Assembly: GCA_020632445.1 (NCBI GenBank)
Contig: JACKFN010000002.1
Location: 36,387-100,386 of the forward strand
DNA from: Candidatus Nomurabacteria bacterium
GTDB taxonomy: Bacteria; Patescibacteriota; Patescibacteriia; Magasanikbacterales; UBA922
DNA: 64,000 bases
Direction: 5' to 3'
Shown: one piece after another, positions 1-64,000 of the stretch
Layout: each line of letters starts with the position of its first letter
Position numbering within the stretch: position 1 is the first letter of the stretch
Notes under the pieces: model-generated
The model's input: the letters and a program-made list of their open reading frames with translations, nothing else
Databases searched by the model: none
What the model was told of the DNA's origin: nothing
Position numbers and translations under genes: made by a program

Positions 1-385
1 CTGACCCAACAAAGCACGTTGCCTCGATATTATTCCCATCAGGATCAAAGACAAACGCACCATAATACTGATTTCCATATTCTGGACGCACACCCGGTGC
101 TCCATTATCAACTCCACCAGCTGCGATCGCAGCTTCATAAAATGCCTGTACCATTTGGGTGTCTTTGGCTGCAAAGGCAACATGTGCAACGCTTATAGTC
201 TTGAGGTTTCCTTCTTCAAATACCCACAAATGTCCTGAATTTTCCCCTGCATGATCCTTTCCAAACCCAGCTGCGCCGTCGAAATCCCCCTCAAAACGCT
301 TATACCCAAGCGGAGCAAGTGCTTTGGTATAAAACTCAATACTTTTTTCGATGTTTGATACTCGAAAAGATACGTGATCAATCAT
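1..385 (-). CDS. VOC/glyoxalase-family protein (3' end cut by window edge)
   Basis: Reverse-strand translation from ATG at 385 gives MIDHVSFRVSNIEKSIEFYTKALAPLGY..., a typical glyoxalase/bleomycin-resistance fold N-terminus; frame open to position 1. Confidence 0.6.
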   Translation of the reverse strand, partial: MIDHVSFRVSNIEKSIEFYTKALAPLGYKRFEGDFDGAAGFGKDHAGENSGHLWVFEEGNLKTISVAHVAFAAKDTQMVQAFYEAAIAAGGVDNGAPGVRPEYGNQYYGAFVFDPDGNNIEATCFVGS

Positions 386-461
386 ATATTTATATGAAGG
401 TTACCCCTTACAAATAGGAAAGCAAAATAGACCTTCCAAAGAACAAGCACACCGTTGGGGT

Positions 462-839
462 TTATTCTTTCGTCCTATTATTTACCCCAAGTGGCCAACC
501 ATCAATAGGAGCACTCAAAAGCGCCACTCCTATCATAGCAAGCGCGGCGTCGCGTACTCCAATGGCTCCACCAGTTTCTATGGCGATACCAAATAGGTGC
601 AACGCCAAAACTGCCACCACAGGCCTCTGCCAAATGCCAAGTGCCAACAGCAGCGCAAGTACATACTCAAACCAACCATTCAGTTGTATCAGCATTTCAG
701 GAGGAATCGGAAAGTATCCAGTCCACTCTGGTAAAAAAACGGTCCACATTTCTGGATGCAAAAGCTGCTGTGTAGCAAACCATACAAACAAGAGCACCCA
801 GGTATATCGCAAAATTCGAAGGGTTCGAATATATTTCAT
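462..839 (-). CDS. small multi-pass membrane protein, DoxX-like
   Basis: 125 aa, 3-4 hydrophobic helices; weak resemblance to DoxX family. Confidence 0.4.
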   Translation of the reverse strand: MKYIRTLRILRYTWVLLFVWFATQQLLHPEMWTVFLPEWTGYFPIPPEMLIQLNGWFEYVLALLLALGIWQRPVVAVLALHLFGIAIETGGAIGVRDAALAMIGVALLSAPIDGWPLGVNNRTKE

Positions 840-843
840 AAAA

Positions 844-1329
844 TTATTGACTCAATTGTCCAATTTTCAGAAGGACGAGCGTGCTCTGGGCCGCCTTGGA
901 TTTCCCATGTTGCTTGTTAAATTTATCTGAAGCATCTGTTCCACAAAGCTGCTCAATGGCTCGAGAACCTCCTGGATGCCGAGATATCCACGATGACAGA
1001 TCGTATACTGATCCATTGATAGTGGCCCAACAGTCTTGAGAAGTACTATGTGTTTGGACCTGAGAAAGGCTAAAAGAAAGCTGTGCGGTGACATCCATTT
1101 GGTTTCCTACTTCTGCAGCCGCAGTATCACCTGATGTCGCTTTTCCTTCTCCATGATCATCATGTTCCATTTCGTCCTCATCGAGGTTCGCATCGGAATC
1201 CACTTGATCGCTGTTTTTTTCATACACGTCGCGAAGCTGAACCACAGGTCTTGCTTGGTACACAATATATCCAGCACCAATTGCAAAAATAACCATAATA
1301 GCTAAACCAATTTTTGTTTCTTTCGTCAT
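844..1329 (-). CDS. membrane-anchored cytochrome b5-like heme-binding domain protein
   Basis: N-terminal TM helix, acidic linker, C-terminal VYDLSSWISRHPGGSRAI (HPGG heme-binding motif of cytochrome b5 family). Confidence 0.55.
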   Translation of the reverse strand: MTKETKIGLAIMVIFAIGAGYIVYQARPVVQLRDVYEKNSDQVDSDANLDEDEMEHDDHGEGKATSGDTAAAEVGNQMDVTAQLSFSLSQVQTHSTSQDCWATINGSVYDLSSWISRHPGGSRAIEQLCGTDASDKFNKQHGKSKAAQSTLVLLKIGQLSQ

Positions 1330-1403
1330 AGAGATAATTATTTGTAAGACCGCTTCCAGGTAGTACGCATGATACCAAAAAATCTTTCATTGTGCACCTT
1401 CTG

Positions 1404-1826
1404 TCACTCACTCGTGACTCCATCAAAATGTTCTTCTTCGTCATCAGCCTTGGTTGCATGTACCACTCCATCCTTGTGTTCAGGTGGAGAGTACACAGAG
1501 TATAGCTTGAGTTCTTGATTGCCTATGTTAATAACGTTATGCTTAGTACCTGCGGGAATAACAATAGCATAATCGTCTTCCACCGTATGCTCTACACCAT
1601 CGAGAATGACGAGCGCACGGCCCTGTTCAATCCGGATGAATTGATCCAGATGATGTATTTCAAGGCCAATTTGATCTCCGGGCTGCAAATTCATCAAAAC
1701 CAGTTGGCTATTTTTAGCTGTATAGAGCACGCGCTGATAGTCCGTGTTGGTGAGTGTCTCCTTTTCTATATTGGTAATATATCCCTTCATAGCTTTACAG
1801 TTATTCATTTCATAGTACCACTTCAC
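1404..1826 (-). CDS. cupin-domain protein
   Basis: 140 aa with two-His/Glu cupin-like beta-barrel motif region (LEIHHLDQFIRIEQG...VIPAGTKH). Confidence 0.5.
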   Translation of the reverse strand: MKWYYEMNNCKAMKGYITNIEKETLTNTDYQRVLYTAKNSQLVLMNLQPGDQIGLEIHHLDQFIRIEQGRALVILDGVEHTVEDDYAIVIPAGTKHNVINIGNQELKLYSVYSPPEHKDGVVHATKADDEEEHFDGVTSE

Positions 1827-1835
1827 TGGTATTTG

Positions 1836-2585
1836 TCAAAAAAAGAACAACTTTGCGGCAGAAATCAAAATAAGCACCAAAAAAAATACCTTCACCACAG
1901 CATTCCCTTTTTTTACAGCAATATGTGCGCCAACATAACTTCCGACAATACTGGCAAGGAAAAAGGCAATTCCAATAGAATAATCTACAAGCCCACTCAG
2001 TGCATAGGAAAAAAAGGCTGATATATTCAAAAAAAGAAGCGGGAACCTCCTGGTTGCATTTGCCTGAATCAAGGTATATCCAAAAAAGCTCACCAAAGTA
2101 TAACTGACCAAAAGTCCCACTCCACCAAAGCCTGCTTGCACGACCGCGATTATAAAATAGGCAACAAACCCAAGATTATTCGTGCTACGAGACTTTAAAT
2201 GCGGTATATGTTCTAGACCCCATTTTGGCCTGACAAGTACAAGTGGTAAAAGCAAAAGTATCAACACTCCAAAAATTTTGGAAGCCAAATCGCTATCGAC
2301 ATGTATGAGCAACCTTGACCCCAAAAATGCAGCTACCAAACTCAAAATAACAAAAGTAGGGATATGCTTCCAGACGATTCTCTTTTCTTTGTGAAACTTA
2401 TACACTCCCGAAATACCTCCAAAACTCGCCATTTTACCACTTGCGATGGCTATGCGTGGGTCAATTCCCAAAAAAATCACCACGGGGGTATAGATAAGTG
2501 CTGCCCCTCCCCCGGATATTTGCCCAATGATAAAAGCACAGAGGGAAACAAAAAAAACAACAACTTCTATCGGGATATGAGACAT
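1836..2585 (-). CDS. TauE/SafE-family anion (sulfite) exporter
   Basis: 249 aa, ~8 TM helices, Gly-rich motifs typical of TauE/SafE (DUF81). Confidence 0.65.
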   Translation of the reverse strand: MSHIPIEVVVFFVSLCAFIIGQISGGGAALIYTPVVIFLGIDPRIAIASGKMASFGGISGVYKFHKEKRIVWKHIPTFVILSLVAAFLGSRLLIHVDSDLASKIFGVLILLLLPLVLVRPKWGLEHIPHLKSRSTNNLGFVAYFIIAVVQAGFGGVGLLVSYTLVSFFGYTLIQANATRRFPLLFLNISAFFSYALSGLVDYSIGIAFFLASIVGSYVGAHIAVKKGNAVVKVFFLVLILISAAKLFFF

Positions 2586-3090
2586 ATGGATACTTACTTT
2601 TTGAGTGGCCGCCCTAACTCAGACACATAACCACGACACAGTAACATAATCGCCACAAAAACAGCACGAGCAATGTAAATGGTCGACAAGTATGTCAGCA
2701 TGAGCACATTATACGGTAGCAAACCAAAGATGGCAAAATTCATCAAATAAATGCAAAATGTGCATTTTTGAGTATATCTGGACCAATTTCAACGTAAACT
2801 CTACTGAACATCTATTAATAAGACACATTGCAAAGCGATATCCGCCCCATTTCCATCTTCACCACTTACCCGCAAAAAAGCCTCTTTTAACCTTTGGTGT
2901 TATCATTTTCTCCTCTGATCGAGCCAAGGTTGTGCTTCTGTACCTTCGCGTACCTCTTTTGTCTTATCTTCAGAAAGTAGGTATGCTACGCGAGAGATAC
3001 CAAAAGAAAGATTAGAATTCTCACTGACACCGACTAGGTATTATGATCCTTTCCTTTCAATATGTATAACGATAGCATAACAAAAAAAAC

Positions 3091-3669
3091 TCATTTCACC
3101 CTATAAATGTAAAAGTAAGACTGGATCTTTCCTTTGCATCGAAGAGGGAGTATCTCACTTGGCTCTACTGCATCAATTTTGTGACCAAGCAATATCATAA
3201 CGGTTCCTGATTTACATTCTTCCTGCATTTTCTTCCAAAGTTGCTCGACCACTACAGGAACAAGGAAAACATAACAAACGTCCATTTTACTTAAGTCTTC
3301 CTCTAGAAAATCTTTTCTCAAAAATCGAACTTTTGACTTGATTGCATACGCTTTCAACTTGGATGCGTAGATATGAACTGGCGAAAGTTCATATGCATAG
3401 ACCTCTTTCACCCCAATGTGTTCTGCGGCAAATGCCATATGCCCCCACCCACTTCCAAGTTCTGCAAAAATAGTATTTTGATCCAACAACTTCGAACCGA
3501 ATTCATTTTTAAAAGTTTGTACATATTGCTTTGGTGTGATGACCATCGGAACTCTTGTTCGTATATAGAGCAAAAGATAATACAATAGAAAAAATACACC
3601 CAGTACGATGCCTACAAGAATATATTTACTCTCGAGAAACTCTCCCATGGGTGATATATTGCAAAGCAA
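3091..3669 (-). CDS. class I SAM-dependent methyltransferase with N-terminal TM anchor
   Basis: Motif-I-like ELGSGWGHMAF followed by acidic motif II region; 192 aa. Confidence 0.45.
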   Translation of the reverse strand: MLCNISPMGEFLESKYILVGIVLGVFFLLYYLLLYIRTRVPMVITPKQYVQTFKNEFGSKLLDQNTIFAELGSGWGHMAFAAEHIGVKEVYAYELSPVHIYASKLKAYAIKSKVRFLRKDFLEEDLSKMDVCYVFLVPVVVEQLWKKMQEECKSGTVMILLGHKIDAVEPSEILPLRCKGKIQSYFYIYRVK

Positions 3670-3670
3670 A

Positions 3671-5014
3671 TTAAGCCTCCGTTTTTGTATTCAAATTGTG
3701 TTGTTGAAAAAGAGCTCTCGACATATAACATACACCAAACAAAATACTTACAAGGTATACGGTATCCGAAAACTCCGGTACACCACTTACCAAGCTCGTG
3801 TAAGAAACCGTGAGGTCAAGTAACTCTGGTGTTAATGTATCATCTAAAGTTTCAAAATATGCTTTGTATTGAAAATACTGGTTATCCTCCAGGTTTGTCA
3901 ATGTCTTGCTAGGGAAACCAGTTTGTGGTGAAGTGAGCTCCGAGTAATATGTCGCACCCGTTCCGTCTGGTCCAATAAACGACTCTCCACTACAAGCATC
4001 ATCGTCACAAGAACGCACCTGATAGAGTAATCTAAGTGCGCCACGTTTATATAGAGCACTCACATCGGTAGCTGATAAAGAACCTTCCCATATCGTAAAT
4101 TCATCTATTTTCCCATCAAACCACTGAGATGCCCCAGCTCTTCCACCAACCTGTAGTGCATCATTCGCATCAAATCCCCAACCTGCTCCTGCCGTGACAG
4201 ATACGAGTGAGCCATTTACATAATTTGTTATAGCTGGAGTACTTTCGTCATACACGGAAACAAGATGGTACCATACTCCTGTTGAAAAATTTCCAAAACC
4301 TGCTTTTATTTCAGTACCATCATTAAAAAACGAAACTAGGTTACCGTTTGTTTCAAAGGCAATTCCATAACCTAACGCATGACTACTTTTATTTTTTGTG
4401 AAAACCCTCTCAGCTGACCCTTTTGAATTTATGTATATCCACAAGCTGACAGTTTTATCAGTGTTGATGCCAAGTGTAGTAATAGTCCCTGCATTTACAT
4501 AGTCACCACCACCATCAAAACTCCCTGCCCTATCTATCCTTCCACTTGCATTGGTGTCAGCATTGCCAACCCTCACTCCATGATTTTCATCTCCTGAGCC
4601 ATCTAGGACCTCGTCGGCGGTTCCATCCCATGAAGACTCATCCATATGATATGAAACCAATATTCCAGAAGCATCTATATTGCCATTTGCATAAACACTT
4701 TCAGTTGCGCCATTGTCTGGTACATTCTTAAAGTATGGGAAATTAGGTGTCCAACTCAAACCACTCCAAGCAGCACTACCACCTGCATCAATCACTCTGG
4801 AAGTAAAATTTCCAGAACCATTTGTCATTCCTGTGGAATCAAGCTGTACTTGATTACTTACACATTCGGTATCAGAATTGCTCCCCGAACCAAATTCACC
4901 AACATCACAGCTAGTGTCAGAGACAGTGCTTGCATATACTAAAATGGGATATCCAATAAGTAGCAAAATAGCAAATACAGCAGCTAATTTTCGCAATGAC
5001 TCGAAAAATATCAT
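3671..5014 (-). CDS. secreted concanavalin A-like/LamG-domain protein
   Basis: N-terminal signal/TM, Gly/Ser/Thr/Asp-rich 447 aa with LamG-like jelly-roll signatures; typical CPR surface protein. Confidence 0.45.
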   Translation of the reverse strand: MIFFESLRKLAAVFAILLLIGYPILVYASTVSDTSCDVGEFGSGSNSDTECVSNQVQLDSTGMTNGSGNFTSRVIDAGGSAAWSGLSWTPNFPYFKNVPDNGATESVYANGNIDASGILVSYHMDESSWDGTADEVLDGSGDENHGVRVGNADTNASGRIDRAGSFDGGGDYVNAGTITTLGINTDKTVSLWIYINSKGSAERVFTKNKSSHALGYGIAFETNGNLVSFFNDGTEIKAGFGNFSTGVWYHLVSVYDESTPAITNYVNGSLVSVTAGAGWGFDANDALQVGGRAGASQWFDGKIDEFTIWEGSLSATDVSALYKRGALRLLYQVRSCDDDACSGESFIGPDGTGATYYSELTSPQTGFPSKTLTNLEDNQYFQYKAYFETLDDTLTPELLDLTVSYTSLVSGVPEFSDTVYLVSILFGVCYMSRALFQQHNLNTKTEA

Positions 5015-5162
5015 AATATTAATACAAATTATACTCCTTTCGCCTACTCATATCAAATTTTTTAACAAAAAACATATTCTATAGATATCTTCTTAACCAA
5101 ATATAGAAAATAGGGAAATTGCTAAGAATATCTATGACAGAAAGTTTAAAGACTTAAAGCAA

Positions 5163-5387
5163 ATGCAACAAGAAATTAAAATCCAACTTGAACGGCACAC
5201 AGTTGCAGACGAAAATTTCAGTTTAAGCGCAGCTCAGCTACTTTCTGTAGCTCAAAGGGCTGCAGAAATATTCGAAAGTTCTGAAATTGAAGAAAAGCGC
5301 CAATTACTGAATTTCGTATTTCAGAACTTTAAACTAAAAGAAAAAAAGCTCTTATTTGAGCTTAAAAACCCGTTTCAAGACTCGTAG
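5163..5387 (+). pseudogene. C-terminal remnant of a large serine recombinase (integrase fragment)
   Basis: 74-aa ORF ...AEIFESSEIEEKRQLLNFVFQNFKLKEKKLLFELKNPF matches the conserved C-terminal tail of large serine recombinases; no catalytic domain present; lies 24 nt from tRNA-Asn. Confidence 0.4.
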
Positions 5388-5410
5388 AGTACAAGAAACG
5401 TCCAGTATTG

Positions 5411-5482
5411 CTCCCAGACCTGGATTCGAACCAGGGACATCAGCGTTAACAGCGCTGCGTTCTACCACTGAACTATCTGGGA
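5411..5482 (-). tRNA. tRNA-Asn(GTT)
   Basis: Cloverleaf by hand: acceptor TCCCAGA/TCTGGGA, D-stem GTTC/GAAC, anticodon stem CAGCG/CGCTG, loop CTGTTAA (anticodon GTT), T-arm CCTGG-TTCGAAT-CCAGG; CCA not encoded. Confidence 0.85.
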
Positions 5483-5486
5483 ATGA

Positions 5487-5516
5487 AAAACTCCGACCAT
5501 GTCGGAGCTTGTTTTT
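5487..5516. terminator. bidirectional hairpin (CTCCGAC-catg-GTCGGAG) flanked by A/T runs
   Basis: aaaaactccgaccatgtcggagcttgtttttt. Confidence 0.5.
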
Positions 5517-5685
5517 TCTGTCAAAAACTCACACCGACTATCGGAGCGTATTATTGCGATTATTATTTGCCAATGTGTAAGTCATAGTGAGTTTACTATA
5601 CCATCGATTGGCAAATACGTCAATACCTTGACAAAAAGCCCAAATCATGATATAGTTTTCCGTCAACCATCCCAAGGAGTATCCC

Positions 5686-5922
5686 ATGCACGTCGTGCTT
5701 TTCATCGTTGTCTGCCTCATCTTCTGGGGCATCTTCCGTCTGGTACTGTGGGTTATCGGCGGAGGTCTGCGCCTGACCAACTGGGCCGTGAGGAACCAGT
5801 GGGAGCGCCTCGAGCGAAACGACCCGGCGACCGCGGACAACGTCCGCAACTTCACCGCCAAAGCCATCCTCGTCATCGTAGGCATTCTCCTCTTCCTCAC
5901 CCTCATCGACATACTCACCTAG
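5686..5922 (+). CDS. small two-TM membrane protein (high-GC, foreign)
   Basis: 78 aa, GC3 very high, AAGGAG SD 7 nt upstream, followed by terminator 5985..6010. Confidence 0.45.
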   Translation: MHVVLFIVVCLIFWGIFRLVLWVIGGGLRLTNWAVRNQWERLERNDPATADNVRNFTAKAILVIVGILLFLTLIDILT

Positions 5923-5984
5923 CTCACCTGCGCGCAGTCCCCACGCTACGCTCTCCCGCAAGATTTTCAAATTTTTACGAGAGC

Positions 5985-6010
5985 AAAAAAGAGCCGTTTG
6001 GCTCTTTTTT
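5985..6010 (+). terminator. rho-independent terminator
   Basis: aaaaaagagcc-gttt-ggctctttttt. Confidence 0.6.
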
Positions 6011-6078
6011 GATTCTCTCTTGACCAGAATAGAAAAGAAAGTTAAAATGCGGATGGATTCAACCACAGGAGACCAGTC

Positions 6079-6894
6079 ATGGTCCAGCGTAACTTTGGGA
6101 ATGCTGCAGGTGAGCTTCTCGCTCACCACATCACCACCATCGCCATGCCAGGCAGGAAGGATGTGCTGGTCGATCAGATCATGCGACTCCTCCCGCGCAT
6201 CTTCAAACGTGTCCCGCAGGACGCGAGCTGGGGGTTCGACACCCACACGCGAGGAGATCCCGATCTAGGCTTTGTCTGGAAACGGGGCACGGCGCGAAGC
6301 GGTGACACCCGGGAAGACATCAAGCTCTACTTGCACTGGAACCCTGCTCTACCGGGGCTCTTCCGGGGGCGGAGCATCACAGGACGTGACCTCGAGCTTC
6401 TGATGCAGCTGTGCGAGGAACTGTTCTACCTCACGCTCACGCAAGCGATCAGGCTGGCCCAGGACATCGATTCTCTCATACCAGGCATCAAGCTCACCAC
6501 GAAGATCCGGTCGCCCGAAGGCACACAGGCCAACGGGGCAAACGACCACGTGCTTCGCATTCTGATCTACCAGCAGGTCCATCCAGACCTCGCTGGCCAG
6601 ATCGGCCAGGAACACGATGACCGCGACGGCCTCACGCTCGCCCTGCACGAGAGCAGCCCTGGACTCGAGTACCTTTCGCCGAGCGACGGCCAGTGGCGTC
6701 CAGCTTCATCTGATCCTGGTCAAGCGCTGGTATTTCCGGGCCTGAAGATGGGAGAGCTCACGGATGGGGACCTCCCCGCGCTCAGGCACCGAGTCATGGA
6801 CTCAACCGCATCCTTGAATCCAAGGATCAAGCGCGTGAGCATCGTCATGTTCATACATCCGTACAACGGCTACTGCAGACTACGAACCCACTAA
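6079..6894 (+). CDS. 2-oxoglutarate/Fe(II)-dependent oxygenase (IPNS-like superfamily), high-GC
   Basis: H-x-D in EHDDRDGLTLALHE (HxD followed by TLxL), distal His and RxS in LPALRHRVM...RVSIVMFIHP; GC ~62%, GC3 strongly biased. Confidence 0.6.
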   Translation: MVQRNFGNAAGELLAHHITTIAMPGRKDVLVDQIMRLLPRIFKRVPQDASWGFDTHTRGDPDLGFVWKRGTARSGDTREDIKLYLHWNPALPGLFRGRSITGRDLELLMQLCEELFYLTLTQAIRLAQDIDSLIPGIKLTTKIRSPEGTQANGANDHVLRILIYQQVHPDLAGQIGQEHDDRDGLTLALHESSPGLEYLSPSDGQWRPASSDPGQALVFPGLKMGELTDGDLPALRHRVMDSTASLNPRIKRVSIVMFIHPYNGYCRLRTH

Positions 6895-6898
6895 AAAC

Positions 6899-7672
6899 CT
6901 ACCCACCTTCCCCAAAAACCCTCAAGGCCTTTGACCAATCAGCTATTTCTTTTTCGTTGTGATAGAGAGTAAACTCATATACTAACTGGTGCAACTCATG
7001 CGCTATTTTTTTATCAAAATTTCCCATATCAAAAGCAGAAAAACCTTTTTCCAAAAAGAGTTCTAGTAAAAATAGCTGTGGTTTATTGATAGCTACCACG
7101 TGTTCACCAATTTTCTTTTTCATCTCGAATTCCTTTGGGCAAATAATTCCGCCTCCCTGAAAATAGAAACCAAAGGGTTTTTCTTTTTCAAAATCCTTTA
7201 AAAGCATTTCAGTCAGAGTACATCTATCCGTCACTGGCTCAAAACCAAATAAACACATGAGCTTGAGAAAAAAAACATCCATTGAAAACATCAGTGAGGG
7301 CCTATTCTGCGAGTTTTCAAGGTGTGTTAAAAAAAGATAGGTCAGGTCAAAGATACGTTCATCCACCTGCCAAGATTGCAGCAACCTATATAAAGTATTC
7401 ATGACAAAAGCAGCAATGGCAGTCTTAAGCAAATCACTGCGAATATCTGAAAAATATTCGACGCCATATACCTTGATCAAATACTGAAATTCCTTTCCGG
7501 GCGTGGTTTCTATCCGTACGACAGAAAACGGCTCAAGTTGAGCCGTATTTTTACTGACAATTTTTTTGACACCGCGTGCAAGCAAATCAAGCCTCCCCTG
7601 CTCTCGTGTATATACCGCAATAATTTGATCGCTCTCTCGATAATCGCGGCGATGCAATACAATGGCGTGCAT
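6899..7672 (-). CDS. recO: DNA repair protein RecO
   Basis: 257 aa; N-terminal OB-fold region MHAIVLHRRDYRESDQIIAVYTREQGRL... characteristic of RecO. Confidence 0.7.
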   Translation of the reverse strand: MHAIVLHRRDYRESDQIIAVYTREQGRLDLLARGVKKIVSKNTAQLEPFSVVRIETTPGKEFQYLIKVYGVEYFSDIRSDLLKTAIAAFVMNTLYRLLQSWQVDERIFDLTYLFLTHLENSQNRPSLMFSMDVFFLKLMCLFGFEPVTDRCTLTEMLLKDFEKEKPFGFYFQGGGIICPKEFEMKKKIGEHVVAINKPQLFLLELFLEKGFSAFDMGNFDKKIAHELHQLVYEFTLYHNEKEIADWSKALRVFGEGG

Positions 7673-7674
7673 AC

Positions 7675-8055
7675 TTATCCCTTTTGTCCTAAATACGATT
7701 CCAAAATAATCATCGCAGACTTTTCATCGCGGCTCACATCACCCATGGTGTTATCTGCTTGCTGCGACGTGAATCTTTCATCTACGAATTCCACTTTCAC
7801 TCCGGATGTTTTTGAGAGATCCTTTCCAAACTCACGTATGGTAGCAGTATTTTTATTTTCTTCTCCATCAAGTCCGATAGGAAGTCCAACAACGACCAAA
7901 TCAATCCCTTCGCTCTTTATCATTTTATCCAATTCACTTATAACTTGAGCCTCATCATTTTTGACTACTCCGTAAGGAAGTATCAAATCGACCCCCGTTT
8001 GGCACCAAGCAAGCCCAATATTTTTACGTCCATAATCTATGGCAAGAATGTTCAT
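7675..8055 (-). CDS. ruvX: Holliday-junction resolvase-like YqgF/RuvX
   Basis: MNILAIDYGRKNIGLA...LVVVGLP motifs. Confidence 0.85.
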   Translation of the reverse strand: MNILAIDYGRKNIGLAWCQTGVDLILPYGVVKNDEAQVISELDKMIKSEGIDLVVVGLPIGLDGEENKNTATIREFGKDLSKTSGVKVEFVDERFTSQQADNTMGDVSRDEKSAMIILESYLGQKG

Positions 8056-8867
8056 ATGTTTTCACTCGGTCGTTTGGTCGCAATGACTGGTCCACTTTCT
8101 GTCACAACAACCGTATGCTCAAAATGTGCGCTCAGACTCCCATCAGCAGAAAAAATTCCCCAACCGTCCTCTCCTGTTACGACTTTGTAATCCCCCATAG
8201 TAATCATTGGCTCAATAGCAATGACCACACCAGGACGAAGCTCCCACATCTCAAGTTCTTCGTCATAATAGTTTGGAACACGTGGGTCTTCGTGTACTTC
8301 ATGCCCAACACCATGTCCCACAAGATCCCGTACAATGCCATACCCTTGTGGCTTTACATACTTTTCTATTTTCTTCCCAATATCGGCAATCTTGTTTCCC
8401 GGCTTTGCCTGCTCAATACCTAAATACATGGATTTACGTGTGACATTGAGGAGTTGCTTGATCTTTTCATCGATCTCCCCGACAGGAACCGTAATGGCCG
8501 TATCCGTAAAATATCCATTGCCATTTTTCCCTTCACCCGATTTAGCTGGCCACTGCATACCAATATCAATACTAAAAACATCCCCCTCTTTGAAGACCTT
8601 ATCCGCGGTGGCGATTCCATGAACAATTTCTTTGTTCAAACTCGCACAGATGGTAGATGGAAAGGGTGTAGCATGCTTATGTGGCTTATATCCCTTAAAT
8701 GCAGGGATTCCACCAGCCTCTTTGATCAACTTTTCTGCTTGGTCATCGATTTCCTTGGCATTTCTACCCGGTTCAACCATTTTTCCCAGTTTCTCCAAAA
8801 TCTCCCCCATAAGGGCTCCTCCTTCCAAAATCTTATCGATCTCAGATTGTTTTTTGGTATATGACAT
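8052..8867 (-). CDS. map: methionine aminopeptidase type I
   Basis: 271 aa; pita-bread fold motifs (HGIA, DIGMQW, GHGVGHEVHE). Confidence 0.9.
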   Translation of the reverse strand: MSYTKKQSEIDKILEGGALMGEILEKLGKMVEPGRNAKEIDDQAEKLIKEAGGIPAFKGYKPHKHATPFPSTICASLNKEIVHGIATADKVFKEGDVFSIDIGMQWPAKSGEGKNGNGYFTDTAITVPVGEIDEKIKQLLNVTRKSMYLGIEQAKPGNKIADIGKKIEKYVKPQGYGIVRDLVGHGVGHEVHEDPRVPNYYDEELEMWELRPGVVIAIEPMITMGDYKVVTGEDGWGIFSADGSLSAHFEHTVVVTESGPVIATKRPSENI

Positions 8868-8985
8868 GTAGTAAGTCTAAAATCTAAATTTTTTCCTTCC
8901 AAGGCCCACCCGTCCTGGTTGGAAAATGAAAAGCCAAAAATACCTGACTTTTGAGTAATATAGCATATTTATGAGAAATTTCAAG

Positions 8986-9014
8986 TAAAAAACGCCCTTA
9001 TTGGGCGTTTTTAT
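8986..9014 (-). terminator. rho-independent terminator (bidirectional shape)
   Basis: aaaaaacgccc-ttatt-gggcgttttt downstream of 9029..10927 gene. Confidence 0.6.
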
Positions 9015-9028
9015 GATTCTACAAGAAT

Positions 9029-10927
9029 CTAATTACTTTCCTTCACAAGCTCAGGCAACATCTTCAATTCTTCAGAAAAATCTTTCTCTCCGGTTCCAAG
9101 AGGATTATATCCACCAAGAATTTCTGTAAGATCATCAAAGCCATCACCGTCAGTATCAGCACTGCCTGGACTCGTCCCAAATATCATCTCATGAAACTCA
9201 TTAAGGCCATCTCCATCAACATCTGCTTCAAATTCTCCAAATCCAGCTTCACCATCAATACTCATAGAAAAATCCATACTGTCTACTACCATGACACTGG
9301 AAGGGAGGATCTTGTCTGCTTCCGGATACTCGTCCTTAGTTTCATAGTTGTACTCTGGCATTACTATAGTAAATCCTCCGGGAATAGCGCTATCACCAAA
9401 AGTAATACCGGAGTAATCACTTGTTGATTCGTCTTCAGTTTCTATGGTTGGCAAACCAACAGGACTCTTTAGCTGTACATACTTATCTCGAAATACAAGC
9501 TCATACGAAGCGCCATCATCCATACTTTTGTAGGCAAAAGCTTCCAAACGATCTTCTCCGAATATCATTGCGACATAAGGACTTAACTTTGGATCACAGA
9601 CTTCTTCAAATCCGTTGTGACTTAAACAGTTTATTCCACCATTTTGCACGACGACAAAATCCGCACTCTTCGGATAGTGACCATTGTCAACAAAATACAA
9701 TTCCAATCCAGTTTCAAGTTGCTTTACTGTCGATACCATACGACTTTCTCGTGCGCTTGCCATGGATGGCTCCATCATGACACCCATAACTTCCTGCACG
9801 ATTTGCTCAAAAGGCATTGCATCCTGAGGTTCCTCAACTTCAAATGCTTCATTAAATTTGTCTGCACCTACAAAAATTTTAACCTGAAAAGGAACGGGAG
9901 CTGCCAAAAAATCTCCCTCCCAGGTACTCCCAATTTCTACGCCGATCTCTCTAAGATATTTGGTTTGCTTATCAATTTTTAAACTTATCTCAAATACATC
10001 AGCATTTTCCTTTAGGTCTTTCAAATCACGAATGTGCATTTCATTTTCAAACGATGACCGAATCTCTGGATCTCCAGAAATTTCAGAAATCCTATTTAAA
10101 AACACCTCAAATTTTTTAGTATCTATGTCGACTGCAATATGGTAAACATTTTCGTCTTCCGACTCTTTGTAGGAAAATGTCATTGGTCGTATCTCACGGA
10201 AAGCTGCTATAACTTCTTCCGACATATCCTTTGAATCATCAAAAGCATCCTCTGTCATCTTCAAGCCACCACCGGCAAGTGCGCCCATCGATTCAATAAC
10301 AATCCACCTATTGAGATAGTTTCCTATAGTCTGAAGCACCATCTCCTGCGTGACTCCATCTGGCTTTCCAAATGATACATCTTGTAAACGAAAGTAATCT
10401 TTGTCTCCTATATTGCGATAGTCAGCCGTAAAAGCCGCAAGCTGCGAGTCGAGAGACACGGTTGTCTGCATCCTTTGCTCCGTGCCAGTGGCATTATTTC
10501 CATTTGCCGTCATAGTTATAACAGCATCAAGCTGGTCTGTCCCCCATTCTTCCTTAATGCTGGTGCCGTCTGAGGAACCGAGTGTAAGACTGAATCCTTC
10601 TCTGCTCTTTGTATCACTTTCTGTCTGCTGTGCTGCGTCAAGATCAGAGAGGTCGGCATGAAGCTCCAACCGCAGCTTCGTTTCGTAGGTTTCGATTTCT
10701 TCCATGGCAGAAATCATCTCAAGGACAACATCTTGTGGGTCCGGTGGAGTACTCGTTTTTTTTAAAGCATTTTGCACCATTCCACTCATAAAGGCATACG
10801 CTCCACCAGCGATAAGCAAAATCACGATCGCCAAACCAACGATGATGGGAGCTTGCGATGGAGTTTGCTGCATGGAAGATACGCTTGACTGCCGCGTATT
10901 TGGAATATTAGAAGGTTGCTGATCCAT
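9029..10927 (-). CDS. large membrane-anchored extracellular protein with C-terminal Ca-binding DxDGDG repeats
   Basis: 632 aa; N-terminal TM; C-terminal DVDGDGLNEF...DTDGDGFDD thrombospondin-type-3-like repeats. Confidence 0.45.
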   Translation of the reverse strand: MDQQPSNIPNTRQSSVSSMQQTPSQAPIIVGLAIVILLIAGGAYAFMSGMVQNALKKTSTPPDPQDVVLEMISAMEEIETYETKLRLELHADLSDLDAAQQTESDTKSREGFSLTLGSSDGTSIKEEWGTDQLDAVITMTANGNNATGTEQRMQTTVSLDSQLAAFTADYRNIGDKDYFRLQDVSFGKPDGVTQEMVLQTIGNYLNRWIVIESMGALAGGGLKMTEDAFDDSKDMSEEVIAAFREIRPMTFSYKESEDENVYHIAVDIDTKKFEVFLNRISEISGDPEIRSSFENEMHIRDLKDLKENADVFEISLKIDKQTKYLREIGVEIGSTWEGDFLAAPVPFQVKIFVGADKFNEAFEVEEPQDAMPFEQIVQEVMGVMMEPSMASARESRMVSTVKQLETGLELYFVDNGHYPKSADFVVVQNGGINCLSHNGFEEVCDPKLSPYVAMIFGEDRLEAFAYKSMDDGASYELVFRDKYVQLKSPVGLPTIETEDESTSDYSGITFGDSAIPGGFTIVMPEYNYETKDEYPEADKILPSSVMVVDSMDFSMSIDGEAGFGEFEADVDGDGLNEFHEMIFGTSPGSADTDGDGFDDLTEILGGYNPLGTGEKDFSEELKMLPELVKESN

Positions 10928-11019
10928 AAAAAATAGTTATGTCTGAGACAGTATAGCATGAAATAAGCACTGCGTATACAAAAAAGAGCCGGAGAACCGA
11001 CTGCTTCTTTGCTTAATTT

Positions 11020-12126
11020 TTACTTTACTGATTTTATTACAGCTCCATCATAATAGTACATCGACTCACGAATACTCCTAGTGACATTATCACCGTCTAT
11101 AGTAATGTTTCCTGTAGCTCCCGCAAAGTCTTTGACTTCTGAAAGCTGCTTGGCAGCACAAGTAGTATCACGCTTACACTTTTTAATCACTGACCCAAGC
11201 ACCTTCATGGCATCATACCCAGTAGCTGTAAACAAGATGTTTTCTGGGTCTTTGTGGTACTTTGCCTGATAAGACTTAATAAGCTCTGCGTATATTTTGT
11301 TGGAAGCTGAACCATCCCAAAAAGCAAACTTTAAGCCATCATACCTGTTAGAGGTGTTGACGCGAAAATCTTCACTGGCAAAAGTATCAATTCCAACTAT
11401 TTCCTGTAACATACCAAGCTCACGCGCCTGTTTGACGATTCGTCCTGTTTCTTCCCAACCAATGATGGCAAGAGCTTCTACGTCTTTGATCTTCAACAGA
11501 TGACTGCGAAAATCATTTTCTGTACCGGTATACGATTGCATCGTTGTCTCACCGCGGAATTTTTCTTGAAGTGCACCAGTAACAAGCTCTGTAAACGGAT
11601 CCTTCAAAACAATCACCCCAAGTTTTTCGACACTGCTTTCATTCATGTACTGTGCAATCGTGTATCCAATGGACTCGTCATAAATACCAATCGCAAAGGT
11701 GTTGTCACCGAGTCCTGCGAGTTCTTCACTGGCATCAAGTGAGTTGATCAGAATCTTTCCATCATTTTGTGCACGATCGGCAAGTGCAAGTACTCCACCG
11801 TAGGTAACCGTCAAAATATAGTCTGCATTGTCAATGGTCGTAAGCTTTGCATAAGCATTGATGGTTTGCTTTTCATCAAACTGATCGTCCTCGACAATGA
11901 ACTTGATTTCAACCTCATCACCTAGCTGCCTTCGAACTTCCTCAAGCGCGATCTGCACTCCTTCAAGGTTGGCCTCACCAATAATGGCCGAATCACCACT
12001 TTGTGGAGCAATATACCCAATAGTGACCACTTCCTTGCCATTTGATGGCTTGGCGGTCTGTGAGCTCAAGCCACATCCTGATGTCAAAGCGATGATGGCC
12101 AAAGCTGCAAAAATTCTTTTTTTCAT
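11020..12126 (-). CDS. ABC transporter substrate-binding lipoprotein (PBP type I, Liv-like)
   Basis: Lipobox LTSGCG after signal peptide; periplasmic-binding-protein type I architecture. Confidence 0.65.
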   Translation of the reverse strand: MKKRIFAALAIIALTSGCGLSSQTAKPSNGKEVVTIGYIAPQSGDSAIIGEANLEGVQIALEEVRRQLGDEVEIKFIVEDDQFDEKQTINAYAKLTTIDNADYILTVTYGGVLALADRAQNDGKILINSLDASEELAGLGDNTFAIGIYDESIGYTIAQYMNESSVEKLGVIVLKDPFTELVTGALQEKFRGETTMQSYTGTENDFRSHLLKIKDVEALAIIGWEETGRIVKQARELGMLQEIVGIDTFASEDFRVNTSNRYDGLKFAFWDGSASNKIYAELIKSYQAKYHKDPENILFTATGYDAMKVLGSVIKKCKRDTTCAAKQLSEVKDFAGATGNITIDGDNVTRSIRESMYYYDGAVIKSVK

Positions 12127-12242
12127 ATGACTTATGTTTTCCGTCTTAGACGGATAATTTATGTTGACGTCATATTATGTTAAAATTCTTATTTTTTGTC
12201 AACGGTTTTTATGCTAAATTTACACACTATTTCACTTTTTTA

Positions 12243-12271
12243 TTGACAATATGCGAAATTTGTGATATAAT
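12243..12271 (+). promoter_or_regulatory. consensus sigma70-type promoter: TTGACA-17nt-TATAAT with TG extended -10
   Basis: ttgaca atatgcgaaatttgtga tataat; ATG of TrmB gene 25 nt downstream. Confidence 0.8.
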
Positions 12272-12295
12272 TTAAAATGACAAAATAAGAAGCAT

Positions 12296-13030
12296 ATGGA
12301 CATTTATCACGAACTTCAATCCATTGGCCTGCACAAATCTGAAATACGGGTGTACCTTTTTTTGCTCGAAAATGGCCTTTCCACTCCTCCACAGGTCGCC
12401 AAAGGAACCAAAATTGCTCGCACCAACTGTTACAATATTCTCGAAAGCCTTGAAGGGAAGGGGTTAATTGAAACCCAAAAAATTGGAAAGCGCAAAGCAT
12501 ACCTTGCCAGCGATCCGGAAGCATTGCTGCAAAACCTAGAAACAAAAAAGCAAAGCCTCCAAAAAGTCCTCCCAGACCTCAAGGCGCTGCACGTGACCCA
12601 AAAGAACAAACCAAAAATCACCTTCTACGAAGGTTTTGATCAGGTGAAAAATATTTACTGGCAAACGCTTTCTGCCGAAGAAATTTTTGCTATCGGTTCT
12701 ACCAAGCATCTTGATGAGTTGCATGGCAAATTCTTTAAACAATTTCTAAGCGAACTCAAACACAAAGGAATTGTTCTTTATGATATCCTCACTCCAGAGT
12801 CTGGAAAAACGATAGCTCACAATACCAGAGAAGCCCTGAAGGGACTTTACGATGTTGATATCCTTCCCGAAAAATACAAAGAAATTTCTACCGATATTCT
12901 TATTTGGGATAACAATGTTGCACTCGTCGCTTTGGAAGAACCTATCTTTGGGACCGTACTGACCAATCCTCCGCTGGCTAGGACTTTTAAGCTGCTCGTG
13001 AAACTTTTGAAAGAGCAGTTGAAGAAATAA
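12296..13030 (+). CDS. TrmB-family (sugar-responsive) transcriptional regulator
   Basis: N-terminal wHTH LHKSEIRVYLFLLENGLSTPPQVAKGTKIARTNCYNILESLEGKGLI typical of TrmB; 244 aa. Confidence 0.75.
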   Translation: MDIYHELQSIGLHKSEIRVYLFLLENGLSTPPQVAKGTKIARTNCYNILESLEGKGLIETQKIGKRKAYLASDPEALLQNLETKKQSLQKVLPDLKALHVTQKNKPKITFYEGFDQVKNIYWQTLSAEEIFAIGSTKHLDELHGKFFKQFLSELKHKGIVLYDILTPESGKTIAHNTREALKGLYDVDILPEKYKEISTDILIWDNNVALVALEEPIFGTVLTNPPLARTFKLLVKLLKEQLKK

Positions 13031-13065
13031 AAAACACCTGATTGAATTCAGGTGTTTGTTTTTGT
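13031..13065. terminator. bidirectional terminator between convergent trmB-like and adk
   Basis: aaaaacacctga-ttgaa-ttcaggtgtttgttttt. Confidence 0.65.
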
Positions 13066-13069
13066 ATAT

Positions 13070-13732
13070 TTACAATCCAAGTTTATCTTTTACCTCTCTA
13101 TCCACCACGTCGATCTTCTCTTCTCCATTTACACTCACCAAAATTCCCTTTTGTTCGTAAAATTCCACCAGTGGTGCAAGCATGGCATTACCTTGCTTTT
13201 TGATACGTTCACGAATGGTGGCTTCATTATCGTCCTCTCTCACTTGGAGCGGCCCACCACATTTTTCACAAATGGTTTTCTTTTCATTTTCTGTGGAGTA
13301 CGGCAAAATGTCTCCACAACTTCCGCAAACTTTTCTTTTTGCCAAACGATTATAGGAAATCTCATCAGAAATCCTAAACTTGACAGCAACAATTTCGTCT
13401 GCTGAGACCCTTTGTAGCAAAAAATCTTGATAGGCCTTTGCTTGCTCGACGGTTCGAATCGCTCCATCAAGCATGACTACTTTTTTCTGTGCCAAGTTCT
13501 TTTCAATAGCGGCAAAAGCAAGCTTATAGATAAGATCATCTGATACGAGTCCTCCGTTTCGCATATCTTCGAGCTTCTTTTTGTCTTCTGGATCCCCCTG
13601 TGGATCAGCATCAAGTGCACGCAGAAGATCTCCCGTAGAAATCTGAACATATCCAAGCTCTTCGGCCAAGATACGTGCCTGTGTCCCCTTTCCGCTGCCA
13701 GGGACACCCAGTAAGATAAGAACTTTCTTCAT
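13070..13732 (-). CDS. adk: adenylate kinase (zinc-lid type)
   Basis: MKKVLILLGVPGSGKGTQ P-loop; lid CGSCGD...CEKCGG; start taken at internal Met matching Adk N-terminus. Confidence 0.9.
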   Translation of the reverse strand: MKKVLILLGVPGSGKGTQARILAEELGYVQISTGDLLRALDADPQGDPEDKKKLEDMRNGGLVSDDLIYKLAFAAIEKNLAQKKVVMLDGAIRTVEQAKAYQDFLLQRVSADEIVAVKFRISDEISYNRLAKRKVCGSCGDILPYSTENEKKTICEKCGGPLQVREDDNEATIRERIKKQGNAMLAPLVEFYEQKGILVSVNGEEKIDVVDREVKDKLGL

Positions 13733-13736
13733 AATT

Positions 13737-14072
13737 CTATTTGCAATTATCTCCTCCAAAATGCTCTTCAAAAAGCTGCATCAAGCTACGTCTATCGTTA
13801 TCGCTTATCTTTCCACCCCTTTTGAGCTCACTGAGTCTTTCATAAATTGTGTGCATGGAGATCTTTCCGTTTTTTCTTGCCGAGAGCAAAGTTTCTCTCA
13901 CAACGGCTTCTTCATGTGGCTCAAGTGTACGCACGAGCCTATGGGTGACGATTTTTAATAGATCGCGCTCAGAAAGATAGCAACTGTTTGTTGCATACTT
14001 ATTGCTACTCCCAAAAAGTGAACTAAATATTCCCATATTCCAATATTCAAAATCAATTTTCTCTGAAATCAT
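13737..14072 (-). CDS. hypothetical protein inserted between secY and adk
   Basis: 111-aa ORF, tight spacing (4 nt to adk start). Confidence 0.4.
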   Translation of the reverse strand: MISEKIDFEYWNMGIFSSLFGSSNKYATNSCYLSERDLLKIVTHRLVRTLEPHEEAVVRETLLSARKNGKISMHTIYERLSELKRGGKISDNDRRSLMQLFEEHFGGDNCK

Positions 14073-14186
14073 TTTTGATTCCTCAACCTAGTATACCACA
14101 CAACACAAGGCACCGATGGTGCCTTTGTGTTTGTATATTTAATGTTTGTAAGGCCCCTGCCTCACTTGGACAGATTTCAAGAGCTC

Positions 14187-15452
14187 TTAGATTCGATCGT
14201 ACTCGTGCATCTTTATCTGCGCATCAATTTGGCGCGCGATATCAATAGCCACACTTACGACGATCAAAAGTCCGGTACCACCAAGGGCAAATGACTGCAC
14301 TCCCGTAACTCCTTGCAAGATGTGTGGAAGCACGGCAATAATTGCCAAAAACAGTGCCCCGGTAAATACGAGACGGCTCATGATATGATTCAAATAGCTC
14401 TCAGTTTCCTTTCCGGGACGAATACCTGGGATAAATCCTCCCTGTCTTTGAAGATTTTCAGCAATTTTATCCGGTTTAAAAATGACGGCAGTATAGAAGT
14501 AGGTGAAGAAAAATACCAAGAAGAAGTAGAGAATTCCGTAAAACCACTGGTTTCCAAATATTTCAACCGTAAAGTTTGCAAGTCGTCCAACAAATCCACC
14601 TGAGGCGACAAAGAACTGTGCAATCATAGGAGGAAAGAGTACCAGTGAAATAGCAAAGATGATTGGGATCACCCCGGCCATATTCACACGAAGTGGAAGG
14701 TGTGATTTACTTCCAGCATTTCCTCGTCCGCCAGCCATGCTGCGCGCATAGTTGACAGGAATATTTCTTTGTCCTTCACTGATAAATACCACTGCAACAA
14801 TCGTAATGATCGCTACAATGGCAAACATGATATAGGTAATCAAATCTGCTGGGTTGTAGTTAACGATAAGTGTTTGTGCAATCCCCGGAACAGCTGCGAT
14901 AATACCTGCAAAAATCATGATGGAAATACCATTTCCAATTTTTTGCTCACTGATAAGCTCTCCGATCCACATGAGAAATACGGTACCGGCGGTTGCCGCG
15001 AGTACCACACATACAAAGGTAAAGGTGTCTCCGGCGCTAAATACTCCTGCTTGAGAAGAAAGCAATTTCACCAGACCAAAAGCCTGAAGCATAGCCAAAG
15101 GAACAGAGCTCCATCGGGTATACAGGCTAAGCTTGCGTTGTCCTGATTCACCTTCCTTGGTAAGTTCCTCAAAATATGGAACTACCATTTGTAAAAGCTG
15201 AAAAATAATCGAAGCGGTAATGTATGGTGCGACACCAAGCATGACGAGTGAAAAGTTTTCAATAGTACCACCAGAAAAAAGATTCAAAAGTCCAAGAATC
15301 TGATTTTCAGCCAAAAATCTCCCAAGGTTCTGTGTGTCGACTCCAGGAACTGGAATGTGCGCTGCCGCACGAAAAATCACAAGCATCCCAAGAACGATAA
15401 AAACATTAGCTCGTAGACTTTTGATTTTCCAAATGTTTTTTAACTTGTCCAT
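14187..15452 (-). CDS. secY: preprotein translocase subunit SecY
   Basis: 421 aa, 10 TM, conserved SecY motifs. Confidence 0.95.
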   Translation of the reverse strand: MDKLKNIWKIKSLRANVFIVLGMLVIFRAAAHIPVPGVDTQNLGRFLAENQILGLLNLFSGGTIENFSLVMLGVAPYITASIIFQLLQMVVPYFEELTKEGESGQRKLSLYTRWSSVPLAMLQAFGLVKLLSSQAGVFSAGDTFTFVCVVLAATAGTVFLMWIGELISEQKIGNGISIMIFAGIIAAVPGIAQTLIVNYNPADLITYIMFAIVAIITIVAVVFISEGQRNIPVNYARSMAGGRGNAGSKSHLPLRVNMAGVIPIIFAISLVLFPPMIAQFFVASGGFVGRLANFTVEIFGNQWFYGILYFFLVFFFTYFYTAVIFKPDKIAENLQRQGGFIPGIRPGKETESYLNHIMSRLVFTGALFLAIIAVLPHILQGVTGVQSFALGGTGLLIVVSVAIDIARQIDAQIKMHEYDRI

Positions 15453-15503
15453 ATTTCGGTAATTAATGGGGCATCAAATGAAAGAATCTCCTTCCCGGAG
15501 ATT

Positions 15504-15944
15504 CTAGAAGGTTACGCTTCCCCCTGCTTTTTCGATAGCTTCAAGTGCTCCCTTGCTGGCAACACACTTTTGAATGTTTAGCTTCTTTTTCAGCTCTCCA
15601 CGAGCAACGATCTTTACTCCAATATTTCCGTGAGCAATGATCCCTTTCTTCTCAAGATATGCTGGAGTTACATTTGCTCCTTCGTCACATCCTCTTTCAA
15701 GCATTTCAAGTGTAACGGTAGCTTTCTTTGGAGCGAGACTCTTAAATCCACGAAGCTTTGGCATCTTTTGAAGTGATGCCTTAAAACCAACTCGCATCGT
15801 GTTCTTGTTTCCAGAACGTGATTTTTGTCCTTTCATTCCCTTTCCAGAATAAGTCCCAATACCAGAACCATTTCCTCGTCCTACACGCTTTGCGCGACCA
15901 CGTGCCTTCTTGTTTGGTTGAATTGTGTTTGCTGTAATACTCAT
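15504..15944 (-). CDS. rplO: ribosomal protein L15
   Basis: RGRGNGSGIGTYSGKGMKGQKSRSG. Confidence 0.9.
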   Translation of the reverse strand: MSITANTIQPNKKARGRAKRVGRGNGSGIGTYSGKGMKGQKSRSGNKNTMRVGFKASLQKMPKLRGFKSLAPKKATVTLEMLERGCDEGANVTPAYLEKKGIIAHGNIGVKIVARGELKKKLNIQKCVASKGALEAIEKAGGSVTF

Positions 15945-15946
15945 AC

Positions 15947-16540
15947 TTATGCGGTTACTTCAGTCTTTGTTTCTTTCTTTTTGGCCGCAGTCTTCTTTGG
16001 AGCAGATTTTTTTGGTTTTTGAGCCTTGGTCTCCTCCTGAGTTTCTTTCTTGGCTGCTTTTGGTTTTGCCTTTACCTTAAACTGCTCAAAAGCCTTGAAG
16101 GTTGCCTTGATATTGGTAATCTTGTTGTTGGTTTTTGAAAGCATCTTAGCTGATGCATTTGGCACTCCGGCCATTTCCAAAACGATACGAATTACTGAAC
16201 CGGCAATAATACCGGAACCTGCTGGAGCTGGCTTTATAAGTACCTTTCCTGCCTTGTACTTTGCCTCTACGGTATGAGGTATAGTTTCATTTACCACGGG
16301 AACGGTAATCAAATTTTTCTTTGCCTGGTTAAATGCCTTTTGTACGGCGATCTGAACATCCTTTCCCTTTTCCACTCCATATCCTACACGTCCCTTTCTA
16401 TCACCAATTACAAGACACGCACGAAAACTGAGCTGCTTACCACCCTTGGTAACACGAGTAACACGTGCAAGGTCAACAATAAGCTGATCAAACTCCGGCT
16501 TTTCCCTTTTTTGTCTGAATTTTGGTTTACCCTTAGCCAT
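15947..16540 (-). CDS. rpsE: ribosomal protein S5 with Lys-rich C-terminal extension
   Basis: S5 core (GKVLIKPAPAGSGIIAGSVIRIVLEMAGV) plus ~45-aa KAKPKAAKK... tail. Confidence 0.9.
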   Translation of the reverse strand: MAKGKPKFRQKREKPEFDQLIVDLARVTRVTKGGKQLSFRACLVIGDRKGRVGYGVEKGKDVQIAVQKAFNQAKKNLITVPVVNETIPHTVEAKYKAGKVLIKPAPAGSGIIAGSVIRIVLEMAGVPNASAKMLSKTNNKITNIKATFKAFEQFKVKAKPKAAKKETQEETKAQKPKKSAPKKTAAKKKETKTEVTA

Positions 16541-16565
16541 AACGGTTAGTAATTACTGATAGAAT

Positions 16566-16934
16566 TTAGAATTCAAGTCCACCATCACGTGCACCTTCGG
16601 CAAAAGCCTTTACACGTCCATGGTACTGATATCCTCCACGGTCAAAAATCACTTGAGAAATACCAGCAGCCTTTGCTTGTTTTGCCATTTCGAGTCCAAG
16701 AAGATAGCTTTGCGCTGCCTTTCCGGTTCTCTCTCCGGCATCTCCACTCCCAGCATCCTTCTTCGTGTGAACTCCTACAAGTGTCTTGCTTGAAGTGTCG
16801 TCAATAAGCTGAGCTTGCAAACTGGTCAGGCTTCGAAAAACGGCCAAGCGTGGTCTTGTGGCGGTTCCAGAAACCTTTCCACGCACGCGAATATGACGTC
16901 TGACTCTTTGTTGTTGTTTTGTCATCTTTTTCAT
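16566..16934 (-). CDS. rplR: ribosomal protein L18
   Basis: GYQYHGRVKAFAEGARDGGLEF C-terminus. Confidence 0.9.
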   Translation of the reverse strand: MKKMTKQQQRVRRHIRVRGKVSGTATRPRLAVFRSLTSLQAQLIDDTSSKTLVGVHTKKDAGSGDAGERTGKAAQSYLLGLEMAKQAKAAGISQVIFDRGGYQYHGRVKAFAEGARDGGLEF

Positions 16935-16945
16935 ACAATCGATGA

Positions 16946-17485
16946 TTATGCCTTAGCAGTCTTACCAGCCTTACGACGGATAGTTTCCTCCATATACTTG
17001 ATTCCCTTTCCTTTGTATGGCTCAGGCTTTCTAATAGCACGAATTTCTGAAGCTGTTCTTCCAACCAATTCCTTATCAAATCCATCGATAGTAATCACGT
17101 TTTTCTCTACACTAAACGTAATACCCTCAGCAGCTTTATACATAACTGGATGAGAATATCCTACTTCAATTTTGAGATCCTTTCCCTGAAGAGCAACCTT
17201 GTACCCAACACCATTAATTTCAAGTTGGCGCTGAAAACCACTCGTCACACCTTCTACCATGTTTTTTGCATGTGCGGCAAAAGTTCCCCAAAGTGAACGT
17301 TCGAATTTGTTTTCCTTATTGACAACATCCACAGTGATAACATTATCATTGATGCTCACCGTCACGAGTTCGTGGATGCTTCTGGTAAGTTCCCCTTTTG
17401 GTCCCTTCACCTTCAACATACCATCATCAACTGATGCAGTAACACCTTGTGGAAGTTCTATTGTTTGTTTTCCTACTCTTGACAT
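16946..17485 (-). CDS. rplF: ribosomal protein L6
   Basis: 179 aa L6 two-domain pattern. Confidence 0.9.
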   Translation of the reverse strand: MSRVGKQTIELPQGVTASVDDGMLKVKGPKGELTRSIHELVTVSINDNVITVDVVNKENKFERSLWGTFAAHAKNMVEGVTSGFQRQLEINGVGYKVALQGKDLKIEVGYSHPVMYKAAEGITFSVEKNVITIDGFDKELVGRTASEIRAIRKPEPYKGKGIKYMEETIRRKAGKTAKA

Positions 17486-17567
17486 ATTATCTTTAGGGTC
17501 ACGGGATTAGGGTTAGGGATTAGAGTTTAGCCCTGGCTACACTCTAGACCCTATACCCTACTCCCTA

Positions 17568-17966
17568 CTAATATACTGAACAAATAACTTCTCCACCAAT
17601 TCCAGCAGCAAGCGCCTCCTTGTTGGTCATAAGACCTTTTGGTGTTGAAATAATAGCCAAACCAAAGCCATTGAGCACTTTTGGCATCTCTTGTGCTCCT
17701 GTGTACTTTCGGTGTCCTGGGCTACTTTCACGCTTGATTGATGAAATAGCAGGTTGTTTTCCATTATATTTTAGCTCAATAACAAGCATTTCTCCGCTTC
17801 CGGTTGCGTTTTTTGCGATTTCCACTTTCCCAACATATCCTTCCTTACTCAAAATATCAGCAATAGCTTGTTTGAACTTTGACTTTGGTACCTCGGCAGT
17901 TGCCTTTCGAGACATCTGCGCGTTTCGGATACGTGTTAACATGTCTGCAATTGGATCTGAATACAT
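17568..17966 (-). CDS. rpsH: ribosomal protein S8
   Basis: MYSDPIADMLTRIRNA... Confidence 0.9.
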   Translation of the reverse strand: MYSDPIADMLTRIRNAQMSRKATAEVPKSKFKQAIADILSKEGYVGKVEIAKNATGSGEMLVIELKYNGKQPAISSIKRESSPGHRKYTGAQEMPKVLNGFGLAIISTPKGLMTNKEALAAGIGGEVICSVY

Positions 17967-17978
17967 AATGCTTTATAA

Positions 17979-18164
17979 TTACCAACTTGATTTTCGTACA
18001 CCTGGAAGCTTTCCAGCGTTCGCAAACTCACGGAAACAGATTCTGCACAAGTTGAACTTACGCATGAATCCACGTTTTCTTCCACATTTCCAGCAACGTC
18101 GAACCGATCGTGTCGAAAACTTTGGCTTTCTATTTGATTTTGCAATTTGTGATTTTGTAGCCAT
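17979..18164 (-). CDS. rpsZ: ribosomal protein S14, zinc-binding Z type
   Basis: 61 aa, CWKCGRKRG...CRICFRE. Confidence 0.9.
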
Positions 18165-18167
18165 ACG

Positions 18168-18707
18168 TTATTTTTTAAATGGGAATCCCATTTCTTCAAG
18201 CAGCGCTCTTCCTTCATCATTCGTTTGTGCACTTGTTTGAACCACGATTTGTAATCCATGAATCTTATCACTCGTTTCTGCAATTACCTCTGGAAAAGAA
18301 ATATTCTCCTTCATTCCGATACTGTAATTTCCTGCACGGTCGAATGCCTTTGGGTTAAGTCCACGGAAATCCCTTACACGTGGAAGCACCAAATTAATAA
18401 ACCGATACAAGAATTCATACATTGCCTTTCCACGAAGGGTCACTGACATCCCAATATCCATCCCTTCACGAATCTTAAAGTTTGAAATAGATTTCTTTGC
18501 CAAATTATGTACTGGCTTTTGACCAGTAATAAGACGAAGGGTGTTTTCAACATTATCGATATATCCCTTATCCTTGTTGTGTCTTCCGTACCCAACATTG
18601 ATAATCACTTTCTGGATCTTTGGTACCTGCATTTCATTCTTGTATCCAAATTTTTCCTTGAGTGCAGGGACAACTTTCTGCTTATATTGTGTTTGTAGCT
18701 GTGCCAT
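18168..18707 (-). CDS. rplE: ribosomal protein L5
   Basis: Start placed at MAQLQTQYKQKVVPALKEKFGY (aligns with L5 N-terminus and avoids overlap with rplX). Confidence 0.85.
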   Translation of the reverse strand: MAQLQTQYKQKVVPALKEKFGYKNEMQVPKIQKVIINVGYGRHNKDKGYIDNVENTLRLITGQKPVHNLAKKSISNFKIREGMDIGMSVTLRGKAMYEFLYRFINLVLPRVRDFRGLNPKAFDRAGNYSIGMKENISFPEVIAETSDKIHGLQIVVQTSAQTNDEGRALLEEMGFPFKK

Positions 18708-18720
18708 AATGTTTTTCAAA

Positions 18721-19041
18721 CTATTCGATTGACTCTCCAGTTCTTTTTGCAACGCGAAGTTTCTTGTCTCCATCCTTTTTCAAACCTACGCGTGTTGGCT
18801 TATTACTCTTTGGATCAATAAGCATAACATTTGAGGCATCAATTGGTCCAGAAAGCTCAATAACTTGTCCCTTTTCTCCTGCTTTTCTGGTTCGAATATG
18901 CTTTTTGATGGTGTTAAGTCCCTCAACGACCACAAACGTTCGCTGTTTCTTGATATGCTCAATAACCTGAATCACTTTTCCAGTTTTTCCTCTTTCCTTT
19001 CCCGCAAGGATTTTTACATTGTCGCCTGTTTTAATCTTCAT
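18721..19041 (-). CDS. rplX: ribosomal protein L24
   Basis: MKIKTGDNVKILAGKERGKTGKV KOW motif. Confidence 0.9.
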   Translation of the reverse strand: MKIKTGDNVKILAGKERGKTGKVIQVIEHIKKQRTFVVVEGLNTIKKHIRTRKAGEKGQVIELSGPIDASNVMLIDPKSNKPTRVGLKKDGDKKLRVAKRTGESIE

Positions 19042-19046
19042 AGTGT

Positions 19047-19418
19047 TTAGAGTACTTCTGGTGCAAGACTAATAATTTTTTGATACCCTTTGGCGCGAAG
19101 TTCACGAGCAATTGGTCCAAAAATACGTGTTGCCTTTGGTTCTTTATTCTTTTTTTCGATTACCACCGCTGCATTTTCATCAAAACGAATATAAGTACCA
19201 TCAGTGCGGCGAAGTTCCTTTCTTTGTCTTACAATCACAGCATGTACTACTTCTCCCTTTTTGATAGCTGCACGTGGCGCTGCTTCTTTGACACTGCATG
19301 TTACGATGTCTCCAATGCGGGCAAAACGTTTTTGGTAACCACCAAGCACGCGGATCACCATCAATTTCTTGGCACCACTATTATCTGCAACGTTGAGCAT
19401 TGTTTGGTGTTGAATCAT
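19047..19418 (-). CDS. rplN: ribosomal protein L14
   Basis: [18 protein letters not shown]. Confidence 0.95.
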
Positions 19419-19428
19419 ATCACTAAAA

Positions 19429-19704
19429 TTATGCAGCGCTCTTTACGACCTGAATAAGTCTCCAACGCTTTGTTTTACTCATTGGTCGGCATTCCTCAAA
19501 AAGCACCACGTCTCCAAGCTTTGCTTGCCCTTGCTCATCATGAACAGGAAACTTTCGGCTTACAACGTATTGCTTTTTGTACTTAGGATGCATCTTGTGA
19601 GTATCAACCTTCACAGAGATGGTTTTTTGTGCACCATCAGAAACAACCGTACCTTCAAAACGTCTTTTCTGTGGAGCTGGATTGTTTGCTTGAACTTCTG
19701 TCAT
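19429..19704 (-). CDS. rpsQ: ribosomal protein S17
   Basis: 91 aa S17 OB fold. Confidence 0.9.
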
Positions 19705-19728
19705 ACTGTTTGGTTGACTGCATTTAAC

Positions 19729-19920
19729 TTATTGGCTTTTCTTATTACTCAAAGCGGTGAGAATAACAGCGATGTCTTTTTTAATCTGTCGAATCTGTCT
19801 TACATTCGTAAGTTGATGCTGTGAAGCTTTGAACTGAAGTTCCCGAAGCTTCTCCTTTTGCTCAAGAAGAAGTTCCTTGAGACCTGCGACTGATTTATTT
19901 TTTACCTCACTGTAATCCAT
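19729..19920 (-). CDS. rpmC: ribosomal protein L29
   Basis: 63 aa helical L29. Confidence 0.85.
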   Translation of the reverse strand: MDYSEVKNKSVAGLKELLLEQKEKLRELQFKASQHQLTNVRQIRQIKKDIAVILTALSNKKSQ

Positions 19921-19929
19921 ACGCTCTCC

Positions 19930-20343
19930 TTATGCTTTTTTAATAACTCGAATCTTGGTTGGAAGCTTATATCCTGCAAGCTTGAGCGCTTCCACAGCCT
20001 TTTCCTCTGGAATACCACCGATTTCAAACATAACGGTTCCAGGCTTTATCGTACATACATAATGGTCTGGCGCACCCTTACCCTTTCCCATCGGAACTTC
20101 AGAACCTTTTTTGGTCACTGGTCGGTCCGGGAAAATACGGATCCAAAGCTTTCCACCTCTACGTACGTAACGAGTAAGTACACGACGTGATGCTTCGATT
20201 TGCCGTGAACTTATCCAAGTGTGCTCGAGGGCAACGATTCCATGACTTCCGAAAGCTACTGTATTGGTACGTGTAGCAACTCCCTTATTTCCTCTTCGAG
20301 GCTTGTGCCATTTTCTATGTTTTACTTTCTTTGGTAACAACAT
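19930..20343 (-). CDS. rplP: ribosomal protein L16
   Basis: 137 aa L16 pattern. Confidence 0.9.
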
Positions 20344-20351
20344 ACTGACCT

Positions 20352-21095
20352 TTATTTATCTGATTTTTGAGCTTCAGGCTTGCTGTTTCTTCTTGGTCTA
20401 CCTGACTTTCTCTTATTGTCTGACTTTGGAGCCGATTCCTGCTCTTCAAATTTATCCTTTCTTCCAAATACCATTCCCTTGTAAATCCAAACCTTGATAC
20501 CGATCTTTCCATACATAGTGTGAGCCCACACATAGGCATAGTCAACATCACTACGAAGGGTAATCAAAGGAATTTTTCCCGCTGCAAGTGATTCTGAACG
20601 TGAAATTTCAACTCCATTCAAACGTCCAGCCATTCGAATCTTTACTCCAAGTGCTCCTGCCTTCATCACACGATCAACCGTTTGCTTCATTACACGACGA
20701 AATGGAATACGCTTTTCGATGTCTTGAGCCATACTCTGTGCCACCACGGATGATGAAAGAGCTGGATTACGAACCTCACGAATATTGAGTTTCACTTTCA
20801 ATGACATTTGAAGTAATTTCCTTTCAATGTGCTTACGCAAATCGTCAAGTCCTTGCCCTCCACGACCAATGATATATCCAGGCTTTGCAGCAAGAATAGT
20901 AACGGTCATGTTCTTTGGTCCTCGTTCTACTGAGATAGCATCGATGTGTGCATCACGAAATTTCTTCATGACGTACTCACGAATCTTAATATCCTGCTCA
21001 GCATACTTTGCATAAGCGTTCTTAGAAAACCACTTCGAATCCCATGAGTAGATTACCTGTGTTCTATGAATTTTCGGGTTGACTTTGTGACCCAT
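20352..21095 (-). CDS. rpsC: ribosomal protein S3 with basic C-terminal tail
   Basis: KH domain + S3-C domain, extra ~35-aa K/R/S tail. Confidence 0.9.
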   Translation of the reverse strand: MGHKVNPKIHRTQVIYSWDSKWFSKNAYAKYAEQDIKIREYVMKKFRDAHIDAISVERGPKNMTVTILAAKPGYIIGRGGQGLDDLRKHIERKLLQMSLKVKLNIREVRNPALSSSVVAQSMAQDIEKRIPFRRVMKQTVDRVMKAGALGVKIRMAGRLNGVEISRSESLAAGKIPLITLRSDVDYAYVWAHTMYGKIGIKVWIYKGMVFGRKDKFEEQESAPKSDNKRKSGRPRRNSKPEAQKSDK

Positions 21096-21119
21096 ACGTT
21101 ATCATTTATTTCAGAATTG

Positions 21120-21602
21120 TTATTTTTTTGCTTCAGATTTCTTTGTGGTCTTTTTTGCTTCCTTTTTTACTGGTTTTTTTTCCTCTACCTTTGGCTTCTC
21201 TGATGAAACCTCCTTTGTTTCCTTTTCTTTCTTTGGAGCCTTTGCTTCTTTCTTTTTTTCCTCTGCCTGTCCACTTACCGTAACACTAATGTGGCACATA
21301 CGCTTTCGCAAAGGAGTCGCTCTTCCCATTGCCCTTGGCATCCATCGGTACAATGTTTTTCCTTCGTCTACACGAATTTCAGAAATGACCAAAGTATCTA
21401 GGTTAATGCTGTGATTATGCGCGGCATTGGCTACAGCTGATTCAATAAGCTTCTTCACTGGAAGTGCAGCATGCTTTTTTGAAAACTGAAGCTGAACAAG
21501 AGCGTCTCGCACCTTCATACCACGTACAAGGTCAACAACGAGGCGTACCTTTCTTGGACTCACTCGCAAATGTCTAAGTTTTGCTGTTGCATTTGTATTC
21601 AT
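21120..21602 (-). CDS. rplV: ribosomal protein L22 with Lys/Glu-rich C-terminal extension
   Basis: L22 core then EEKKKEAKAPKKEKETKE... tail. Confidence 0.85.
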   Translation of the reverse strand: MNTNATAKLRHLRVSPRKVRLVVDLVRGMKVRDALVQLQFSKKHAALPVKKLIESAVANAAHNHSINLDTLVISEIRVDEGKTLYRWMPRAMGRATPLRKRMCHISVTVSGQAEEKKKEAKAPKKEKETKEVSSEKPKVEEKKPVKKEAKKTTKKSEAKK

Positions 21603-21611
21603 AAGTGCTAC

Positions 21612-21890
21612 TTACTTTTGTCCTTTAGCCATCTTACCACCATGACCAACGAACTTCTTGGTTGGTGAAAATTCTCCAAGCTTATGTCCTACCTTATTCT
21701 CATCGACAGAAACTTCAATAAACTGCTTCCCATTGTGTACCAAAAACTTCATACCTACCATATCTGGAACAATAGTACATGCACGTGCCCATGTTTTAAT
21801 AGGCTTGTTTGAATTTTCTGCTTTTGCCTTTTGAACCTTTTTCATGAGCTTTGGGTCAAGAAAAGGTCCTTTTTTCAAACTTCTAGACAT
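21612..21890 (-). CDS. rpsS: ribosomal protein S19
   Basis: 92 aa S19. Confidence 0.9.
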
Positions 21891-21899
21891 AATTTTAGA

Positions 21900-22745
21900 T
21901 TATCTTCGTTTCTTCTTTCGTGATTGGATGATAAGCTTATCGCTTGCCTTTCCTTTCTTTCTAGTCTTTACCCCCAATGCTTTCTTCCCCCATGGAGTCT
22001 TTGGACCACCCTTCATACCAATCGTTGCATGTCCCTCTCCTCCACCGTGTGGGTGATCAACAGGGTTCATGTTTTTACCTTTTACGGTTGGTCTCCATCC
22101 TTTCTTTCTCATTCTTCCTGCTTTTCCGTAACGCACCAAACCATAATCTGAATTCCCCACCTTTCCAATCGTTCCGGCACACTTCTTTGATACCAAACGA
22201 ATTTCTCCAGAAGGAAGCTTGAGTTGTGCATATTTTCCTTCGATAACCATGAGCTGAGCTCCTGCTCCAGCACCACGAACCATCTGTCCACCCTGACCTG
22301 GATACAATTCAACATTGTATACAAACATACCAAGTGGGATATTTTCAAGTGGCATACGGTTTCCACGAGCAGCTTCAATCGTTCCTTGTGAACTCATCAC
22401 CTTGTCTCCTACCTTGAGTCCATCGTAGCCCAAGATATATGCCTTGCTACCATCTTCATACGCAATAAGTGCAACACGTGGACCACGGTTTGGATCGTAT
22501 TCAATCGCAACAACCTCAGCAGTCACATCAAAATTCTGTCTCTTGAAATCCACCAAACGGTACATTCGTTTTACTCCGCCCCCACGATGACGTACCGTAA
22601 TCTTACCAGAATTATTTCGTCCAGCCTTGCTTTTGAGGGGAACGGTCAAAGATTTTTCTGGCTTCGTTTTGGTGATATCAGAAAAGTCCTGAACGCTTGA
22701 TTTACGTCTTCCTGGTGTCGTTGGTTTGTAGACTTTTACTGCCAT
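21900..22745 (-). CDS. rplB: ribosomal protein L2
   Basis: 281 aa, GGG...HPHGGGEG motif. Confidence 0.95.
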
Positions 22746-22764
22746 ATTGCTTTACAGTTTCTTA

Positions 22765-23163
22765 TTAGAGTCCTGCATGGACATCAAGCTTGTCACCTGT
22801 TTTTACGGTTACAATTGCCTTTTTAAAATCTGATCTTTTTCCTTTTGTTCTACCACGACGAAGTCTCTTTCCTTCTACATGAATTACATTCACTGATACC
22901 GGAAGCACTCCATACTGCTGCTTTACGGCATTTTTGATATCAATCTTTGTTGCCGTAGGATTTACAATAAAGGTATACTTTCCACTTGCCTCAGTCATGG
23001 TTGATTTTTCACTCACGAGTGGTCGAACGATGACTCCAGATAAATCTCCTGCGATCTCTAGTTGAGGTGCTGATTTTTCTTCTGATTTCATTTCAGCTTC
23101 AACAACTGGAGCTTCTGGCTTCTCCTGAGTGTCATCTTTTTTATTTCTTTTCAAAATTCCCAT
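22765..23163 (-). CDS. rplW: ribosomal protein L23 with ~35-aa N-terminal extension
   Basis: L23 core preceded by K/E-rich segment. Confidence 0.85.
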   Translation of the reverse strand: MGILKRNKKDDTQEKPEAPVVEAEMKSEEKSAPQLEIAGDLSGVIVRPLVSEKSTMTEASGKYTFIVNPTATKIDIKNAVKQQYGVLPVSVNVIHVEGKRLRRGRTKGKRSDFKKAIVTVKTGDKLDVHAGL

Positions 23164-23167
23164 ATGC

Positions 23168-23794
23168 TTAGCTCAAACGATTTTCAAGAACTTCAATTCC
23201 TTCCTTTGTCGTAATCACATACTGGTGGTGAAGCAAATCTGCTACATTCACGTCCTGTGCACGTTGCAAGTGAACCTTTGGAATATTCCTGCTTGCAAGA
23301 AAAAGGTTTTCATTGTTTTCATTAGTCAAAATAATGGTTGACTTTCCATTTCGTGGGAGCTTTTCCATCAATGCTGCAAACTCCTTAGTCTTTCCACTGT
23401 CTCCAAAATTTTCAAGAACAATAAATTTTTGATCCTGCACCTTATCTGAAAGACAGATGGCAACAGCCTTGCGGTTCATTTTCTTGTTAATCTTTTGCTT
23501 GTAATTTCGGATCGAAAGCGGACCAAAAGTAACTCCTCCACCTTTCCAGATTGGAGAACGAATAGAACCATGACGTGCTCTTCCTGTTCCCTTTTGCTTC
23601 CATGGCTTTTTACCACCACCACGAACTTCACTCTTGTCCTTGGTATCAGCCCATGGCTGACGTGCATTTGCCTGAAGCGCAAGGTATACCTGGTGTACGA
23701 GTGTTTGGTTTGGCTCTACTGCAAAGACACTGTCTTTGATCTCAATGTCATTGCTCTTGTCACCTTTTGCATTGTAAACCGTTACTTTTGCCAT
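23168..23794 (-). CDS. rplD: ribosomal protein L4
   Basis: 208 aa L4. Confidence 0.9.
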   Translation of the reverse strand: MAKVTVYNAKGDKSNDIEIKDSVFAVEPNQTLVHQVYLALQANARQPWADTKDKSEVRGGGKKPWKQKGTGRARHGSIRSPIWKGGGVTFGPLSIRNYKQKINKKMNRKAVAICLSDKVQDQKFIVLENFGDSGKTKEFAALMEKLPRNGKSTIILTNENNENLFLASRNIPKVHLQRAQDVNVADLLHHQYVITTKEGIEVLENRLS

Positions 23795-23799
23795 AGGAT

Positions 23800-24678
23800 T
23801 TATTTCTTTTCTTCTTCAGCCGGAGCCTCTTGAACTTCCTCGGCTTTTGGCTCTTCAGTTTTTTCTTCTGTTGCAGCTTCCGGTTCCTTTTCCTTTGATT
23901 CTTCTGCATTGTCCTGCGCTGCTGGAATTTCTTGCTTTCCTTCTTCCGCTTTTTCTTCCTGAACAACTGAAGCCTCTTGTTCTACAGGTGTTTCTACATT
24001 TTCTTCCTTTGCCTCTACTGCCTCTACTGGTGCTTCTACGCTTGCAACCTCTGCCTCAATCTTTCCCTCTGGGGTAGAAATAAGCAAAAGACCACCACGC
24101 GCTCCTGGAACGGCACCCTTAATGTAAATCTCATTATTTTCTGTATCAATGTTTACGACCTCAAGATTCTTTACCGTAACACGGTCATCTCCCATATGTC
24201 CTCCCATGCGTGTACCTTTAAATACACGAGCAGGACCAGTAGAACCGATACTTCCAGGCATTCTGTGTTGATCCTTATGTCCATGAGTCTTCAAACTTCC
24301 AGAAAATCTATGACGCTTTACGACACCTTGGAACCCTTTTCCTTTTGACTTCCCGACAACCTGAACTTTTTCCCCTGCTTCAAAAATCTTTACAGTGTAC
24401 ACATCACCACGCTTGAGACCATGATCATCCTCTGCTCGAAAGTCACGCAAAAAACGAACTGCATTCAAATCCTTGAGGTGACCACGCTGTGGTTTGTTCA
24501 AACGAAACATTTTTTGATCTGAGAAACCAACTTGAACTGCGCTTACGCCGTCTTTGTCTTTGGTCTTTACTTGAGTCACAACACATGGACCTGCTTTTAC
24601 ACGAGTAGCAGGAACAACCGTTCCGTCGTCCTTGAAGATCTGTGTCATTCCAAGTTTTTGTCCGATAATGAATTTCAT
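23800..24678 (-). CDS. rplC: ribosomal protein L3 with ~90-aa Glu/Ala/Lys-rich C-terminal extension
   Basis: L3 core ~200 aa followed by [20 protein letters not shown]...EEEKK low-complexity tail. Confidence 0.9.
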
Positions 24679-24892
24679 ACTTTTACCATCGATTTTGGTA
24701 ACAAAAAACTAGAAGCAAACCGGGAGATAGTATAAGCTCACTTCTAGCCTCTTTAACTTCACAAACTTTAGGGGTGGCTACGTTTTTTTGAAAGCTGATT
24801 TTCCTCCCTTATCTGGGCTTGCGTCAAATGTTTTTCCTAGCGGAATCTTATTTGATCTGGTGCTAAGATAAGGTAAATTTTAAGGTGTCTCT

Positions 24893-24921
24893 ATTTTACA
24901 TGAGTGACTTCATGTTGTCAA
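24893..24921 (-). promoter_or_regulatory. internal promoter in rpsJ-rplC spacer: TTGACA-17nt-TAAAAT
   Basis: minus strand ttgaca acatgaagtcactcatg taaaat; ~208-nt leader to rplC. Confidence 0.55.
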
Positions 24922-25057
24922 GTACAAAATACTTATGCTTATCCACAGGATATGAACACGTTTTGTACTCATCTGACATTGAACACATCATGAATGCTCA
25001 TGGAAGCACTTTTTAAAAGCACTTGCATGAGCATTCAAGGCCAATTTGGCGCTGAAT

Positions 25058-25402
25058 TTAGCTCATTTTGATCTCTACGTCTACTCCAGATGGCAAATTG
25101 AGGTTCATAAGAGCATCAATAGCTTTTGGTGTAGGGCTCAAGATATCAATAAGACGTTTGTGTGTACGCATTTCAAACTGCTCTGCTGATGTCTTGTGAA
25201 CAAAAGTAGAACGATTTACACTAAACTTCTGCTTATGTGTAGGAAGTGGAATTGGTCCTACCACCTTAGCGTTGTTGCGTTGCGCAGTGTCAATAATAGT
25301 CTTGGTAGCTTTATCAATCACTTTGTGGTCAAAAGCACGAATCTTAATGCGTACTTTTTGTCCCATTTCCGCTCCGTCATTTGTCTGCTTTGTCGCTGTC
25401 AT
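25058..25402 (-). CDS. rpsJ: ribosomal protein S10
   Basis: [40 protein letters not shown]; true start may be internal Met at 25366. Confidence 0.9.
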
Positions 25403-25423
25403 AAAAAGAACAATTAATCATGA

Positions 25424-25454
25424 AAAGGCAGGGGCAATATGCCCCTGCCTTTTG
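25424..25454 (-). terminator. rho-independent terminator after tuf
   Basis: aaaaggcagggg-caatat-gcccctgcctttt. Confidence 0.65.
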
Positions 25455-25459
25455 GCATG

Positions 25460-26650
25460 TTATGCAATAATCTTTGTTACTACACCAGCTCCGACAGTGC
25501 GTCCACCCTCACGGATAGCAAAACGCATCTTGTCTTCCATAGCTACTGGCACAATAAGCTTAATCTTTGCGTTGATAGTATCTCCTGGCATTACCATGTC
25601 AGTTCCCTCTGGAAGAGTTACTTCACCGGTTACGTCAGTTGTACGGATGTAAAACTGTGGCTTGTATCCAGTAAAGAATGGCTTATGACGTCCACCTTCT
25701 TCCTTGGTAAGTGCGTATACTTCTGCTTCAAATTCAGTGTGTGGAGTAATCGTTCCTGGCTTTGCCAAAACTTGACCACGCTCTACTTCGTCTTTCTTTG
25801 TACCACGAAGCAAAATACCAGCGTTGTCACCAGCTTGTCCTTGGTCAAGAGACTTGTTAAACATTTCTACTCCAGTAACGGTAGTCTTTGAAGTATCAGC
25901 TCCCATTCCTACGATTTCGATTTCTTCTCCTACCTTTACCACACCACGATCAATACGACCGGTAACTACGGTACCACGTCCTTCGATTGAGAATACGTCT
26001 TCGATAGGCATGAGGAAGTCCTTATCGAGGTCTCTTTCTGGCTCTGGAATGTATTCATCCAAAGTCTTCAAGAGATCAAGAATTGGCTTTGCGGCCTCAG
26101 CATCTGAAGGATTTTCGAGTGCCTTAAGAGATGAACCACGGATAATTGGAGTGGTGTCTCCAGGGAATTCATACTTATTCAAAAGATCTTTGATTTCTTC
26201 TTCTACGAGCTCTACGAGTTCTGGATCAGAAACCATGTCTACCTTGTTGAGGTATACGACGATGTAAGGTACACCTACCTGACGTGCAAGCAAGATGTGC
26301 TCACGGGTCTGAGGCATTGGACCATCTGCAGCTGAAACTACGAGAATAGCACCGTCCATTTGAGCAGCACCAGTAATCATGTTCTTTACGTAGTCTGCGT
26401 GACCTGGACAGTCAACGTGAGCATAGTGACGGTTTTCCGTCTCATACTCTACGTGAGCAGTTGCGATAGTAATACCACGTTCTCTTTCTTCTGGAGCTGA
26501 GTCGATATCATCGAACTTCTTGTCCTGTGAAGTGAGTCCGTGTGCTGAAGCTACAGCAAGGATTGCTGCTGTAGTGGTTGTCTTACCATGGTCTACGTGA
26601 CCAATAGTACCGACATTAACGTGTGGCTTGGTACGTTGAAAGTCTGCCAT
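25460..26650 (-). CDS. tuf: elongation factor Tu
   Basis: [25 protein letters not shown]...; start at MADF. Confidence 0.97.
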
Positions 26651-26761
26651 ACGAATGTTACTTGCCCGCACTACCTTGAGTGGTCAAGATAGATTTGTAA
26701 TCCAGCGGGGATTTTTATGTAAATTTAAATAAAAAACGCCTTTTAAATTGAAGACGCTGAC

Positions 26762-26790
26762 ATTATACTAAAGACACAGACATCTGTCAA
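26762..26790 (-). promoter_or_regulatory. perfect consensus promoter TTGACA-17nt-TATAAT upstream of tuf
   Basis: minus strand ttgaca gatgtctgtgtctttag tataat; ~105-nt leader. Confidence 0.8.
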
Positions 26791-26903
26791 GGATATTGCG
26801 AAGCTATTTGGGGATATTTTGTGTTCAAATTCACTTTGAATCTACGTTTATGAGCAATTTACAAAAAAAGTACATTGTTCATTTGGAATAGGTGGGTAGG
26901 ACT

Positions 26904-27830
26904 CTAGTCGTGATTGACCTGGCAGCCGCCGGTTTTGCACAGGTGAATCCCTGCGTTCACCAGATCTCGCCAAATCTCATTGAGCCAATCCTGGAGCAAT
27001 ACCTCTGGAACATTGGCGTACTGATTCCCAGGGAAACGCTCGTAAAAGGCCTCAGTCAGGTCAAACGTGTGGGTGTGGTAGGTGGCTCTCACGAGCTCAG
27101 AGGTGAACCTCCCCCACTCCTCGTGGGTGTACACGGTCCAGGTGAGGATGATCTTTGGCTTTATCTGGATGCTCGCCATGGCTGCCAAAGCCTTCTTGAA
27201 GGCACCGGCCTTGGGCGTGACCGTGTAGCGAAGCCATTCGCCCAGCCCTCGAATCTTGCCCTCCATCCTCTCGATGGCAGCATTGATCTTCTCTGGTGTC
27301 GGCCTGGTGTAGTCCGGACAGATGAACACCGCCAGTGGTGGCTTGACCTGTGAAAGCCCCTGATCAAGGCTCGCGCGAGCGCTGTCTCCATTGCCACGAT
27401 CCACGAAAATGGCAATATTGAGCGCGTCCATGACCTTGCCGAATAATGTGTCAGCAAGCTCTACCTTCATGATGACCTTAAGCCACATGCAGACGTCAGT
27501 AACCGTCTTGTTGGTCTGTGCAATGGCCGTGTACGTCGGGTGGACCACTAGGGCGATAGCGGCTTCGTCATCCGCAATGCTCACATGGTCACCAAACGAG
27601 ACCGACTTCTGGAGCAGTAGGACCTTGTTGCAGATCAACTCCACAGTGCGGCCCCACCAGTACGGGACCTTGCAGGTCCAGTCAGCGCGGCGCCCCAGTC
27701 GGTTCACCCAGACAGCGACGACCATGACGGTGAATGCCGCTGCCACCAGTGTCCCTACGACGCCAACGAGCACGGCAAGCATGACCGCAAACATCTTCCA
27801 TGGCCACAAGGCCACACGAATCAGCTTCAT
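26904..27830 (-). CDS. high-GC hypothetical membrane-anchored protein (foreign)
   Basis: ~58% GC with GC3 bias inside a 38% GC genome; N-terminal TM helix; start placed at MKLIRVALWPW. Confidence 0.5.
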   Translation of the reverse strand: MKLIRVALWPWKMFAVMLAVLVGVVGTLVAAAFTVMVVAVWVNRLGRRADWTCKVPYWWGRTVELICNKVLLLQKSVSFGDHVSIADDEAAIALVVHPTYTAIAQTNKTVTDVCMWLKVIMKVELADTLFGKVMDALNIAIFVDRGNGDSARASLDQGLSQVKPPLAVFICPDYTRPTPEKINAAIERMEGKIRGLGEWLRYTVTPKAGAFKKALAAMASIQIKPKIILTWTVYTHEEWGRFTSELVRATYHTHTFDLTEAFYERFPGNQYANVPEVLLQDWLNEIWRDLVNAGIHLCKTGGCQVNHD

Positions 27831-28021
27831 TTGAGCCCCCAAGGTGAAGAAGGTGAAGTTCGAGGTTAACATATATGAAAAAAGTTGCGTTGTCAATCTT
27901 ACTGCTTGATGTCACTATCAAAAAAAAGATCCCACTTTTGTGAGATCTTGTACTGTATATGAGGTTTTGCTTATCTTTATTAAATCCTAAATCTGTAGGA
28001 AAAAATTTTTTACTCATGACC

Positions 28022-28843
28022 CTACACGGGTTCTTCGTAAAACACCGGATCATTTTCTTCTTCAACGGCATCCATATTCTCTTCCCAATGTATCTCATCA
28101 TCCACTTCTCTATATGGAATACCTTGAGCCTTTTCCTGAAAAGTTGGGTCATAATGAAACCCCTGTGCATCAAGATCATCTGTTTCATCTTCACCAAAGA
28201 AATCCTCTTCGTCATCAGAAGAAACCTTTTTAAATCGCTCAGCCAAAACATCTCCAGCGCTTGACCAGCTGTCTTCGTCTGATCGTTTTGGTGTCCCCTT
28301 TCCCTTCCCCTTTGATACACTTGGTATGCTGATAGGGATGGCAAAGCTTTGTGGCTGCTTTTGTTCCTCTTCAAAAGCACTAATTTGCGCCTGCAAATCA
28401 TCAATATCTTCTTGCGAAGTAAAATCTTCTTCATCTTCCATTTCTCCCTCAAGACTTTCTTCGAGTGATTCGAGTTCTGGATCAGATATTTCTCCGACAC
28501 CTTCATCATCAAACTCATTTTCTTGGTCGTCGAGAAGCAACTCATCGGTAAAATCACCGTCATCATCGCTGTCATCCTCATCGAACAAGAGATCCTCGGT
28601 GTCATCATCTTCATCATCAAAACTCATGAATTCGAGTTCATCGTCCTCCTCTTGTGAATCTGTGTCTTCATATTCTTCTCCATCGTCTTGACCATCAAGC
28701 AATGCTTCGTAGTCTTCCAACCCAAGCAAAACGACGTCTTCACCTTTGGGATCATGAATGATTACCGGACTGCCAGTTTTTTGAGCAATTTTCAGGTATC
28801 GGTCGAGCTGTTTCATAGAGAAATAATTAATCGGAGCAGTCAT
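28022..28843 (-). CDS. polyacidic protein with N-terminal Phd/YefM-like domain
   Basis: MKQLDRYLKIAQKTGSPVIIHDPKGEDVVLLGLEDYEALL resembles Phd/YefM antitoxin fold; followed by ~220 aa of >50% Asp/Glu. Confidence 0.5.
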   Translation of the reverse strand: MTAPINYFSMKQLDRYLKIAQKTGSPVIIHDPKGEDVVLLGLEDYEALLDGQDDGEEYEDTDSQEEDDELEFMSFDDEDDDTEDLLFDEDDSDDDGDFTDELLLDDQENEFDDEGVGEISDPELESLEESLEGEMEDEEDFTSQEDIDDLQAQISAFEEEQKQPQSFAIPISIPSVSKGKGKGTPKRSDEDSWSSAGDVLAERFKKVSSDDEEDFFGEDETDDLDAQGFHYDPTFQEKAQGIPYREVDDEIHWEENMDAVEEENDPVFYEEPV

Positions 28844-29054
28844 GTGTGGATGGATTATATCAACTGCAGAAATGACGTCAAGGGATGTTTTTGAAAACAA
28901 AAACAGACCCTTAGGGTCTGGAAACTTTCCCATAACTGCTTGTAGGATTAGCCCTACAAATGTGACAACTTTGTCTATCCTTCCCGACCGCTTATCATAA
29001 AGACAAGTTTGATCGAGTCGACATGGATTTCTAGGTTTCCCTAGAATGTACTCC

Positions 29055-30530
<1,476 letters not shown>

Positions 30531-30988
30531 CTCAATAAAAGTTTGGTATAAGCTACGACATCACGTCGTAGTTTAAGATTCAATATAATGTCAGGAATAA
30601 ACAAAGATTTGTCACATTTGTCTGGCAAATGCTTACCTTTGTTATGGTTGTAAGTTTATTGTAAGGTACATCCTTCTGCTGTCTTTCGTAGTATGGTCTG
30701 AGAAAGAAAAAAGAGAAACCTATTTTCTGCCACTATCGCGACCTAAGTTACTCTTTTTTCTTCCTAGTATCTGATTACTCGACTTGGGAAAAGTGATCTG
30801 TAATGTGATTGCTGTCTCTACAGTGGCCCTATTATATACAAAGGTGGCAGGTAGTGTCAAGCGTATTATGTGGATATATGGGGATAACTTTTTAAAAAAT
30901 GAATACAATAACTGTTCAAGGTAAGTTACTTGCTTTTTTTTCTCAAAAGATCTATGGTTGTCATACACGAAAAACGCAGGAGGTCATC

Positions 30989-31345
30989 ATGGCCGACTTT
31001 CCTCAAGCTGGTGTGCATGGGTTCTGGGGACTTGAACTGGAGCGCGATAACGATGGACACCAGATAGTCTCGGGAGCTGGAGTTACCTTCATCTGGATCC
31101 CGGATAGGCCCTGGATCATCGTCGCCAAGCATCTGGTCGCAAATTGCTACCTCGGAATCGTTGGAATCAGCGGAATCATTGGCCTCGAGCGGATTCTGGC
31201 TACAAACGAAGACACGATAAAATGGATCGAGTCACTCCTTCGAAATCACAGTGATCTCGAACCACAAGACGTGACGAGGCATGCCAATACCCTGTTGAGT
31301 CAGCTGCAAGAGATCATCAAGGCGTACCCACCTAATCGCACGTAG
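30989..31345 (+). CDS. GC-elevated hypothetical protein
   Basis: ~55% GC ORF starting MADFPQAGVHGFWGLELERDNDGH...; hairpin terminator 31374..31400 downstream. Confidence 0.35.
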   Translation: MADFPQAGVHGFWGLELERDNDGHQIVSGAGVTFIWIPDRPWIIVAKHLVANCYLGIVGISGIIGLERILATNEDTIKWIESLLRNHSDLEPQDVTRHANTLLSQLQEIIKAYPPNRT

Positions 31346-31408
31346 GTATAAAGCTACCCCACCTCACCTCCACAAGAAAACACCAACCTTTGGTGTTTTC
31401 TTGTGTCC

Positions 31409-31603
31409 CTAGAGCTCTTTTTTTGACCACAATCGTTCATGAATGTAATAAAAAAGCATTTTCAAAAAAACTTCAAGTATTCCAACTTTCAGTGAAAGAT
31501 CAAGTTTCCCGGTAAATATCCATACCAAAACCATCGTGGTACAAGTAGCCACTACACGCCAACTTATGGTTTTGACAAGACTTTTTTTATACGAGTCTGA
31601 CAT
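31409..31603 (-). CDS. DUF2061-family small membrane protein
   Basis: KSLVKTISWRVVATCTTMVLVWIFTG...MLFYYIHERLW matches DUF2061 pattern. Confidence 0.6.
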   Translation of the reverse strand: MSDSYKKSLVKTISWRVVATCTTMVLVWIFTGKLDLSLKVGILEVFLKMLFYYIHERLWSKKEL

Positions 31604-31605
31604 AA

Positions 31606-32193
31606 CTAAACCTCTTTATCCCTATCCACCCACCAGCTATCCTGCTTGTCACCATACCACCAATCGTCTGATGGAGTATCGAGGATAACCTGAACCAACT
31701 CTTTCCCAATAGCTGTCTTAATACGCGCGACAGACGGAGGAATCCAACTCTCTGCCCTTTTGTTGCCAATATCAACTTGCTCTTTGAGGGAAAGAACAAG
31801 TTCAATGTTGTCGGCGTCTTTGGCAAGTAAGGACTCGCGTGACTCACGAATTTTATATTCCTCAAGCGTATCATGCATATCTTGTCCAAAAGGAAGCGGA
31901 TCGGTGATGTCTTTATTTGCTTTATCCTCTAAACGTTCGTTATATTTTTGATGAACATAATTCAAATCCGAAATACGTGATTCTGAGAGGTCAGAAAACA
32001 AACACATTTTCATTACCTTTGCGACATCAACGGTTCCGTCAAGCATAGCAAGAGCATATCCAACATACACCAAACGATTGAGATGCTCAGCCACACTTTG
32101 CTGCCCACTCCCCAAAAAATGAAATCCACTTCTGGGTGTTTTTGCAAGTATTCCTACCTCAAATAAAAAATCAGCGACTTCTTTGTGTTTCAT
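31606..32193 (-). CDS. HD-domain phosphohydrolase (YfbR-like)
   Basis: H...HD...D metal-binding pattern (AEHLNRLVYVG...DLSESRISDLNY...DADNIE); start at MKHKEV just after trmD stop. Confidence 0.6.
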   Translation of the reverse strand: MKHKEVADFLFEVGILAKTPRSGFHFLGSGQQSVAEHLNRLVYVGYALAMLDGTVDVAKVMKMCLFSDLSESRISDLNYVHQKYNERLEDKANKDITDPLPFGQDMHDTLEEYKIRESRESLLAKDADNIELVLSLKEQVDIGNKRAESWIPPSVARIKTAIGKELVQVILDTPSDDWWYGDKQDSWWVDRDKEV

Positions 32194-32197
32194 GTTA

Positions 32198-32914
32198 TTA
32201 TTTCTTCGACTGCTTCTGTCTCCACTCCTGTATTTTTTTGTGATCACCAGAGAGTAAAACCTCAGGCACCTTCCAACCCTTAAAGTCCGCAGGTTTTGTA
32301 TACTGAGGATACTCGGATTCAACGCCATCTTCTTCTACCAGACTGTTGTGCGTTTCGTCTTTGAGCGACTCAGCATTGCCAAGCACTCCAGGCACCAACC
32401 GAGAAACTGCTTCGATAATGGTCATCGCACCAAGTTCTCCTCCGGCCAAAACATAAGGTCCAATGGAAATTTCTTCATCGACCATATGATCAATAACACG
32501 CTGATCAATACCCTCATAGCGGCCACAGACAATCGTAAGTTCATCGAGCTTACTCCATTGCCGCGCTATTTTTTGATCAAACTGTCTTCCACGTGGAGAC
32601 ATCAAAATCGTTCTCTTTTTCTTTCCAAGACTTCCATTAAAAACTTTTTTAACTTTGGTAAGTCCGTCAACCTTGGAAAATGGAATAGCATCAAGAGATT
32701 TGAGTGCATTATACAAAGGCTCTGCCTGAAGCACCATACCGGCTCCACCACCATAGGGTGTATCATCAACCTGTTTGTGTTTAGAATCAGAAAAATCCCG
32801 CAAATTTATCGGGTGCACCTCTATACTCTTGTTTTTTTGCCCTCTCCCTAAAATACTTTCGTCGCAATAATGTGCAACTAATTCAGGAAAAATCGTCACA
32901 ACTTGAAACTTCAT
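32198..32914 (-). CDS. trmD: tRNA (guanine37-N1)-methyltransferase
   Basis: MKFQVVTIFPEL...SPRG...GRYEGIDQRV SPOUT motifs. Confidence 0.9.
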   Translation of the reverse strand: MKFQVVTIFPELVAHYCDESILGRGQKNKSIEVHPINLRDFSDSKHKQVDDTPYGGGAGMVLQAEPLYNALKSLDAIPFSKVDGLTKVKKVFNGSLGKKKRTILMSPRGRQFDQKIARQWSKLDELTIVCGRYEGIDQRVIDHMVDEEISIGPYVLAGGELGAMTIIEAVSRLVPGVLGNAESLKDETHNSLVEEDGVESEYPQYTKPADFKGWKVPEVLLSGDHKKIQEWRQKQSKK

Positions 32915-33873
32915 AATTTTTCAAACATAAACTCCCCACGCTCAGTCTTTCCTGCACATTTTTTGTATGCCAAAAACTTAAAATTTCTCTCTTCAAAAAA
33001 ATTCCTCAGCCCTTGCGGATCATAGGCACGTATAGTCAATAGCTCGATAACATTTCCTGGCAAAAGCGTTACGGTGTGCTCATCAAATTCTATAACCGTT
33101 TTTGTATCGATCCGAAAACGAAAGGAAAATAAAAGCGCATTCAGATCCCCCTCTGCAGCCATGTTTAAAAAAAGTTCTCCACTGTCTAATGGCACTCCGA
33201 GTAGCTTAAGAGGGTGCAAAAGAAAGTCTCGAGTGACCTCATTATCAAACCAACTCAAATAATTTTCAAAAAACTTTCGATCTGCTTTGTCGGAGATTGA
33301 TTCACGCACAGCAACTTCAAGCCAAAGCTTGTCTCCCTTTTCGAGTAAATCGTAAAGCATATCTGCCATATACGATTGCTCTACGTTCCCAAAGGTCGAA
33401 CCCAAAAATGTAAAAATACGAATCTTTCCTTGTGTTACTGCGTGAATCCTTTTAATAAATTCATCTGACGAAAAATCAGCACAAATAAACTCACAACTGA
33501 CAGGACTTTCTTTGAGCGTTTCTTTTGCAATGCATATCATTTCTTCAGAAGAGTCCACACCAATAAATGAGACCTTATCCGAGTCACGCGATAATCTCTC
33601 GAGCATGACTTTTTCTTTTCGTGCATCAGCGCATCCCAAACTAATAATAACAAATTCATCTTTGGTGATATCAATGTTATCTTGCAAAAAACCATGATAC
33701 AGATCCTCCTGCTCCACAAATAAATCTGTTTTTGCGCCAGAAATCTTGAGATACAACTCGGCCCCTTCTCCAAAATAAAATGCTTTTTGCTTACATACTT
33801 TGTACTGTTGAAAGTGTTTATGGAATTCACTTTCCATTTCATCGTATGTAAAGAGTTTTATGACATCTCCCAT
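32911..33873 (-). CDS. EgtD-like SAM-dependent methyltransferase (Methyltransf_33-type)
   Basis: IISLGCADARKEKVMLERL...VSFIGVDSSEEM resembles histidine-N-alpha-methyltransferase family motif ELGSGsseKtrlLL...YvPiDiS. Confidence 0.45.
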   Translation of the reverse strand: MGDVIKLFTYDEMESEFHKHFQQYKVCKQKAFYFGEGAELYLKISGAKTDLFVEQEDLYHGFLQDNIDITKDEFVIISLGCADARKEKVMLERLSRDSDKVSFIGVDSSEEMICIAKETLKESPVSCEFICADFSSDEFIKRIHAVTQGKIRIFTFLGSTFGNVEQSYMADMLYDLLEKGDKLWLEVAVRESISDKADRKFFENYLSWFDNEVTRDFLLHPLKLLGVPLDSGELFLNMAAEGDLNALLFSFRFRIDTKTVIEFDEHTVTLLPGNVIELLTIRAYDPQGLRNFFEERNFKFLAYKKCAGKTERGEFMFEKL

Positions 33874-33876
33874 ATA

Positions 33877-34767
33877 TTAACCCTGAAAAGACGATATACC
33901 CAAACGGATATCCTCGTCTATAACCCCCCCACGAAGAAAATAAAATGAGGCTTCAAACCAATGCTTATTTCCTGCAACAGACAAAAAACGGATTAACCCT
34001 GATAGTGAATCCGTATTACAAATCTTTCTATATGTCTCCAAATCCGTAATCTTCCAAACAATACTCTTGGTATCGTTATATACCAAACCAAACATATCGT
34101 TATCAAAGTTATCAAAGGATTCATTCATAAGATGCTGCTTGAGCTCTGCTGGTGTGGTTAGTCCTCTTTCGTGCATGTAACTGGCAAGATCACGAGCAGC
34201 ATCAACCAAATTTGGATCAGATTCGTAGGAAAGAATTTTCCGAAGTGGAATATACACTGCTTGAGTTTCAAAAGCCATTCGAATTTGCTTGTTTTTTTTG
34301 AGGTGCTCAATGGTACTCAGGTTGTTTTCTCTGTCAGCAAGCTTAAGCAAGAGCACACGAACGTCTCTGACACCTGCCCACAAAAGCCGCTCTACTCTAT
34401 CTTCGATCTGAATTTCTGGCTTTCCAAAAAATGATTTACGCTGCTTGGTGACAGCATCTACCAAGAATCCAACTTCATCACCAAATGTATGATAAATCTC
34501 TTCCATGCAAACATTTGGGCAGTCTTCCACGGTATCATGCAGCAGTGCTGCCATAGCCAAATCCACATCATGATATTTTTGCAGAACTGATGCAGCAACA
34601 CCAAAAGGATGAACGATGTATGGTTCACCTGACTTCCTGTTTTGGCCCGCATGATGCTTGGTAGCATACTCGGCTGCACTATGGAGTCTTTGATCGTTTT
34701 CTCGTCCCAATACAGCAGCAGCCTGCCAAAAGAGATCTTCTTGCGTTGTTTTAGAATAGCTTTTCAT
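33877..34767 (-). CDS. HD-domain (p)ppGpp hydrolase, SpoT/Mesh1-like small alarmone hydrolase
   Basis: RelA/SpoT HD motifs: GEPYIVHP, LLHDTVED, LADRENN; no synthetase domain. Confidence 0.65.
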   Translation of the reverse strand: MKSYSKTTQEDLFWQAAAVLGRENDQRLHSAAEYATKHHAGQNRKSGEPYIVHPFGVAASVLQKYHDVDLAMAALLHDTVEDCPNVCMEEIYHTFGDEVGFLVDAVTKQRKSFFGKPEIQIEDRVERLLWAGVRDVRVLLLKLADRENNLSTIEHLKKNKQIRMAFETQAVYIPLRKILSYESDPNLVDAARDLASYMHERGLTTPAELKQHLMNESFDNFDNDMFGLVYNDTKSIVWKITDLETYRKICNTDSLSGLIRFLSVAGNKHWFEASFYFLRGGVIDEDIRLGISSFQG

Positions 34768-34801
34768 AGTATTATCTTAACACAACTTCCTTGTCTGTCA
34801 A

Positions 34802-34832
34802 GAAAAAAACAGCCCTGCAGGGCTGTTTTTTT
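34802..34832 (-). terminator. palindromic terminator after fusA
   Basis: aaaaaaacagccctgcagggctgttttttt. Confidence 0.65.
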
Positions 34833-34849
34833 CTTTATTTTTAGGAAAA

Positions 34850-36928
34850 TTACTTCTGCTTTCCAGCAATAATCTCCTGCTCGACATTCTTTGGACACTC
34901 AGCATAGTGTGAGAATTCCATAGAATATGATGCTCGTCCTTGAGTAAACGAACGAAGCGAGTTTACATATCCGAACATGGCTGCCAAAGGTACTTTGGCG
35001 CGAACCACCTTGGCTCCACCACGATCAGTCATCTCTTCAATCTGCCCACGACGTGAGCTAAGGTCTCCAACCACATCTCCCATGTATTCTTCTGGGGTGG
35101 TCACCTCTACCTTCATCATCGGTTCCATCAGTACTGGATCAGCTTTTTTGGCAGCAGCCACAAATGCCATGCTTCCGGCCATCTTGAAGGCAACTTCAGA
35201 AGAGTCGACTTCGTGGTAACTTCCATCATAACAAGTAACCTTTACGTCATCGATAGAATATCCAGCCACAATACCCTTATCCATAGCTTCCTTCACACCT
35301 TTTTGAATAGCTGGAAGATATTCTTTTGGAATAATACCACCCTTAATTTCATCAACAAAGCTGTATCCTTCTCCTTGCTCTGTTGGTTCAATACGAAGAT
35401 AACAATGACCAAACTGTCCACGTCCGCCAGATTGTTTGACGTACTTTCCTTCTGCCTCTGCTGACTTGCGAATCGCTTCGCGGTACGCAACCTGAGGAGC
35501 ACCGACTTTCGCTTCTACCCCGAACTCACGTTTCATACGGTCTACGATAATTTCGAGGTGAAGTTCTCCCATACCAGAGATAATGGTCTGGAGTGTCTCT
35601 TCGTCAGTCTTTACCTTAAATGATGGATCCTCTTCTGCCAATTTTTGAAGCGCCATACCCATCTTTTCTTGATCGGCTTTGGTATTTGGCTCAATAGCAA
35701 TATGGATAACTGGTTCAGGAAATTCGATAGACTCCAGAACCACTCTTCGTGATTCATCGCACAAGGTATTACCTGTGACTACTTCCTTAAGTCCAATACA
35801 TGCCGCAATATCTCCGGCTCCAACCTCTTGGATTTCTTCACGAGAATTTGCATGCAAACGCACCAAACGTCCAACACGTTCTTTCTTTCCATTGGTGCTG
35901 TTGAAGATGTAACTTCCTGCCTTAAGCTTACCAGAGTACACACGTACAAAGACAAGTTTTCCAACATATGGATCCGTTGCAAGCTTGAACGCAAGCGCGG
36001 CAAGCGGTTCACTGTCTTCTGGCTTTACCATGATTTTCTTTTCAGCATCATCAACGTCAGTTCCTTCAATCGCACCAATATCAATTGGACTTGGAAGGTA
36101 ATCAATAACGGCGTCAAGCATCTTTTGAACACCGATATTGGCAAGTGCAGAACCACAGAGTACTGGGTAAATTTCATTTTTGAGTACCATCTTTCGGATA
36201 CCTGCCTTAATTTGATCGACAGAAAGATCTCCAGCTTCAAGATAGGCATTCATGAAATCTTCATCAGCCTCAGCAACTTTTTCTACGAGCTTTGATCGAT
36301 ACTGTTCTACCTTATCTGCCATATCAGCAGGAATTTCCATTTCTACAACGTCCATTCCCATGTTTCCCTCGAACTTGTATGCTTTTCTTTGAATCAAATC
36401 AACCACACCAGAAAGTTCTGATTCAGCGCCGATTGGAAGCTGAATAGCAAAAGCATTCTTTGAGAGACGGTTGATAATAGAATCCAGACTCATGTAAAAG
36501 TCAGCTCCAATCTTATCCATTTTATTTACAAAACAGATACGTGGAACTCCGTACTTATCTGCTTGACGCCATACGGTTTCTGACTGGGGCTCTACTCCTT
36601 GTGATCCATCAAACACCGCGCAGGCACCATCAAGAACACGAAGTGAACGTTCTACTTCTACCGTAAAGTCCACGTGACCTGGAGTATCGATAATGTTTAC
36701 ACGGTGATCCTGCCAAAAACAAGTAGTTGCCGCAGATGTGATGGTGATACCACGTTCTTGTTCTTGTTCCATCCAGTCCATTTCTGCAGCACCATCATGC
36801 ACCTCACCAATTTTGTGCTTCTTTCCGGTGTAGAAAAGGACACGTTCTGTTGTTGTCGTTTTACCAGCATCAATGTGAGCCATGATACCGATATTACGTG
36901 TTCGGTCTAAAGGATATTCTCGAGACAT
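34850..36928 (-). CDS. fusA: elongation factor G
   Basis: 692 aa, G-domain [17 protein letters not shown]. Confidence 0.97.
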
Positions 36929-36973
36929 AATATTTGTTTAGGTTCCGCCTCAGGCGGATAGAGAAGTAAAAAA

Positions 36974-37447
36974 TTATCTGCGAGCAAAGTGAGCAAACGC
37001 GCGGTTTGCTTCAGCCATGCGAAGCGTGTCTTCTTTCTTCTTGAGTGAACCAGCGGTTCCTTCAATAATTTCCACAAACTCCTGTGCAAGACGCTCCTTC
37101 ATTGATCTTCCTTTCTTTGCGCGAGCAGCTGCGATGATCCATCTGAATGCAAGGGCATTTTGTCTTTCACCTGACACTGGCATCGGTACTTGGTAGTTGG
37201 CACCACCAACACGACGTGAACGAACTTCAACCTGTGGTCGAACCTTATCAATCACTTCGTCAAATCCTTTTACTCCTTCTTTTCCGGTTTTTTCTTTGAG
37301 AATATCAAGTGCTCCGTAAACGATTTCCTGTGCAACAGTCTTTTTTCCGCTCAACATGAGATAGTTGATGAACTTGGCAAGAAGCTCACTGCCATACACT
37401 GGATCTGGTTTTACGATGCGTTTTGGAATTGCTTTTCCTCTAGGCAT
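36974..37447 (-). CDS. rpsG: ribosomal protein S7
   Basis: 157 aa S7. Confidence 0.95.
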   Translation of the reverse strand: MPRGKAIPKRIVKPDPVYGSELLAKFINYLMLSGKKTVAQEIVYGALDILKEKTGKEGVKGFDEVIDKVRPQVEVRSRRVGGANYQVPMPVSGERQNALAFRWIIAAARAKKGRSMKERLAQEFVEIIEGTAGSLKKKEDTLRMAEANRAFAHFARR

Positions 37448-37471
37448 ATGTTTTCTTTAATTTCAAATCGT

Positions 37472-37891
37472 TTATTTCTTTGGCTTCTTGGTACCATATT
37501 TGGAACGGCTGCGGTTTCGACCATCGACACCTTGGGTGTCATAAACTCCGCGCACTACGGTGTAACGTACACCAGAAAGGTCCTTTACCTTTCCTCCACG
37601 AACAAGCACAATTGAGTGCTCCTGGAGGTTGTGACCTTCACCTGGAATGTAGGCAATAATTTCACTTCCATTGGAAAGACGAACACGAGCCACCTTTCTC
37701 ATCGCTGAGTTCGGCTTACGTGGGGTTGTGGTGTATACCTTTACACATACTCCACGTTTAAATGGAGAACCCTTTTTAAGGGTGGTTTTCTTGCGGTGAA
37801 GTGAGTCATAGTTGAACTGCAATGCAGGTCGTTGTGACTTACTTACCTTTTTTTTGCGTCCTTTACGCAAAATCTGGTTAATCGTTGGCAT
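37472..37891 (-). CDS. rpsL: ribosomal protein S12
   Basis: [14 protein letters not shown]...PKKPNSA. Confidence 0.95.
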
Positions 37892-38041
37892 AATGATGCT
37901 GTTTTATACGACTATTGAATAAAAAATACCCATTTTGGGTACGCTTTTATGCTTATTCTCGCCAAAAATGGCGCAGGAATATGATAAGCGTATCCTTCTC
38001 CCTAGTCTCCTAGGAATACTTCGCTTGAGTAAGTTGGCATG

Positions 38042-38070
38042 AGTATACAAAATGTGTTCAAATTTGTCAA
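38042..38070 (-). promoter_or_regulatory. str-operon promoter TTGACA-17nt-TATACT
   Basis: minus strand ttgaca aatttgaacacattttg tatact, ~145-nt leader to rpsL. Confidence 0.7.
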
Positions 38071-38176
38071 GGGATTCATGAAGACGTACAAACATTCAAT
38101 CATGTAAACAAAATCGAATAACACTTCCTTCCAAATCTTCCACCGCGGCGAACATTTGATCTTGGATTTTATAAAC

Positions 38177-38205
38177 GAAAAAGCAGCCGTTAAAGGCTGC
38201 TTTTT
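38177..38205 (-). terminator. terminator after M50 protease gene
   Basis: aaaaagcagcc-gttaaa-ggctgcttttt. Confidence 0.6.
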
Positions 38206-38220
38206 GTTTTTGACTTTCAA

Positions 38221-38922
38221 TTACATCCCAATAAACAACTTGGTAAAAAATGCCATGATCGGCCAAAGTATGTGCGAAAAGAAAAGAATAAATGCAATCA
38301 GAAGCATAAATCCATATCGCTCCAAAGCAACCCGAAATTTATACGCACTATCGGGCAAAATAGCATACAAAAGCTTTGAGCCATCAAGTGGTGGGATGGG
38401 CACCAAATTAAAAACAAAAAGCATCACATTTGCCTGCACAATAATTGCCAGAAAAGGAAAAAGAGCAGCAAACTGCGTCAAATCATACGCAACAATTGCT
38501 CGCATCGCCAGACCAAAAACCAAGGCAAGCATAAAGTTGGCAAATGGACCGGCAAAAGCGACTATGGCCGGTCCTTTCTTTTGGTCTTTGAGATTATATG
38601 GGTTATAGGGAACGGGCTTGGCATAGGCAAAAAGCAGTCCAGTTCCTGAAAACAACAATAAAGCCGGCAAGATAATAGACCCCACAGGATCGATATGAAC
38701 CTTTGGATTGAGGCTGAGCCTGCCGGCATATTTTGCCGTTGGGTCTCCAAGCTCATTGGCTGCCCAACCGTGCATGTACTCGTGCAAGATAGCCGAGGCG
38801 ATGATCACAATGAGGAAAAAAATCCCTTCTATAGTAAATCCAGACATAGTCTTGACAAAAATTCTTAGCTCTGATATACTCTGAGCACTTTCAAATATGG
38901 TAAGTATAGCGAAAAAGCCCAC
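38221..38922 (-). CDS. site-2 protease family (peptidase M50) membrane metalloprotease
   Basis: HEYMHGWAANELGD (HExxH in TM helix), multi-TM. Confidence 0.7.
   Translation of the reverse strand: MGFFAILTIFESAQSISELRIFVKTMSGFTIEGIFFLIVIIASAILHEYMHGWAANELGDPTAKYAGRLSLNPKVHIDPVGSIILPALLLFSGTGLLFAYAKPVPYNPYNLKDQKKGPAIVAFAGPFANFMLALVFGLAMRAIVAYDLTQFAALFPFLAIIVQANVMLFVFNLVPIPPLDGSKLLYAILPDSAYKFRVALERYGFMLLIAFILFFSHILWPIMAFFTKLFIGM
38852..38880 (+). promoter_or_regulatory. promoter TTGACA-17nt-TATACT for rpmB
   Basis: ttgaca aaaattcttagctctga tatact; ~95-nt leader containing 7-bp inverted repeat TATCCGC...GCGGATA. Confidence 0.65.
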
Positions 38923-38982
38923 TTACTTCAAGTATATCCGCCCAAGGCGGATCCGTCTACGCGGATAACTCTACAAACAAAT

Positions 38983-39150
38983 ATGTCTCGAGTATGTGAC
39001 ACCTGCGGTCGCGGTCCACGAAAAGCAGCATCTCGAAGTCACTCAATGATCAAAACGCTCAAAGTGGCTCGTATCAACCTCCAAAAAAAGGATGGAAAAA
39101 AGATGTGTACCAAGTGCATCAAGACTGAAACCAAAAAACAAGCAGCATAA
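38983..39150 (+). CDS. rpmB: ribosomal protein L28 (zinc-ribbon form)
   Basis: Not in ORF track (<60 aa): MSRVCDTCGRGPRKAASRSHSMIKTLKVARINLQKKDGKKMCTKCIKTETKKQAA; L28 N-terminal MSRVC..G and two CxxC pairs. Confidence 0.85.
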   Translation: MSRVCDTCGRGPRKAASRSHSMIKTLKVARINLQKKDGKKMCTKCIKTETKKQAA

Positions 39151-39173
39151 AACCGGCAATGAGCCGGTTTTAT
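39148..39173 (+). terminator. rho-independent terminator after rpmB
   Basis: aaaaccggc-aatga-gccggttttatt. Confidence 0.7.
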
Positions 39174-39187
39174 TGTTCACAAAAACC

Positions 39188-39964
39188 CTAAACCTTACAA
39201 GCTTCTCCAATTTCCAATCCAAGTTTTTTTGCGGCGCTCCCTCCTTGGAGTACCACCTCCAGAAATCTTTTTTCTCCTATGCCTGAACTTCCCTGCACCA
39301 CTGCCAACTGATTATCAGGCACATCTTTGAGGCTTTCAAAAAAAGGAAGTACTGTGTTTTTGAGAGAAAATTCATGAAAATTGTCGTGAGCCCACAATGT
39401 TGTTTTCACATTTCCAAAATTGTCGATGTGCCAAACACAAGGCTCCAAATTTTCAAGATACCTCAAATTATACTCCTCATACGGGACTTTCTTTCCATCA
39501 AATATCCACTTGGCGACGAAAGGAAGATACTCAAAGCTTCGAAACTGGGTATTGACAATTTGTTTGATACGCAAACTCCTCAAATTCACCGCTTCTTTTA
39601 CGGACTCAAGTACCTGCGGTATATGCACCAGCCTTACCTCTGAAACAATGCCCAGTTGCTTAACGAGCGAAAGCGTCACACCATCAACGGTTGATACCAC
39701 CAAGGTATCTTGATAAAAGAAATATCCAAACGGAGTTCCATTCTCCCATTTTTTTGCTTTTCCATTTCTCGGGGCTACGTTCACGAGCACCACTCCCTTT
39801 TTCCCTTCACTCGCATCCAAAACATCAACAAGGTTGCCGGCAGCCTCGATATCACTTTTGACACCACAAAAATTTACGGCGCAATCAAACAAACTTGCAG
39901 CACGAGTCGTTTGCCGCGCTTTGGCGTTTTCACACTGACAGTCATTAATAATAGTTACAAACAT
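39188..39964 (-). CDS. SAM hydroxide adenosyltransferase-family (DUF62, fluorinase/chlorinase-like) protein
   Basis: VNVAPRNG (cf. APNNG) and IDNFGNVKTTL (cf. DHPFGNVWTNI) match DUF62 signatures; N-terminal motifs degenerate. Confidence 0.5.
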   Translation of the reverse strand: MFVTIINDCQCENAKARQTTRAASLFDCAVNFCGVKSDIEAAGNLVDVLDASEGKKGVVLVNVAPRNGKAKKWENGTPFGYFFYQDTLVVSTVDGVTLSLVKQLGIVSEVRLVHIPQVLESVKEAVNLRSLRIKQIVNTQFRSFEYLPFVAKWIFDGKKVPYEEYNLRYLENLEPCVWHIDNFGNVKTTLWAHDNFHEFSLKNTVLPFFESLKDVPDNQLAVVQGSSGIGEKRFLEVVLQGGSAAKKLGLEIGEACKV

Positions 39965-40112
39965 ATTTTTTTGTATTCAAGAATAAAAAACGGCCTTCCT
40001 CAGAAGGCCGCAGATTTTTATACACAATGTTTATATACACAAAACTATGGCCTTCCGGATCTGGGTCATCATCGCCATCATCATGTTTTGTGCTTTCTTG
40101 AAAATCATATCA

Positions 40113-41048
40113 CTATTTATTTCGGTGCAAAACCTTTTGTCCAAGACGCGGGGGACGAACATTGACAGGGTTCGCCGTTGCTTCCACACACTCGCTACTA
40201 CAAGCATTATACAATGCCTCATTACACCCGTCACAGGCCAAGAACAGTCGATTACAAAATTTATTGGCACAGTTTCTATGTACATCTGATTCAACTTCAC
40301 AGTGCCGACAGTTCCCAATAGTCAGTGCACTAGTACTGTCATTTATTCCAACAGCCATTCTATCGTCAAAAACAAAGCACTTTCCTTCATAGAAACCGTC
40401 GTTTCCATACTTTTCGGCATACTTTACAATTCCCCCTTCAAGTTGATACAAATTACTTCTATCAAATCCCGCGGCAATAAACATGGCACTAGCAGGCTCA
40501 CAGCGAATTCCACCTGTACAAAACATTACGATCTTTTTTCCTTTAAACTGATCATAATAATCCATGTTGTCTTTGAGCTCACGAAAATACTTCATTGGCG
40601 GCTTTACACTCCCCACAAAACGACCGATATCCCATTCATAGTCATTTCGCATGTCCAAAAGGACGATTTCTTCTCCGTTTTCAAACCATTTATGAAGTGT
40701 ATCTCTACTGATATGTTGTCCACGACTCCAAATATTAAAGTTTTCAATATCTCCTGTGGTAATAATTTCCTTTCTTGCCTTAATGCTCATCTTTGGAAAA
40801 GGCATAAATTCACTGGTGCTTTCTTTCCAGTCAATGTCATTAAACTTTCTGTGGCTATCCATATAACTGCGGTACATGGCAATCTGCTCTTTGGTGCCAG
40901 CAACCGTTCCATTGATTCCATACTCAGAAATCAAAATTCGCCCTTTGAGCTGGAGGGCCTTACAAACTTCCCGGTGGCGCTTGACTATCGCTTCGGGATG
41001 CTTTATTTTTACAATTTTGTAATAGAGGAGTACGTGAAACATATACAA
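40113..41048 (-). CDS. trhO: tRNA uridine(34) hydroxylase, rhodanese-domain (YceA/TrhO family)
   Basis: 311 aa UPF0176 architecture, rhodanese CTGGIRCE active-site loop, C-terminal Cys-rich tail. Confidence 0.7.
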   Translation of the reverse strand: MYMFHVLLYYKIVKIKHPEAIVKRHREVCKALQLKGRILISEYGINGTVAGTKEQIAMYRSYMDSHRKFNDIDWKESTSEFMPFPKMSIKARKEIITTGDIENFNIWSRGQHISRDTLHKWFENGEEIVLLDMRNDYEWDIGRFVGSVKPPMKYFRELKDNMDYYDQFKGKKIVMFCTGGIRCEPASAMFIAAGFDRSNLYQLEGGIVKYAEKYGNDGFYEGKCFVFDDRMAVGINDSTSALTIGNCRHCEVESDVHRNCANKFCNRLFLACDGCNEALYNACSSECVEATANPVNVRPPRLGQKVLHRNK

Positions 41049-41088
41049 TGTTTAGTGGATGTAGTTATACCACGGCTCACGGGAAAAA

Positions 41089-41400
41089 TCAAGCCTTCAT
41101 AGTGCCTATAACCTGCCTAACTCTTTCCCCTTCAGTCATCACCACTTCGCTGTCGTACTCACCGCTGTGCATGTTGCAACCTTTGTAGCTTGCCTGTTTT
41201 TGATCCAAATGAAGGTTTACTACAAAACCATCATCTCGATCATCTATGTAGACATGAAAACGTGGATAAAACCTCCCTGGCTGCAGACGTCGGACATAAC
41301 TCACCTTTCTCGTACGAGGATCAATAAACTCTGCGTACCCGGCACGACGCATCAATTGTCGTGGAATCATTTGAAACTGTCCCTGAAATTGCATCCTCAT
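41089..41400 (-). CDS. hypothetical protein (103 aa)
   Basis: ORF overlapping upstream gene by ATGA; no recognisable family. Confidence 0.35.
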   Translation of the reverse strand: MRMQFQGQFQMIPRQLMRRAGYAEFIDPRTRKVSYVRRLQPGRFYPRFHVYIDDRDDGFVVNLHLDQKQASYKGCNMHSGEYDSEVVMTEGERVRQVIGTMKA

Positions 41401-41969
41401 AATTCTTTGGATGAACCACGCTTGAGCATCTGATCCAAAAGAATATACTCTCCCTGTGACAGCGGTGCCAAAGCAATGGTTATCTGAACATCGGAAAAAT
41501 CAATGTTTTCTCCTGTGTGCGCGGCAAGCGCAATAGCTGCAGCCCGGTGATGACCATCAATACAGACGATGTTACCATCTTCTCTTTCAAGCCCAATGAG
41601 CTCAGTAGAAAATGGGAGCCCTTTGTAGATTTTCCCTATGGCACTTTCCGGATTACTTGGATCAACTTTCATTTCAGGAGTATACAGGTCAGCAAAGGTT
41701 GCAACGTTCTTTTGATCGAACTTATCTTGCCATCCTGTATACGGACCAAGCAGCATCTGTGGAATTTCTTCCATTGGATTTTCAAACTGAAACATCTTCC
41801 ATTTCCTTTGGTCAGCATGAAAAAGGGAAGCCGAAAATTCCCTCCAAGAGTACCAATCCGGCCAACCTTTGACCTGCGTAGCACAATTCACCCAGTCAGG
41901 GTTGGATGCTTCACGTTTTGCCCAGCCTTCAAAGACTTTGGACCAGGTTGTTTCTTGTAGAAATTTCAT
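41397..41969 (-). CDS. ParB/Srx-fold (DGHHR motif) domain protein
   Basis: C-terminal half IVCIDGHHRAAAIALA resembles ParB-like nuclease/DUF262 DGQQR-type motif. Confidence 0.45.
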   Translation of the reverse strand: MKFLQETTWSKVFEGWAKREASNPDWVNCATQVKGWPDWYSWREFSASLFHADQRKWKMFQFENPMEEIPQMLLGPYTGWQDKFDQKNVATFADLYTPEMKVDPSNPESAIGKIYKGLPFSTELIGLEREDGNIVCIDGHHRAAAIALAAHTGENIDFSDVQITIALAPLSQGEYILLDQMLKRGSSKEL

Positions 41970-41980
41970 ACCAATTTGTT

Positions 41981-42550
41981 TTATGTATACCTTTGTGGAG
42001 GATTCTCAAAAGTAATCTCAGAAGTTTGATTATTAATAACATCTTTCGGTATCCCTAATTCCTTCTCATATACTACATCGACTCCGCCGAAGATAGCCTG
42101 AGAATAGTCGAGGCCAAGCTGCTTTGCGCAAACTCTAATAGCGCTCTCGCTTTTTCCTTCTATTTCTATAAAAGGCTGCAACCCTGGCCAAGTGTCGATC
42201 TCCACTCTTACATCGCCACACTGCCATGACTCACGTTTAGTTTCCTGATATGCTTTTTGGGTTGCCCCAATGGACTTCATAAAATCAACTCCAGCATCAA
42301 AATCATCTATGATAAGCTCCACTTCTTTTTGGTCATCAACCTTGCTTCCGGTTACTTGCTTGAGACTCATGGTTATTTTATCACTTTCATCGCGAACACG
42401 CATCCAACCACCTGGAACACTTTCTGGAGCAGAAAATACCACTCGCTTCATGAGTGTCTCCGGCTTTAGCAAAACAGCTTGCTTTTTAAGCCGATCACGA
42501 AATGCATCGATATCTTGACCCAGAAAAGTTGCCTCAAATTCAATCTTCAT
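41981..42550 (-). CDS. CYTH-domain triphosphate tunnel metalloenzyme (class IV adenylyl cyclase/thiamine triphosphatase-like)
   Basis: MKIEFEATF (ExExK-like start), VRVRDE...ITMSLK, VRVEIDTWPGLQPFIEIE match CYTH beta-barrel motifs. Confidence 0.6.
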   Translation of the reverse strand: MKIEFEATFLGQDIDAFRDRLKKQAVLLKPETLMKRVVFSAPESVPGGWMRVRDESDKITMSLKQVTGSKVDDQKEVELIIDDFDAGVDFMKSIGATQKAYQETKRESWQCGDVRVEIDTWPGLQPFIEIEGKSESAIRVCAKQLGLDYSQAIFGGVDVVYEKELGIPKDVINNQTSEITFENPPQRYT

Positions 42551-42553
42551 ACA

Positions 42554-42817
42554 TTACTTTATGGAAATTATCTGTATCCCCTTTTCTTCAATCTGCTCTT
42601 TTGACCAGAACAGTTCGTCAAGTTTACACTTTGCCACATACGTAACCTCTCGCCGGCAACTTCTTCCTGTATACTCCTGCGTCTGTGGATCCCACTCTTG
42701 CAAAATCAAAACATCCCCTTCCTTTACCTCAAAATCATTCAATCGAAGCTCATAATTTTTTTTGCCCGAGTTAATAGCGTCAAAATACTGTGGCCAAACT
42801 TTTTTGTGTATTTCCAT
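42554..42817 (-). CDS. ASCH/DUF3850-family PUA-like domain protein
   Basis: MEIHKKVWPQYFDAINSGKKNYELRLNDFEVKEGDVLILQEWD matches DUF3850 consensus. Confidence 0.6.
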   Translation of the reverse strand: MEIHKKVWPQYFDAINSGKKNYELRLNDFEVKEGDVLILQEWDPQTQEYTGRSCRREVTYVAKCKLDELFWSKEQIEEKGIQIISIK

Positions 42818-42832
42818 AGTGAGAAAGAATGT

Positions 42833-42909
42833 TGGTCGGGATGACTGGACTTGAACCAGCGACCTTACGACCCCCAGCCGTACGCTCTAGCCAACTGAGC
42901 TACACCCCG
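42833..42909 (-). tRNA. tRNA-Pro(GGG) with encoded CCA
   Basis: Acceptor CGGGGTG/CATCCCG, D-arm GCTC-AGTTGGCTA-GAGC, anticodon loop CTGGGGG (GGG, G37), T-arm GCTGG-TTCAAGT-CCAGT, discriminator A + CCA. Confidence 0.85.
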
Positions 42910-42910
42910 T

Positions 42911-42939
42911 TTGAAACACTTTCATTTTAGCGGTACAAT
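42911..42939 (+). promoter_or_regulatory. promoter TTGAAA-17nt-TACAAT upstream of arfB
   Basis: ttgaaa cactttcattttagcgg tacaat. Confidence 0.5.
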
Positions 42940-42960
42940 ACTGGTAAGTCAACCATACCT

Positions 42961-43386
42961 ATGTCAGCTTCAAAAAACAACCTTATTGCCGTGCCACAAG
43001 AAGAAATTGCCATGCGCACCGTTCGATCCGGTGGTCCAGGAGGTCAAAGTGTTAACAAAACCGCTTCAAAAGTTGAGTTGCGATGGTCAATCACAGATAG
43101 CAACACTTTTTCACCTGAGCAAAAAAATATACTGCTCCAAAATCTCAAAAACCGTATCAATAGTGACGGCGAACTTGTCCTGCATTGCGAGAGTGAGAGA
43201 TCTCAAAAACAAAACAAAGCCCTGGCGTATGAGCTCCTGTGCACACTGGTTACAAAGGCACTACATATTCCCAAAAAACGAATCACAACCAAACCGAGCA
43301 AGGCTTCTATCAAAAAAAGGGAGCAAAACAAAAAACATCAAAGTCTAAAAAAAGAACATCGAAAATCTCCAACACTCGAAGACTAA
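42961..43386 (+). CDS. arfB: alternative ribosome-rescue factor ArfB (peptidyl-tRNA hydrolase, GGQ)
   Basis: RSGGPGGQSVNKT GGQ motif, basic C-terminal tail, 141 aa. Confidence 0.85.
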   Translation: MSASKNNLIAVPQEEIAMRTVRSGGPGGQSVNKTASKVELRWSITDSNTFSPEQKNILLQNLKNRINSDGELVLHCESERSQKQNKALAYELLCTLVTKALHIPKKRITTKPSKASIKKREQNKKHQSLKKEHRKSPTLED

Positions 43387-43786
43387 ATCCTTTCAGATGA
43401 GATCCATAGACCTCATCTTTTTTTACAAAAAAACAACCTTTTACAGATTGTTTTTTTCAGGCTGGAAGCGGAAACCCATTTCCCTATATAAACTAGGTGG
43501 GTCACCACAATCACCGCCCACGGGCGTGTGACAATATTGGCGTCCCAATGGATTTTCAACGGAAATGTTTACCGCTTAGAGCCTGTCTGTTGCTTTTTTT
43601 TCGAATCCAGATGAAAAATGAAACAGAGAGACTCTATGCTGCAGAATCATTTTCAGTATGCCGCAAAAAAATTCCTTTGTCAATTTCTCTACTCTCCTCT
43701 TTGTACATAATACAAACAGGGGAAGCGCAGGTGATGGGACCTGCCGGAGTGGTGGGTGTTTGGTTGGAATTATGCGGGCATGAAGT

Positions 43787-43990
43787 TCACCGACTGAAAC
43801 GATGCGCCCAGTAAGGCATGGTGGCGGTGCTCCAGAAGTCGACCCCGAGCTGCTCAGCGGCGCTCAGCGCGATCTGGATGATCGACCACCCCTGCCTCAC
43901 AGATTGCTTGTAGAACGCCTCGATCCCCTCGACGACTCGTCGAACGAGCTTGTGGTGCTGGCGGCGAGTCAACGTCTTCTGCTTGCTCAT
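43787..43990 (-). CDS. high-GC small ORF, possibly a gene fragment
   Basis: 67 aa MSKQKTLTRRQHHKLVRRVVEGIEAFYKQ... with near-uniform G/C third positions; embedded in ~500-bp GC-rich patch. Confidence 0.35.
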   Translation of the reverse strand: MSKQKTLTRRQHHKLVRRVVEGIEAFYKQSVRQGWSIIQIALSAAEQLGVDFWSTATMPYWAHRFSR

Positions 43991-44064
43991 GTTCTCCCCA
44001 TGGAAGCCTGGTAGTGCGTTAGAGGTTTTTGCCCTCCTGTAAATAAAAAACTTACAGCAGAACA

Positions 44065-44093
44065 AAAAAGCCGCCCCAGTAATTCGGGGCGGC
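44065..44093 (-). terminator. GC-rich hairpin terminator
   Basis: aaaaagccgcccc-agtaatt-cggggcggc on plus; T-run follows on minus strand. Confidence 0.55.
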
Positions 44094-44111
44094 TCTCAAT
44101 TGCGATTTCTT

Positions 44112-44297
44112 TTACATTATGCTGTTACATCCACATCCTTCGCATCCTCCACAGCATACTTCTTCTTCATCCTCAGTTTCGCTTTTGAGTGCTGCCCCTT
44201 GATAAGGCACCACTGTCCAAATATTTGTCACATATGCAAAATCCACCACCAGTAGGAGGTTCATAATGCGCTTCATTGTGACTTGAAACTGAGTCAT
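44112..44297 (-). CDS. small protein with C-terminal Cys cluster (CCGGCEGCGC)
   Basis: 61 aa; acidic stretch then five Cys in 10 residues; TTGACA box upstream. Confidence 0.35.
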   Translation of the reverse strand: MTQFQVTMKRIMNLLLVVDFAYVTNIWTVVPYQGAALKSETEDEEEVCCGGCEGCGCNSIM

Positions 44298-44424
44298 ATT
44301 AGTATATATACTTTAACCAATAGAGAAAAAATTGTCAAGGAAAACTGTGGAGAATACCGATAATTTCCTTCTTACAAAAAATCCTGGTATGTCCCAGGAT
44401 TTTCAACTTTTTAGCGTAAGACTT

Positions 44425-44904
44425 TTAAGCCCTTTCATCCTCCATATATACATGAAGGTATTCTGTTTTATCGTATTCAAAAATTTCTCCCTCAGCAAAA
44501 AATCTCTCGATCTCTGCTTTGGCATTTTCAATGCTATCTGAGCAGTGAACCACATTACACATACCCATGGCAAGATCTCCACGGATGGTTCCTGCATCAG
44601 CTTGACCAGCATGAGTAACTCCTGCGATAAGACGTACGGCATCTACGGCACCTTTCCCTTCTGCGCAGATAACAGCGACAGGAGAAGACTTCATAAATCC
44701 CTCAAGCCCTGGATAAAATGGCTTTTCAACATGATGAGCGTAGTGCTCTCGCAATTTATCCTCTGAAAGGTACATAAGCTTGAGTCCGGCAATCTTGAGT
44801 CCTTTGGTTTCAAGACGCTTTACCACCTCACCGATAAGCCCACGTTGTACTCCGTCTGGCTTTACGATGATGAGGGTTTTTTCAAATACACCGTCAAAAC
44901 GCAT
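44425..44904 (-). CDS. ndk: nucleoside diphosphate kinase
   Basis: IIVKPDGVQRGLIGEV...NVVHCSD (active-site His). Confidence 0.9.
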   Translation of the reverse strand: MRFDGVFEKTLIIVKPDGVQRGLIGEVVKRLETKGLKIAGLKLMYLSEDKLREHYAHHVEKPFYPGLEGFMKSSPVAVICAEGKGAVDAVRLIAGVTHAGQADAGTIRGDLAMGMCNVVHCSDSIENAKAEIERFFAEGEIFEYDKTEYLHVYMEDERA

Positions 44905-45024
44905 ATTTTTGATGTTAATTACTGATTATTTGCCCTGATTATAGAGAAAAAAATGAAAAAAGTCAAGTGTTGACAGCTGTTTTTTCTCATGATAGGCTAG
45001 CGGCACTGAGCAGAGGAGGGTGCC

Positions 45025-45348
45025 ATGAAAAGCATCGTATATGGAACGTGGGTCGCGGAAGACGGCAAGTGGTCCTGCAACTGCCCCGCAGGTACCAAGC
45101 CACCCAAGGCCAAAGTACATCGACACGATGTTGATCGATGCAACGAGTGTCAGTCCAGTCGTCCCGAGAAGCAATTTGGTATCTGGCTTGACTACTACGC
45201 CTGGAAATGCGCCTGTGACTTACCGAGGGCAGACCAGGCAAGGTGGTGTCCTGACTGCGTGAGATTTAGACCAGCCCCAAATGGAACCGACGCGGAAGGA
45301 AATCCACGCCCGCCTCTTACCATGGAAGAAGCCCTTCGTCCAGTTTGA
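45025..45348 (+). CDS. high-GC Cys-rich zinc-ribbon protein 1
   Basis: 107 aa; WSCNC, CNEC, WKCAC, WCPDC pairs; AGGAGG SD 6 nt upstream; GC3-biased. Confidence 0.55.
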   Translation: MKSIVYGTWVAEDGKWSCNCPAGTKPPKAKVHRHDVDRCNECQSSRPEKQFGIWLDYYAWKCACDLPRADQARWCPDCVRFRPAPNGTDAEGNPRPPLTMEEALRPV

Positions 45349-45381
45349 CCCACACATACCCACCTCTACATTCAATATCTT

Positions 45382-45411
45382 AAAAGGACACTCCTCAGGA
45401 GTGTCCTTTTT
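45382..45411 (+). terminator. rho-independent terminator
   Basis: aaaaggacactcct-c-aggagtgtccttttt. Confidence 0.65.
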
Positions 45412-45473
45412 GTATTGACAAAACCTTTGAAATGTGTTTAGCTATTATCAGACTCACGACAGGGGACAACCAC

Positions 45474-45734
45474 ATGTCGACCCGCATCCACCATGACCGT
45501 TATTTTCAGTGCACCAAGTGCGGACAAAATCACCGGCCGGATGAGATCCCCCGGGAGTGCACCGGCCGCTACAGTGAGGAAAGCATCTGCAGCGCTGACC
45601 TCAGCAGACAGCTCGAGGAGAAGCGGTGGCGACAATGTCACACGTGCCACTGCTGGAACCATCCCCACAACCCGAACATCCCCCACCGGTACACCAACTG
45701 CGCCAAATGCGACACCGAGCTTCCCACCTCCTGA
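45474..45734 (+). CDS. high-GC Cys-rich zinc-ribbon protein 2
   Basis: 86 aa; CTKCG, WRQCHTCHC, NCAKCD motifs; GC3-biased. Confidence 0.5.
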   Translation: MSTRIHHDRYFQCTKCGQNHRPDEIPRECTGRYSEESICSADLSRQLEEKRWRQCHTCHCWNHPHNPNIPHRYTNCAKCDTELPTS

Positions 45735-45828
45735 GCATCGTAACGCTCCCCACCTTTCTCCCCCATTCACAAAACTTTTTTTACAAAGACACTCCGAGTG
45801 ATCTTTTTTTGTTTTGCCATTCTGTCCC

Positions 45829-45857
45829 TTGACAGGTACTGGCTAGTCAGGTTAAAT
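45829..45857 (+). promoter_or_regulatory. promoter TTGACA-17nt-TTAAAT upstream of Cys-rich protein 3
   Basis: ttgaca ggtactggctagtcagg ttaaat. Confidence 0.4.
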
Positions 45858-45898
45858 AGATCCTAGTGCCTATTTCTTCGACGAACATCGAGGTTCAC

Positions 45899-46663
45899 AT
45901 GGCGAAACGAAGCAAATGTGCTCAGTCACGGATCACGCCAGGAAAGCGCAAGCGTGGTAAGGGAGGCGGTCCGCAGCGTGTGACCGCCCGTAAGCGGGGC
46001 GCGGCAGCGCGCTACTGCCCCCAGTGTGGTGGAACCGACAACAGCCACAGCCATGGGGTCAGGGACCCCAAGACCGGTGTGCTGTGCTACAGTCCCCGGC
46101 TCTGTCGGCCCGCCGACTGCACGCACTGTGGGATCCAAATCCTGGTGGGTCACGTACAGACCGCACACAGCAACTGCGGTCTGCTGGATCGGTCGAAAAC
46201 GAGCATCGATCACCACGCCACCACGACCACGGTCACACCGCCGACGGTGCGGATGACGGGTCCGGACGGCAAGCGTGTCCCCGAAGCCGAGGAGACCTGC
46301 GAGCACTGCGGTGAGAACGTTGTCAGCATCCATAATCACTACCGTGTGACTGGTTCTATCAACAGACGCGTTCGATGGATGTGCGAAAGTGCCGAAAAAA
46401 AGGCGCGTAAGTCTGCTGCAGCTGCGGCGGCCACTGACAAGGCCAAAGCGGCCGCGTCGAAGCCTGCTGCTCAACCGAGCCGCGTGCCCCTCTCGCTGCC
46501 GGAAGGAATTTGGACAGGAAACGGTACAACGCACTGGACCTGTACCACGCCTGGATGTCGTTGTACTAACAACTACACCAGTGACGAATTGTGCTACCGT
46601 TGCGGCAAATCACGCCGCCCCAAGGGTAACCCGCCTCGTCAGTCCTCCACCTACCGCTGGTAA
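45899..46663 (+). CDS. high-GC basic multi-zinc-ribbon protein 3 (RanBP2-like W-x-C-x4-C-x3-N-x7-C-x2-C finger at C-terminus)
   Basis: 254 aa; YCPQCGG, CRPADCTHCG, TCEHCGEN, WTCTTPGCRCTNNYTSDELCYRCG; GAGGT SD; GC3 ~90%. Confidence 0.55.
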   Translation: MAKRSKCAQSRITPGKRKRGKGGGPQRVTARKRGAAARYCPQCGGTDNSHSHGVRDPKTGVLCYSPRLCRPADCTHCGIQILVGHVQTAHSNCGLLDRSKTSIDHHATTTTVTPPTVRMTGPDGKRVPEAEETCEHCGENVVSIHNHYRVTGSINRRVRWMCESAEKKARKSAAAAAATDKAKAAASKPAAQPSRVPLSLPEGIWTGNGTTHWTCTTPGCRCTNNYTSDELCYRCGKSRRPKGNPPRQSSTYRW

Positions 46664-46760
46664 TCACAAATCCCACCTTCTTCCCTCTCACATTTTTCAT
46701 CCAAAAACAAAACATCCCTATGAGGACGTTTTTTGTTTGTATGTTCAAATGTTTATATGA

Positions 46761-48887
46761 CTAAAGCTCATCCAGACTCTTCAAAAAACTCCTTTTGTTC
46801 CTTTCATAATCAAAAATCTCACCCTCCGGCACATATTCAATATCATCAACATCATCGCTCGGATCAGAAAACACGGTTTCAGCTCCAAAGGCCCCAATTT
46901 CTTCTATCAGATCTTTATCAATTTCCTGCAAAAACATGGATGGTCCACCAAGCACACTACGAAAACTTCCGACAAGCGGATATGTCATGTGCAAATATTT
47001 TCTAGCCCGAGTAATGGCAACATAAAACAAACGCCTTTCTTCCTCAAGACCTTTATCCTCACGTAGTGCCCGTTCATTGGGGAAATCTCCTTGCGCCACC
47101 CCAAGGATAAATACAGCTTCCCATTCAAGTCCCTTTGCCTGATGAATCGTTGACATGACGAGTTTCCCTTCGTCATCGACATGAGTTTTGTCTGTAACAG
47201 CACCCTGAAAACTTTCTTGCATGGAAGCTTCGCCCAAAAATTTTCCAAGATCCGTTTGTACTGCTGCAAAATCAGAAAGCTGTTCAATATCTTTCATGCG
47301 ATCACGATAGTTGTCATATTCTGATTCCAAGTATTCGGTATATTTTGAATCCAATAGTGCATCAATTAAGTCACTTGGGGTTACCTTTTCGATATCACCA
47401 TACTTTTTGTACACCGCTTCCATAATTTCAAAAATTTGCAAAAAATCATTCCATCCCACTTGTCCACGAGAAGAGAGTTTACTCCCCAGCCGCCCTAAAT
47501 CCTCTCCATCAAACCAAGCTCCGATAGCGGCGGAGCCTTGCAGTGCGTCTATAATTTTTTGCGCTGATGCGGGGCCAATTCCCACCTGCATGTTCAGTAC
47601 ACGACTCCATGCAATGGCGTCATCTTTGTTATGAAAAATACGCAAGTACGCCAAGATATCTTTGATATGTGATCGTTCAAAAAATCTCACTCCTCCACGA
47701 TAATCATAGGGAATATCACGCTTGGTGAGTTCAACTTCCAGTACCTGCGAAAGATGTGACGCTCGAAAGAGCACGGCCATGTGATTGATCGGTACTCCTT
47801 CGTCTCGAAGCTCGAGTATACGGTCAGCGACAAATTCTGCTTCTTCTATCTTGTCTGCAAAGGCTTGTACTTCAGGCTTGGTGAAATACTCACCAACACT
47901 CTGGAGATTTTTTTCAAACTGAGAGGTGTTTTGTGCTATGACGGTATTTGCAACGTCAAGAATGTTAGGCGTTGATCGGTAGTTGGTTTCCAGTTTGAAA
48001 ATTTTTGCGTCCGGAAACCGATGTTCAAATTGTAAAATGTTATCAATATCTGCAGCGCGAAAAGAATAGATACTTTGTGCATCATCCCCCACCACCAAAA
48101 TATTTTTGTGGTGACTTGCCAGCACATCAATGATGTTTGCCTGAATTTTATTGGTGTCCTGATACTCATCAACGAGAATATATTCAAACTGTTTGCTGAG
48201 CTTTTCTCGCACTGGCTGCGATTGGAGCAAAAGCAAAAGAAGATTGGTCAAAAGATCATCAAAGTCCATGGCATTGGCTGCCATTTTTCTTTTTTTGTAT
48301 TCTGTTGCAATACGCGCGATATCATCTGCAAAGACACTCCAGTTGGGATGTTTGAGCTCCAGAACATCCTCTATGGTCATTTCGGCATTTCTGGCATAGC
48401 TGATAATTCCCTGCAATACTTTTGCCGAAGGAAAACGTTTTGATTTTCTATCAACTCCTTCAAGCTTGAGACACACCTTCATCAAATCTTTGGCGTCTTC
48501 TGAATCCAAAATCGAAAAGTTGTTCTGATAGCCAAGCAGTGCCGCATACTGTTTGAGAATACGAAAGGCAATATGATGAAACGTCCCAGACCACGTCACC
48601 TGTTTGTCTTTGCCCAAAAGCGCTGCCACCCGATGCTGCATCTCTTTGGCGGCTTTATTGGTAAAGGTCACGAGCAAAATATGGCTCGGGTCAATACCTT
48701 TTTCGAGTAAGTACGCAACGCGATGAACAATCGTTCTCGTCTTTCCACTCCCTGCTCCTGCCAAAACCAAACATGGCCCGTCCCCCATTTTGACGACGCT
48801 ATATTGCTGTGAGTTGAGAAGGTTTTCGTAATCAAGCATAAATTTCTGCTCGTCTATGCATTGTAGCAAAAAAAGACCTTTCAGCAA
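46761..48887 (-). CDS. UvrD/PcrA-family ATP-dependent DNA helicase
   Basis: 708 aa; Walker A AGAGSGKTRT, helicase motifs throughout. Confidence 0.85.
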   Translation of the reverse strand: MLKGLFLLQCIDEQKFMLDYENLLNSQQYSVVKMGDGPCLVLAGAGSGKTRTIVHRVAYLLEKGIDPSHILLVTFTNKAAKEMQHRVAALLGKDKQVTWSGTFHHIAFRILKQYAALLGYQNNFSILDSEDAKDLMKVCLKLEGVDRKSKRFPSAKVLQGIISYARNAEMTIEDVLELKHPNWSVFADDIARIATEYKKRKMAANAMDFDDLLTNLLLLLLQSQPVREKLSKQFEYILVDEYQDTNKIQANIIDVLASHHKNILVVGDDAQSIYSFRAADIDNILQFEHRFPDAKIFKLETNYRSTPNILDVANTVIAQNTSQFEKNLQSVGEYFTKPEVQAFADKIEEAEFVADRILELRDEGVPINHMAVLFRASHLSQVLEVELTKRDIPYDYRGGVRFFERSHIKDILAYLRIFHNKDDAIAWSRVLNMQVGIGPASAQKIIDALQGSAAIGAWFDGEDLGRLGSKLSSRGQVGWNDFLQIFEIMEAVYKKYGDIEKVTPSDLIDALLDSKYTEYLESEYDNYRDRMKDIEQLSDFAAVQTDLGKFLGEASMQESFQGAVTDKTHVDDEGKLVMSTIHQAKGLEWEAVFILGVAQGDFPNERALREDKGLEEERRLFYVAITRARKYLHMTYPLVGSFRSVLGGPSMFLQEIDKDLIEEIGAFGAETVFSDPSDDVDDIEYVPEGEIFDYERNKRSFLKSLDEL

Positions 48888-48890
48888 ATC

Positions 48891-49913
48891 CTACTTTTCT
48901 TCTTTTCGTACAATCCAAGCAATGGGACTCCCCTGACTCACGGCACCTATACCATACTGCGACACCAGCAAAAAAGAAAATGGTGCTAGCAAATCTGTAA
49001 ACGTATTGGTTTGTGGCTCATATATCTGAGCATATAGCTTCCCCGTTTGGACTGTTTGCCCCGGTATTGCGCTCCACAATATATATCCACCCTGCGACAC
49101 AAAAAGCTCTTGTGCGCTTTCCATCGGCACGGTGAGTACTTGTTCATTTTTTTCTTGCTGTTTGTTCCAAATCGACTCAATCCAACTCACGAGCCTTTTG
49201 AAACGATCCTCCATCTCAGATACTTCAATGACACTGTGATGAGATACTTCCCACGTACATGCCTTCGGTACATCTTCACCTGTATCCAAAAAAGGGATGA
49301 CACATGACTCATCAAATGCCCCATAGGCATTCTGCTTTTCCCACAATATTTGTACATGTGGACCAAGTTTTTGAAAGCAGTGTCTAGCACTTTTATGCGT
49401 AAACAAATGATTGATGCTCTTATACCCCGTAGTATGTATATCTATCACATAGTGTGCATCGTACGACAGAATTTTCAGCTCGGCAGCAAATCTTTGCTCA
49501 ACGGAAATATTCTCTTGGGCAAGCAACTTCTGGTAGTAGTGTTTTTGCTCTTCAAAAGTCTTGAAAACCTGATCAACGGAAAAAATTCTATTCCAATTTT
49601 TTCCGGTTAACGGATTCCATCTCCCCACAAGGGCATTATAGGCAACACTTTGTACACCCACTGGATTGGCACATGGCACAACTGTAATTTTCCCGGGAAA
49701 CGTCTTCACATTCTGTAAATATTGAATAACCCTTCCTAGAAGCGGCACACCAAAAATTTCCGGTCCATGTAAATTTGCTTGCAAATAAATATGTGGACCA
49801 GGAATGTCTCCGTTAAAAACGTATGCATGGAGGCGAAGCTGATCACCGGTAGGCAGGTTTTGAATGTTAATCGTTTTTTTTGTGTGTTTCATATATATTT
49901 TACGAAGAATCAA
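48891..49913 (-). CDS. succinylglutamate desuccinylase/aspartoacylase (AstE/AspA)-family zinc deacylase
   Basis: N-terminal ANLHGPEIFG (HGxE zinc-ligand motif), 340 aa. Confidence 0.5.
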   Translation of the reverse strand: MILRKIYMKHTKKTINIQNLPTGDQLRLHAYVFNGDIPGPHIYLQANLHGPEIFGVPLLGRVIQYLQNVKTFPGKITVVPCANPVGVQSVAYNALVGRWNPLTGKNWNRIFSVDQVFKTFEEQKHYYQKLLAQENISVEQRFAAELKILSYDAHYVIDIHTTGYKSINHLFTHKSARHCFQKLGPHVQILWEKQNAYGAFDESCVIPFLDTGEDVPKACTWEVSHHSVIEVSEMEDRFKRLVSWIESIWNKQQEKNEQVLTVPMESAQELFVSQGGYILWSAIPGQTVQTGKLYAQIYEPQTNTFTDLLAPFSFLLVSQYGIGAVSQGSPIAWIVRKEEK

Positions 49914-49940
49914 GGTGGAGGAAATGGTGGGAATTTCCTC

Positions 49941-50426
49941 CTATTTTGGTGGGTTGACTGAAAAAAGCCGACACTGCTCAGGCACCGCGCGTAGCGGACA
50001 GTGCAGCCTCTGCTGGTGGGTGGCAAGGCGATCACACACACCACAAGACGCACTCCACGGCACAATGTCCCATGTATCGACAGACGACTCTCTCCATCCT
50101 GCCTTTTGCGCAAGATGAGAGACTTTGTCGTTGTGTGTGAGTAGAAATGCAGAAATGTCGTTGGCAAGTACGAGAAGCTTACCAAAAATCTCACTCGCCA
50201 AGCCCCTGCCACGCGCACGAGGATGCACCCAGACAGAACCAAGTTCAAACCAACGATCATCCGGGGTTTCCCACAGCGCCGCAAAAGCAACAATGACCAA
50301 GCCCTCACTGACAAGAACGGCCTGTCCCTCTAGAAACTTCCTCTCCAAAAGGTCGGCGGAAAGCCGGCCACCAAGCAAATCAGACTCGCTATTCAGGTTG
50401 TTAGCCAAATCATCCCAGCGGTACAT
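49941..50426 (-). CDS. GNAT-family N-acetyltransferase (GC-elevated)
   Basis: WVHPRARGRGLASEI (motif A R/Q-x-x-G-x-G/A); start placed at MYRWDD; ~55% GC. Confidence 0.55.
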   Translation of the reverse strand: MYRWDDLANNLNSESDLLGGRLSADLLERKFLEGQAVLVSEGLVIVAFAALWETPDDRWFELGSVWVHPRARGRGLASEIFGKLLVLANDISAFLLTHNDKVSHLAQKAGWRESSVDTWDIVPWSASCGVCDRLATHQQRLHCPLRAVPEQCRLFSVNPPK

Positions 50427-50776
50427 GTCGCCCCCCTTGTTGCATGAAAAAAACGCTCTTCCTTGAGAGCGCCTGATTATATTCTTTGAAAAAACACAAA
50501 CACACAGTCTCAAGGGATTCTTGAACTGCGACGACGGTTGTTTGTGTGAACTGCGAAGTGCATCATAGAGATAAAAAAACCGCTCTTGGCGGTAAAATTT
50601 GCTAATGAAAATACCGCCTACGAAACGCGGATACGACGAATACTTTTGAAAGTTACTCTTTTCATATTGTTTTTACATTAGCAAAGAAGAGAAGTGCTGT
50701 CAAGGGTTTGTTTAATTCATCGAACAAAATTTAGCTCATGAAATGAAAAAACGACCCTCCTCGGATCGCGTTTTCA

Positions 50777-51886
50777 TTACTTTACCTGCTTCTCAAGAAA
50801 CTGATATATAATATCGCGTAGCTTTTCCACAGATGACAGATCGGCCCATTCATCTTGTGCATGCCAATTTGCACCAATAGTTCCAACGAGTGCAGTCGGC
50901 ATTCCTTTTGAGGCAAAGTATCGGGCATCATGAGCGGCATGACTAAAACCAACTTGAATATCTTTATTGTAAACCTGAGACGCAATCTGTGAAATTTCTT
51001 TTACAAATGGATGTTCGATATCTGTATTTACTACTGAACCGCCCACAATGATGTTTAATTCTACTTCGTCACCTAGCTCTGCCTGCAACTTTTCAACGAG
51101 CTGTTCAGGATGAAGTGCAATATCTTCGGTAAATCGAATGTCGACAACCGCTCGGGCGTTATCTGGAACCTTATTGTATGCCTGATTATCCGTTCCAATA
51201 AAACCAATGTTCGCCGTGGTTTTCCAATCCTCAATTTCAGTTGCATCGGTTATCCTCTTGATATCTGCAAGTGCCTTTATAAGCTTATCTAAAGCATTGT
51301 CCCCAAGCCAAGGCCGAGATGAATGTGAAGACTTTCCTTTCGTCTTTACTTCAAGCCATACAACTCCCTTTTCCTTTGCGGTTATTCTAAATTCGTCAAA
51401 TTGAGGGCCGTCTGCAACAAGAACAAACTTTGATTTTGCCTTCAATCCATCAACAAAGTATCCCGCACCATTCTGCCCACCAATTTCTTCATCAGAATTT
51501 AACAAAAGCGCACAATTTAAACTCTTTCCAGCAAGTCCAATATCTCGAAGTGCATACATCATAGCAACAATTCCTCCCTTCATATCTGAAGTACCTCGCG
51601 CAAAAATTTTATCGCCATCAACTCTTGGATCAAAATCTTCGTCAGGAGCGGGAACGACATCCATATGACCATTAAGTAGAAGATCCGTATCCTTCCAATC
51701 AACCCCCTTGAAGGACACAACTTGTGATACAAAACCATTACTTTCAAAATAGTGGACCTCAAAAATATCTTTTGGAAAAAATGATTCTACAATATCAAAA
51801 GCCCTTTTTACTTCTTCATGGTTTTTTGTAATGGTTTTACATTTGAGTAAATCAATAAATGTTGTTTGCATATCTGACATAGTCAT
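50777..51886 (-). CDS. M20-family metallopeptidase/amidohydrolase (ArgE/DapE/LysK-like)
   Basis: GHMDVVPA and NSDEEIGG metal-ligand motifs; start at MTMSDMQTTF (the 110 upstream codons of the track ORF are antisense of the GC-rich repeat). Confidence 0.8.
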   Translation of the reverse strand: MTMSDMQTTFIDLLKCKTITKNHEEVKRAFDIVESFFPKDIFEVHYFESNGFVSQVVSFKGVDWKDTDLLLNGHMDVVPAPDEDFDPRVDGDKIFARGTSDMKGGIVAMMYALRDIGLAGKSLNCALLLNSDEEIGGQNGAGYFVDGLKAKSKFVLVADGPQFDEFRITAKEKGVVWLEVKTKGKSSHSSRPWLGDNALDKLIKALADIKRITDATEIEDWKTTANIGFIGTDNQAYNKVPDNARAVVDIRFTEDIALHPEQLVEKLQAELGDEVELNIIVGGSVVNTDIEHPFVKEISQIASQVYNKDIQVGFSHAAHDARYFASKGMPTALVGTIGANWHAQDEWADLSSVEKLRDIIYQFLEKQVK

Positions 51887-51953
51887 CGTGTTAAAAGTAC
51901 ATAGATAGCATAGTATATCTCTGATATTATTGCAATTTTGTCGGAGAGACGAA

Positions 51954-52658
51954 TGAGCCCGCGATGGAATGTCGCGGGCGCTCAGGTAGGGTAGGTTGTT
52001 GGTGGGATGTACTAGGCGAGGAGGGACTGGACGGCGTCGGCGATGCGGTTCTGCTGCTCGGGCGTGCCGGCCACGAGCATCCCGAGCTTGCAGTCGCCGA
52101 TGGTGCCCCAGTTGAACACCACCACGCCAGTGCCGGTCTTCGAGTCGAACACGTGGCCGTTCAGATCCAGGCGACTGAAGTCGATGTGGTTGACCTGGAA
52201 GTTCCTGGCCATCCACTGCGGAATCTGCAGACGCTCGGCCACGATCGTCGGGAACGTCGCACCGTTGTAACGCGGGTTACACTCGATCATCAGGAAGTCA
52301 CCATCAGCGGTCACCACCACGTCGAAGGCGAAGTACCCCCGCATCCCGCGACGCGCCAGCTCGCTGGCCACCGGATCGGTGATCCCCCAGGGCTGGTACT
52401 GCGTCGGGTAGCGGTTGCCATCGTGGGCGTTGCCCTTGAGGATCTGCACACTCACCGCGCCGCGCTTGACGCGACCCTGGCCATCCACGTGGTACTGGAC
52501 GTTCAGGAAGGCCTTGGCGCCCGCGACCTCACGCTGGATCTGGAACGGAACATCGTCCGCCAGCTGATCGAGGTTGGTCTCCAGCTCATGACGATCGTTG
52601 CACCGGATCACGCCCAGACCCGACACCGAGACCGCGACCTTGAGGTACACGGGGTACG
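51954..52658. repeat. 705-bp direct repeat copy A (1 mismatch vs 53411..54115)
   Basis: Sequence from tgagcccgcgatggaatgtcgcgggc... to ...gaggtacacggggtacg is identical between copies except g/t at 52179 vs 53636; covers the 3' ~214 codons of each ATP-grasp gene plus 58 nt of 3' flank including hairpin GCCCGCGA-tggaatg-TCGCGGGC. Confidence 0.9.
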
Positions 52659-53106
52659 GGAACGACCAGGTGCTCCCGAGACCGGCCTTGTTGTCGTAAA
52701 GCCAGGTCTGCGGGGTGGGCACGCGCAAGGTTCGACACAACGACACGAGCTGGTTCTTGTCGTTCATCTTGGCCGTGATGTCGTACCGCCTCTGGTTCGG
52801 GCGCACCGCGTGCGCCTGGTGGCCGAAGAAGAACACGTCGAGCTCGTGGTTCAAGAACTCCCCCTGGGTCGCGACGCCGAAGCTCGCGTCCCAGACCACC
52901 TCGCCGGTGACCGACAGACCTACCTCGACGTAGTGCGCCTGGATCCAATCCCAGTGTTCGGCGAGCCTCGAATCCAGTTGGATCGTGTCCCACTGCTGCG
53001 TCGCGCACAGCGTACGCCCGCTGTAGTTGGGCAGCCCGGCGATGCGGTGGTGCTCACCGTAGCCCAGGCAGTCGAGCATGTCGTGGTTGAAAATTCGCTT
53101 GTTCAC
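52012..53106 (-). CDS. ATP-grasp ligase paralog A (high-GC, GTG start)
   Basis: ATP-grasp core: VYLKVAVSVSGLGV, FQIQREV, FAFDVVVTADGDFLMIECNPRYNG; GC3 ~90%; GGGGAG SD before GTG; N-terminal half ~70% identical to paralog B. Confidence 0.75.
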   Translation of the reverse strand: MNKRIFNHDMLDCLGYGEHHRIAGLPNYSGRTLCATQQWDTIQLDSRLAEHWDWIQAHYVEVGLSVTGEVVWDASFGVATQGEFLNHELDVFFFGHQAHAVRPNQRRYDITAKMNDKNQLVSLCRTLRVPTPQTWLYDNKAGLGSTWSFPYPVYLKVAVSVSGLGVIRCNDRHELETNLDQLADDVPFQIQREVAGAKAFLNVQYHVDGQGRVKRGAVSVQILKGNAHDGNRYPTQYQPWGITDPVASELARRGMRGYFAFDVVVTADGDFLMIECNPRYNGATFPTIVAERLQIPQWMARNFQVNHIDFSRLDLNGHVFDSKTGTGVVVFNWGTIGDCKLGMLVAGTPEQQNRIADAVQSLLA

Positions 53107-53109
53107 TTC

Positions 53110-53178
53110 TCAAATCTCCCCAAATTGGTGTCTAGACCTTTCGGCCCCCTCTAGCGAAACGGAACCCCGCGTCGCCAT
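53110..53178 (-). CDS. 22-aa high-GC ORF translationally coupled to ATP-grasp A (candidate carrier/substrate peptide)
   Basis: MATRGSVSLEGAERSRHQFGEI, TGA 3 nt before the GTG start codon of the ligase; same high GC as the ligase. Confidence 0.3.
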   Translation of the reverse strand: MATRGSVSLEGAERSRHQFGEI

Positions 53179-53198
53179 AAAGAAGCCCAAAAGAAAAA

Positions 53199-53227
53199 CC
53201 TCCGCCTAGTGGGCGGAGGTCCGTTTT
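53199..53227 (-). terminator. attenuator terminator downstream of Ile/Leu/Val-rich leader peptide
   Basis: minus strand CCTCCGCC-cacta-GGCGGAGG followed by TTTTTCTTTT. Confidence 0.55.
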
Positions 53228-53240
53228 GTTCTCAGTATTC

Positions 53241-53330
53241 TTATCGAGACAAACGCAAACCAACACCCACAGATCGGAGGATGAGCACGAGAATATCAAT
53301 AATCAAACTGTGCTGTTGATTTCGCTTCAT
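53241..53330 (-). CDS. 29-aa branched-chain-amino-acid-rich leader peptide (leaderless)
   Basis: MKRNQQHSLIIDILVLILRSVGVGLRLSR (13/29 Ile/Leu/Val, run LIIDILVLIL); TTGACA 53368..53363 with ATG ~at predicted TSS. Confidence 0.4.
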   Translation of the reverse strand: MKRNQQHSLIIDILVLILRSVGVGLRLSR

Positions 53331-53410
53331 ATTAATTAGAGGTTAACACCCCCAAAAAAAATTGTCAATAGTCACTGTGTATAAATAGTTTTTTACATCA
53401 CAATGATCAT

Positions 53411-54115
53411 TGAGCCCGCGATGGAATGTCGCGGGCGCTCAGGTAGGGTAGGTTGTTGGTGGGATGTACTAGGCGAGGAGGGACTGGACGGCGTCGGCGA
53501 TGCGGTTCTGCTGCTCGGGCGTGCCGGCCACGAGCATCCCGAGCTTGCAGTCGCCGATGGTGCCCCAGTTGAACACCACCACGCCAGTGCCGGTCTTCGA
53601 GTCGAACACGTGGTCGTTCAGATCCAGGCGACTGAAGTCGATGTGGTTGACCTGGAAGTTCCTGGCCATCCACTGCGGAATCTGCAGACGCTCGGCCACG
53701 ATCGTCGGGAACGTCGCACCGTTGTAACGCGGGTTACACTCGATCATCAGGAAGTCACCATCAGCGGTCACCACCACGTCGAAGGCGAAGTACCCCCGCA
53801 TCCCGCGACGCGCCAGCTCGCTGGCCACCGGATCGGTGATCCCCCAGGGCTGGTACTGCGTCGGGTAGCGGTTGCCATCGTGGGCGTTGCCCTTGAGGAT
53901 CTGCACACTCACCGCGCCGCGCTTGACGCGACCCTGGCCATCCACGTGGTACTGGACGTTCAGGAAGGCCTTGGCGCCCGCGACCTCACGCTGGATCTGG
54001 AACGGAACATCGTCCGCCAGCTGATCGAGGTTGGTCTCCAGCTCATGACGATCGTTGCACCGGATCACGCCCAGACCCGACACCGAGACCGCGACCTTGA
54101 GGTACACGGGGTACG
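53411..54115. repeat. 705-bp direct repeat copy B
   Basis: see copy A. Confidence 0.9.
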
Positions 54116-54596
54116 TGAAGGCCACGTCACGCAGCGCCGACTTGTTGTCGAACAACTGCGTCTCGGGCGTGGGCACGCCCAGCTCGCGGCACAGGGCGAT
54201 CAGCTTGTTCTTGTTGTTCATGGCCTCGGTGATGTCGAACCACTGCTGGTTCGGGCGCACCGCGTGCGCCTGGTGGCCGAAAAAGAACACATCGAGCTCG
54301 TGGCCCGCGAACTCGGACGCAGCCGCGACGCCGAAGCTCGCGTCCCAGACCACCTCGCCGGTGACCGACAGACCGACCTCGGCGTAGTGCGCCTGGATCC
54401 AGTCCCAGTGCGGCGACAGCGCACCGTCCAGCTGGATCGTGTCCCACTGCTGCGTCGCGCACAATGGACGGCCCGTGTAGTGCTTGAGCACCGCCCACAT
54501 AGCCGCCTGATCGGCACGAACTCCGGCGTTGGCAACGCCCAACGGGTTCATACCGAAGGAATCCAAGACGTCACCGTTAAAAAGCTTTCGCTTCAT
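53469..54596 (-). CDS. ATP-grasp ligase paralog B (high-GC)
   Basis: Start at MKRKLFNGDVLDSFG aligning with paralog A N-terminus (alternative in-frame start 15 codons upstream); C-terminal 214 aa identical to A. Confidence 0.75.
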   Translation of the reverse strand: MKRKLFNGDVLDSFGMNPLGVANAGVRADQAAMWAVLKHYTGRPLCATQQWDTIQLDGALSPHWDWIQAHYAEVGLSVTGEVVWDASFGVAAASEFAGHELDVFFFGHQAHAVRPNQQWFDITEAMNNKNKLIALCRELGVPTPETQLFDNKSALRDVAFTYPVYLKVAVSVSGLGVIRCNDRHELETNLDQLADDVPFQIQREVAGAKAFLNVQYHVDGQGRVKRGAVSVQILKGNAHDGNRYPTQYQPWGITDPVASELARRGMRGYFAFDVVVTADGDFLMIECNPRYNGATFPTIVAERLQIPQWMARNFQVNHIDFSRLDLNDHVFDSKTGTGVVVFNWGTIGDCKLGMLVAGTPEQQNRIADAVQSLLA

Positions 54597-54683
54597 CTTC
54601 ACTTCCCCGCATCCGCTTGTGATAAATAGCTGAGAGTTCATCGGAAAGGCGTAAACCTTCCCGATCAAAACCTCAATCAACGA

Positions 54684-54715
54684 AAAAAGCCACCCGAGGT
54701 GGCTTGTGTTTTGCT
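54684..54715 (-). terminator. attenuator terminator downstream of Phe leader peptide
   Basis: minus strand GCCACC-tcgg-GTGGC followed by TTTTTT; 5' arm can alternatively pair with GGTGG-TAA-GTGTGTTT at the end of the leader ORF. Confidence 0.65.
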
Positions 54716-54731
54716 GTATACTCAAACACAC

Positions 54732-54791
54732 TTACCACCCACGGGAAGCTCCAAAAAAGAAGAAAAAATTACTACTATAAATGTGTTTCAT
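54732..54791 (-). CDS. 19-aa Phe-rich leader peptide, pheL-like (leaderless)
   Basis: MKHIYSSNFFFFFGASRGW: same MKHI start as E. coli pheL ([15 protein letters not shown]), five consecutive Phe codons; stop codon embedded in antiterminator arm. Confidence 0.6.
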   Translation of the reverse strand: MKHIYSSNFFFFFGASRGW

Positions 54792-54798
54792 ATATGGG

Positions 54799-54827
54799 AC
54801 ATTATCATATCTATCACAAGATGTCAA
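54799..54827 (-). promoter_or_regulatory. promoter TTGACA-17nt-TAATGT (or GATAAT with 15-nt spacer) for Phe leader
   Basis: minus strand ttgaca tcttgtgatagatatga taatgt cccatat ATG; predicted TSS within a few nt of the ATG. Confidence 0.5.
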
Positions 54828-54956
54828 TATGTTCTTTACACACTTTTCCACAACAAAAACAATTCTCTCCTGTAACCTACTATCACTTTGCAAACGAGAA
54901 CTTATCATCTTTCCAACAAACCGTTCTCAACTGTTCTTTGTTATCCACACCTCCAC

Positions 54957-54999
54957 TTGACCTCTTTTTCAAAATGTACTACAGTACTAGTACACTAGT
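54957..54999 (+). promoter_or_regulatory. promoter TTGACC-17nt-TACAGT overlapped by tandem ACTAGT trp-operator-like repeats
   Basis: GTACTAGTACACTAGTA: two ACTAGT half-sites 8 bp apart (54986..54991, 54994..54999), closely resembling E. coli trp operator GTACTAGTTAACTAGTAC. Confidence 0.55.
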
Positions 55000-55003
55000 A
55001 TAT

Positions 55004-55276
55004 ATGTACTCTTCCAAAGAACTTGTTTCACTGCTATGCAAAATAACAGAGCCAAAAGAAATGGAGCTGTTTTTGACAGACCTACTCACGAGCAGTGAGC
55101 AAAAAGAACTCTCACAAAGACTTCAAATTGTAAAGCTCCTCCATAAAAATGTACCTCAGCGAACAATCGCAGAAAAGCTTGGCATTGGAGTGGCAACCAT
55201 AACACGAGGCTCCAAAGAAATGCAGAAAAAAAATAGTGGGTTTCAAAAAATACTCGACAAGTACTATGATCGCTAA
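55004..55276 (+). CDS. Trp repressor (TrpR)-family DNA-binding protein
   Basis: LLTSSEQKELSQRLQIVKLLHKNVPQRTIAEKLGIGVATITRGSKEMQ aligns with E. coli TrpR [50 protein letters not shown]; start chosen downstream of promoter. Confidence 0.65.
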   Translation: MYSSKELVSLLCKITEPKEMELFLTDLLTSSEQKELSQRLQIVKLLHKNVPQRTIAEKLGIGVATITRGSKEMQKKNSGFQKILDKYYDR

Positions 55277-55344
55277 CACTTCACAATTCAATCTTCATTG
55301 GTGGCCTTACACACTTTTTTGGTAAAGCCGGTTTTTTGTTTGCT

Positions 55345-55385
55345 CTTGTGACTCTGGCTTTTCCAGAGTCTTTTTGTTTTTTCAA
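55345..55385 (+). terminator. terminator after trpR-like gene
   Basis: gactctgg-cttttc-cagagtc followed by tttttgtttttt. Confidence 0.55.
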
Positions 55386-55432
55386 AGGGCTGGCAAAAAA
55401 AATTTGCCGGCAAGAGAAAACGCAAGGAGACA

Positions 55433-56376
55433 CCATGGAACTTCAACGTTTTGTGCTCGAGATGCTCCCCCAACTGCTCGAGTGCGGCAACGCCGCAGCC
55501 ATTGCTGTCTGGGCGCGCGAGCATCTACAGCAGTTGCCTGCTTCAAGGGATGAGCTTACGGTCCTCGATCTATCCATGATCGAAACGAGTCTGGCTCACA
55601 GTGGCGTGCCCATACCAGCATCGCTCACCAGTCTACTGATGAACCTCACAAACGGTGGCCCTTTCCTCACCTACCACCAACTGGTGATGGTAAACCCTGC
55701 GCAGGCCACTCGATGCTTCACTCGTGGACCTTCCGGTGAGGCCGAACGTGCTTTTTACCTTGCCCACAAGGAAATTGAGCATGGCCTCGCCATGGCATGC
55801 GCCAAAATCATGAAGGCCTTGGGACACACTGACCCCCAACAGGCCTGCAATGCTCTGCATGGCATTGAGCATGACACAAGCGTTCTGATCGAAAACACTC
55901 GACACCTCGCTGGGATGAATCCAGAACACTTCGCTGCCTTTCGGGGATATCTCGCCAGCCATCCAGTCCATGGATTCCCTGGTCCAAGCGGTCTGTTTTC
56001 TCCAGGAGTCTACCTCCTCGAGCTGCTCCTGCGTGGCCCACAGAGCACGTGGCCCCAGTTCTTTGCAAATAGAGGCACATGCTTTGACAACGAATCGCTG
56101 CGAAGTATCACGGGCGCCATGGAGGATGGGCACACGCTCACGGCACACATGATATCACTCGACTGGCCACCACGCATGCATGAGGTCGTCCGGTTCCTTG
56201 AGACACTGCTCGACAGCTTCCGTGGTCACCACTACAAAGCCGTACGCAAACAGATTCCACAAGCGCTCACCCCAGGTGGAACAGGAACCGCTGGAGAATC
56301 TGCAGGACAATTCCTGCGTGATCGAATGCGTGAAAGCAAAGCCTCCCACCGAAATCAACCCACCAAACGGGAGTAG
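55433..56376 (+). CDS. tryptophan 2,3-dioxygenase-like protein (high-GC)
   Basis: AFRGYLASHP...LLELLL and GTGTAGESAGQFLRDRM resemble TDO motifs DFRGYL..FRLLE and GTGGSSG..YLR; AAGGAGA SD; ~60% GC. Confidence 0.45.
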
Positions 56377-56407
56377 GGCTTACCTACTCCCATTCAAACT
56401 CCTTACT

Positions 56408-57448
56408 ATGCAGACACAATTTCAAAATCACACCATATCACAAATTATCAAAGGCGGATGGCAACTTGCTGGGGGTCATGGCAACATAAATGCACAGCAG
56501 GCTATCAGTGATATGTTTTCATTTGTAGATGCAGGCATAAACACCTTTGACTGCGCCGATATTTACACCGGTGTTGAAGAAATGATTGGCCATTTTCGAA
56601 TGCAGTACCAAAAAAAACATGGACTAAGCGAACTTGAAAAAATCCATATTCACACAAAATTTGTGCCTGACTACGAAAGTCTCCATGAGATTTCACTGTC
56701 ATCTGTCGAAAATATTATCGATAGATCATTACGACGCCTCCAAACGGAAAGACTTGATCTGGTACAATTTCATTTTTGGGATTTTTCGATAAACACCTAT
56801 ACACAAGCAGCACTCCATCTCAAAACACTTCAGCAAAAAGGAAAAATAAAACACATTGGTCTGACCAATTTTGACGTTGTTCACATGAAAGAGCTTCTCG
56901 ATCTTGGAGTTGAAATCGCTTCAAACCAAATTCAATATTCGCTCATTGATAACCGATCAGAAAAAGGAATGCTTGAATTTTGCAAGCAAAACGATATTGC
57001 AATTTTTTGTTATGGTACTGTTTCCGGTGGACTGCTAAGTAACAGATATCTTCACGCACCTGAGCCACACGCCCCATTTGAAAACAGATCACTCACAAAA
57101 TACAAACTCATCCAAGAAGAACGTGGAAATTGGACAGTCTTCCAAACCCTTTTGCAAGTATTACATGAAATTGGTCAAAAGCACCACGCGAGTATTACCA
57201 ATATTGCAACACGATACATTCTTGATCATTCCAGCGCAAAAGCGGTTATTATAGGAGCTCGAGATGCAACTCATCTGCAAGATAATATCAAACTTTTTGA
57301 CTTTTCACTTGATACAAGTGATAGGGAAAAAATTCAAAAGGTACTTGAAAGTTTCACTCCATTGCCTGGCGATATATATGAACTTGAAAGAGATAAACAC
57401 GGCAAACACGGAAGCATTATGAAATACAATCTTAACAAAAAAATATGA
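56408..57448 (+). CDS. aldo/keto reductase
   Basis: AKR fold motifs (FDCADIYTG, GLTNF, IQYSLID); start at MQTQFQ. Confidence 0.7.
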   Translation: MQTQFQNHTISQIIKGGWQLAGGHGNINAQQAISDMFSFVDAGINTFDCADIYTGVEEMIGHFRMQYQKKHGLSELEKIHIHTKFVPDYESLHEISLSSVENIIDRSLRRLQTERLDLVQFHFWDFSINTYTQAALHLKTLQQKGKIKHIGLTNFDVVHMKELLDLGVEIASNQIQYSLIDNRSEKGMLEFCKQNDIAIFCYGTVSGGLLSNRYLHAPEPHAPFENRSLTKYKLIQEERGNWTVFQTLLQVLHEIGQKHHASITNIATRYILDHSSAKAVIIGARDATHLQDNIKLFDFSLDTSDREKIQKVLESFTPLPGDIYELERDKHGKHGSIMKYNLNKKI

Positions 57449-57789
57449 AAAAAAGCGAAACCTTTACCCTCTACGACCTGCATGTCGAGGTCGTTGGAGA
57501 CCCAAAAACATTTGTATGCAAACACATACTGGGAAGCGCATTTGTGATACAGGGAGAAAATCTCGTTTTTGATAAGCAAAAAACTTTCAGTATGTATGCT
57601 TTGGCTGCAATGCTTCCACTCCTGCCTGCTAAGCAAAGGCCTACACATGAAAATGACTGGATGACCAGTGATGAAAACATCGCATGTCCAGATCCACATT
57701 GCGGCGCAAGGTTTAAAATATCACGCACCGGAGTGCGTGAATTTCATCGGTCAGATTGTACGGTTGTGCCGATTGAGAAAACAGCGTAG
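57445..57789 (+). CDS. small Cys-containing hypothetical protein (TIGR04076-like)
   Basis: 114 aa with CKH...GSAF...ACPDPHCG pattern. Confidence 0.3.
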   Translation: MKKSETFTLYDLHVEVVGDPKTFVCKHILGSAFVIQGENLVFDKQKTFSMYALAAMLPLLPAKQRPTHENDWMTSDENIACPDPHCGARFKISRTGVREFHRSDCTVVPIEKTA

Positions 57790-57802
57790 CAACATCACAA
57801 CA

Positions 57803-58687
57803 CTACCCAACCACCAAAACTACTTTCCTCCCATTTTGAACATCTCCACCATTCCAATCAGCAATGGCATTCATCAAATCGTCATACTCGTACATAAAGT
57901 TTTCACCAAACTGTGTCCCGGGATCGTTGGTGATGAACTTCGTCGAATTATACCCTCGAATCACGAGCGCGTGGTACGCTGGACCATCACCCCGAAAATT
58001 TGGATTCGGCAATTTTTTTCCATTGGCAACGACAAATACAGGATGTCCTGACGCGAGATATCCTTTAATCTGTTCCACTGTTGGATTCTCAATAAACTCG
58101 GTATTGTGGCCAAGAAATTTCGAAGCAAACAACTGTTGCACCTTTTCAATTTCAATACTTCCACCCCACCCCTGTTGCTCCTCCCAATCAATCATTTTTT
58201 GTAGTTCATCTTTGGCAAACAAGGGGCTGAGTTTGTACTTACGGTAATATGCATCCATCATAAGTGCAGCCGCTTCTTCACAAGCATCCTGCCATGGCTG
58301 TTCCCAATTTTTTTCTGGAGCTTGAGATGTGAATGGCACGTCAAGATTAAGAGAAATTTCCTCACGTACTTCTGGCTCTTCTTGCTCCTGCAAGTCATTT
58401 TCTGCTTCAACCTCTTGCTGCGTAGTACTCGTTGTTACTATCACGCCAACCTCATCTGTGGAAGTAGCATTAAGGAGTTCTTCCGGCATGCCCAGTGCCT
58501 CAGGGATACGAATTCCATCGAAATCATCCCGAGTTTTGAGGACGATTCCAGGATCTACATCATGCATCTCACGAGGAAAAATATGTCCACGCCAAACATA
58601 GGCAGTTCCAAACATCGAAACAACCATCACAAAAATACAAAAAAAATTCAATGGCTTTGGATTCATAGTGCATAAATATAGTATCAT
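57803..58687 (-). CDS. membrane-anchored C39-like (papain-fold) peptidase domain protein
   Basis: VPFTSQAPEKNWEQPWQDACEEAAALMMDAYY resembles Peptidase_C39_2 N-terminal Cys region; N-terminal TM. Confidence 0.4.
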   Translation of the reverse strand: MILYLCTMNPKPLNFFCIFVMVVSMFGTAYVWRGHIFPREMHDVDPGIVLKTRDDFDGIRIPEALGMPEELLNATSTDEVGVIVTTSTTQQEVEAENDLQEQEEPEVREEISLNLDVPFTSQAPEKNWEQPWQDACEEAAALMMDAYYRKYKLSPLFAKDELQKMIDWEEQQGWGGSIEIEKVQQLFASKFLGHNTEFIENPTVEQIKGYLASGHPVFVVANGKKLPNPNFRGDGPAYHALVIRGYNSTKFITNDPGTQFGENFMYEYDDLMNAIADWNGGDVQNGRKVVLVVG

Positions 58688-58745
58688 GTATTGAAAAAAA
58701 TCGGAAAATACGCTACAGTGCTAGCACCTCGTGACAAAAATTTAC

Positions 58746-59951
58746 ATGAAACTTTTTGAAACCATCGCACAATCAAGCGAGTGCCAAGCGAGAGCTGGCA
58801 TTATCCACACCGATCACGGAGACATTGAAACTCCTATTTTTATGCCTGTAGGAACCAAGGCAACGGTGAAAAGCCTTGATCCTGATGACCTTCACGACCT
58901 TGATGCGCAGATTATCCTTGCCAATACCTACCACCTGCATCTTCAACCTGGCGCTGACCTCATTGATTCCTTTGGCGGGATACATAACTTTATGCAATGG
59001 GAGAGACCCGTCCTAACTGACAGTGGTGGATTTCAAGTTTTTTCTCTTGGTGCCCAAAAAGACGCCAATGCCAATGGAGAAAAACTCGTCAAAATCGACG
59101 AAGATGGCGTAGACTTTCGAAGCTTTATCGATGGGTCAAAACATCGATTCACTCCAGAATCTGCCATCGATATCCAACACAAAATTGGTGCCGACATCAT
59201 CATGGCATTTGACGAATGTACTCCCGATGCCGCCCCAATCGATTATGCACGTGAAGCAATGGAAAGAACACATCGGTGGGCAAAGCGTTGTATTGATGAA
59301 CATGAAAAGCAGATAAAAAAAAGAGAAGATTCATATCGCAAATTCCTTTTTGGAATTATCCAAGGTGGAAATCATAAACAACTTCGCGAAGAGTCTACCA
59401 AAGCCATTTGTAAAATGAACTTTGATGGTATTGCGATTGGGGGAGAATCCATTGGCTACAACATGGAAGGCACCAAAGAAATTCTTGATTGGATTGCCCC
59501 ATACCTTCCCGCAGACAAACCCCACTACACCATGGGCGTAGGTTTTTCGCCTTTTGATTTATTTGATGTGGTAGAAAGAGGAATAGATATGTTTGATTGC
59601 GTAGCACCAACACGCATGGCACGAAATGGGGCACTCTATGTAACCCCTCAAACTTTTGCAAAGCAAGCTACAGGAAATGAACAAAATCCAAGACGTGTCT
59701 GGATTGATATCACCAATGCCAAGTATGCTGATGATCATCTTCCGATTGATCCCCTCCTTGAAAATAGTCCACTGCAACATTTTTCTCGTGCCTACATTCA
59801 TCACTTATTTAAAGCGAATGAGCTGCTCGCCTACAGGATTGCAACGCAACATAACCTTTTTTATCTCTTAAACCTGATGAAACAGATGAGAGAAGCGATA
59901 AAAGAAGATAGATTTCTGAAGTTTAAAAAAAAATGGGGATACAAACAATAA
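58746..59951 (+). CDS. tgt: queuine tRNA-ribosyltransferase
   Basis: TPIFMPVGT...DSGGFQ...zinc CxCxxC..H region; alternative start at 58731. Confidence 0.85.
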   Translation: MKLFETIAQSSECQARAGIIHTDHGDIETPIFMPVGTKATVKSLDPDDLHDLDAQIILANTYHLHLQPGADLIDSFGGIHNFMQWERPVLTDSGGFQVFSLGAQKDANANGEKLVKIDEDGVDFRSFIDGSKHRFTPESAIDIQHKIGADIIMAFDECTPDAAPIDYAREAMERTHRWAKRCIDEHEKQIKKREDSYRKFLFGIIQGGNHKQLREESTKAICKMNFDGIAIGGESIGYNMEGTKEILDWIAPYLPADKPHYTMGVGFSPFDLFDVVERGIDMFDCVAPTRMARNGALYVTPQTFAKQATGNEQNPRRVWIDITNAKYADDHLPIDPLLENSPLQHFSRAYIHHLFKANELLAYRIATQHNLFYLLNLMKQMREAIKEDRFLKFKKKWGYKQ

Positions 59952-59976
59952 TACATCAAAACATTCCAAACTTACA

Positions 59977-60006
59977 AAAGACACGCCTCGAGCGTGTCTT
60001 TGCTTT
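59977..60006 (+). terminator. terminator after tgt
   Basis: aaagacacgc-ctcga-gcgtgtctttgcttt. Confidence 0.65.
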
Positions 60007-60039
60007 ACAAAATGAAAAAATCGGGGTAAAGTGTTTGCA

Positions 60040-60358
60040 CACTCACACGCTGCTTGGCAGCACTGGAGGCATCTTGAGCCGAGAAATCATCTTTCTCCTC
60101 ATCGGCGGACCGTTCATGGGATGGACACTCCGTCCTTTCGAGATCATCGAAGACAGCGATGACGACGAAGATCCGGACCCGTCCGCGCCGATCCCGGAGA
60201 TCACTCACCATAACCTCTTCCCCCAGCCGCTGACTCCCCCCGCTGCCCAGCGCAGGCCCGACCGGCGCCTGGCGAACAGTGGAGCGCACCGCCGGGCGAT
60301 CTACAGGCCCAACACCTTCCGCACCCCGACCCGCGCCGCCAGCCGCAGGCACGGCTGA
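60040..60358 (+). pseudogene. high-GC coding fragment without credible start (remnant of acquired gene)
   Basis: ~320 bp at ~65% GC with strong GC3 bias in + frame (…EDSDDDEDPDPSAPIPEITHHNLFPQPLTPPAAQRRPDRR…); sits between tgt terminator and queA terminator. Confidence 0.4.
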
Positions 60359-60396
60359 ACCGGGCGCCCCACCGCGCCCACTCCCCTTCCATACAT

Positions 60397-60424
60397 CAAA
60401 AAACGGCACTTGGCCGATTTTTTT
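60397..60424. terminator. bidirectional terminator (serves queA)
   Basis: aaaaaacggc-acttg-gccgattttttt. Confidence 0.55.
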
Positions 60425-60442
60425 ATTCTTCAATGTTCAAAA

Positions 60443-61594
60443 CTACACAATAAACATCGCATCTCCAAAACTATAAAACCGATACTTTTTTTCAACAGCT
60501 TCATTGTAACACTGTAGCATAAATGCTTGACTGTGCGCAAAAGCGCTCACAAGCATCAACAGAGTAGACTTTGGTAAATGAAAATTGGTAATCATCGCAT
60601 CGACCACCTGAAATTCAAAACCTGGAGTGATAAAAATATTAACATCTCCTTTGTAGGGAAAAACTGTTACATTGTCAAATGGCAAAATGGTTTTTGTGCT
60701 TTCACTCTCCTTGGCATTTGCACGCATGACCGCAATCCCCTCTAACGTTCGAACCGTCGTCGTACCAACAGCTATTACCCGTCTTCCTTCTTGCTTGGCT
60801 TTGTTAATGATTTTAGCATTCTTTTGTGAGAGCCCGACCATTTCTGCATGCATGACATGATCTTTTATTTTGTCAGACTTCACCGGCAAAAAAGTTCCAA
60901 GCCCTACATGTAAGGTCACCTCGGCAAATATCACGCCTTTGCGTTTGAGTTTTTGAATAATCTCTCGAGTAAAGTGAAAACCCGCAGTCGGCGCCGCTAC
61001 AGATCCTTCGTGTTTGGCATACTGTGTTTGGTACATCTCCAGTTGTTGCGGTTCATCTTTGACATAGGGAGGAATAGGGATACGTCCATACTCATTTGCC
61101 TTTGCTCTCACTTTTTCACTACCATATGGAAACTGTACGAGCACGGTTCCATCTTTTTCTTTGACCATAACATCACAAAAAAACTCATCCACCTTGCAGG
61201 TGCACTTCGCATTATGAGGATCCTCACAGCTACAAGAAAGCAAAATCCTCATACCATTTTTCACGTGCCTTCCCGGCTTTACGAGCACCTTCCATACACC
61301 TTTGTTTGCCATTGGACGCACCAAAAAAAGTTCTATGGTCCTCTTGTGCTCCCAAAGATTTTCCCCGGCAGGCGCAATCAATTTCCCAAAAAGTCTTGCT
61401 TTAAACACCTTTGAATTATTCCATACCAGTACATCACCCTTTTCAAAATAATCTACAATGTCAAAAAAGCGTTTATGCTCTACACTTTCCTTCTCCCTAT
61501 GCACCACCATAAGCTGGGAATGATCCCTTGGTTCAATTGACTTTTGGGCGATGCGCTCTTGAGGTAAGTAATAGTCAAAATCTGAAGTATACAT
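60443..61594 (-). CDS. queA: S-adenosylmethionine:tRNA ribosyltransferase-isomerase
   Basis: MYTSDFDYYLPQERIAQ..., 383 aa. Confidence 0.85.
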   Translation of the reverse strand: MYTSDFDYYLPQERIAQKSIEPRDHSQLMVVHREKESVEHKRFFDIVDYFEKGDVLVWNNSKVFKARLFGKLIAPAGENLWEHKRTIELFLVRPMANKGVWKVLVKPGRHVKNGMRILLSCSCEDPHNAKCTCKVDEFFCDVMVKEKDGTVLVQFPYGSEKVRAKANEYGRIPIPPYVKDEPQQLEMYQTQYAKHEGSVAAPTAGFHFTREIIQKLKRKGVIFAEVTLHVGLGTFLPVKSDKIKDHVMHAEMVGLSQKNAKIINKAKQEGRRVIAVGTTTVRTLEGIAVMRANAKESESTKTILPFDNVTVFPYKGDVNIFITPGFEFQVVDAMITNFHLPKSTLLMLVSAFAHSQAFMLQCYNEAVEKKYRFYSFGDAMFIV

Positions 61595-61738
61595 ATATGC
61601 TTACTTTACAATACTTTTTTCGCAGCTGAAATATTCCAAAAATACTCATGATAAAAAAGTACTCGAAATGCCAAAAACTCCTATGGCAGAAATACTGCCA
61701 GCGACGAGCGATACGACCATGTTTACCATACCAGAATA

Positions 61739-62869
61739 CTACTTATGCTTCTTCACGGCACGTGCAACCGCCTGTGCCACTCCCTTGTCAAAAACAGAAG
61801 GAATAATTTTCTTTTCGGTAGGCTTTTTGACATAACGAGCAAGCGCCTTTGCCGCATCAATTTTCATCGGATCCGTAACCTCTTGCATACGCGCATCCAA
61901 AAGCCCTCGAAATATCCCCGGAAAAACCAAAACATTATTGATCTGGTTTGGAAAATCACTTCTCCCGGTTGCAACCACTCTGGCCCCTGTTGCAAGCGCC
62001 TCATCTGGCATAATTTCTGGCACAGGATTGGCCATCGCAAAAATAATGGCATCACTGTTCATGCTACGAACCATGTTTTTGGAAAGCACCTTTGCTCGGC
62101 TCACCCCAATAAACACATCGGCTCCTTCAACTGCCTCTTGGAGCCCACCTCTTCGTTTTTGTCTATTAGTACACTTAGCCATTTCTCCTTTTTCTGCATT
62201 TAAGTCGACTCTCCCTTCTACGATGATTCCTTTGGAATCCACAAGCAGCATATATTGTACTCCTGCGCTCATCAAAAGTTTAGCAATAGCAATACCTGCA
62301 GCGCCAGCTCCATTGATTACTACCTGTATCTGCTCTATTTTTTTCTTGGTTACCTTGAGTGCATTGTACAGTCCTCCCAAAACCACAATTGCCGTCCCAT
62401 GCTGATCATCATGAAACACAGGGATATCCAGTCGTTTATTGAGTTCCCGCTCAATATAAAAGCATGCCGGCGCAGCAATATCCTCAAGATTGATTCCGCC
62501 AAACATTGGCGCGATTCTGACAATGGTTTCAATAATTTCATCTGGATCTTGGGTATCAAGCGCAATAGGGAATGCATCGACACCACCAAATTCTTTGAAA
62601 AGAACGGCCTTTCCTTCCATCACCGGAAGACTCGCCTCTGGACCAATGTTTCCAAGCCCAAGCACAGCACTCCCGTCAGTGACCACGGCAACCATGTTTG
62701 ATTTTCGGGTATAGAGATACACATCAGATTTCTTCTTGGCAATGGCAAGGCATGGCTTGGCAACGCCTGGAGTATACGCTAGGCTCAGATCCTGTTTGTT
62801 TTTTAGCTTTGCCCGAGAAATCATTTCGATTTTTCCGGAAAGTTTTTTGTGGTATGCCAAAGGATTCAT
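61739..62869 (-). CDS. NAD(P)-dependent malic enzyme (short form)
   Basis: YTPGVA, GNIGPEA, VVINGAGAAGIA Rossmann motif; start at MNPLAYHKKL. Confidence 0.8.
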   Translation of the reverse strand: MNPLAYHKKLSGKIEMISRAKLKNKQDLSLAYTPGVAKPCLAIAKKKSDVYLYTRKSNMVAVVTDGSAVLGLGNIGPEASLPVMEGKAVLFKEFGGVDAFPIALDTQDPDEIIETIVRIAPMFGGINLEDIAAPACFYIERELNKRLDIPVFHDDQHGTAIVVLGGLYNALKVTKKKIEQIQVVINGAGAAGIAIAKLLMSAGVQYMLLVDSKGIIVEGRVDLNAEKGEMAKCTNRQKRRGGLQEAVEGADVFIGVSRAKVLSKNMVRSMNSDAIIFAMANPVPEIMPDEALATGARVVATGRSDFPNQINNVLVFPGIFRGLLDARMQEVTDPMKIDAAKALARYVKKPTEKKIIPSVFDKGVAQAVARAVKKHK

Positions 62870-62873
62870 ATGT

Positions 62874-63917
62874 TTAACGCAAATATTTGTTAACATTACT
62901 ATTATGTCCTTGCAAAGTGCTCGCGTACTTTACCTCACCGGTGTCCAGTGTCGTAAGAAAATACCAGTAATTATTTTTCTCTGGGTAAATTGCCGCTTTG
63001 ATAGAATCTAAAGTAGGAATAGCGATAGGTCCTGGTGGAAGCCCTGGATACTTATACGTATTCCACGGCGAATCAATATCACGCTGGGCAGCAGAGGTAA
63101 ACACCGAACTTCCATCACTCCCATCAACATAGTGCACCGTAGAATCAGCCTGAAGCGCCCAGCCAGAGTCATATCGTCTCCAAAACAAATCAGAAACCAG
63201 TGCCCGATCTTCTGATGATTTTACTTCTCTTTCTAAAAGACTTGCCATGGTCAAAATTTCATGAAAGCTTCTGCCCGAAAGTGCTATATCCTCCCACATG
63301 GTATCCGTAATCTGCTCATCACGGTGCTTAACAAATCGGCTCAAAACTTCTTCTGGTGATGCATCCGTAAAAAATCGAATGGTCTCAGGAGCGAGATACC
63401 CTTCCAAACTCACCGCCTTAGGCTTTTCTTTGAAAACTTTTGAACCTTCAACTTCCAAACTTCCCATGGAACCTCTTACGGCTGACTTTCCGAGAAGTTC
63501 ATACACTTCTTCAGCACTGGCAATTTCATTTTTTTCAAAATACTGCGCAACATCACGAATCGTCCACCCAGGTAAAATAGTAATATGTATTTCATCTCGA
63601 TTTTGGCGAGTATTGGCAATGGCATCGACGACTTTTCTGAGGGTGATCGGAGGCTCGACACCATATCCGCCAGGTTGCAGTTTGGTGTCCACACCACGAT
63701 ACGCCATATACTTTTTGAATAGTCCAGAAAAGCGAATGATCCCACGCTCTTCAAGCTGATCAGCGAGCGATGTCAGTGACTGACCCTGTTCAATTTGAAA
63801 CACTACACGCTCACCAATGGGGCTTGCCTTGGTGTTAATCTCTCGATAAAGGACAATACCCGAAAATATCAAACACACAACAACAATTTCAATAATCAGC
63901 TTTGTTACAAATTTCAT
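62874..63917 (-). CDS. mltG: endolytic murein transglycosylase MltG (YceG-like)
   Basis: N-terminal TM, YceG domain length 347 aa. Confidence 0.7.
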   Translation of the reverse strand: MKFVTKLIIEIVVVCLIFSGIVLYREINTKASPIGERVVFQIEQGQSLTSLADQLEERGIIRFSGLFKKYMAYRGVDTKLQPGGYGVEPPITLRKVVDAIANTRQNRDEIHITILPGWTIRDVAQYFEKNEIASAEEVYELLGKSAVRGSMGSLEVEGSKVFKEKPKAVSLEGYLAPETIRFFTDASPEEVLSRFVKHRDEQITDTMWEDIALSGRSFHEILTMASLLEREVKSSEDRALVSDLFWRRYDSGWALQADSTVHYVDGSDGSSVFTSAAQRDIDSPWNTYKYPGLPPGPIAIPTLDSIKAAIYPEKNNYWYFLTTLDTGEVKYASTLQGHNSNVNKYLR

Positions 63918-64000
63918 AAATAATCTTTTTTATCTTGCTCCATCGCAATAAGCAACTCCTTTATACGCGGAACATCATCTTTATGACAAACCAAAAGCGC
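63914..64000 (-). CDS. 3' end of an upstream gene (partial, runs off window)
   Basis: Open frame ...LLVCHKDDVPRIKELLIAMEQDKKDYL ending in TGA overlapping mltG ATG (ATGA). Confidence 0.3.
   Translation of the reverse strand, partial: ALLVCHKDDVPRIKELLIAMEQDKKDYL

What the first reader, a model, noticed from the sequence alone, without database searches (positions are those of the whole stretch)
5163..6895. Serine-recombinase remnant beside tRNA-Asn, flanking a 1.25-kb high-GC cargo (membrane peptide plus 2OG-Fe(II) oxygenase)
A 74-aa ORF matches only the conserved C-terminal tail of large serine recombinases. It sits 24 nt from tRNA-Asn(GTT). On the other side of the tRNA, after a bidirectional hairpin, a ~62% GC segment begins. 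It encodes a two-TM peptide and a 2OG oxygenase with intact HxD...H and RxS motifs, and ends exactly at the recO stop. This is the footprint of an integrative element that targeted the tRNA and then decayed, leaving cargo.
Basis: partly seen in the sequence, partly recalled or inferred. Interest (0 to 1): 0.5.

Follow-up and report, generated by a model that had tools for sequence, protein, structure and literature searches.

The report
Recombinase stump and resident oxygenase genes
Next to a tRNA-Asn gene in a Nomurabacteria genome lies the broken-off last fifth of a mobile-element recombinase gene. The GC-rich oxygenase and membrane-peptide genes on the other side of the tRNA are old residents of that spot, not cargo the element left behind.

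Summary
Window 5109-5387 (+) encodes only residues ~390-480 of a ~500-aa large serine recombinase (LSR). Intact relatives carry Resolvase, Recombinase and Zn-ribbon domains, and their 3' ends run into the 3' end of a tRNA gene on the opposite strand. So a tRNA-targeting LSR element was once at tRNA-Asn.

The GC-rich pair (peptide 5686-5922, 2OG-Fe(II) oxygenase 6079-6894) lies on the 5' side of the tRNA, the wrong side for such an element. No repeat of the tRNA exists anywhere in the 64 kb. Two related genomes have peptide + oxygenase convergent on recO without any recombinase piece. One has SecY 87% identical to the window's, the other 68%. Oxygenase divergence tracks host divergence (55%, 32%), so the pair is vertically inherited.

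Two things remain unexplained:
- The pair stays GC-rich (GC3 0.73/0.85 against a host range of 0.29-0.45) in every AT-rich genome examined.
- The recombinase stump starts at the same residue (~390) as at least six independently derived solo stumps, so random decay does not account for it.

The finding as stated is ordinary. These two side observations are moderately interesting.

The parts
5109..5387 (+). Solo C-terminal piece (about residues 390-480) of a large serine recombinase gene. The annotated ORF is 5163-5387, 74 aa. It has lost the usual ATG, and a 1-nt indel creates an early stop.
   Evidence: tblastn with the intact L016 LSR matches q390-478 at 5109-5375, 62% identity. BLASTP to the L010 LSR gives E=7e-15. 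No N-terminal pieces are found anywhere in the window. DNA alignment to L003 shows the indel.
5410..5482 (-). tRNA-Asn(GTT). Its 3' end faces the recombinase stump.
   Evidence: ARAGORN. Rfam RF00005, 71.7 bits.
5491..5507 (.). G+C-rich hairpin flanked by an A-run and a T-run, just upstream of the tRNA 5' end. It is conserved in L001 and L003.
   Evidence: Terminator scan. Alignments.
5595..5656 (.). Divergent sigma-70-like promoters. One is on the - strand at 5623-5595, pointing toward the tRNA. The other is on the + strand at 5628-5656, pointing toward the peptide gene.
   Evidence: Promoter scan, 10/12 and 11/12 matches. The -35 and -10 hexamers of the + promoter are conserved in L001.
5686..5922 (+). 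78-aa small membrane protein with two hydrophobic segments. GC3 is 0.85.
   Evidence: ORF. Hydropathy, and counterparts in L001 (2 TM) and L013 (1 TM), each with an RBS. dN/dS 0.52 against L001.
5984..6011 (+). Intrinsic-terminator-like hairpin after the peptide gene.
   Evidence: Conserved in L001.
6020..6048 (+). Sigma-70-like promoter for the oxygenase gene.
   Evidence: 10/12 matches.
6079..6894 (+). 271-aa Fe(II)/2-oxoglutarate oxygenase of the IPNS/EFE-like small-molecule class. GC3 is 0.73.
   Evidence: PF03171. Conserved H179, D181, H237, R252. AF2 model pLDDT 93.9. Foldseek best matches 3on7 and 3oox, then EFE, AdaV, T7H. dN/dS 0.21 against L001.
6899..7672 (-). recO, convergent on the oxygenase gene. 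It anchors the conserved synteny recO-ruvX-map.
   Evidence: Pfam RecO_N and RecO_C. Same arrangement in L001 and L013.

Best explanation
Two unrelated features meet at the tRNA-Asn gene.

**(A) Recombinase stump, on the 3' side of the tRNA.** The last ~90 codons of a large serine recombinase gene remain. In this clade the gene sits at the very end of an integrative element. It reads toward, and usually into, the 3' end of the tRNA gene the element has targeted. The rest of the recombinase gene is gone from the 64 kb; whether other parts of the element survive in the left flank could not be decided. The stump has lost its usual start codon and has a frameshift near its end. I infer that it is non-functional.

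**(B) Gene pair, on the 5' side of the tRNA.** A small membrane protein gene and a soluble Fe(II)/2-oxoglutarate oxygenase gene each have their own host-type promoter. They form a long-resident pair that has sat against the end of recO since before these Nomurabacteria-like lineages split. I infer that the oxygenase is active, because its metal and 2OG ligands are intact and it is under purifying selection. It most likely oxidises a small metabolite. The substrate is unknown.

The high GC of the pair points to an old foreign origin or a special constraint on these genes. It is not the mark of a recent insertion tied to the recombinase.
For: **(A) The stump**
- It aligns to residues 390-480 or 400-485 of intact LSRs that have Resolvase, Recombinase and Zn_ribbon_recom domains.
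- In 34 of 80 related metagenome loci, a complete tRNA on the opposite strand overlaps or abuts the recombinase 3' end: Asn 16, His 6, Leu 4, Gln 3, Tyr 3, Arg 1, one undetermined. The closest intact relative, L016, is at tRNA-Asn(GTT).
- L006 shows an intermediate decay state: three fragments ending in tRNA-Leu.
- No other recombinase piece is present in the window.
- Sister locus L001 lacks the stump, and synteny breaks exactly at the tRNA 3' end.

**(B) The gene pair**
- L001 has tRNA-Asn, peptide, oxygenase (55% identical), recO, ruvX and map. L013 has peptide, oxygenase (32%), recO, ruvX, map, adk and secY. L013 and L014 share asnS on the left of the oxygenase.
- Identities follow the host: SecY 87% then 68%, MetAP 87% then 62%, RecO 72% then 38%.
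- The promoter and terminator are conserved between the window and L001.
- dN/dS is 0.21 for the oxygenase. Catalytic residues are conserved. The fold is confirmed.
Against: - Only about 5.1 kb of left flank is available, so I cannot tell whether the LamG, methyltransferase and TauE genes at 1836-5014 are element cargo or host genes. L003 shares only a cupin gene further left.
- No displaced tRNA fragment was found to define the element's limits.
- The stump's left edge coincides with a recurrent break point, so simple decay is not an adequate account of how it formed.
- The vertical-inheritance argument rests on three syntenic genomes.
- The persistent GC3 excess is larger than a simple neutral amelioration model allows. 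In-place replacement by foreign alleles therefore cannot be excluded.
Confidence: 0.8

Rival explanations
1. One integrative element targeted tRNA-Asn, brought in the peptide and oxygenase genes as cargo, and then decayed. Its recombinase tail was left on one side of the tRNA and the cargo on the other.
For: A recombinase stump and compositionally foreign genes lie within 300 nt of the same tRNA.
Against: - The cargo is on the tRNA 5' side and the recombinase on the 3' side.
- There is no att repeat.
- L001 and L013 have the gene pair at the same place without any recombinase piece, and the pair's divergence matches the host's.
- The spacers and promoters are host-like and conserved.
Confidence: 0.04
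2. The stump is not a random decay product. It is a stereotyped product of a site-specific event at about codon 388-390 of the recombinase gene. One possibility is a recombinase-mediated deletion between an intragenic site and upstream pseudo-sites. Another is that it is the retained cis-acting end of an element, or the scar left at an emptied site.
For: - About 22 of roughly 40 truncated loci, plus the window and L003, start within residues 389-393.
- Upstream sequence is unrelated from position -6 outward, while -5 to -1 reads GGAGA (G 14/20, G 17/20, A 11/20, G 19/20, A 13/20).
- At least six divergent solo-tail families share this edge. Several are as close or closer to intact recombinases than to the other solo families; clearest is the tRNA-His family L037/L040, 81-83% identical to intact L079. 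That implies repeated origin.
- Solo N-terminal parts are rare, at most 5 of the best 120, and their ends are scattered.
Against: - No dyad symmetry typical of serine-recombinase att sites was seen.
- Intact genes show no mosaic break at residue 390; their break is near residue 140.
- Other truncation points also occur: 292, 331, 352, 373, 401 and others.
- 14 of the loci belong to one near-identical family, which inflates the count.
- No junction or circle reads were available.
Confidence: 0.35
3. The peptide and oxygenase genes are vertically placed but are repeatedly overwritten in situ by alleles from GC-rich donors. Alternatively, they are held GC-rich by selection on synonymous sites. 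Either differs from slow amelioration after one ancient transfer.
For: - GC3 excess is present in all five AT-rich genomes examined: window, L001, L011, L013, L014.
- At fourfold sites, host genes keep only 23% (window-L001) and 11% (window-L013) excess identity. Oxygenase GC4 is nevertheless 0.72-0.77 against 0.35-0.37 for host genes in the window, and 0.56 against 0.21-0.24 in L001.
- L013 and L014 have AsnRS 70% identical but oxygenases only 32% identical.
- A homolog in a GC-rich genome (L015) shows that plausible donors exist.
Against: - The sample of fourfold sites is small (41-75) and the substitution model is crude.
- Replacement by homologous recombination would need donors with the same AT-rich flanks.
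- No mechanism is known.
- Other GC-rich genes are scattered through these genomes, which fits ordinary ongoing gene transfer.
Confidence: 0.3
4. The tRNA-Asn gene itself was delivered or overwritten by the recombinase element.
For: The window tRNA-Asn is 92% identical to that of L003, which also has the stump, but only 73% identical to that of sister genome L001. The differences are in both strands of the acceptor stem. In intact elements the recombinase ORF overlaps up to 63 nt of the tRNA.
Against: - tRNA-Asn is generally variable among these genomes, at 59-79% identity.
- The leader upstream of the tRNA is conserved with L001, about 85% by eye over 5483-5560.
- The relatedness of the L003 host is unknown.
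Confidence: 0.12

Closest known systems
Large serine recombinases (phage and ICE integrases such as phiC31 Int, Bxb1 Int, A118/LI Int, CcrB, XisF)
   Same: Intact relatives of the stump have the defining Resolvase, Recombinase and Zn-ribbon architecture followed by a coiled-coil and tail. They hit the CcrB and XisF NCBIfam models, though far below their cut-offs.
   Different: The window keeps only about 90 C-terminal codons, with no catalytic domain. This clade targets tRNA genes, and its own 3' end overlaps the tRNA. A 2015 survey stated that serine recombinases were not known to target tRNA genes (PMC4383910).
tRNA-targeted genomic islands and tycheposons (islands regenerated at tRNA 3' ends; degenerate integrases and partial tRNAs as relics)
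   Same: The position is at a tRNA 3' end. A recombinase relic is present, and synteny with a sister genome breaks exactly at the tRNA. Tycheposon islands likewise hold fragmented integrases, and a minority use large serine recombinases (bioRxiv 10.1101/2020.12.28.424599).
   Different: There is no displaced tRNA fragment, and no compositionally distinct island on the 3' side within the 5 kb available. The host is a CPR bacterium.
SSV1-type archaeal integrases (attP inside the int gene; integration splits int beside a tRNA)
   Same: A recombinase gene piece with a fixed internal boundary lies next to a tRNA gene.
   Different: This is a serine, not a tyrosine, recombinase. The complementary N-terminal pieces expected from a split gene are rare and their ends are scattered. 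The boundary is about 300 bp from the tRNA, not within the tRNA-like core. The SSV1 details come from my own knowledge and were not tested here.
Uncharacterised bacterial 2OG-Fe(II) oxygenases SO_2589 (PDB 3on7) and CC_0200 (3oox); more distantly the ethylene-forming enzyme, AdaV and thymine-7-hydroxylase
   Same: Double-stranded beta-helix fold with the HxD...H triad and RxS. Sequence E-values are 6.7e-9 and 1.3e-8. Foldseek E-values are 1e-14 and 2e-12, with TM about 0.66.
   Different: Identity is only about 20%. The protein belongs to its own family of about 265 aa with a conserved N-terminal motif, SWGFD...GDPDLGF. None of the close matches has a known substrate.

Membership tests
Large serine recombinase (functional gene) | N-terminal resolvase catalytic domain with the serine nucleophile (PF00239) | tested here: not met
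   No match in the window by Pfam or by tblastn with the L006 fragments or the L016 LSR.
Large serine recombinase (functional gene) | Recombinase domain (PF07508) and zinc ribbon (PF13408) | tested here: not met
   Absent from the window. Present in the intact relatives L010 and L016.
Large serine recombinase (fragment of) | Significant, collinear similarity to the C-terminal coiled-coil and tail of intact members | tested here: met
   BLASTP E=7e-15 to residues 400-485 of 531. 62% identity to q390-478 of L016.
tRNA-integrated genomic island | Recombinase gene adjacent to the regenerated tRNA 3' end | tested here: met
   The stump ends 22 nt from the tRNA-Asn 3' end and converges on it. The same geometry occurs in 34 of 80 related loci.
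tRNA-integrated genomic island | Displaced tRNA 3' fragment (direct repeat) marking the far end | tested here: not met
   The longest exact repeat of the tRNA region in the 64 kb is 11 nt, with E>1. The left flank beyond 5.1 kb was not available.
tRNA-integrated genomic island | Absent from related genomes at the same tRNA | tested here: met
   L001 has tRNA-Asn with no recombinase piece and a different left flank.
Recently acquired cargo (for 5686-6894) | Atypical base composition | tested here: met
   GC3 is 0.85 and 0.73 against a host range of 0.29-0.45.
Recently acquired cargo (for 5686-6894) | Absent from relatives; bounded by att or repeat sequences; on the element side of the tRNA | tested here: not met
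   Present at the same locus in L001 and L013. No repeats. Lies on the tRNA 5' side.
2OG-Fe(II) oxygenase superfamily (PF03171) | Score above the Pfam gathering threshold; HxD...H iron triad; RxS 2OG-binding motif | tested here: met
   35.8 bits against a cut-off of 23. H179, H237 invariant and D181, R252 at least 90% conserved in 66 sequences.
2OG-Fe(II) oxygenase superfamily (PF03171) | Double-stranded beta-helix fold | tested here: met
   AF2 pLDDT 93.9. The top 50 Foldseek PDB matches listed are all Fe/2OG oxygenases.
2OG-Fe(II) oxygenase superfamily (PF03171) | Fe(II)- and 2OG-dependent catalysis on a defined substrate | not testable with these tools
   Needs enzymology. The nearest structures are uncharacterised.

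The most novel reading that the evidence does not exclude
The stump is one instance of a widespread, repeatedly generated 'solo tail'. In a clade of tRNA-targeting large serine recombinases, a site-specific event at about codon 388-390, at the tip of the coiled-coil, removes the catalytic part of the gene. It leaves a unit of about 300 bp next to the tRNA, starting at GGAGA-ATTACTAA. This implies a second recombination site inside the recombinase gene that is not yet described. It would act either as a self-inactivating deletion or as a retained landing pad or cis end for non-autonomous elements.

Separately, the neighbouring oxygenase and peptide genes would be held GC-rich in AT-rich CPR genomes by selection or by recurrent in-place replacement.
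Probability: 0.3. Interest if true: 0.6.

Novelty: new member of a known kind. Interest (0 to 1): 0.36.

Why it matters
- **As stated, the finding is ordinary.** It is a relic of a mobile-element recombinase at a tRNA, beside an accessory oxygenase gene. Showing that the two are unrelated prevents a false 'island with cargo' annotation.
- **tRNA-targeting serine recombinases.** The follow-up shows a large clade of serine recombinases in CPR and other uncultured microbes (more than 4000 proteins at E<=1e-20). In 34 of the 80 loci examined they abut tRNA genes, and their own coding sequence overlaps the tRNA. A 2015 survey of tRNA-gene islands stated that serine recombinases were not known to target tRNA genes.
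- **The recurrent break point.** It hints at an unrecognised site or process inside these recombinase genes. That is relevant to people mining serine integrases as genome-engineering tools.
- **The GC-rich resident genes.** A gene pair that stays GC-rich in AT-rich, reduced genomes is a small test case for how long foreign composition can persist.

Tried and rejected
- **Family and structure searches with the 74-aa ORF** (Pfam, NCBIfam, PHROGs, PDB) found nothing. The only PDB hits were chance matches to a homeobox protein.
- **The first protein search** returned only short proteins (62-129 aa). That first suggested a stand-alone small-protein family. DNA-level searches then showed many intact ~500-aa genes with the same tail, so that idea was dropped.
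- **att repeat search** with blastn-short and k-mers across the window was negative. The same search in L003, L006, L007 and L010 was also negative within +/-8 kb.
- **Genome-collection scan with RecO** gave only a 24%-identical hit and was no use for synteny. Fetching more left flank via the 74-aa protein returned only short Logan contigs.
- **Metagenome scan with the oxygenase alignments** failed twice because no conserved stretch was available, and once found nothing.
- **Rfam search of 4900-7000** found only the tRNA. The conserved leader upstream of the tRNA is not a known RNA family.
- **SSV1-like split-gene model for the residue-390 boundary** is rejected as the main explanation. Solo N-terminal parts are rare and end at scattered positions, one of them cut by an IS200/IS605 transposase gene.
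- **Model in which the tail is chromosomal and the N-part is element-borne** is not supported. N-part and tail identities correlate (r=0.93), and the mosaic break is near residue 140, not 390.
- **Dyad symmetry around the boundary** was not seen.
- **Antisense ORFs in the GC-rich DNA** (for example 5620-6246 on the minus strand, 208 aa, called as a gene in one Logan assembly) are judged spurious by-products of high GC.
Full report
**What is there**

The window comes from a Candidatus Nomurabacteria contig. The 74-aa ORF is identical to NCBI protein H6758_01175 on a 188-kb contig. The local order is as follows:

| Coordinates | Strand | Feature |
|---|---|---|
| 3671-5014 | - | LamG-domain protein |
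| 5163-5387 | + | 74-aa ORF |
| 5410-5482 | - | tRNA-Asn(GTT); its 3' end faces the ORF stop, 22 nt away |
| 5491-5507 | . | hairpin |
| 5623-5595 / 5628-5656 | - / + | divergent sigma-70-like promoters |
| 5686-5922 | + | 78-aa ORF with two hydrophobic segments |
| 5984-6011 | + | terminator-like hairpin |
| 6020-6048 | + | promoter |
| 6079-6894 | + | 271-aa 2OG-Fe(II) oxygenase |
| 6899-7672 | - | recO (4 nt after the oxygenase stop) |
| 7675-8055 | - | ruvX |
| 8052-8867 | - | map |

The GC anomaly is real but confined to the two coding sequences. GC3 is 0.85 for the peptide and 0.73 for the oxygenase, against 0.29-0.45 for nearly all other ORFs. The spacers are host-like, at 0.39 and 0.46.

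**The 74-aa ORF is a recombinase tail**

Profile libraries and the PDB gave nothing. Homology is nevertheless clear.
- The translated stretch 5115-5384 aligns to residues 400-485 of a 531-aa protein on an IMG/VR contig (L010), with E=7e-15. That protein has Resolvase, Recombinase and Zn_ribbon_recom domains, and its last ~20 codons overlap tRNA-Gln on the opposite strand.
- A scan of JGI metagenomes found at least 400 relatives of the tail, of which 80 were fetched.
- About 27 of the 80 are intact reading frames of 493-547 aa.
- In 34 of the 80, a complete tRNA on the opposite strand overlaps or abuts the 3' end: Asn 16, His 6, Leu 4, Gln 3, Tyr 3, Arg 1, one undetermined. Some of the rest have intron-split or partial tRNAs.
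- The closest intact relative, L016 (493 aa), sits at tRNA-Asn(GTT).
- L006 shows an intermediate state: Resolvase, Recombinase and tail fragments in series, ending in tRNA-Leu.

In the window, only q390-478 of the L016 protein is matched (5109-5375). No N-terminal piece exists anywhere in the 64 kb. Compared with the closest solo copy (L003, also at tRNA-Asn), the window copy has lost the usual ATG and has a 1-nt indel that truncates the end.

So a tRNA-targeting serine-recombinase element was once here. A 2015 survey of tRNA-gene islands stated that serine recombinases were not known to target tRNA genes (PMC4383910). The tycheposon work later noted a minority of such cases.

**The GC-rich genes are not its cargo**

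- *Geometry.* The recombinase abuts the tRNA 3' end. An element that regenerates that end would extend to lower coordinates, whereas the GC-rich genes lie beyond the tRNA 5' end.
- *No att repeat.* The longest exact match to the tRNA region anywhere in the window is 11 nt, with E>1.
- *Relatives have the genes in place.* The only close homolog of the oxygenase (P0077, 55%) is in L001. That locus reads tRNA-Asn, 2-TM peptide, oxygenase, recO, ruvX, map, adk, secY and ribosomal proteins. It has no recombinase piece, and a heavy-metal ATPase lies left of the tRNA. The more distant L013 has a 52-aa 1-TM peptide with the same RBS context, then an oxygenase, convergent on recO-ruvX-map-adk-secY. L013 and L014 share asnS on the left of the oxygenase.
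- *Identities track the host.* For window-L001 and window-L013 respectively: SecY 87% and 68%, MetAP 87% and 62%, RecO 72% and 38%, oxygenase 55% and 32%.
- *Regulatory elements are conserved.* The promoter and terminator are conserved between the window and L001.

The simplest reading is vertical inheritance of a resident pair. Synteny with L001 breaks exactly at the tRNA 3' end, where the stump sits.

**What the pair is**

The oxygenase scores above the Pfam threshold. Among 66 family members, H179 and H237 are invariant and D181 and R252 are at least 90% conserved. It evolves under purifying selection, with dN/dS 0.21 against L001. An exhaustive HMMER search finds 399 cluster representatives at E<=1e-3, most of the listed ones 240-290 aa long. 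An AlphaFold model has pLDDT 93.9. Its best structural matches are the uncharacterised SO_2589 (3on7) and CC_0200 (3oox), followed by the ethylene-forming enzyme, AdaV, thymine-7-hydroxylase and plant DAO/GA2ox. These are the small-molecule IPNS-like class.

I infer an active, O2-dependent oxidation of a small metabolite, with the substrate unknown. The peptide is poorly conserved in sequence (34%, dN/dS 0.52) but conserved in position and in hydrophobic character. It has its own promoter and terminator, so a functional link to the oxygenase is only a possibility.

**Unexplained 1: persistent GC richness**

The oxygenase gene is GC-rich relative to its flanks in all five AT-rich genomes examined.

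| Locus | Oxygenase GC3 | Flanking-gene GC3 |
|---|---|---|
| window | 0.73 | 0.29-0.45 |
| L001 | 0.64 | 0.33-0.36 |
| L011 | 0.67 | 0.28-0.49 |
| L013 | 0.57 | 0.29-0.45 |
| L014 | 0.61 | 0.23-0.47 |

A homolog in a GC-rich genome (L015) shows no contrast with its flanks.

At conserved fourfold-degenerate sites, host genes retain only 23% (window-L001) and 11% (window-L013) identity above the composition expectation. Under a simple F81-type model, each lineage should keep at most about half or a third of any ancestral compositional excess. Yet oxygenase GC4 is 0.72-0.77 against 0.35-0.37 for host genes in the window, and 0.56 against 0.21-0.24 in L001.

With 41-75 sites this is only suggestive. 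It leaves three options open: slow amelioration, selection on synonymous composition, or in-place replacement. The window has about nine other GC-rich islands, so a GC-rich accessory gene pool seems to be a general feature of this genome.

**Unexplained 2: a recurrent break point in the recombinase gene**

Of roughly 40 truncated loci among the 80, about 22 start at residues 389-393 of the L016 protein. So do the window and L003. At the DNA level, conserved sequence begins at GGAGA-ATTACTAA(C/G)GA(C/T)ATG. Positions -5 to -1 read G 14/20, G 17/20, A 11/20, G 19/20 and A 13/20, and positions from -6 outward are unrelated between loci.

Fourteen of these loci are one near-identical family found in at least 11 different left contexts. 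Even so, at least six divergent families share the edge. Several are as close or closer to intact recombinases than to the other solo families; the clearest is the tRNA-His solo tails L037 and L040, which are 81-83% identical to intact L079. The truncation has therefore arisen repeatedly.

Three models were tested.
- *An SSV1-like split gene.* This is unlikely. Among the best 120 matches to the N-terminal 388 residues, only 5 lack the tail, and their ends are scattered. One is cut by an IS200/IS605 transposase gene.
- *A chromosomal tail joined to an element-borne N-part.* This is not supported. N-part and tail identities correlate (r=0.93), and mosaic breaks lie near residue 140.
- *An obvious att-like dyad at the boundary.* None was seen.

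Many solo tails are followed by only 18-35 nt of a tRNA 3' end. This fits later integrations at the tRNA displacing 'tail + tRNA end' units. How the left edge forms is unresolved. My best guess is a site-specific deletion that removes the catalytic part of the gene.

**Verdict**

The finding as stated is a new member of known kinds and of modest interest. The tRNA-targeting serine-recombinase clade with its recurrent break point, and the persistently GC-rich resident genes, are the parts worth a further look.

Noticed in passing
L016-L095 (for example L021 2953, L045 2170, L050 2953); window 5109-5118: Truncated recombinase tails from at least six divergent families, in at least 11 different flanking contexts, all begin within a few bases of GGAGA-ATTACTAA (residue ~390). 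Solo N-terminal halves are rare.
   Followed up: partly
window 26901-27900, 45001-46700, 49941-50426, 51901-54700: Further GC-rich islands sit in the ~43% GC window. They include a 322-aa ORF with no Pfam hit (GC3 0.74), a Cys-rich 265-aa ORF, a GNAT gene, and two tandem ATP-grasp-like paralogs on the minus strand (52012-53106 and 53469-54731).
   Followed up: partly
L013 4232-5527, L014 4581-5753; window 5410-5482: Oxygenase homologs sit next to asnS (asparagine-tRNA ligase, NF003037, 529 bits) in two genomes and next to tRNA-Asn in two others. This could be a remnant of an asnS/tRNA-Asn cluster or a hint of an asparagine-related function.
   Followed up: no
window 5483-5595: A leader of about 105 nt lies between a minus-strand promoter and the tRNA-Asn 5' end. 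It has two hairpins, is highly conserved with L001 (about 85% by eye over 5483-5560), and is partly conserved in L003. A terminator-like hairpin sits directly before the tRNA. There is no Rfam match.
   Followed up: partly
window 8868-13084: About 4 kb, including a 632-aa protein (9029-10927), lies between map and adk. In L001 and L013, adk directly follows map.
   Followed up: no
L042 3292-3543 (also L021): The tRNA next to a solo tail is split by a group I intron (RF00028, 105.7 bits), so ARAGORN misses it. 5S and 23S rRNA genes follow it.
   Followed up: no
L096 10001-11625: A recombinase gene of this clade is cut at about residue 365 by an IS200/IS605-type Y1 transposase gene, and the contig ends just after.
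   Followed up: no
L016-L095, intact genes: Intact recombinases of the clade are mosaics. The catalytic domain (residues 1-140) and the DNA-binding part can differ sharply in pairwise identity, for example L025 against L035 (about 0.25 then about 0.65) and L019 against L030 (about 0.88 then about 0.5).
   Followed up: partly
window 1404-1826 and L003 1432-1818: A cupin gene 69% identical lies a few kb left of the solo tail in both loci, with unrelated genes in between. The stretch between the cupin gene and tRNA-Asn may be a variable island.
   Followed up: no
L013 2637-3167; L011 6981-8423: Other isolated GC-rich genes occur in these AT-rich genomes: a pentapeptide-repeat protein (GC3 0.69) and a 480-aa unknown protein (GC3 0.64) directly after the L011 oxygenase homolog.
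   Followed up: no

Follow-up and report, generated by a model that had tools for sequence, protein, structure and literature searches.

Phage morons, as defined in PMC3594210, are independent transcription units, each with its own promoter and terminator, that have been inserted into a conserved backbone, between its genes, and whose GC content sets them apart from the genes around them. In T4-type phages, the ORFans of hyperplastic regions are bordered by small modules that pair a sigma70-like promoter with a stem-loop terminator (PeSLs), and recombination between PeSLs causes single genes to be inserted, deleted or replaced (PMC2839356). Integron cassettes are one-ORF mobile units in which a 3′ boundary element is common to non-homologous ORFs. 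Compositionally atypical genes have also been described by the Lawrence-Ochman model of horizontally acquired islets subject to amelioration, and C-rich motifs in 3′ UTRs and sRNAs pair with Shine-Dalgarno regions, as does the UCCCC motif in the S. aureus icaR 3′ UTR.

The 64,000-nucleotide stretch of DNA analysed here (the window) contains 13 GC-rich genes that resemble each of these systems in part. Like morons, they are independent transcription units with a promoter and terminator of their own, set between backbone genes of different GC content; unlike morons, they have a bacterial chromosome as their setting, without phage genes nearby, some are conserved over deep divergence, and they carry a C-rich 3′ tag that is absent from the moron definition. 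The likeness to PeSLs is that, between units, a TTGACA box comes straight after the terminator hairpin, and that two hairpin modules are mutually similar; however, these modules are not a highly repeated family (the similarities are of 14–15 nt only), the genome is cellular, and the compositional contrast is a feature of the window and not of PeSLs. As in integron cassettes, the units have a single ORF and share a 3′ element among non-homologous ORFs, and three are in tandem in one slot, but the window contains neither an IntI-type integrase nor an attC-like imperfect palindrome with R and L core sites, every unit brings a promoter and terminator of its own, and the units are scattered instead of forming one array. 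Atypical GC and codon usage, presence/absence polymorphism between relatives and the location of some units beside tRNA genes are shared with Lawrence-Ochman islets, whereas a composition that does not decay at saturated synonymous divergence, a lack of donors in our searches, and the gene-by-gene interleaving of GC-rich genes with low-GC partners are not. The tag is like the icaR-type motif in being unpaired in the 3′ UTR upstream of the terminator, or in a hairpin loop, but it does not pair better with its own 5′ UTR, and its core is CCACC and not CCUCC.

Composition and architecture of the units

The GC content of the window is 44.1%, interrupted by nine discrete GC-rich blocks that resolve into 13 ORFs (GC 0.52–0.69, GC3 0.54–0.89; Table 1), against a backbone GC3 of approximately 0.36 (native genes about 0.26–0.44, ribosomal-protein genes ~0.35). 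The mosaic reported in the preliminary description is thus confirmed by sliding-window GC and by the GC3 of refined ORFs, although several of its particulars are modified. Three blocks contain not one ORF but two or three, each with its own AT-rich spacer; the third-position bias, said to be extreme, is only moderate (GC3 0.54–0.60) in four ORFs (30989–31345, 45025–45348, the GNAT gene and the TDO-like gene); and the correspondence of block to ORF is not exact, the GC-rich stretch slightly exceeding the ORF at both ends, from ~20–40 nt ahead of the start codon to ~45 nt past the stop codon. These limits would also suit the side idea of the preliminary description, in which an ORF unit may have docked amid regulatory DNA. 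Flanks, promoters and terminators are AT-rich as described, but the Shine-Dalgarno region is G-rich and falls within the GC-rich stretch (GC 0.56, versus 0.32 in native genes). The ATP-grasp pair is on the minus strand, the long plus-strand ORFs of that block being antisense artefacts, and within the supposed fragment at 60.0–60.4 kb there is an ORF of 79 codons that has the same 3′ tag and is followed by a terminator. A further rise in GC at 29.0–30.5 kb was rejected as a block, since it is the 16S rRNA gene.

Table 1. GC-rich units of the window. Blocks are from sliding-window GC; promoter-like and terminator-like sites were located by scan for several units and by direct reading for the rest.
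Unit	Position (strand)	Product	GC3	Block (GC)	Promoter-like site	3′ tag	Hairpin or terminator
1	5686–5922 (+)	78-aa two-helix membrane protein	0.85	5661–6880 (0.58)	TTGACA-17-TATAGT, 5628–5656	weak only: CTCACCT / CCCCACG	terminator 5984–6011
2	6079–6894 (+)	2OG-Fe(II) oxygenase, 271 aa (Pfam PF03171, PDB relatives)	0.73	as unit 1	6020–6048	CCCACC 6902–6907, within antisense 3′ end of recO	
3	26904–27830 (−)	308-aa membrane protein, between tuf and 16S rRNA	0.73	26901–27860 (0.57)	27896–27868	CCCACC 26891–26896, minus strand, 9 nt past stop	
4	30989–31345 (+)	118-aa ORF; weakest block	0.60	30961–31220 (0.53)		CCCCACCTCACCTCC 31357–31371	strong hairpin 31371–31405 (z = -6.7)
5	43787–43990 (−)	67-aa ORF	0.82	43701–44040 (0.57)		CACCCACCA 43751–43756, minus strand, 30 nt past stop	
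6	45025–45348 (+)	107-aa Cys-rich protein, UvrD-NDK hot slot	0.54	44981–46700 (0.56)		45359–45364	terminator hairpin 45382–45410, then directly next TTGACA box
7	45474–45734 (+)	86-aa Cys-rich protein	0.78	as unit 6		CCCACCTTTCTCCC 45749–45762	terminator hairpin near 45785–45806
8	45899–46663 (+)	254-aa basic Cys-rich protein	0.67	as unit 6		CCCACCTTCTTCCC 46672–46685	
9	49941–50426 (−)	GNAT acetyltransferase, 161 aa (Pfam PF00583)	0.54	49901–50440 (0.53)		CCCACC 49926–49931, loop of hairpin	9-bp hairpin 49917–49941
10	52012–53106 (−)	ATP-grasp L-amino-acid-ligase-like, copy 1, 364 aa	0.89	51921–54620 (0.61)		52001–52006	GC-rich hairpin 51957–51979
11	53469–54596 (−)	ATP-grasp copy 2, 375 aa (Pfam PF02655, weak)	0.88	as unit 10		53458–53463	
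12	55435–56376 (+)	313-aa distant TDO/IDO-like protein	0.58	55381–56380 (0.56)		two CCCACC, 56345 and 56359, just within 3′ end	
13	60119–60358 (+)	79-codon Pro/Arg-rich ORF or decayed remnant, tgt-queA	0.81	60021–60440 (0.62)		CCCACC 60368–60373, loop of hairpin	hairpin 60362–60379; terminator 60398–60423

AT-rich sigma70-like promoters and hairpin terminators flank each unit, and a CCCACC/CCACCT tag is present within 45 nt past the stop codon in 11 of the 13 GC-rich genes but in none of 53 native genes (Fisher p = 7e-11; 1.8% of 45-nt windows in the background). The CCCACC core sits 6–33 nt past the stop codon in a segment that is C-rich and G-poor (40% C and 9% G in the first 45 nt), always in the sense orientation and upstream of the terminator, and all folds leave it unpaired or place it in a loop. 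It is common to non-homologous ORFs: the tags of units 7 and 8 are 86% identical, despite there being no detectable relationship between the two proteins, and the tag also follows unrelated GC-rich genes in four contigs from relatives (L087, L170, L001 and L006). However, two window units have no clean tag, the L088 units and one L170 unit have none, and that of the 2OG gene overlaps the coding end of recO, all of which count against a pool of mobile cassettes. Pairing of the tag with the gene's own Shine-Dalgarno region was considered as a function and failed, as pairing with its own 5′ UTR is not better than with others (-10.5 versus -12.0 kcal/mol; permutation p = 0.99) and native Shine-Dalgarno regions pair less strongly with it than with native 3′ UTRs.

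The codon usage of the GC-rich ORFs is like that of a GC-rich genome. Their dinucleotide signature resembles those of generic GC-rich genomes and departs from the native one (delta* 124, compared with 33 among native sets); an outside source would thus also fit, which argues against a cassette pool internal to the lineage.

Slots, turnover and sister loci

Eight units are on the plus strand and five on the minus strand, while the native genes are distributed four to 49, and this near-random orientation fits insertion. The earlier claim of gene-sized units in slots of a conserved backbone is borne out by the tgt-queA slot, which has no insert in L004 and L089, where tgt and queA are directly adjacent. 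The UvrD-NDK slot contains different GC-rich genes in the window, L088 and L177, unrelated between genomes, and tRNA genes adjoin three units (window 5410–5482, its L006 counterpart, and L087 5122–5194). No integrase, transposase or reverse transcriptase is present among the Pfam-scanned ORFs of the window, which also weighs against a cassette pool.

Sister comparisons cover only the ATP-grasp and the 2OG/small-ORF units, the others being ORFans or, for the TDO-like gene, having distant homologues only, and this too tells against the pool. In L006 the slot after tRNA-Asn contains a GC-rich orthologue of unit 1 (GC3 0.75), and a 2OG orthologue, 55% identical, adjoins recO with a GC3 of 0.62 versus 0.33–0.37 in its native neighbours. 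ATP-grasp copy 1 lies upstream of a low-GC M20 peptidase, as it does in L002, L004, L170 and L172, and in L004/L005, L001 and L170/L171 the gene adjoining M20 has a GC3 of 0.70–0.89 in backbones of 0.33–0.54; in L170 the low-GC M20 gene (GC3 0.44) is between GC-rich genes. The M20 proteins of L001 and L170 are 93% identical but their ATP-grasps only 48%, with nucleotide identity climbing right after the tag; this contrast speaks for replacement of single ORFs, but it involves an L001 contig of only 2 kb and could also have arisen if tandem paralogues were lost differentially or if M20 was transferred. The homologues of unit 12 match Trp_dioxygenase/IDO below threshold, and in one of them, P0200, the protein is fused to an aldo/keto reductase; a low-GC aldo/keto reductase is the gene after unit 12 in the window.

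The two ATP-grasp copies differ by 1 nt across the C-terminal 214 codons, the tag and the hairpin, but in the N-terminal 150 codons dS is 0.82 and dN 0.285 (dN/dS 0.35), with a GC3 of 0.90–0.91 in both and synonymous differences numbering 10 S-S and 11 S-W. Between orthologues, 4-fold sites at identical residues match at 0.32–0.45, versus 0.27–0.40 for random codon choice, and yet their GC is 0.56–0.89 (0.86–0.89 in the window and L001). K/(K+R) is 0.26–0.38 in the GC-rich ATP-grasps versus 0.69–0.73 in low-GC orthologues. Copy 2 has 114 homologues. In the ATP-grasp tree all GC-rich genes form one clade (bootstrap 89) within a patescibacterial clade (bootstrap 100), nested among low-GC homologues and apart from GC-rich Chromatiales and from cyanobacteria; at about 80 other loci of the family, gene GC minus flank GC is only -0.09 to +0.08. 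GC-richness is therefore a stable property of the class and not the decaying trace of a recent import. Because the ATP-grasp and 2OG units are in the same slots in sister genomes, are GC-rich there, and are saturated at 4-fold sites, the recent arrival originally proposed is contradicted at these two loci, by the very observation that the preliminary description had named as evidence against it.

Donor searches and alternative explanations

By exact look-up in ~15 billion proteins, each of eight ORFs is alone in its 90%-identity cluster, except for one with an alternative-start copy. The best relatives of three proteins searched in 5.8 billion clusters or 1.84 billion representatives are 58%, 55% and 39% identical (the last being that of unit 12, among the 1.84 billion representatives), with nothing closer, and where their context was fetched they belong to the same lineage. 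Named homologues include no actinobacterial entry, IMG/VR yielded no relatives, and the PHROGs matches were limited to generic 2OG-oxygenase and acetyltransferase domains, with no specific phage family among them. The proposed high-GC, actinobacterial donor is not supported, since the ATP-grasp groups with Patescibacteria and no close homologue was found outside the clade. Within reach of public data, the pool is internal to the lineage.

Of the alternatives to such a pool, the best, though unlikely, is a vertically inherited regulon without cassette mobility, whose mRNAs, with their C-rich 3′ element, are under selection for high GC, with stability in the face of AU-directed RNases, Rho loading or recognition by a poly(C)-type protein as possible reasons. 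Conserved synteny, GC3 maintained at saturating divergence, the in-genome comparison of ATP-grasp paralogues, a GC rise that tracks the transcribed segment from 5′ UTR to tag and not codons alone, and the constant sense, unpaired placement of the tag before the terminator are all in its favor. It sits poorly with unrelated GC-rich ORFans in the same slot of different genomes, near-random orientation, a tag shared by non-homologous ORFs, the L001/L170 incongruence, and an amino-acid composition that is shifted too; moreover, the ribosomal-protein genes, presumably the most highly expressed, have a low GC3, and the one specific model tested, pairing with the Shine-Dalgarno region, failed.

Somewhat less likely still is continual import from an unsampled GC-rich reservoir, which could be a plasmid or phage belonging to these bacteria, or else a patescibacterial sister lineage of high GC, with short-lived chromosomal copies re-seeded at hot slots. 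Each lineage would have needed a re-insertion beside the same functional partner, the backbone is low in GC in all contexts recovered for the ATP-grasp clade and the 2OG unit, and the protein and phage searches turned up no closer homologue and no IMG/VR relative, although the foreign-like dinucleotide signature, hot-slot turnover, possible allele replacement between L001 and L170, the three units beside tRNA genes, and the dominance of intra-phylum exchange (detected transfers into Patescibacteria are mostly from other Patescibacteria; PMC12455944) would all suit it.

Single ancient transfers from GC-rich donors with slow amelioration, the spread of GC3 reflecting age, seem improbable. The units do form a continuum, some sister orthologues have a lower GC3 (L004, 0.70; L006, 0.62), and the ATP-grasp GC excess is small in other Patescibacteria (+0.04 to +0.08), but high GC at saturated 4-fold sites, the lack of erosion in paralogues at dS 0.82, and the nesting of the GC-rich clade among low-GC homologues rather than beside GC-rich taxa are contrary to it. 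The interpretation first offered, that a high-GC donor such as an actinobacterial host has recently and repeatedly contributed gene-sized segments, is partly supported overall, in that codon usage, gene-sized boundaries and orientation speak for it; as a whole we regard it as very improbable given that no homologue of the three proteins exceeds 58% identity or is named as actinobacterial, that the looked-up ORFs stand alone in their clusters, and that orthologues in the same slots and the tag itself recur in diverged relatives. Although the source is a metagenome-assembled genome, assembly chimerism or contamination has a negligible chance of explaining the mosaic, as was originally argued, because three GC junctions are reproduced at 100% in independent assemblies of three runs (Logan assemblies of SRR12358675, SRR12358676 and SRR14234112, matching window 26585–29084 and 54434–58569, and including both edges of the 26904–27830 block, in contig L173, and of the TDO-like block, in L174–L176, as well as the ATP-grasp block's upstream edge), and the same architecture recurs in unrelated samples and assemblers (L004/L005, L006, L087, L088, L170/L171, L177).

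A proposed lineage-internal pool of expression units

The reading we favor, with roughly an even chance of being correct, is that the GC-rich ORFs form a class, spread across the clade, of self-contained expression units with one gene each, a moron-like pool internal to the lineage and stable in composition, the clade being the window organism and its relatives (Patescibacteria, with the nearest UvrD proteins labelled Magasanikbacteria and the record named Ca. Nomurabacteria). The published prevalence of transfers between Patescibacteria (PMC12455944) is in keeping with this reading as well. A unit would consist of a sigma70-type promoter, a G-rich ribosome-binding site, the GC-rich ORF, the C-rich, G-poor tag and usually a hairpin terminator, and would occupy, in near-random orientation, an intergenic slot of the conserved, co-oriented backbone. 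Some units would be long-term residents beside low-GC functional partners (ATP-grasp with M20 peptidase, 2OG oxygenase with recO, the TDO-like gene with aldo/keto reductase), and others the variable cargo of hot slots such as UvrD-NDK; they would be gained, lost, duplicated and homogenised by gene conversion, and possibly replaced ORF by ORF. We know of no mechanism that holds GC3 at 0.8–0.9 gene by gene in a genome of 37–48% GC, which is a further point against this reading. A GC-favoring force acting on the unit itself, as a transcribed or exchanged segment, may uphold its composition, candidates being biased gene conversion in frequent cassette-level recombination or selection on mRNA, and the C-rich tag may mark where the exchanged unit ends on its 3′ side, act as an RNA-level signal common to the units, or do both.

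GC-rich ORFs and their 3′ tag

The window belongs to a 188-kb contig of a metagenome-assembled genome (proteins MCB9798xxx, locus tags H6758_), and its backbone gene content is typical of candidate-phyla-radiation (CPR) bacteria, with a long ribosomal-protein operon, tuf, fusA-rpsG-rpsL, ndk, uvrD, tgt, queA, a malic enzyme gene, yceG, recO-ruvX-map, adk and secY. The nearest UvrD relatives are 59–65% identical, the majority of them carrying the label Magasanikbacteria. About 90% of the native genes lie on the minus strand, GC skew declines steadily along the window, and native GC3 is about 0.26–0.44. Downstream of the solitary 16S rRNA gene, where a 23S rRNA gene is expected, there is instead a gene for a Phd/YefM antitoxin-domain protein together with a GC-rich unit, so that the rRNA operon is unlinked in this stretch. 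Relative to the close relative L006, the map-adk interval carries a low-GC insertion encoding a 632-aa protein without assigned function, a periplasmic binding protein and a TrmB regulator; the variable genes of the lineage are therefore not all GC-rich.

Sliding-window GC places the GC-rich blocks where the preliminary description had put them, and they resolve to 13 ORFs with a GC of 0.52–0.69 and a GC3 of 0.54–0.89. Because automatic ORF calling gave wrong frames within the blocks, ORF coordinates were set from GC3, homology and matches to NCBI proteins. The earlier argument against an assembly chimera also holds up: Logan assemblies of three sequencing runs are 100% identical to two spans of the window that include both edges of the block at 26904–27830 and of the TDO-like block, as well as the upstream edge of the ATP-grasp block, which excludes chimerism at the level of assemblies.

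Codon usage of the GC-rich set is of the type seen in GC-rich genomes (TAC 0.95, AAC 0.79, CTG plus CTC 0.70), with a moderate shift in amino-acid composition. Its dinucleotide signature is separated from that of the native genes by a delta* of 124, as compared with 33 between the native sets of different genomes, and is nearer to those of generic GC-rich genomes and of the GC-rich genes in sister genomes. The GC transitions fall within about 30–60 nt of the ORF ends, the rise beginning roughly 20–40 nt 5′ of the start codon and ending about 45 nt 3′ of the stop, and the GC of the promoter regions is at the native level. Consensus scans and direct reading assign to most units a putative TTGACA-type promoter, a Shine-Dalgarno sequence and a hairpin terminator, all as sequence matches.

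A C-rich motif, CCCACC or CCACCT, lies no more than 45 nt after the stop codon in 11 of the 13 GC-rich ORFs and in none of 53 native genes (Fisher p = 7e-11), against a background rate of 1.8% of 45-nt windows. This tag is in the sense orientation in every case, and C makes up 40% and G 9% of the first 45 nt 3′ of the stop. Folding predictions leave the motif unpaired or place it in a hairpin loop, upstream of the terminator hairpin. A longer version, CCCACCTT(T/C)(C/T)TCCC, is common to non-homologous neighbours. The tag also follows unrelated GC-rich genes in L087 (gene GC3 0.80 in a 37.5% GC genome) and the GCS2 gene in the relative L170, and is present in L001 and L006; the copy after the 2OG oxygenase gene falls within the antisense end of recO. 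A clean copy is missing in two units, and some GC-rich genes of L088 and L170 are without it. Pairing of the tag with its own 5′ UTR as an anti-Shine-Dalgarno element was tested and is unsupported, and read-through coding is rejected because the reading frames are inconsistent. Neither the UTRs nor the GC-rich patches match any known RNA family in Rfam, and motif scans (YCCCACCW and a 14-mer) across all fetched loci were uninformative. We note a possible extra small transcription unit with short ORFs on the minus strand, with a promoter-like site (TTGACA-17-CATACT), a CCCACCT motif and a terminator-like hairpin, which perhaps belongs to the tagged class as one more, decayed unit.

Coordinates of features in the window and in loci of relatives
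Feature	Sequence	Position	Strand	Remark
16S rRNA gene, solitary	window	29057-30539	minus	
Phd/YefM antitoxin-domain protein gene	window	28022-28933		
Low-GC insertion, map-adk interval	window	9029-13030		L006 8492-8501
Spans matched by Logan assemblies	window	26585-29084; 54434-58569		
Near-identical ATP-grasp stretches	window	51957-52720; 53414-54177	minus	about 700 nt
Hydrophobic ORF, 27 codons	window	53247-53330	minus	MKRNQQHSLIIDILVLILRSVGVGLRLSR
Terminator of the 27-codon ORF	window	53196-53222		
TrpR-family regulator	window	54704-55276		
TDO-like and aldo/keto reductase region	window	55435-57448		
Possible extra transcription unit	window	43400-43690	minus	
Promoter-like site of that unit	window	43683-43655	minus	
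CCCACCT of that unit	window	43495-43501		
Small acidic peptide	window	44112-44297	minus	C-terminal ...EEVCCGGCEGCGCNSIM
Small acidic peptide	L089	13842-14084		C-terminal ...EEEGCCGGGGCCGGDGDCC
tRNA genes near units	window	5410-5482; 42833-42909		
tRNA gene near unit	L087	5122-5194		
Unusually AT-rich genes	L004	9191-10285; 437-2473		
GC-rich patch, UvrD-NDK slot	L089	12264-12560		about 300 nt
bAvd-like gene, solitary	L089	13399-13794		
Repeat regions	L089	14131-14252; 15294-15536		

Relatives, slots and turnover

No actinobacterial or other GC-rich donor emerged from three protein searches and a further search against all representatives. Eight of the ORFs were recovered by exact look-up among about 15 billion proteins, each as the sole member of its own 90%-identity cluster, bar one alternative-start copy. 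The ATP-grasp proteins, both encoded on the minus strand, have 114 homologues, the best of them outside the window being 58% and 49% identical and the next-best (40–47%) belonging to Patescibacteria, cyanobacteria and Gammaproteobacteria; the 2OG oxygenase has a sole detectable relative (55% identical), and the best match of the TDO-like protein among 1.84 billion representatives is 39% identical. The best matches of the ATP-grasps and the 2OG oxygenase are located in low-GC patescibacterial contigs. In the ATP-grasp tree the window genes fall within Patescibacteria (bootstrap 100), and the GC-rich ATP-grasps all group together as a single clade (bootstrap 89) inside a patescibacterial clade (bootstrap 100). 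The family also occurs in GC-rich Chromatiales, which fall in a clade of their own (bootstrap 99) and are rejected as donor. The recent transfer from a high-GC, perhaps actinobacterial, donor that the preliminary description proposed is thus not borne out, as no close homologue was found and the ATP-grasp tree places the genes within Patescibacteria. An unsampled GC-rich reservoir is one of the three main rival explanations; the dinucleotide signature of the set is of the kind that it would supply, and the low-GC contigs of the best matches are set against it. Most detectable transfers into Patescibacteria originate in other Patescibacteria (PMC12455944), in agreement with a pool internal to the phylum.

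Sister genomes carry some of the same genes at high GC. The order in L004 (ENA) is malic enzyme, queA, tgt, C39 peptidase, ATP-grasp, M20 peptidase, uvrD, ndk, an arrangement seen independently in L005 (JGI); its native proteins are 44–66% identical to their window counterparts, and its ATP-grasp has a GC3 of 0.70 as compared with 0.17–0.44 in the neighbours. In L001 an ATP-grasp gene 58% identical to its window homologue (GC3 0.87) adjoins an M20 gene with a GC3 of 0.41. L170 and L171 have the order C39, GCS2 (GC3 0.86), two ATP-grasps (each 0.89), M20 (0.44) and a 441-aa gene (0.81), so that a low-GC M20 gene is enclosed by GC-rich ones. L006, in which SecY and Map are 87% and RecO 72% identical, keeps the window order of tRNA-Asn, small ORF, 2OG oxygenase and recO, with a GC3 of 0.75 in the small ORF and 0.62 in the oxygenase against a backbone of 0.33–0.37, and the promoters and terminators of its unit are homologous to those in the window. 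In the more distant Patescibacteria L002/L007 and L172 the ATP-grasp/M20 pair is retained with native or near-native GC, and at about 80 further ATP-grasp-family loci the GC of the gene departs from that of its flanks by only −0.09 to +0.08. The contrast is therefore clade-specific and not a property of the ATP-grasp family, and an intrinsically GC-rich gene family is rejected. L004 also contains two unusually AT-rich genes (GC3 0.17 and 0.23, against about 0.35–0.44 in the rest), one of which is the M20 peptidase adjoining the GC-rich ATP-grasp; compositional heterogeneity thus runs in both directions.

These comparisons give a mixed answer on the repeated recent gains proposed in the preliminary description. 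Sister genomes do contain the ATP-grasp and the 2OG/small-ORF unit, at high GC, which speaks against recent gain, and for the ATP-grasp this is the very pattern, the same gene at similar GC in sister genomes, that had been named in advance as evidence against it. The Cys-rich trio, the GNAT, the TDO-like gene and the tgt/queA ORF are absent from the corresponding slots of L004, L089 and L170.

Slot contents turn over. In the window the three Cys-rich ORFs fill the slot between uvrD and ndk; L088 has a GC-rich ORF of 133 aa there, L177 one of 185 aa (GC3 0.74 in a 37% GC genome), L089 a GC-rich patch without convincing ORF or Rfam match, and L004 a normal-GC gene, while the slot is empty in L087. 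The tgt and queA genes are direct neighbours in L004 and L089, and other genes intervene in L088 and L170. L004 and L170 have neither the GNAT and AstE-like genes nor the TrpR, TDO-like and aldo/keto reductase genes. The M20 proteins of L001 and L170 are 93% identical (about 85% at the nucleotide level), whereas the adjoining ATP-grasps are only 48% identical and that of L001 groups with the window copies (bootstrap 100); nucleotide identity climbs directly past the L001 stop codon and a 35-nt tag-bearing insert. With a contig as short as L001, this contrast could reflect either replacement at the level of the ORF or sorting of tandem paralogues. The GC-rich genes are oriented 8 plus to 5 minus, as compared with 4 plus to 49 minus for native genes (p = 8e-5), a near-random orientation of the kind expected of inserted DNA.

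Three GC-rich units lie beside tRNA genes, namely unit 1 of the window and its L006 counterpart (tRNA-Asn) and a GC-rich operon of L087 with 88 nt between its end and a tRNA. About 0.9 kb separates the 43.8-kb unit from tRNA-Pro(GGG), an anticodon notable for a small, AT-leaning genome. In the repeat regions of L089 a tandem repeat of 9 nt, AACAATAGT, occurs about 10 or more times, and a second repeat, its 106-nt unit repeated more than twice, overlaps a tRNA gene. The window and L089 share a conserved small acidic peptide, encoded downstream of ndk, whose tail is rich in Cys and Gly.

The GC-rich genes alternate singly with low-GC functional partners. ATP-grasp (L-amino-acid-ligase-like) and M20 peptidase form a conserved pair throughout Patescibacteria, and in P0200, a protein of 690 aa, a distant TDO/IDO-like homologue is fused to an aldo/keto reductase. 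The low-GC gene directly downstream of the TDO-like gene in the window encodes an aldo/keto reductase, and both genes adjoin the TrpR-family regulator; the fusion suggests that the two act in one pathway. The conserved pair and the fusion argue that the GC-rich genes are integrated partners of native genes and not a foreign island. Between the ATP-grasp genes we also find a 27-codon hydrophobic ORF with its own terminator and with the GNAT, the M20 peptidase and an AstE/AspA-like gene nearby, which might be a leader or precursor peptide of a ligase-based peptide pathway.

Persistence of high GC

At identical residues of orthologues, 4-fold sites agree at 0.32, 0.45 and 0.36, as compared with 0.27, 0.40 and 0.31 for random codon choice, and GC at these saturated sites remains at 0.56–0.89. 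The two ATP-grasp copies of the window are identical bar one base over the last 214 codons, the tag and the hairpin; this near-identical C-terminal half has the clear appearance of a tract left, in a small genome, by recent gene conversion. Along the first 150 codons dS is 0.82 and dN 0.285, GC3 is 0.90–0.91 in both copies, and S–S synonymous differences are as frequent as S–W ones. Slow amelioration, another of the main rivals, would take the high GC as the fading mark of an old import, but composition has decayed neither where 4-fold sites are saturated nor at a paralogue dS of 0.82, which makes ameliorating ancient transfer improbable; together with the tree, these values rule out recent import and simple amelioration for the ATP-grasp.

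Regional hotspots of GC-biased gene conversion are rejected because the L170 M20 gene, with its GC3 of 0.44, lies between genes at 0.81–0.89. Translational selection for GC3 fares no better, as the ribosomal-protein and elongation-factor genes have a GC3 of 0.35 and prefer NNC codons mildly at most.

The data, which show compositional stability, clade restriction, tag association and turnover, are in keeping with a class of moron-like units internal to the lineage, each of a single gene, that have a 3′ tag in common. The units would be old in the clade, having been duplicated, converted and lost, and were probably exchanged ORF by ORF at hot slots; their composition may be upheld by biased conversion tied to cassette-level recombination, or by selection on the transcribed segment, and the tag would play a part in the class. 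The remaining main rival, a purely vertical RNA-level regulon, would suit the sense orientation of the tag and the borders of the GC-rich span, and has to be weighed against slot turnover and mixed orientation. We think it rather improbable that a single tag-directed, transcript-confined process both moves the units and keeps their GC high. In one version it would be RNA-mediated (retro-)copying primed at the tag, in another a tag-recognising GC-biased conversion machinery; either would explain why the GC-rich span has the 5′ UTR and the tag as its two ends, why host-like composition persists in promoters and terminators, and why the tag occurs on unrelated ORFs.

Known systems and implications

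Phage morons are among the closest analogues so far described (PMC3594210), having their own promoter and terminator and a GC content unlike that of their neighbours, and the units match them in this, with the promoters and terminators being consensus matches. Morons, however, reside in phage or prophage genomes, whereas the units lie among ribosomal, tRNA-modification and repair genes. In PeSL-mediated modular shuffling, described in T4-type phages (PMC2839356), repeated promoter and stem-loop modules border insertions, deletions and replacements; stem-loop and promoter junctions do flank the units, one pair of them being similar, and the L001/L170 identity break adjoins a terminator, but neither an extended repeated module nor a demonstrable recombinant was found. 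Integron cassettes are promoterless, with attC sites, and lie in one array served by an IntI integrase, whereas the units are dispersed, have neither integrase nor attC, each carry a promoter, and end in a short C-rich tag and an ordinary terminator. Each of these three systems thus has defining features that are partly missing here. No integrase, transposase or reverse transcriptase is present among the scanned ORFs of the window. Diversity-generating retroelements combine a reverse transcriptase with a template repeat differing at adenines from the variable repeat, and are rejected for the window, where there is no reverse transcriptase and the sole long repeat is the ATP-grasp duplication with its single mismatch, and for L089, where the bAvd-like gene has neither reverse transcriptase nor repeat pair. 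A phage origin is likewise rejected, there being no relatives in IMG/VR by 8-mer seeding and only generic domain matches in PHROGs, in searches of low sensitivity.

Literature searches turned up no description of such a GC-rich gene class in CPR bacteria. Atypical GC is the textbook sign of recent horizontal transfer, and for these genes the inference fails; automated pipelines would label the units as recent imports or contamination, and GC- or k-mer-based cleaning of metagenome-assembled genomes, like compositional detectors of transfer, will misjudge them. The question raised is what force holds GC3 near 0.9 in single genes of a 37–48% GC genome. A tag-directed process, if true, would be an undescribed bacterial means of holding one gene class at a separate base composition, and, if the units are genome-wide, they would constitute a clade-specific flexible gene pool in CPR bacteria with its own compositional equilibrium.

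What the first reader, a model, noticed from the sequence alone, without database searches (positions are those of the whole stretch)
45025..46663. Three consecutive high-GC genes encoding Cys-rich zinc-ribbon proteins, each with its own signals
ORF1 (107 aa), ORF2 (86 aa) and ORF3 (254 aa, basic) all carry repeated W-x-C-x-C or C-x2-C pairs: WSCNC, WKCAC, WCPDC, WRQCHTCHC, YCPQCGG, TCEHCGEN. ORF3 ends in a W-x-C-x4-C-x3-N-x7-C-x2-C finger resembling RanBP2-type zinc fingers, which are largely eukaryotic or viral. All three have ~90% GC3, strong SD sequences (AGGAGG, GAGGT), separate TTGACA boxes and hairpin terminators. This makes them a paralogous family of small nucleic-acid- or protein-binding zinc-ribbon proteins acquired together from a high-GC source. 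No enzyme domain is present.
Basis: partly seen in the sequence, partly recalled or inferred. Interest (0 to 1): 0.55.

Follow-up and report, generated by a model that had tools for sequence, protein, structure and literature searches.

The report
Small zinc-finger gene cassettes in a CPR bacterium
Between two housekeeping genes of an ultra-small (Patescibacteria) bacterium sit three self-contained GC-rich genes for small cysteine-rich, probably zinc-binding proteins found only in its closest relatives; this is an ordinary kind of gene with an odd, long-maintained composition.

Summary
The three ORFs exist as described (45025-45348, 45474-45734, 45899-46663, + strand), lying between ndk and uvrD in a MAG that NCBI labels Candidatus Nomurabacteria. 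The Cys motifs, perfect TTGACA boxes and two SD sequences are real. GC3 is 0.54/0.78/0.67, not ~90%, and only ORF1 has a strong terminator.

ORF3 has two homologs (~40% identity) among 1.84 billion representatives. They sit in the same ndk-uvrD slot, and 14 of 16 Cys are invariant. ORF2 has an uncalled homolog (54% identity, 8 of 9 Cys conserved) in one relative, in a different cassette order. ORF1 matches only itself.

The three proteins are not demonstrably paralogous. They were not acquired together: relatives carry ORF3 alone or ORF3+ORF2.

No Pfam zf-RanBP or zf-A20 hit was found. A profile of the ORF3 C-terminus does hit the FUS RanBP2-type finger best in the PDB (E 0.028, borderline). 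No phage, defence or enzyme match was found.

My best reading is that these are autonomous, fast-evolving accessory genes for multi-zinc-finger, probably nucleic-acid-binding proteins.

One thing is unexplained. They stay GC-rich and SD-led in an AT-rich genome whose core genes lack SD, although synonymous sites in the neighbouring genes are saturated.

The parts
44938..44966 (-). ndk promoter (TTGACT-17-TATAAT), back to back with the ORF1 promoter
   Evidence: 11 of 12 consensus matches. It is conserved in L082 and L081.
44970..44998 (+). ORF1 promoter-like site (TTGACA-17-TAGGCT)
45014..45019 (+). ORF1 Shine-Dalgarno sequence AGGAGG, 5 nt before the ATG
45025..45348 (+). ORF1, 107 aa. It holds two W-x-C-x-C...C-x2-C-x3-RP modules (residues ~7-47 and ~51-83). 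It is annotated at NCBI as a hypothetical protein (MCB9798376.1), and no homolog is known.
   Evidence: GC1/2/3 are 0.57/0.55/0.54.
45382..45410 (+). ORF1 terminator: a perfect 13-14 bp hairpin followed by a T-run
   Evidence: -19.4 kcal/mol, z -6.3.
45415..45443 (+). ORF2 promoter-like site (TTGACA-17-TTAGCT). The junction CTTTTTGTATTGACAAAA is identical upstream of the ORF2 homolog in L081.
45474..45734 (+). ORF2, 86 aa, with two predicted Zn sites (C13/C16/C29/C39 and C55/C58/C76/C79) and a conserved WNHPHNP loop. A homolog lies at L081 1245-1496.
   Evidence: 54% identity, tblastn E 4e-34. GC3 is 0.78 here and 0.77 in the homolog.
45785..45806 (+). ORF2 weak terminator. It looks like a decayed copy of the ORF1 terminator; the wider segment 45781-45819 resembles 45380-45422.
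   Evidence: (Smith-Waterman score 28 against 14.6+-2.2, reached by 0 of 2000 shuffles).
45829..45857 (+). ORF3 promoter (TTGACA-17-TTAAAT), conserved as CTTGAC(A)-N17-GGTTAAATA in L082 and L081
45890..45894 (+). ORF3 Shine-Dalgarno sequence GAGGT
   Evidence: The orthologs carry GGAG or GGAGGA.
45899..46663 (+). ORF3, 254 aa, pI 9.9. It has a basic N-terminal tail, a Cys/His-rich domain (residues 38-98), a zinc-ribbon-like domain (118-165), a helix (165-186) and a RanBP2/A20-like finger (203-241). The start at ATG 45899 is confirmed by the invariant M-A-K.
46709..46732 (.). Hairpin shared by the convergent genes ORF3 (+) and uvrD (-). The scan called it as a terminator on the - strand.

Best explanation
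The region holds three autonomous accessory-gene cassettes, each with a sigma-70-type promoter, an SD-like sequence, a small ORF and a hairpin with a T-run. They lie in a variable spacer between ndk and uvrD of a Patescibacteria (CPR) genome.

Shown:
- ORF2 and ORF3 are real protein-coding genes, kept in related species with nearly all Cys and several His invariant while the rest of the sequence diverges quickly.
- The cassettes differ in number and order between relatives.

Inferred:
- The proteins fold around structural zinc sites, roughly four in ORF3 and two each in ORF1 and ORF2. The sites are of the CPxCG-related zinc-ribbon kind, and ORF3 ends in a RanBP2/A20-like knuckle.
- They act in the cytoplasm as nucleic-acid-binding proteins, most likely RNA- or DNA-binding regulators. 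ORF3 would use its strongly basic N-terminal tail and its zinc fingers for this.

They are lineage-restricted, fast-evolving accessory genes. They are neither a jointly imported island nor a proven paralog family.
For: Organism and setting:
- ORF1 is identical to MCB9798376.1 of Candidatus Nomurabacteria.
- Its neighbours are ndk and uvrD.

ORF3:
- A full phmmer search of 1.84 billion representatives found two homologs, at E 4e-33 and 6e-31.
- They occupy the same ndk | gene | uvrD slot on 15 independent contigs.
- 14 of 16 Cys are invariant (P 5e-7) and 5 His are invariant.
- pN (0.33-0.46) is below pS (0.64-0.76).
- The promoter is conserved.

ORF2:
- It has a homolog in L081: 54% identity, 8 of 9 Cys conserved, pN 0.31 against pS 0.72.

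ORF1:
- The motif is duplicated internally, a pattern reached by 0 of 20,000 shuffles.
- It has a strong SD and a strong terminator.

Zinc-finger character:
- Every Pfam hit is a sub-threshold zinc-ribbon family: Zn_ribbon_recom at E 0.005, DUF7576 and DUF5795.
- The PDB profile hit is to the FUS RanBP2 finger, E 0.028.
- All three proteins meet the published CPxCG-related motif definition of PMC2253796.
- ORF3 has pI 9.9.

Cassette autonomy and shuffling.
Against: - No function is demonstrated, and no family above threshold matches in Pfam, NCBIfam, PHROGs or PADLOC.
- The AlphaFold models are poor. ORF3 has mean pLDDT 53.5, with only residues ~120-190 near 80. ORF1 has 55.8. Foldseek against the PDB found nothing. 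Zinc geometry is therefore not verified.
- ORF1 has no homolog and no codon-position GC signal.
- The ORF2 and ORF3 -10 boxes and terminators are weak.
- Nucleic-acid binding rests only on charge and on a borderline finger resemblance.
- No expression data could be consulted.
Confidence: 0.5

Rival explanations
1. This is the first reader's model: one recent horizontal transfer brought a block of three paralogous zinc-ribbon genes from a high-GC donor such as an actinobacterium or actinophage.
For: - GC is 0.55-0.62 against a ~0.42 background.
- SD sequences are present, although core genes lack them.
- HGT is common in Patescibacteria (PMC12455944).
Against: - ORF3 is syntenic in relatives that lack ORF1 and/or ORF2. 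Where ORF2 is present, it lies on the other side of ORF3.
- Synonymous sites of the flanking ndk and uvrD are saturated between these genomes (pS 0.75). The acquisition of ORF3 is therefore old, yet its GC3 is still 0.65-0.70.
- No homolog was found in any high-GC organism, phage or viral contig.
- There is no significant similarity among the three proteins.
Confidence: 0.07
2. The three genes arose by tandem duplication of one cassette, for example the ORF3 3' end with its finger, 3' UTR and terminator. They then diverged beyond recognition. On this view they are paralogs whose similarity survives only in motif grammar and flanking sequences.
For: - They share a C-terminal grammar: (G-x-W)...W-x(1-2)-C...C...C-x2-C-x3-5-[RL]P, followed soon by the stop codon.
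- hhalign of the ORF3 C-terminal profile against ORF1 residues 6-50 gives a pairwise E of 4e-4, at probability 34%.
- The 3' flanks resemble each other. dn1-dn2 scores 28 against 14.6+-2.2, reached by 0 of 2000 shuffles. dn2-dn3 has p 0.011.
- CCCACCTT(T)CT(T)CCC occurs only after ORF2 and after ORF3 in the 64 kb window.
Against: - HMM searches give no cross-family hit at E<=1.
- ORF2 against ORF3 has hhalign probability 4%.
- Short DNA matches inside the coding regions are out of frame.
- Terminators and T-runs share features by function.
- The motif was defined after looking at these sequences.
Confidence: 0.2
3. The proteins are conflict or symbiosis factors rather than regulators of the cell's own genes. 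They could be anti-phage or anti-defence proteins, or act on the host bacterium. This would explain their fast evolution, patchy distribution and moron-like packaging.
For: - pN is 5-8 times that of the neighbouring genes.
- Presence, absence and order all vary between close relatives.
- Each is an autonomous transcription unit whose composition deviates from its surroundings, as described for phage morons (PMC3594210).
- Zinc-binding modules that resemble RanBP2 fingers occur in defence helicases (PMC12458937).
Against: - PADLOC gives no meaningful hit. The only one is ORF2 against DrmB, E 0.0016 over 22 residues.
- There are no phage or viral relatives.
- There are no defence genes next door: the neighbours are ndk, uvrD and arfB.
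- By eye I saw no signal peptide or hydrophobic segment in the sequences.
Confidence: 0.18
4. ORF1 is not a gene but a chance open frame in GC-rich DNA. Weaker version: it is a young or decaying gene.
For: - Its only match among 5.8 billion clusters is itself.
- GC1/2/3 are flat at 0.57/0.55/0.54.
- GC-rich DNA here carries long ORFs in several frames and on both strands.
- AlphaFold pLDDT is 55.8.
Against: - It has the best SD (AGGAGG) and the strongest terminator of the three, and a TTGACA-17-TAGGCT promoter.
- Its duplicated zinc-knuckle pattern was never reached in 20,000 shuffles.
Confidence: 0.15

Closest known systems
CPxCG-related small zinc-finger proteins (Brz of Halobacterium salinarum and the class defined with it; PMC2253796)
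   Same: - The proteins are small and lack other domains.
- They are built on paired C-x2-C patterns 7-40 residues apart, with at least one CPxCG, CPxC or CxxCG pattern. ORF3 has CPQCG, CTHCG, CEHCG and CYRCG. ORF2 has CTKCG. ORF1 has CPDC.
- Most members are 'hypothetical' and are often missed by gene callers, as ORF2 and ORF3 were here.
- The one studied member, Brz, regulates transcription.
   Different: - That class is a motif class, not a homologous family, and is mainly archaeal (about 8% of small archaeal proteins against 1.5% in bacteria).
- ORF3 has 254 aa and several fingers.
- No sequence similarity to Brz was seen.
RanBP2-type zinc finger (Pfam PF00641; e.g. FUS, ZRANB2, Npl4 NZF)
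   Same: - The ORF3-family C-terminus reads W-x-C-T-x-P-x-C-(x11)-C-x2-C-x3-5-R-P.
- It aligns with the FUS finger [29 protein letters not shown], which is the best PDB hit (E 0.028).
- FUS- and ZRANB2-type fingers bind single-stranded RNA. I take this from my own knowledge of Nguyen et al. 2011, which appears only as reference 115 in PMC7641849.
   Different: - No Pfam zf-RanBP hit appears even at E<=10.
- The loop is one residue longer (x11 instead of x10), and x18 in one homolog.
- The conserved Asn is present only in the window protein.
- The family is essentially eukaryotic, and the context here is a bacterial multi-finger protein.
A20-type zinc finger (Pfam PF01754; TNFAIP3)
   Same: The spacing C-x4-C-x11-C-x2-C fits the A20 pattern exactly in ORF3 and P0003. 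The best single-sequence PDB hit is a TNFAIP3 finger.
   Different: - That hit has E 0.19, which is not significant.
- There is no Pfam hit.
- One homolog has an 18-residue loop.
Phage 'morons' (PMC3594210)
   Same: Each is an independent transcription unit with its own promoter and terminator. [quoted passage not shown]
   Different: - These units are not in a prophage, and the flanking genes are chromosomal housekeeping genes.
- No phage homologs were found.
- ORF3 has been kept at the same site over a long divergence.

Membership tests
RanBP2-type zinc finger (PF00641) | Match to the family HMM at or above the gathering score | tested here: not met
   There was no zf-RanBP hit for the whole proteins at E<=1. 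There was none for the isolated modules of ORF1, ORF2, ORF3, P0002 and P0003 at E<=10.
RanBP2-type zinc finger (PF00641) | Pattern W-x-C-x(2,4)-C-x3-N-x6-C-x2-C (recalled from memory) | tested here: inconclusive
   - ORF3 reads W-T-C-x4-C-x3-N-x7-C-x2-C, which is one residue too long.
- P0003 has the same spacing but lacks the Asn. P0002 has an 18-residue loop.
- The ORF1 modules have C-x-C instead of C-x(2,4)-C. ORF2 has W-x2-C-x2-C-x3-N-x13-C-x2-C.
RanBP2-type zinc finger (PF00641) | Sequence similarity to solved RanBP2-type fingers | tested here: inconclusive
   The profile of the three C-termini has the FUS zinc finger 6g99_B as its best PDB hit, at E 0.028 and 17.7 bits. The eS31 zinc ribbon follows at E 0.19.
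RanBP2-type zinc finger (PF00641) | Zinc-ribbon fold of two beta-hairpin knuckles around one Zn | tested here: inconclusive
   AlphaFold places short strands at residues 204-208 and 212-215, but pLDDT there is only 51-59. Foldseek found nothing.
A20-type zinc finger (PF01754) | C-x(2,4)-C-x11-C-x2-C spacing and an HMM match | tested here: inconclusive
   The spacing is met in ORF3 and P0003 but not in P0002. There is no Pfam hit. The TNFAIP3 finger hit has E 0.19.
CPxCG-related zinc-finger motif class (PMC2253796) | Two Cys/His pair patterns 7-40 residues apart, at least one of them CPxCG, CPxCx or CxxCG | tested here: met
   I read this from the sequences against the definition quoted.
- ORF3: CPQCG (residues 40-44) and CTHCG (74-78), 30 residues apart.
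- ORF2: CTKCG (13-17) and CHTC (55-58), 38 apart.
- ORF1: CNEC (39-42) and CPDC (75-78), 32 apart.
This is a motif class and does not show homology.
Generic zinc ribbon (Pfam clan; Zn_ribbon_recom, Zn_Ribbon_1 and others) | HMM match above threshold | tested here: not met
   The best hits are Zn_ribbon_recom at E 0.005 (17.7 bits against a cut-off of 25.3), and DUF7576 and DUF5795 (16.6 and 15.5 bits against a cut-off of 27), all for ORF3 residues 118-172. All are below the cut-off.
Zinc-binding protein (any) | Metal ligands conserved among homologs | tested here: met
   In ORF3, 14 of 16 Cys are invariant against 71 of 254 columns overall (P 5e-7). In ORF2, 8 of 9 Cys are conserved (P 0.02). 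Actual zinc binding cannot be tested with these tools.
Phage moron | Own promoter and terminator, with GC content deviating from the neighbours | tested here: met
   The definition is quoted.
Phage moron | Located within a phage or prophage genome | tested here: not met
   The flanking genes are ndk, uvrD, arfB and tRNA-Pro. There are no PHROG hits and no phage or viral-contig relatives.
Anti-phage defence system component (PADLOC) | Match to a defence-protein model | tested here: not met
   The only hit is ORF2 against DrmB, over 22 residues at E 0.0016. Nothing was found for ORF1, ORF3, P0002 or P0003.

The most novel reading that the evidence does not exclude
In this Patescibacteria lineage a distinct class of accessory genes, including these zinc-finger cassettes, is actively kept GC-rich and SD-dependent inside an AT-rich genome whose core genes lack SD. 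The class forms shufflable promoter-gene-terminator modules. The cause would be selection (for example on mRNA structure or on a separate SD-dependent translation regime), GC-biased gene conversion at recombination hot spots, or repeated re-seeding from an unsampled GC-rich gene pool. It would not be simple decay after a single HGT event.
Probability: 0.25. Interest if true: 0.65.

Novelty: new member of a known kind. Interest (0 to 1): 0.36.

Why it matters
- CPR/Patescibacteria genomes are small and full of unannotated genes. This work shows that at least two of three 'orphan' Cys-rich ORFs are real, conserved, zinc-finger-type genes. Public gene calls missed them or called them on the wrong strand.
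- It adds two or three tiny new families to the poorly studied class of small prokaryotic zinc-finger proteins.
- It gives a concrete, testable case of accessory genes that keep a foreign-looking composition (GC-rich, with SD) long after neighbouring synonymous sites have saturated. If that is general, GC content would be an unreliable clock for horizontal transfer in these organisms. It would also hint at two translation-initiation regimes in one cell.

Tried and rejected
- Exact look-ups of ORF1, ORF3 and ndk in the contig index found nothing. In one search I gave the ndk coordinates wrongly, and one search repeated the look-up with the correct ones.
- The word-indexed homology searches found no relative: nothing for ORF3 or ORF2, and for ORF1 only its own NCBI entry. 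Only the full HMMER search found the ORF3 homologs.
- The ORF2 homolog turned up by accident, in a blastn of L081 against the window.
- These all gave nothing usable: phage GenBank tblastn, IMG/VR scans, PHROGs, PADLOC and NCBIfam, Rfam at permissive E and tandem repeats.
- AlphaFold on a three-sequence alignment and on a single sequence gave low-confidence models, and Foldseek against the PDB was meaningless. I ran no further search on them.
- I considered allelic replacement of ORF3 between L081 and L082, because the CDS is 60% identical while the spacer is 80% identical. I rejected it because the uvrD fragment has the same pS as ORF3 (0.67 against 0.64).
- I rejected an HNH-like reading of ORF3 residues 38-98 by eye: there is no D/H-H or C-x2-C-H signature.
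- My first Pfam scan of the other GC-rich island used the antisense frames. I repeated it on the correct frames.
- I looked for orthologs of the window's other GC-rich genes in the relatives' loci, to test whether maintained GC is general. There were no hits, because the fetched loci do not cover those regions.
Full report
**What is there.** The window has about 44% GC and carries a ribosomal-protein operon, EF-Tu, a 16S rRNA gene and two tRNAs. ORF1 is identical to NCBI protein MCB9798376.1, 'hypothetical protein H6758_01470 [Candidatus Nomurabacteria bacterium]', from a 188-kb contig. The source is therefore a CPR/Patescibacteria MAG. The three ORFs lie on the + strand, between ndk (44425-44904, -) and a UvrD/PcrA helicase gene (46761-48887, -).

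**Checking the observation.**
- The lengths, Cys motifs, TTGACA boxes (44970, 45415, 45829) and the SD sequences AGGAGG and GAGGT are as described.
- TTGACA-N16-19-TANNNT occurs 20 times in the window against 2.9 expected, so sigma-70-type promoters are a real signal in this genome.
- The -10 elements of the three genes are weak: TAGGCT, TTAGCT and TTAAAT.
- GC3 is 0.54, 0.78 and 0.67, not ~90%. ORF1 has no codon-position GC gradient.
- The ORF1 terminator is excellent (-19.4 kcal/mol, z -6.3). Those of ORF2 and ORF3 are weak hairpins with T-runs. The ORF3 hairpin also serves the convergent uvrD gene.
- The Cys arrangement exceeds what composition alone would give. The double-knuckle pattern occurs twice in ORF1 and in 0 of 20,000 shuffles.

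**Are they genes?**
- ORF3: the word-indexed search found nothing. A full phmmer scan of 1.84 billion cluster representatives found two homologs: P0002 (268 aa) and P0003 (247 aa), at ~40% identity and E 4e-33 and 6e-31.
- P0003 is encoded on 15 independent contigs. In every place shown it lies between ndk (-) and uvrD (-), on the opposite strand, and is followed by a GC-rich metallophosphatase gene. P0002 lies in the same slot on a short contig.
- In the three-way alignment 14 of 16 Cys are invariant against 28% of all columns (P 5e-7). Five His are also invariant, and so is the N-terminal M-A-K, which fixes the start at 45899.
- The promoter CTTGAC(A)-N17-GGTTAAATA is shared by all three.
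- ORF2: the database search found no hit at all. A blastn of L081 against the window then showed 70% identity over 159 nt inside ORF2.
- L081 1245-1496 (+) encodes an 83-aa protein that is 54% identical to ORF2 (tblastn E 4e-34). C13, C16, C29, C39, C55, C58, C76, C79 and the WNHPHNP loop are conserved. The public gene call at that locus had taken the antisense ORF instead.
- In both families pN is below pS. ORF2 and ORF3 are therefore genuine coding genes.
- ORF1 matches only itself. Its strong SD, terminator and internal motif repeat make it probably real, but this is not proven.

**Paralogy and joint acquisition.**
- BLASTP between the three proteins is insignificant.
- HMMs of each family find no other family at E<=1 among 21,619 six-frame ORFs.
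- hhalign of ORF2 against ORF3 gives probability 4%. The ORF3 C-terminal profile against ORF1 residues 6-50 gives probability 34%.
- The three do share a motif grammar: W...C...C...C-x2-C-x3-5-[RL]P near the C-terminus.
- The 3' flanks are also similar. dn1-dn2 scores 28 against 14.6+-2.2 (reached by 0 of 2000 shuffles), and dn2-dn3 has p 0.011. CCCACCTT(T)CT(T)CCC occurs only after ORF2 and after ORF3 in the 64 kb.
- Duplication of cassette parts is therefore possible but unproven.
- The cassettes were not acquired together. L082 has ORF3 only. L081 has ORF3 followed by ORF2. The window has ORF1, ORF2, ORF3.
- A more distant relative, the 1.23-Mb chromosome OZ246405.1, instead has a 275-aa acidic, low-GC gene in the ndk-uvrD gap.
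- The junction CTTTTTGTATTGACAAAA precedes ORF2 in both the window and L081.

**Age and composition.**
- Between the window and L082, NDK is 93% and UvrD 72-74% identical in protein. Their synonymous sites are saturated (pS 0.75).
- ORF3 is only 37-41% identical by pairwise BLASTP or codon alignment. Its pN is 0.42-0.46, against 0.06-0.19 for the neighbouring genes.
- Even so, the ORF3 orthologs keep GC3 of 0.65-0.70, and the ORF2 pair 0.77-0.78. The neighbouring genes have GC3 of 0.29-0.40.
- The cassettes also carry SD sequences, while core genes almost never do. In the window the counts are 7 of 12 GC-rich genes against 3 of 46 core genes (Fisher p 2e-4). In L082, 0 of 15 core genes have one. 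The 16S 3' end retains CCUCC.
- The GC-richness is therefore not a fresh HGT scar. It is maintained, and I could not explain why.

**What the proteins look like.**
- No Pfam, NCBIfam, PHROG or PADLOC family reaches threshold. There is no phage or viral relative and no Rfam element.
- ORF3 (pI 9.9) has five parts:
  - a highly basic N-terminal tail;
  - a Cys/His-rich region (residues 38-98), with CPQCG...CTHCG and a C-x2-C-x12-H-x2-C spacing;
  - a zinc-ribbon-like domain (118-165), which gives Zn_ribbon_recom at E 0.005 and is the only well-predicted part of the AlphaFold model (pLDDT ~80);
  - a helix (165-186);
  - a C-terminal finger, W-x-C-T-x-P-x-C-x11-C-x2-C-x5-RP.
- A profile of that finger hits the FUS RanBP2-type finger best in the PDB (E 0.028), followed by the eS31 zinc ribbon. 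The single sequence hits a TNFAIP3 A20 finger (E 0.19). Pfam zf-RanBP and zf-A20 do not hit.
- All three proteins satisfy the published CPxCG-related zinc-finger motif definition (PMC2253796). That is a class of small, mostly uncharacterised proteins whose studied member, Brz, regulates transcription.
- The AlphaFold models are otherwise poor, and the fold search was uninformative.

**Most likely mechanism.**
- Shown: ORF2 and ORF3 are autonomous, conserved, fast-evolving genes with invariant metal-ligand residues.
- Inferred: structural zinc sites. Also inferred: cytoplasmic nucleic-acid binding, to RNA or DNA, through the fingers and the basic tail, giving a regulatory or nucleic-acid-handling role.
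- Rivals: conflict or symbiosis factors packaged like phage morons (PMC3594210); diverged tandem paralogs; for ORF1, a spurious or very young ORF.

**Verdict.** This is an ordinary kind of thing: small zinc-finger ORFan genes in a CPR genome. The families themselves are new and very narrow. The one puzzling aspect is the long-term maintenance of GC-rich, SD-led cassettes in an AT-rich genome that otherwise lacks SD.

Noticed in passing
window 52012-53106 (-) and 53469-54731 (-): There are two near-identical, very GC-rich genes (GC3 0.85-0.89), apparently a duplication. They resemble ATP-grasp enzymes only weakly (Pfam ATP-grasp_3, E 0.002, below the cut-off). The long + strand ORFs 51964-53154 and 53403-54629 are their antisense shadows.
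   Followed up: partly
window-wide; e.g. 5686-5922 (+), 6079-6894 (+), 26904-27896 (-), 43787-43990 (-), 49941-50426 (-), 55435-56376 (+), 59933-60358 (+): About a dozen GC-rich genes are scattered through the AT-rich genome. They include a 2OG-Fe(II) oxygenase and a GNAT, but most have no family. Most carry SD sequences, whereas core genes, including ribosomal-protein genes, have none (7 of 12 against 3 of 46). The 16S 3' end still has CCUCC.
   Followed up: partly
window 44112-44297 (-); L082 9025-9195 (-): A 61-aa protein has a hydrophobic N-terminus, an acidic stretch and a C-terminal CCGGCEGCGC. It is conserved immediately downstream of ndk in the relative (56 aa, 41% identity). It has its own promoter (44338-44310) and a strong terminator (44097-44066). 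Its function is unknown; it could be a metal-binding or modified peptide.
   Followed up: partly
window 44938-44998: The ndk promoter (TTGACT-17-TATAAT, - strand) and the ORF1 promoter (TTGACA-17-TAGGCT, + strand) are back to back, with their -35 boxes 3 nt apart. This suggests coupled or competing divergent transcription.
   Followed up: no
L081 1170-1514 (-) versus 1245-1496 (+); window ORF2 and ORF3: The public gene call took a 114-aa antisense ORF instead of the real ORF2-type gene. The window's ORF2 and ORF3 are absent from the 15-billion-protein collection, although ORF1 is present. GC-rich small genes in these MAGs appear to be systematically mis-annotated.
   Followed up: yes
window 45380-45422 and 45781-45819: The ORF2 cassette is bracketed by ~40-nt direct repeats. 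Each consists of a terminator hairpin, TTTTTGT and a TTGACA-like box, and the downstream copy is decayed. A similar T-run plus GT..GA.AAAAG motif flanks the ORF2 homolog in L081. This may be a footprint of cassette insertion or duplication.
   Followed up: partly
window 29057-30539 (-): The 16S rRNA gene stands alone. A protein gene (28022-28933, a highly acidic protein) lies just past its 3' end, where a 23S gene would follow in a linked operon. The rRNA genes are therefore unlinked in this part of the genome.
   Followed up: no
L001-L004 (e.g. OZ246405.1, a 1.23-Mb chromosome): The closest UvrD relatives (50-61% identity) of this 'Candidatus Nomurabacteria' MAG are titled 'uncultured Gammaproteobacteria bacterium'. 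The taxonomic labels are inconsistent. L002 also shows GC-rich islands (e.g. 8235-9698, 56% GC) in a ~35% GC genome, so such islands are a feature of the lineage.
   Followed up: partly
L082 10905-11996 (+): In the relative, the place of ORF1/ORF2 in the ndk-uvrD spacer is taken by a GC-rich (0.57, GC3 0.68) membrane-anchored metallophosphatase gene. The spacer is a hot spot for different GC-rich cargo.
   Followed up: partly
window 1-64000: Cumulative GC skew falls steadily across the whole window, and most genes are on the - strand. ORF1-3 are therefore probably transcribed head-on to replication.
   Followed up: no
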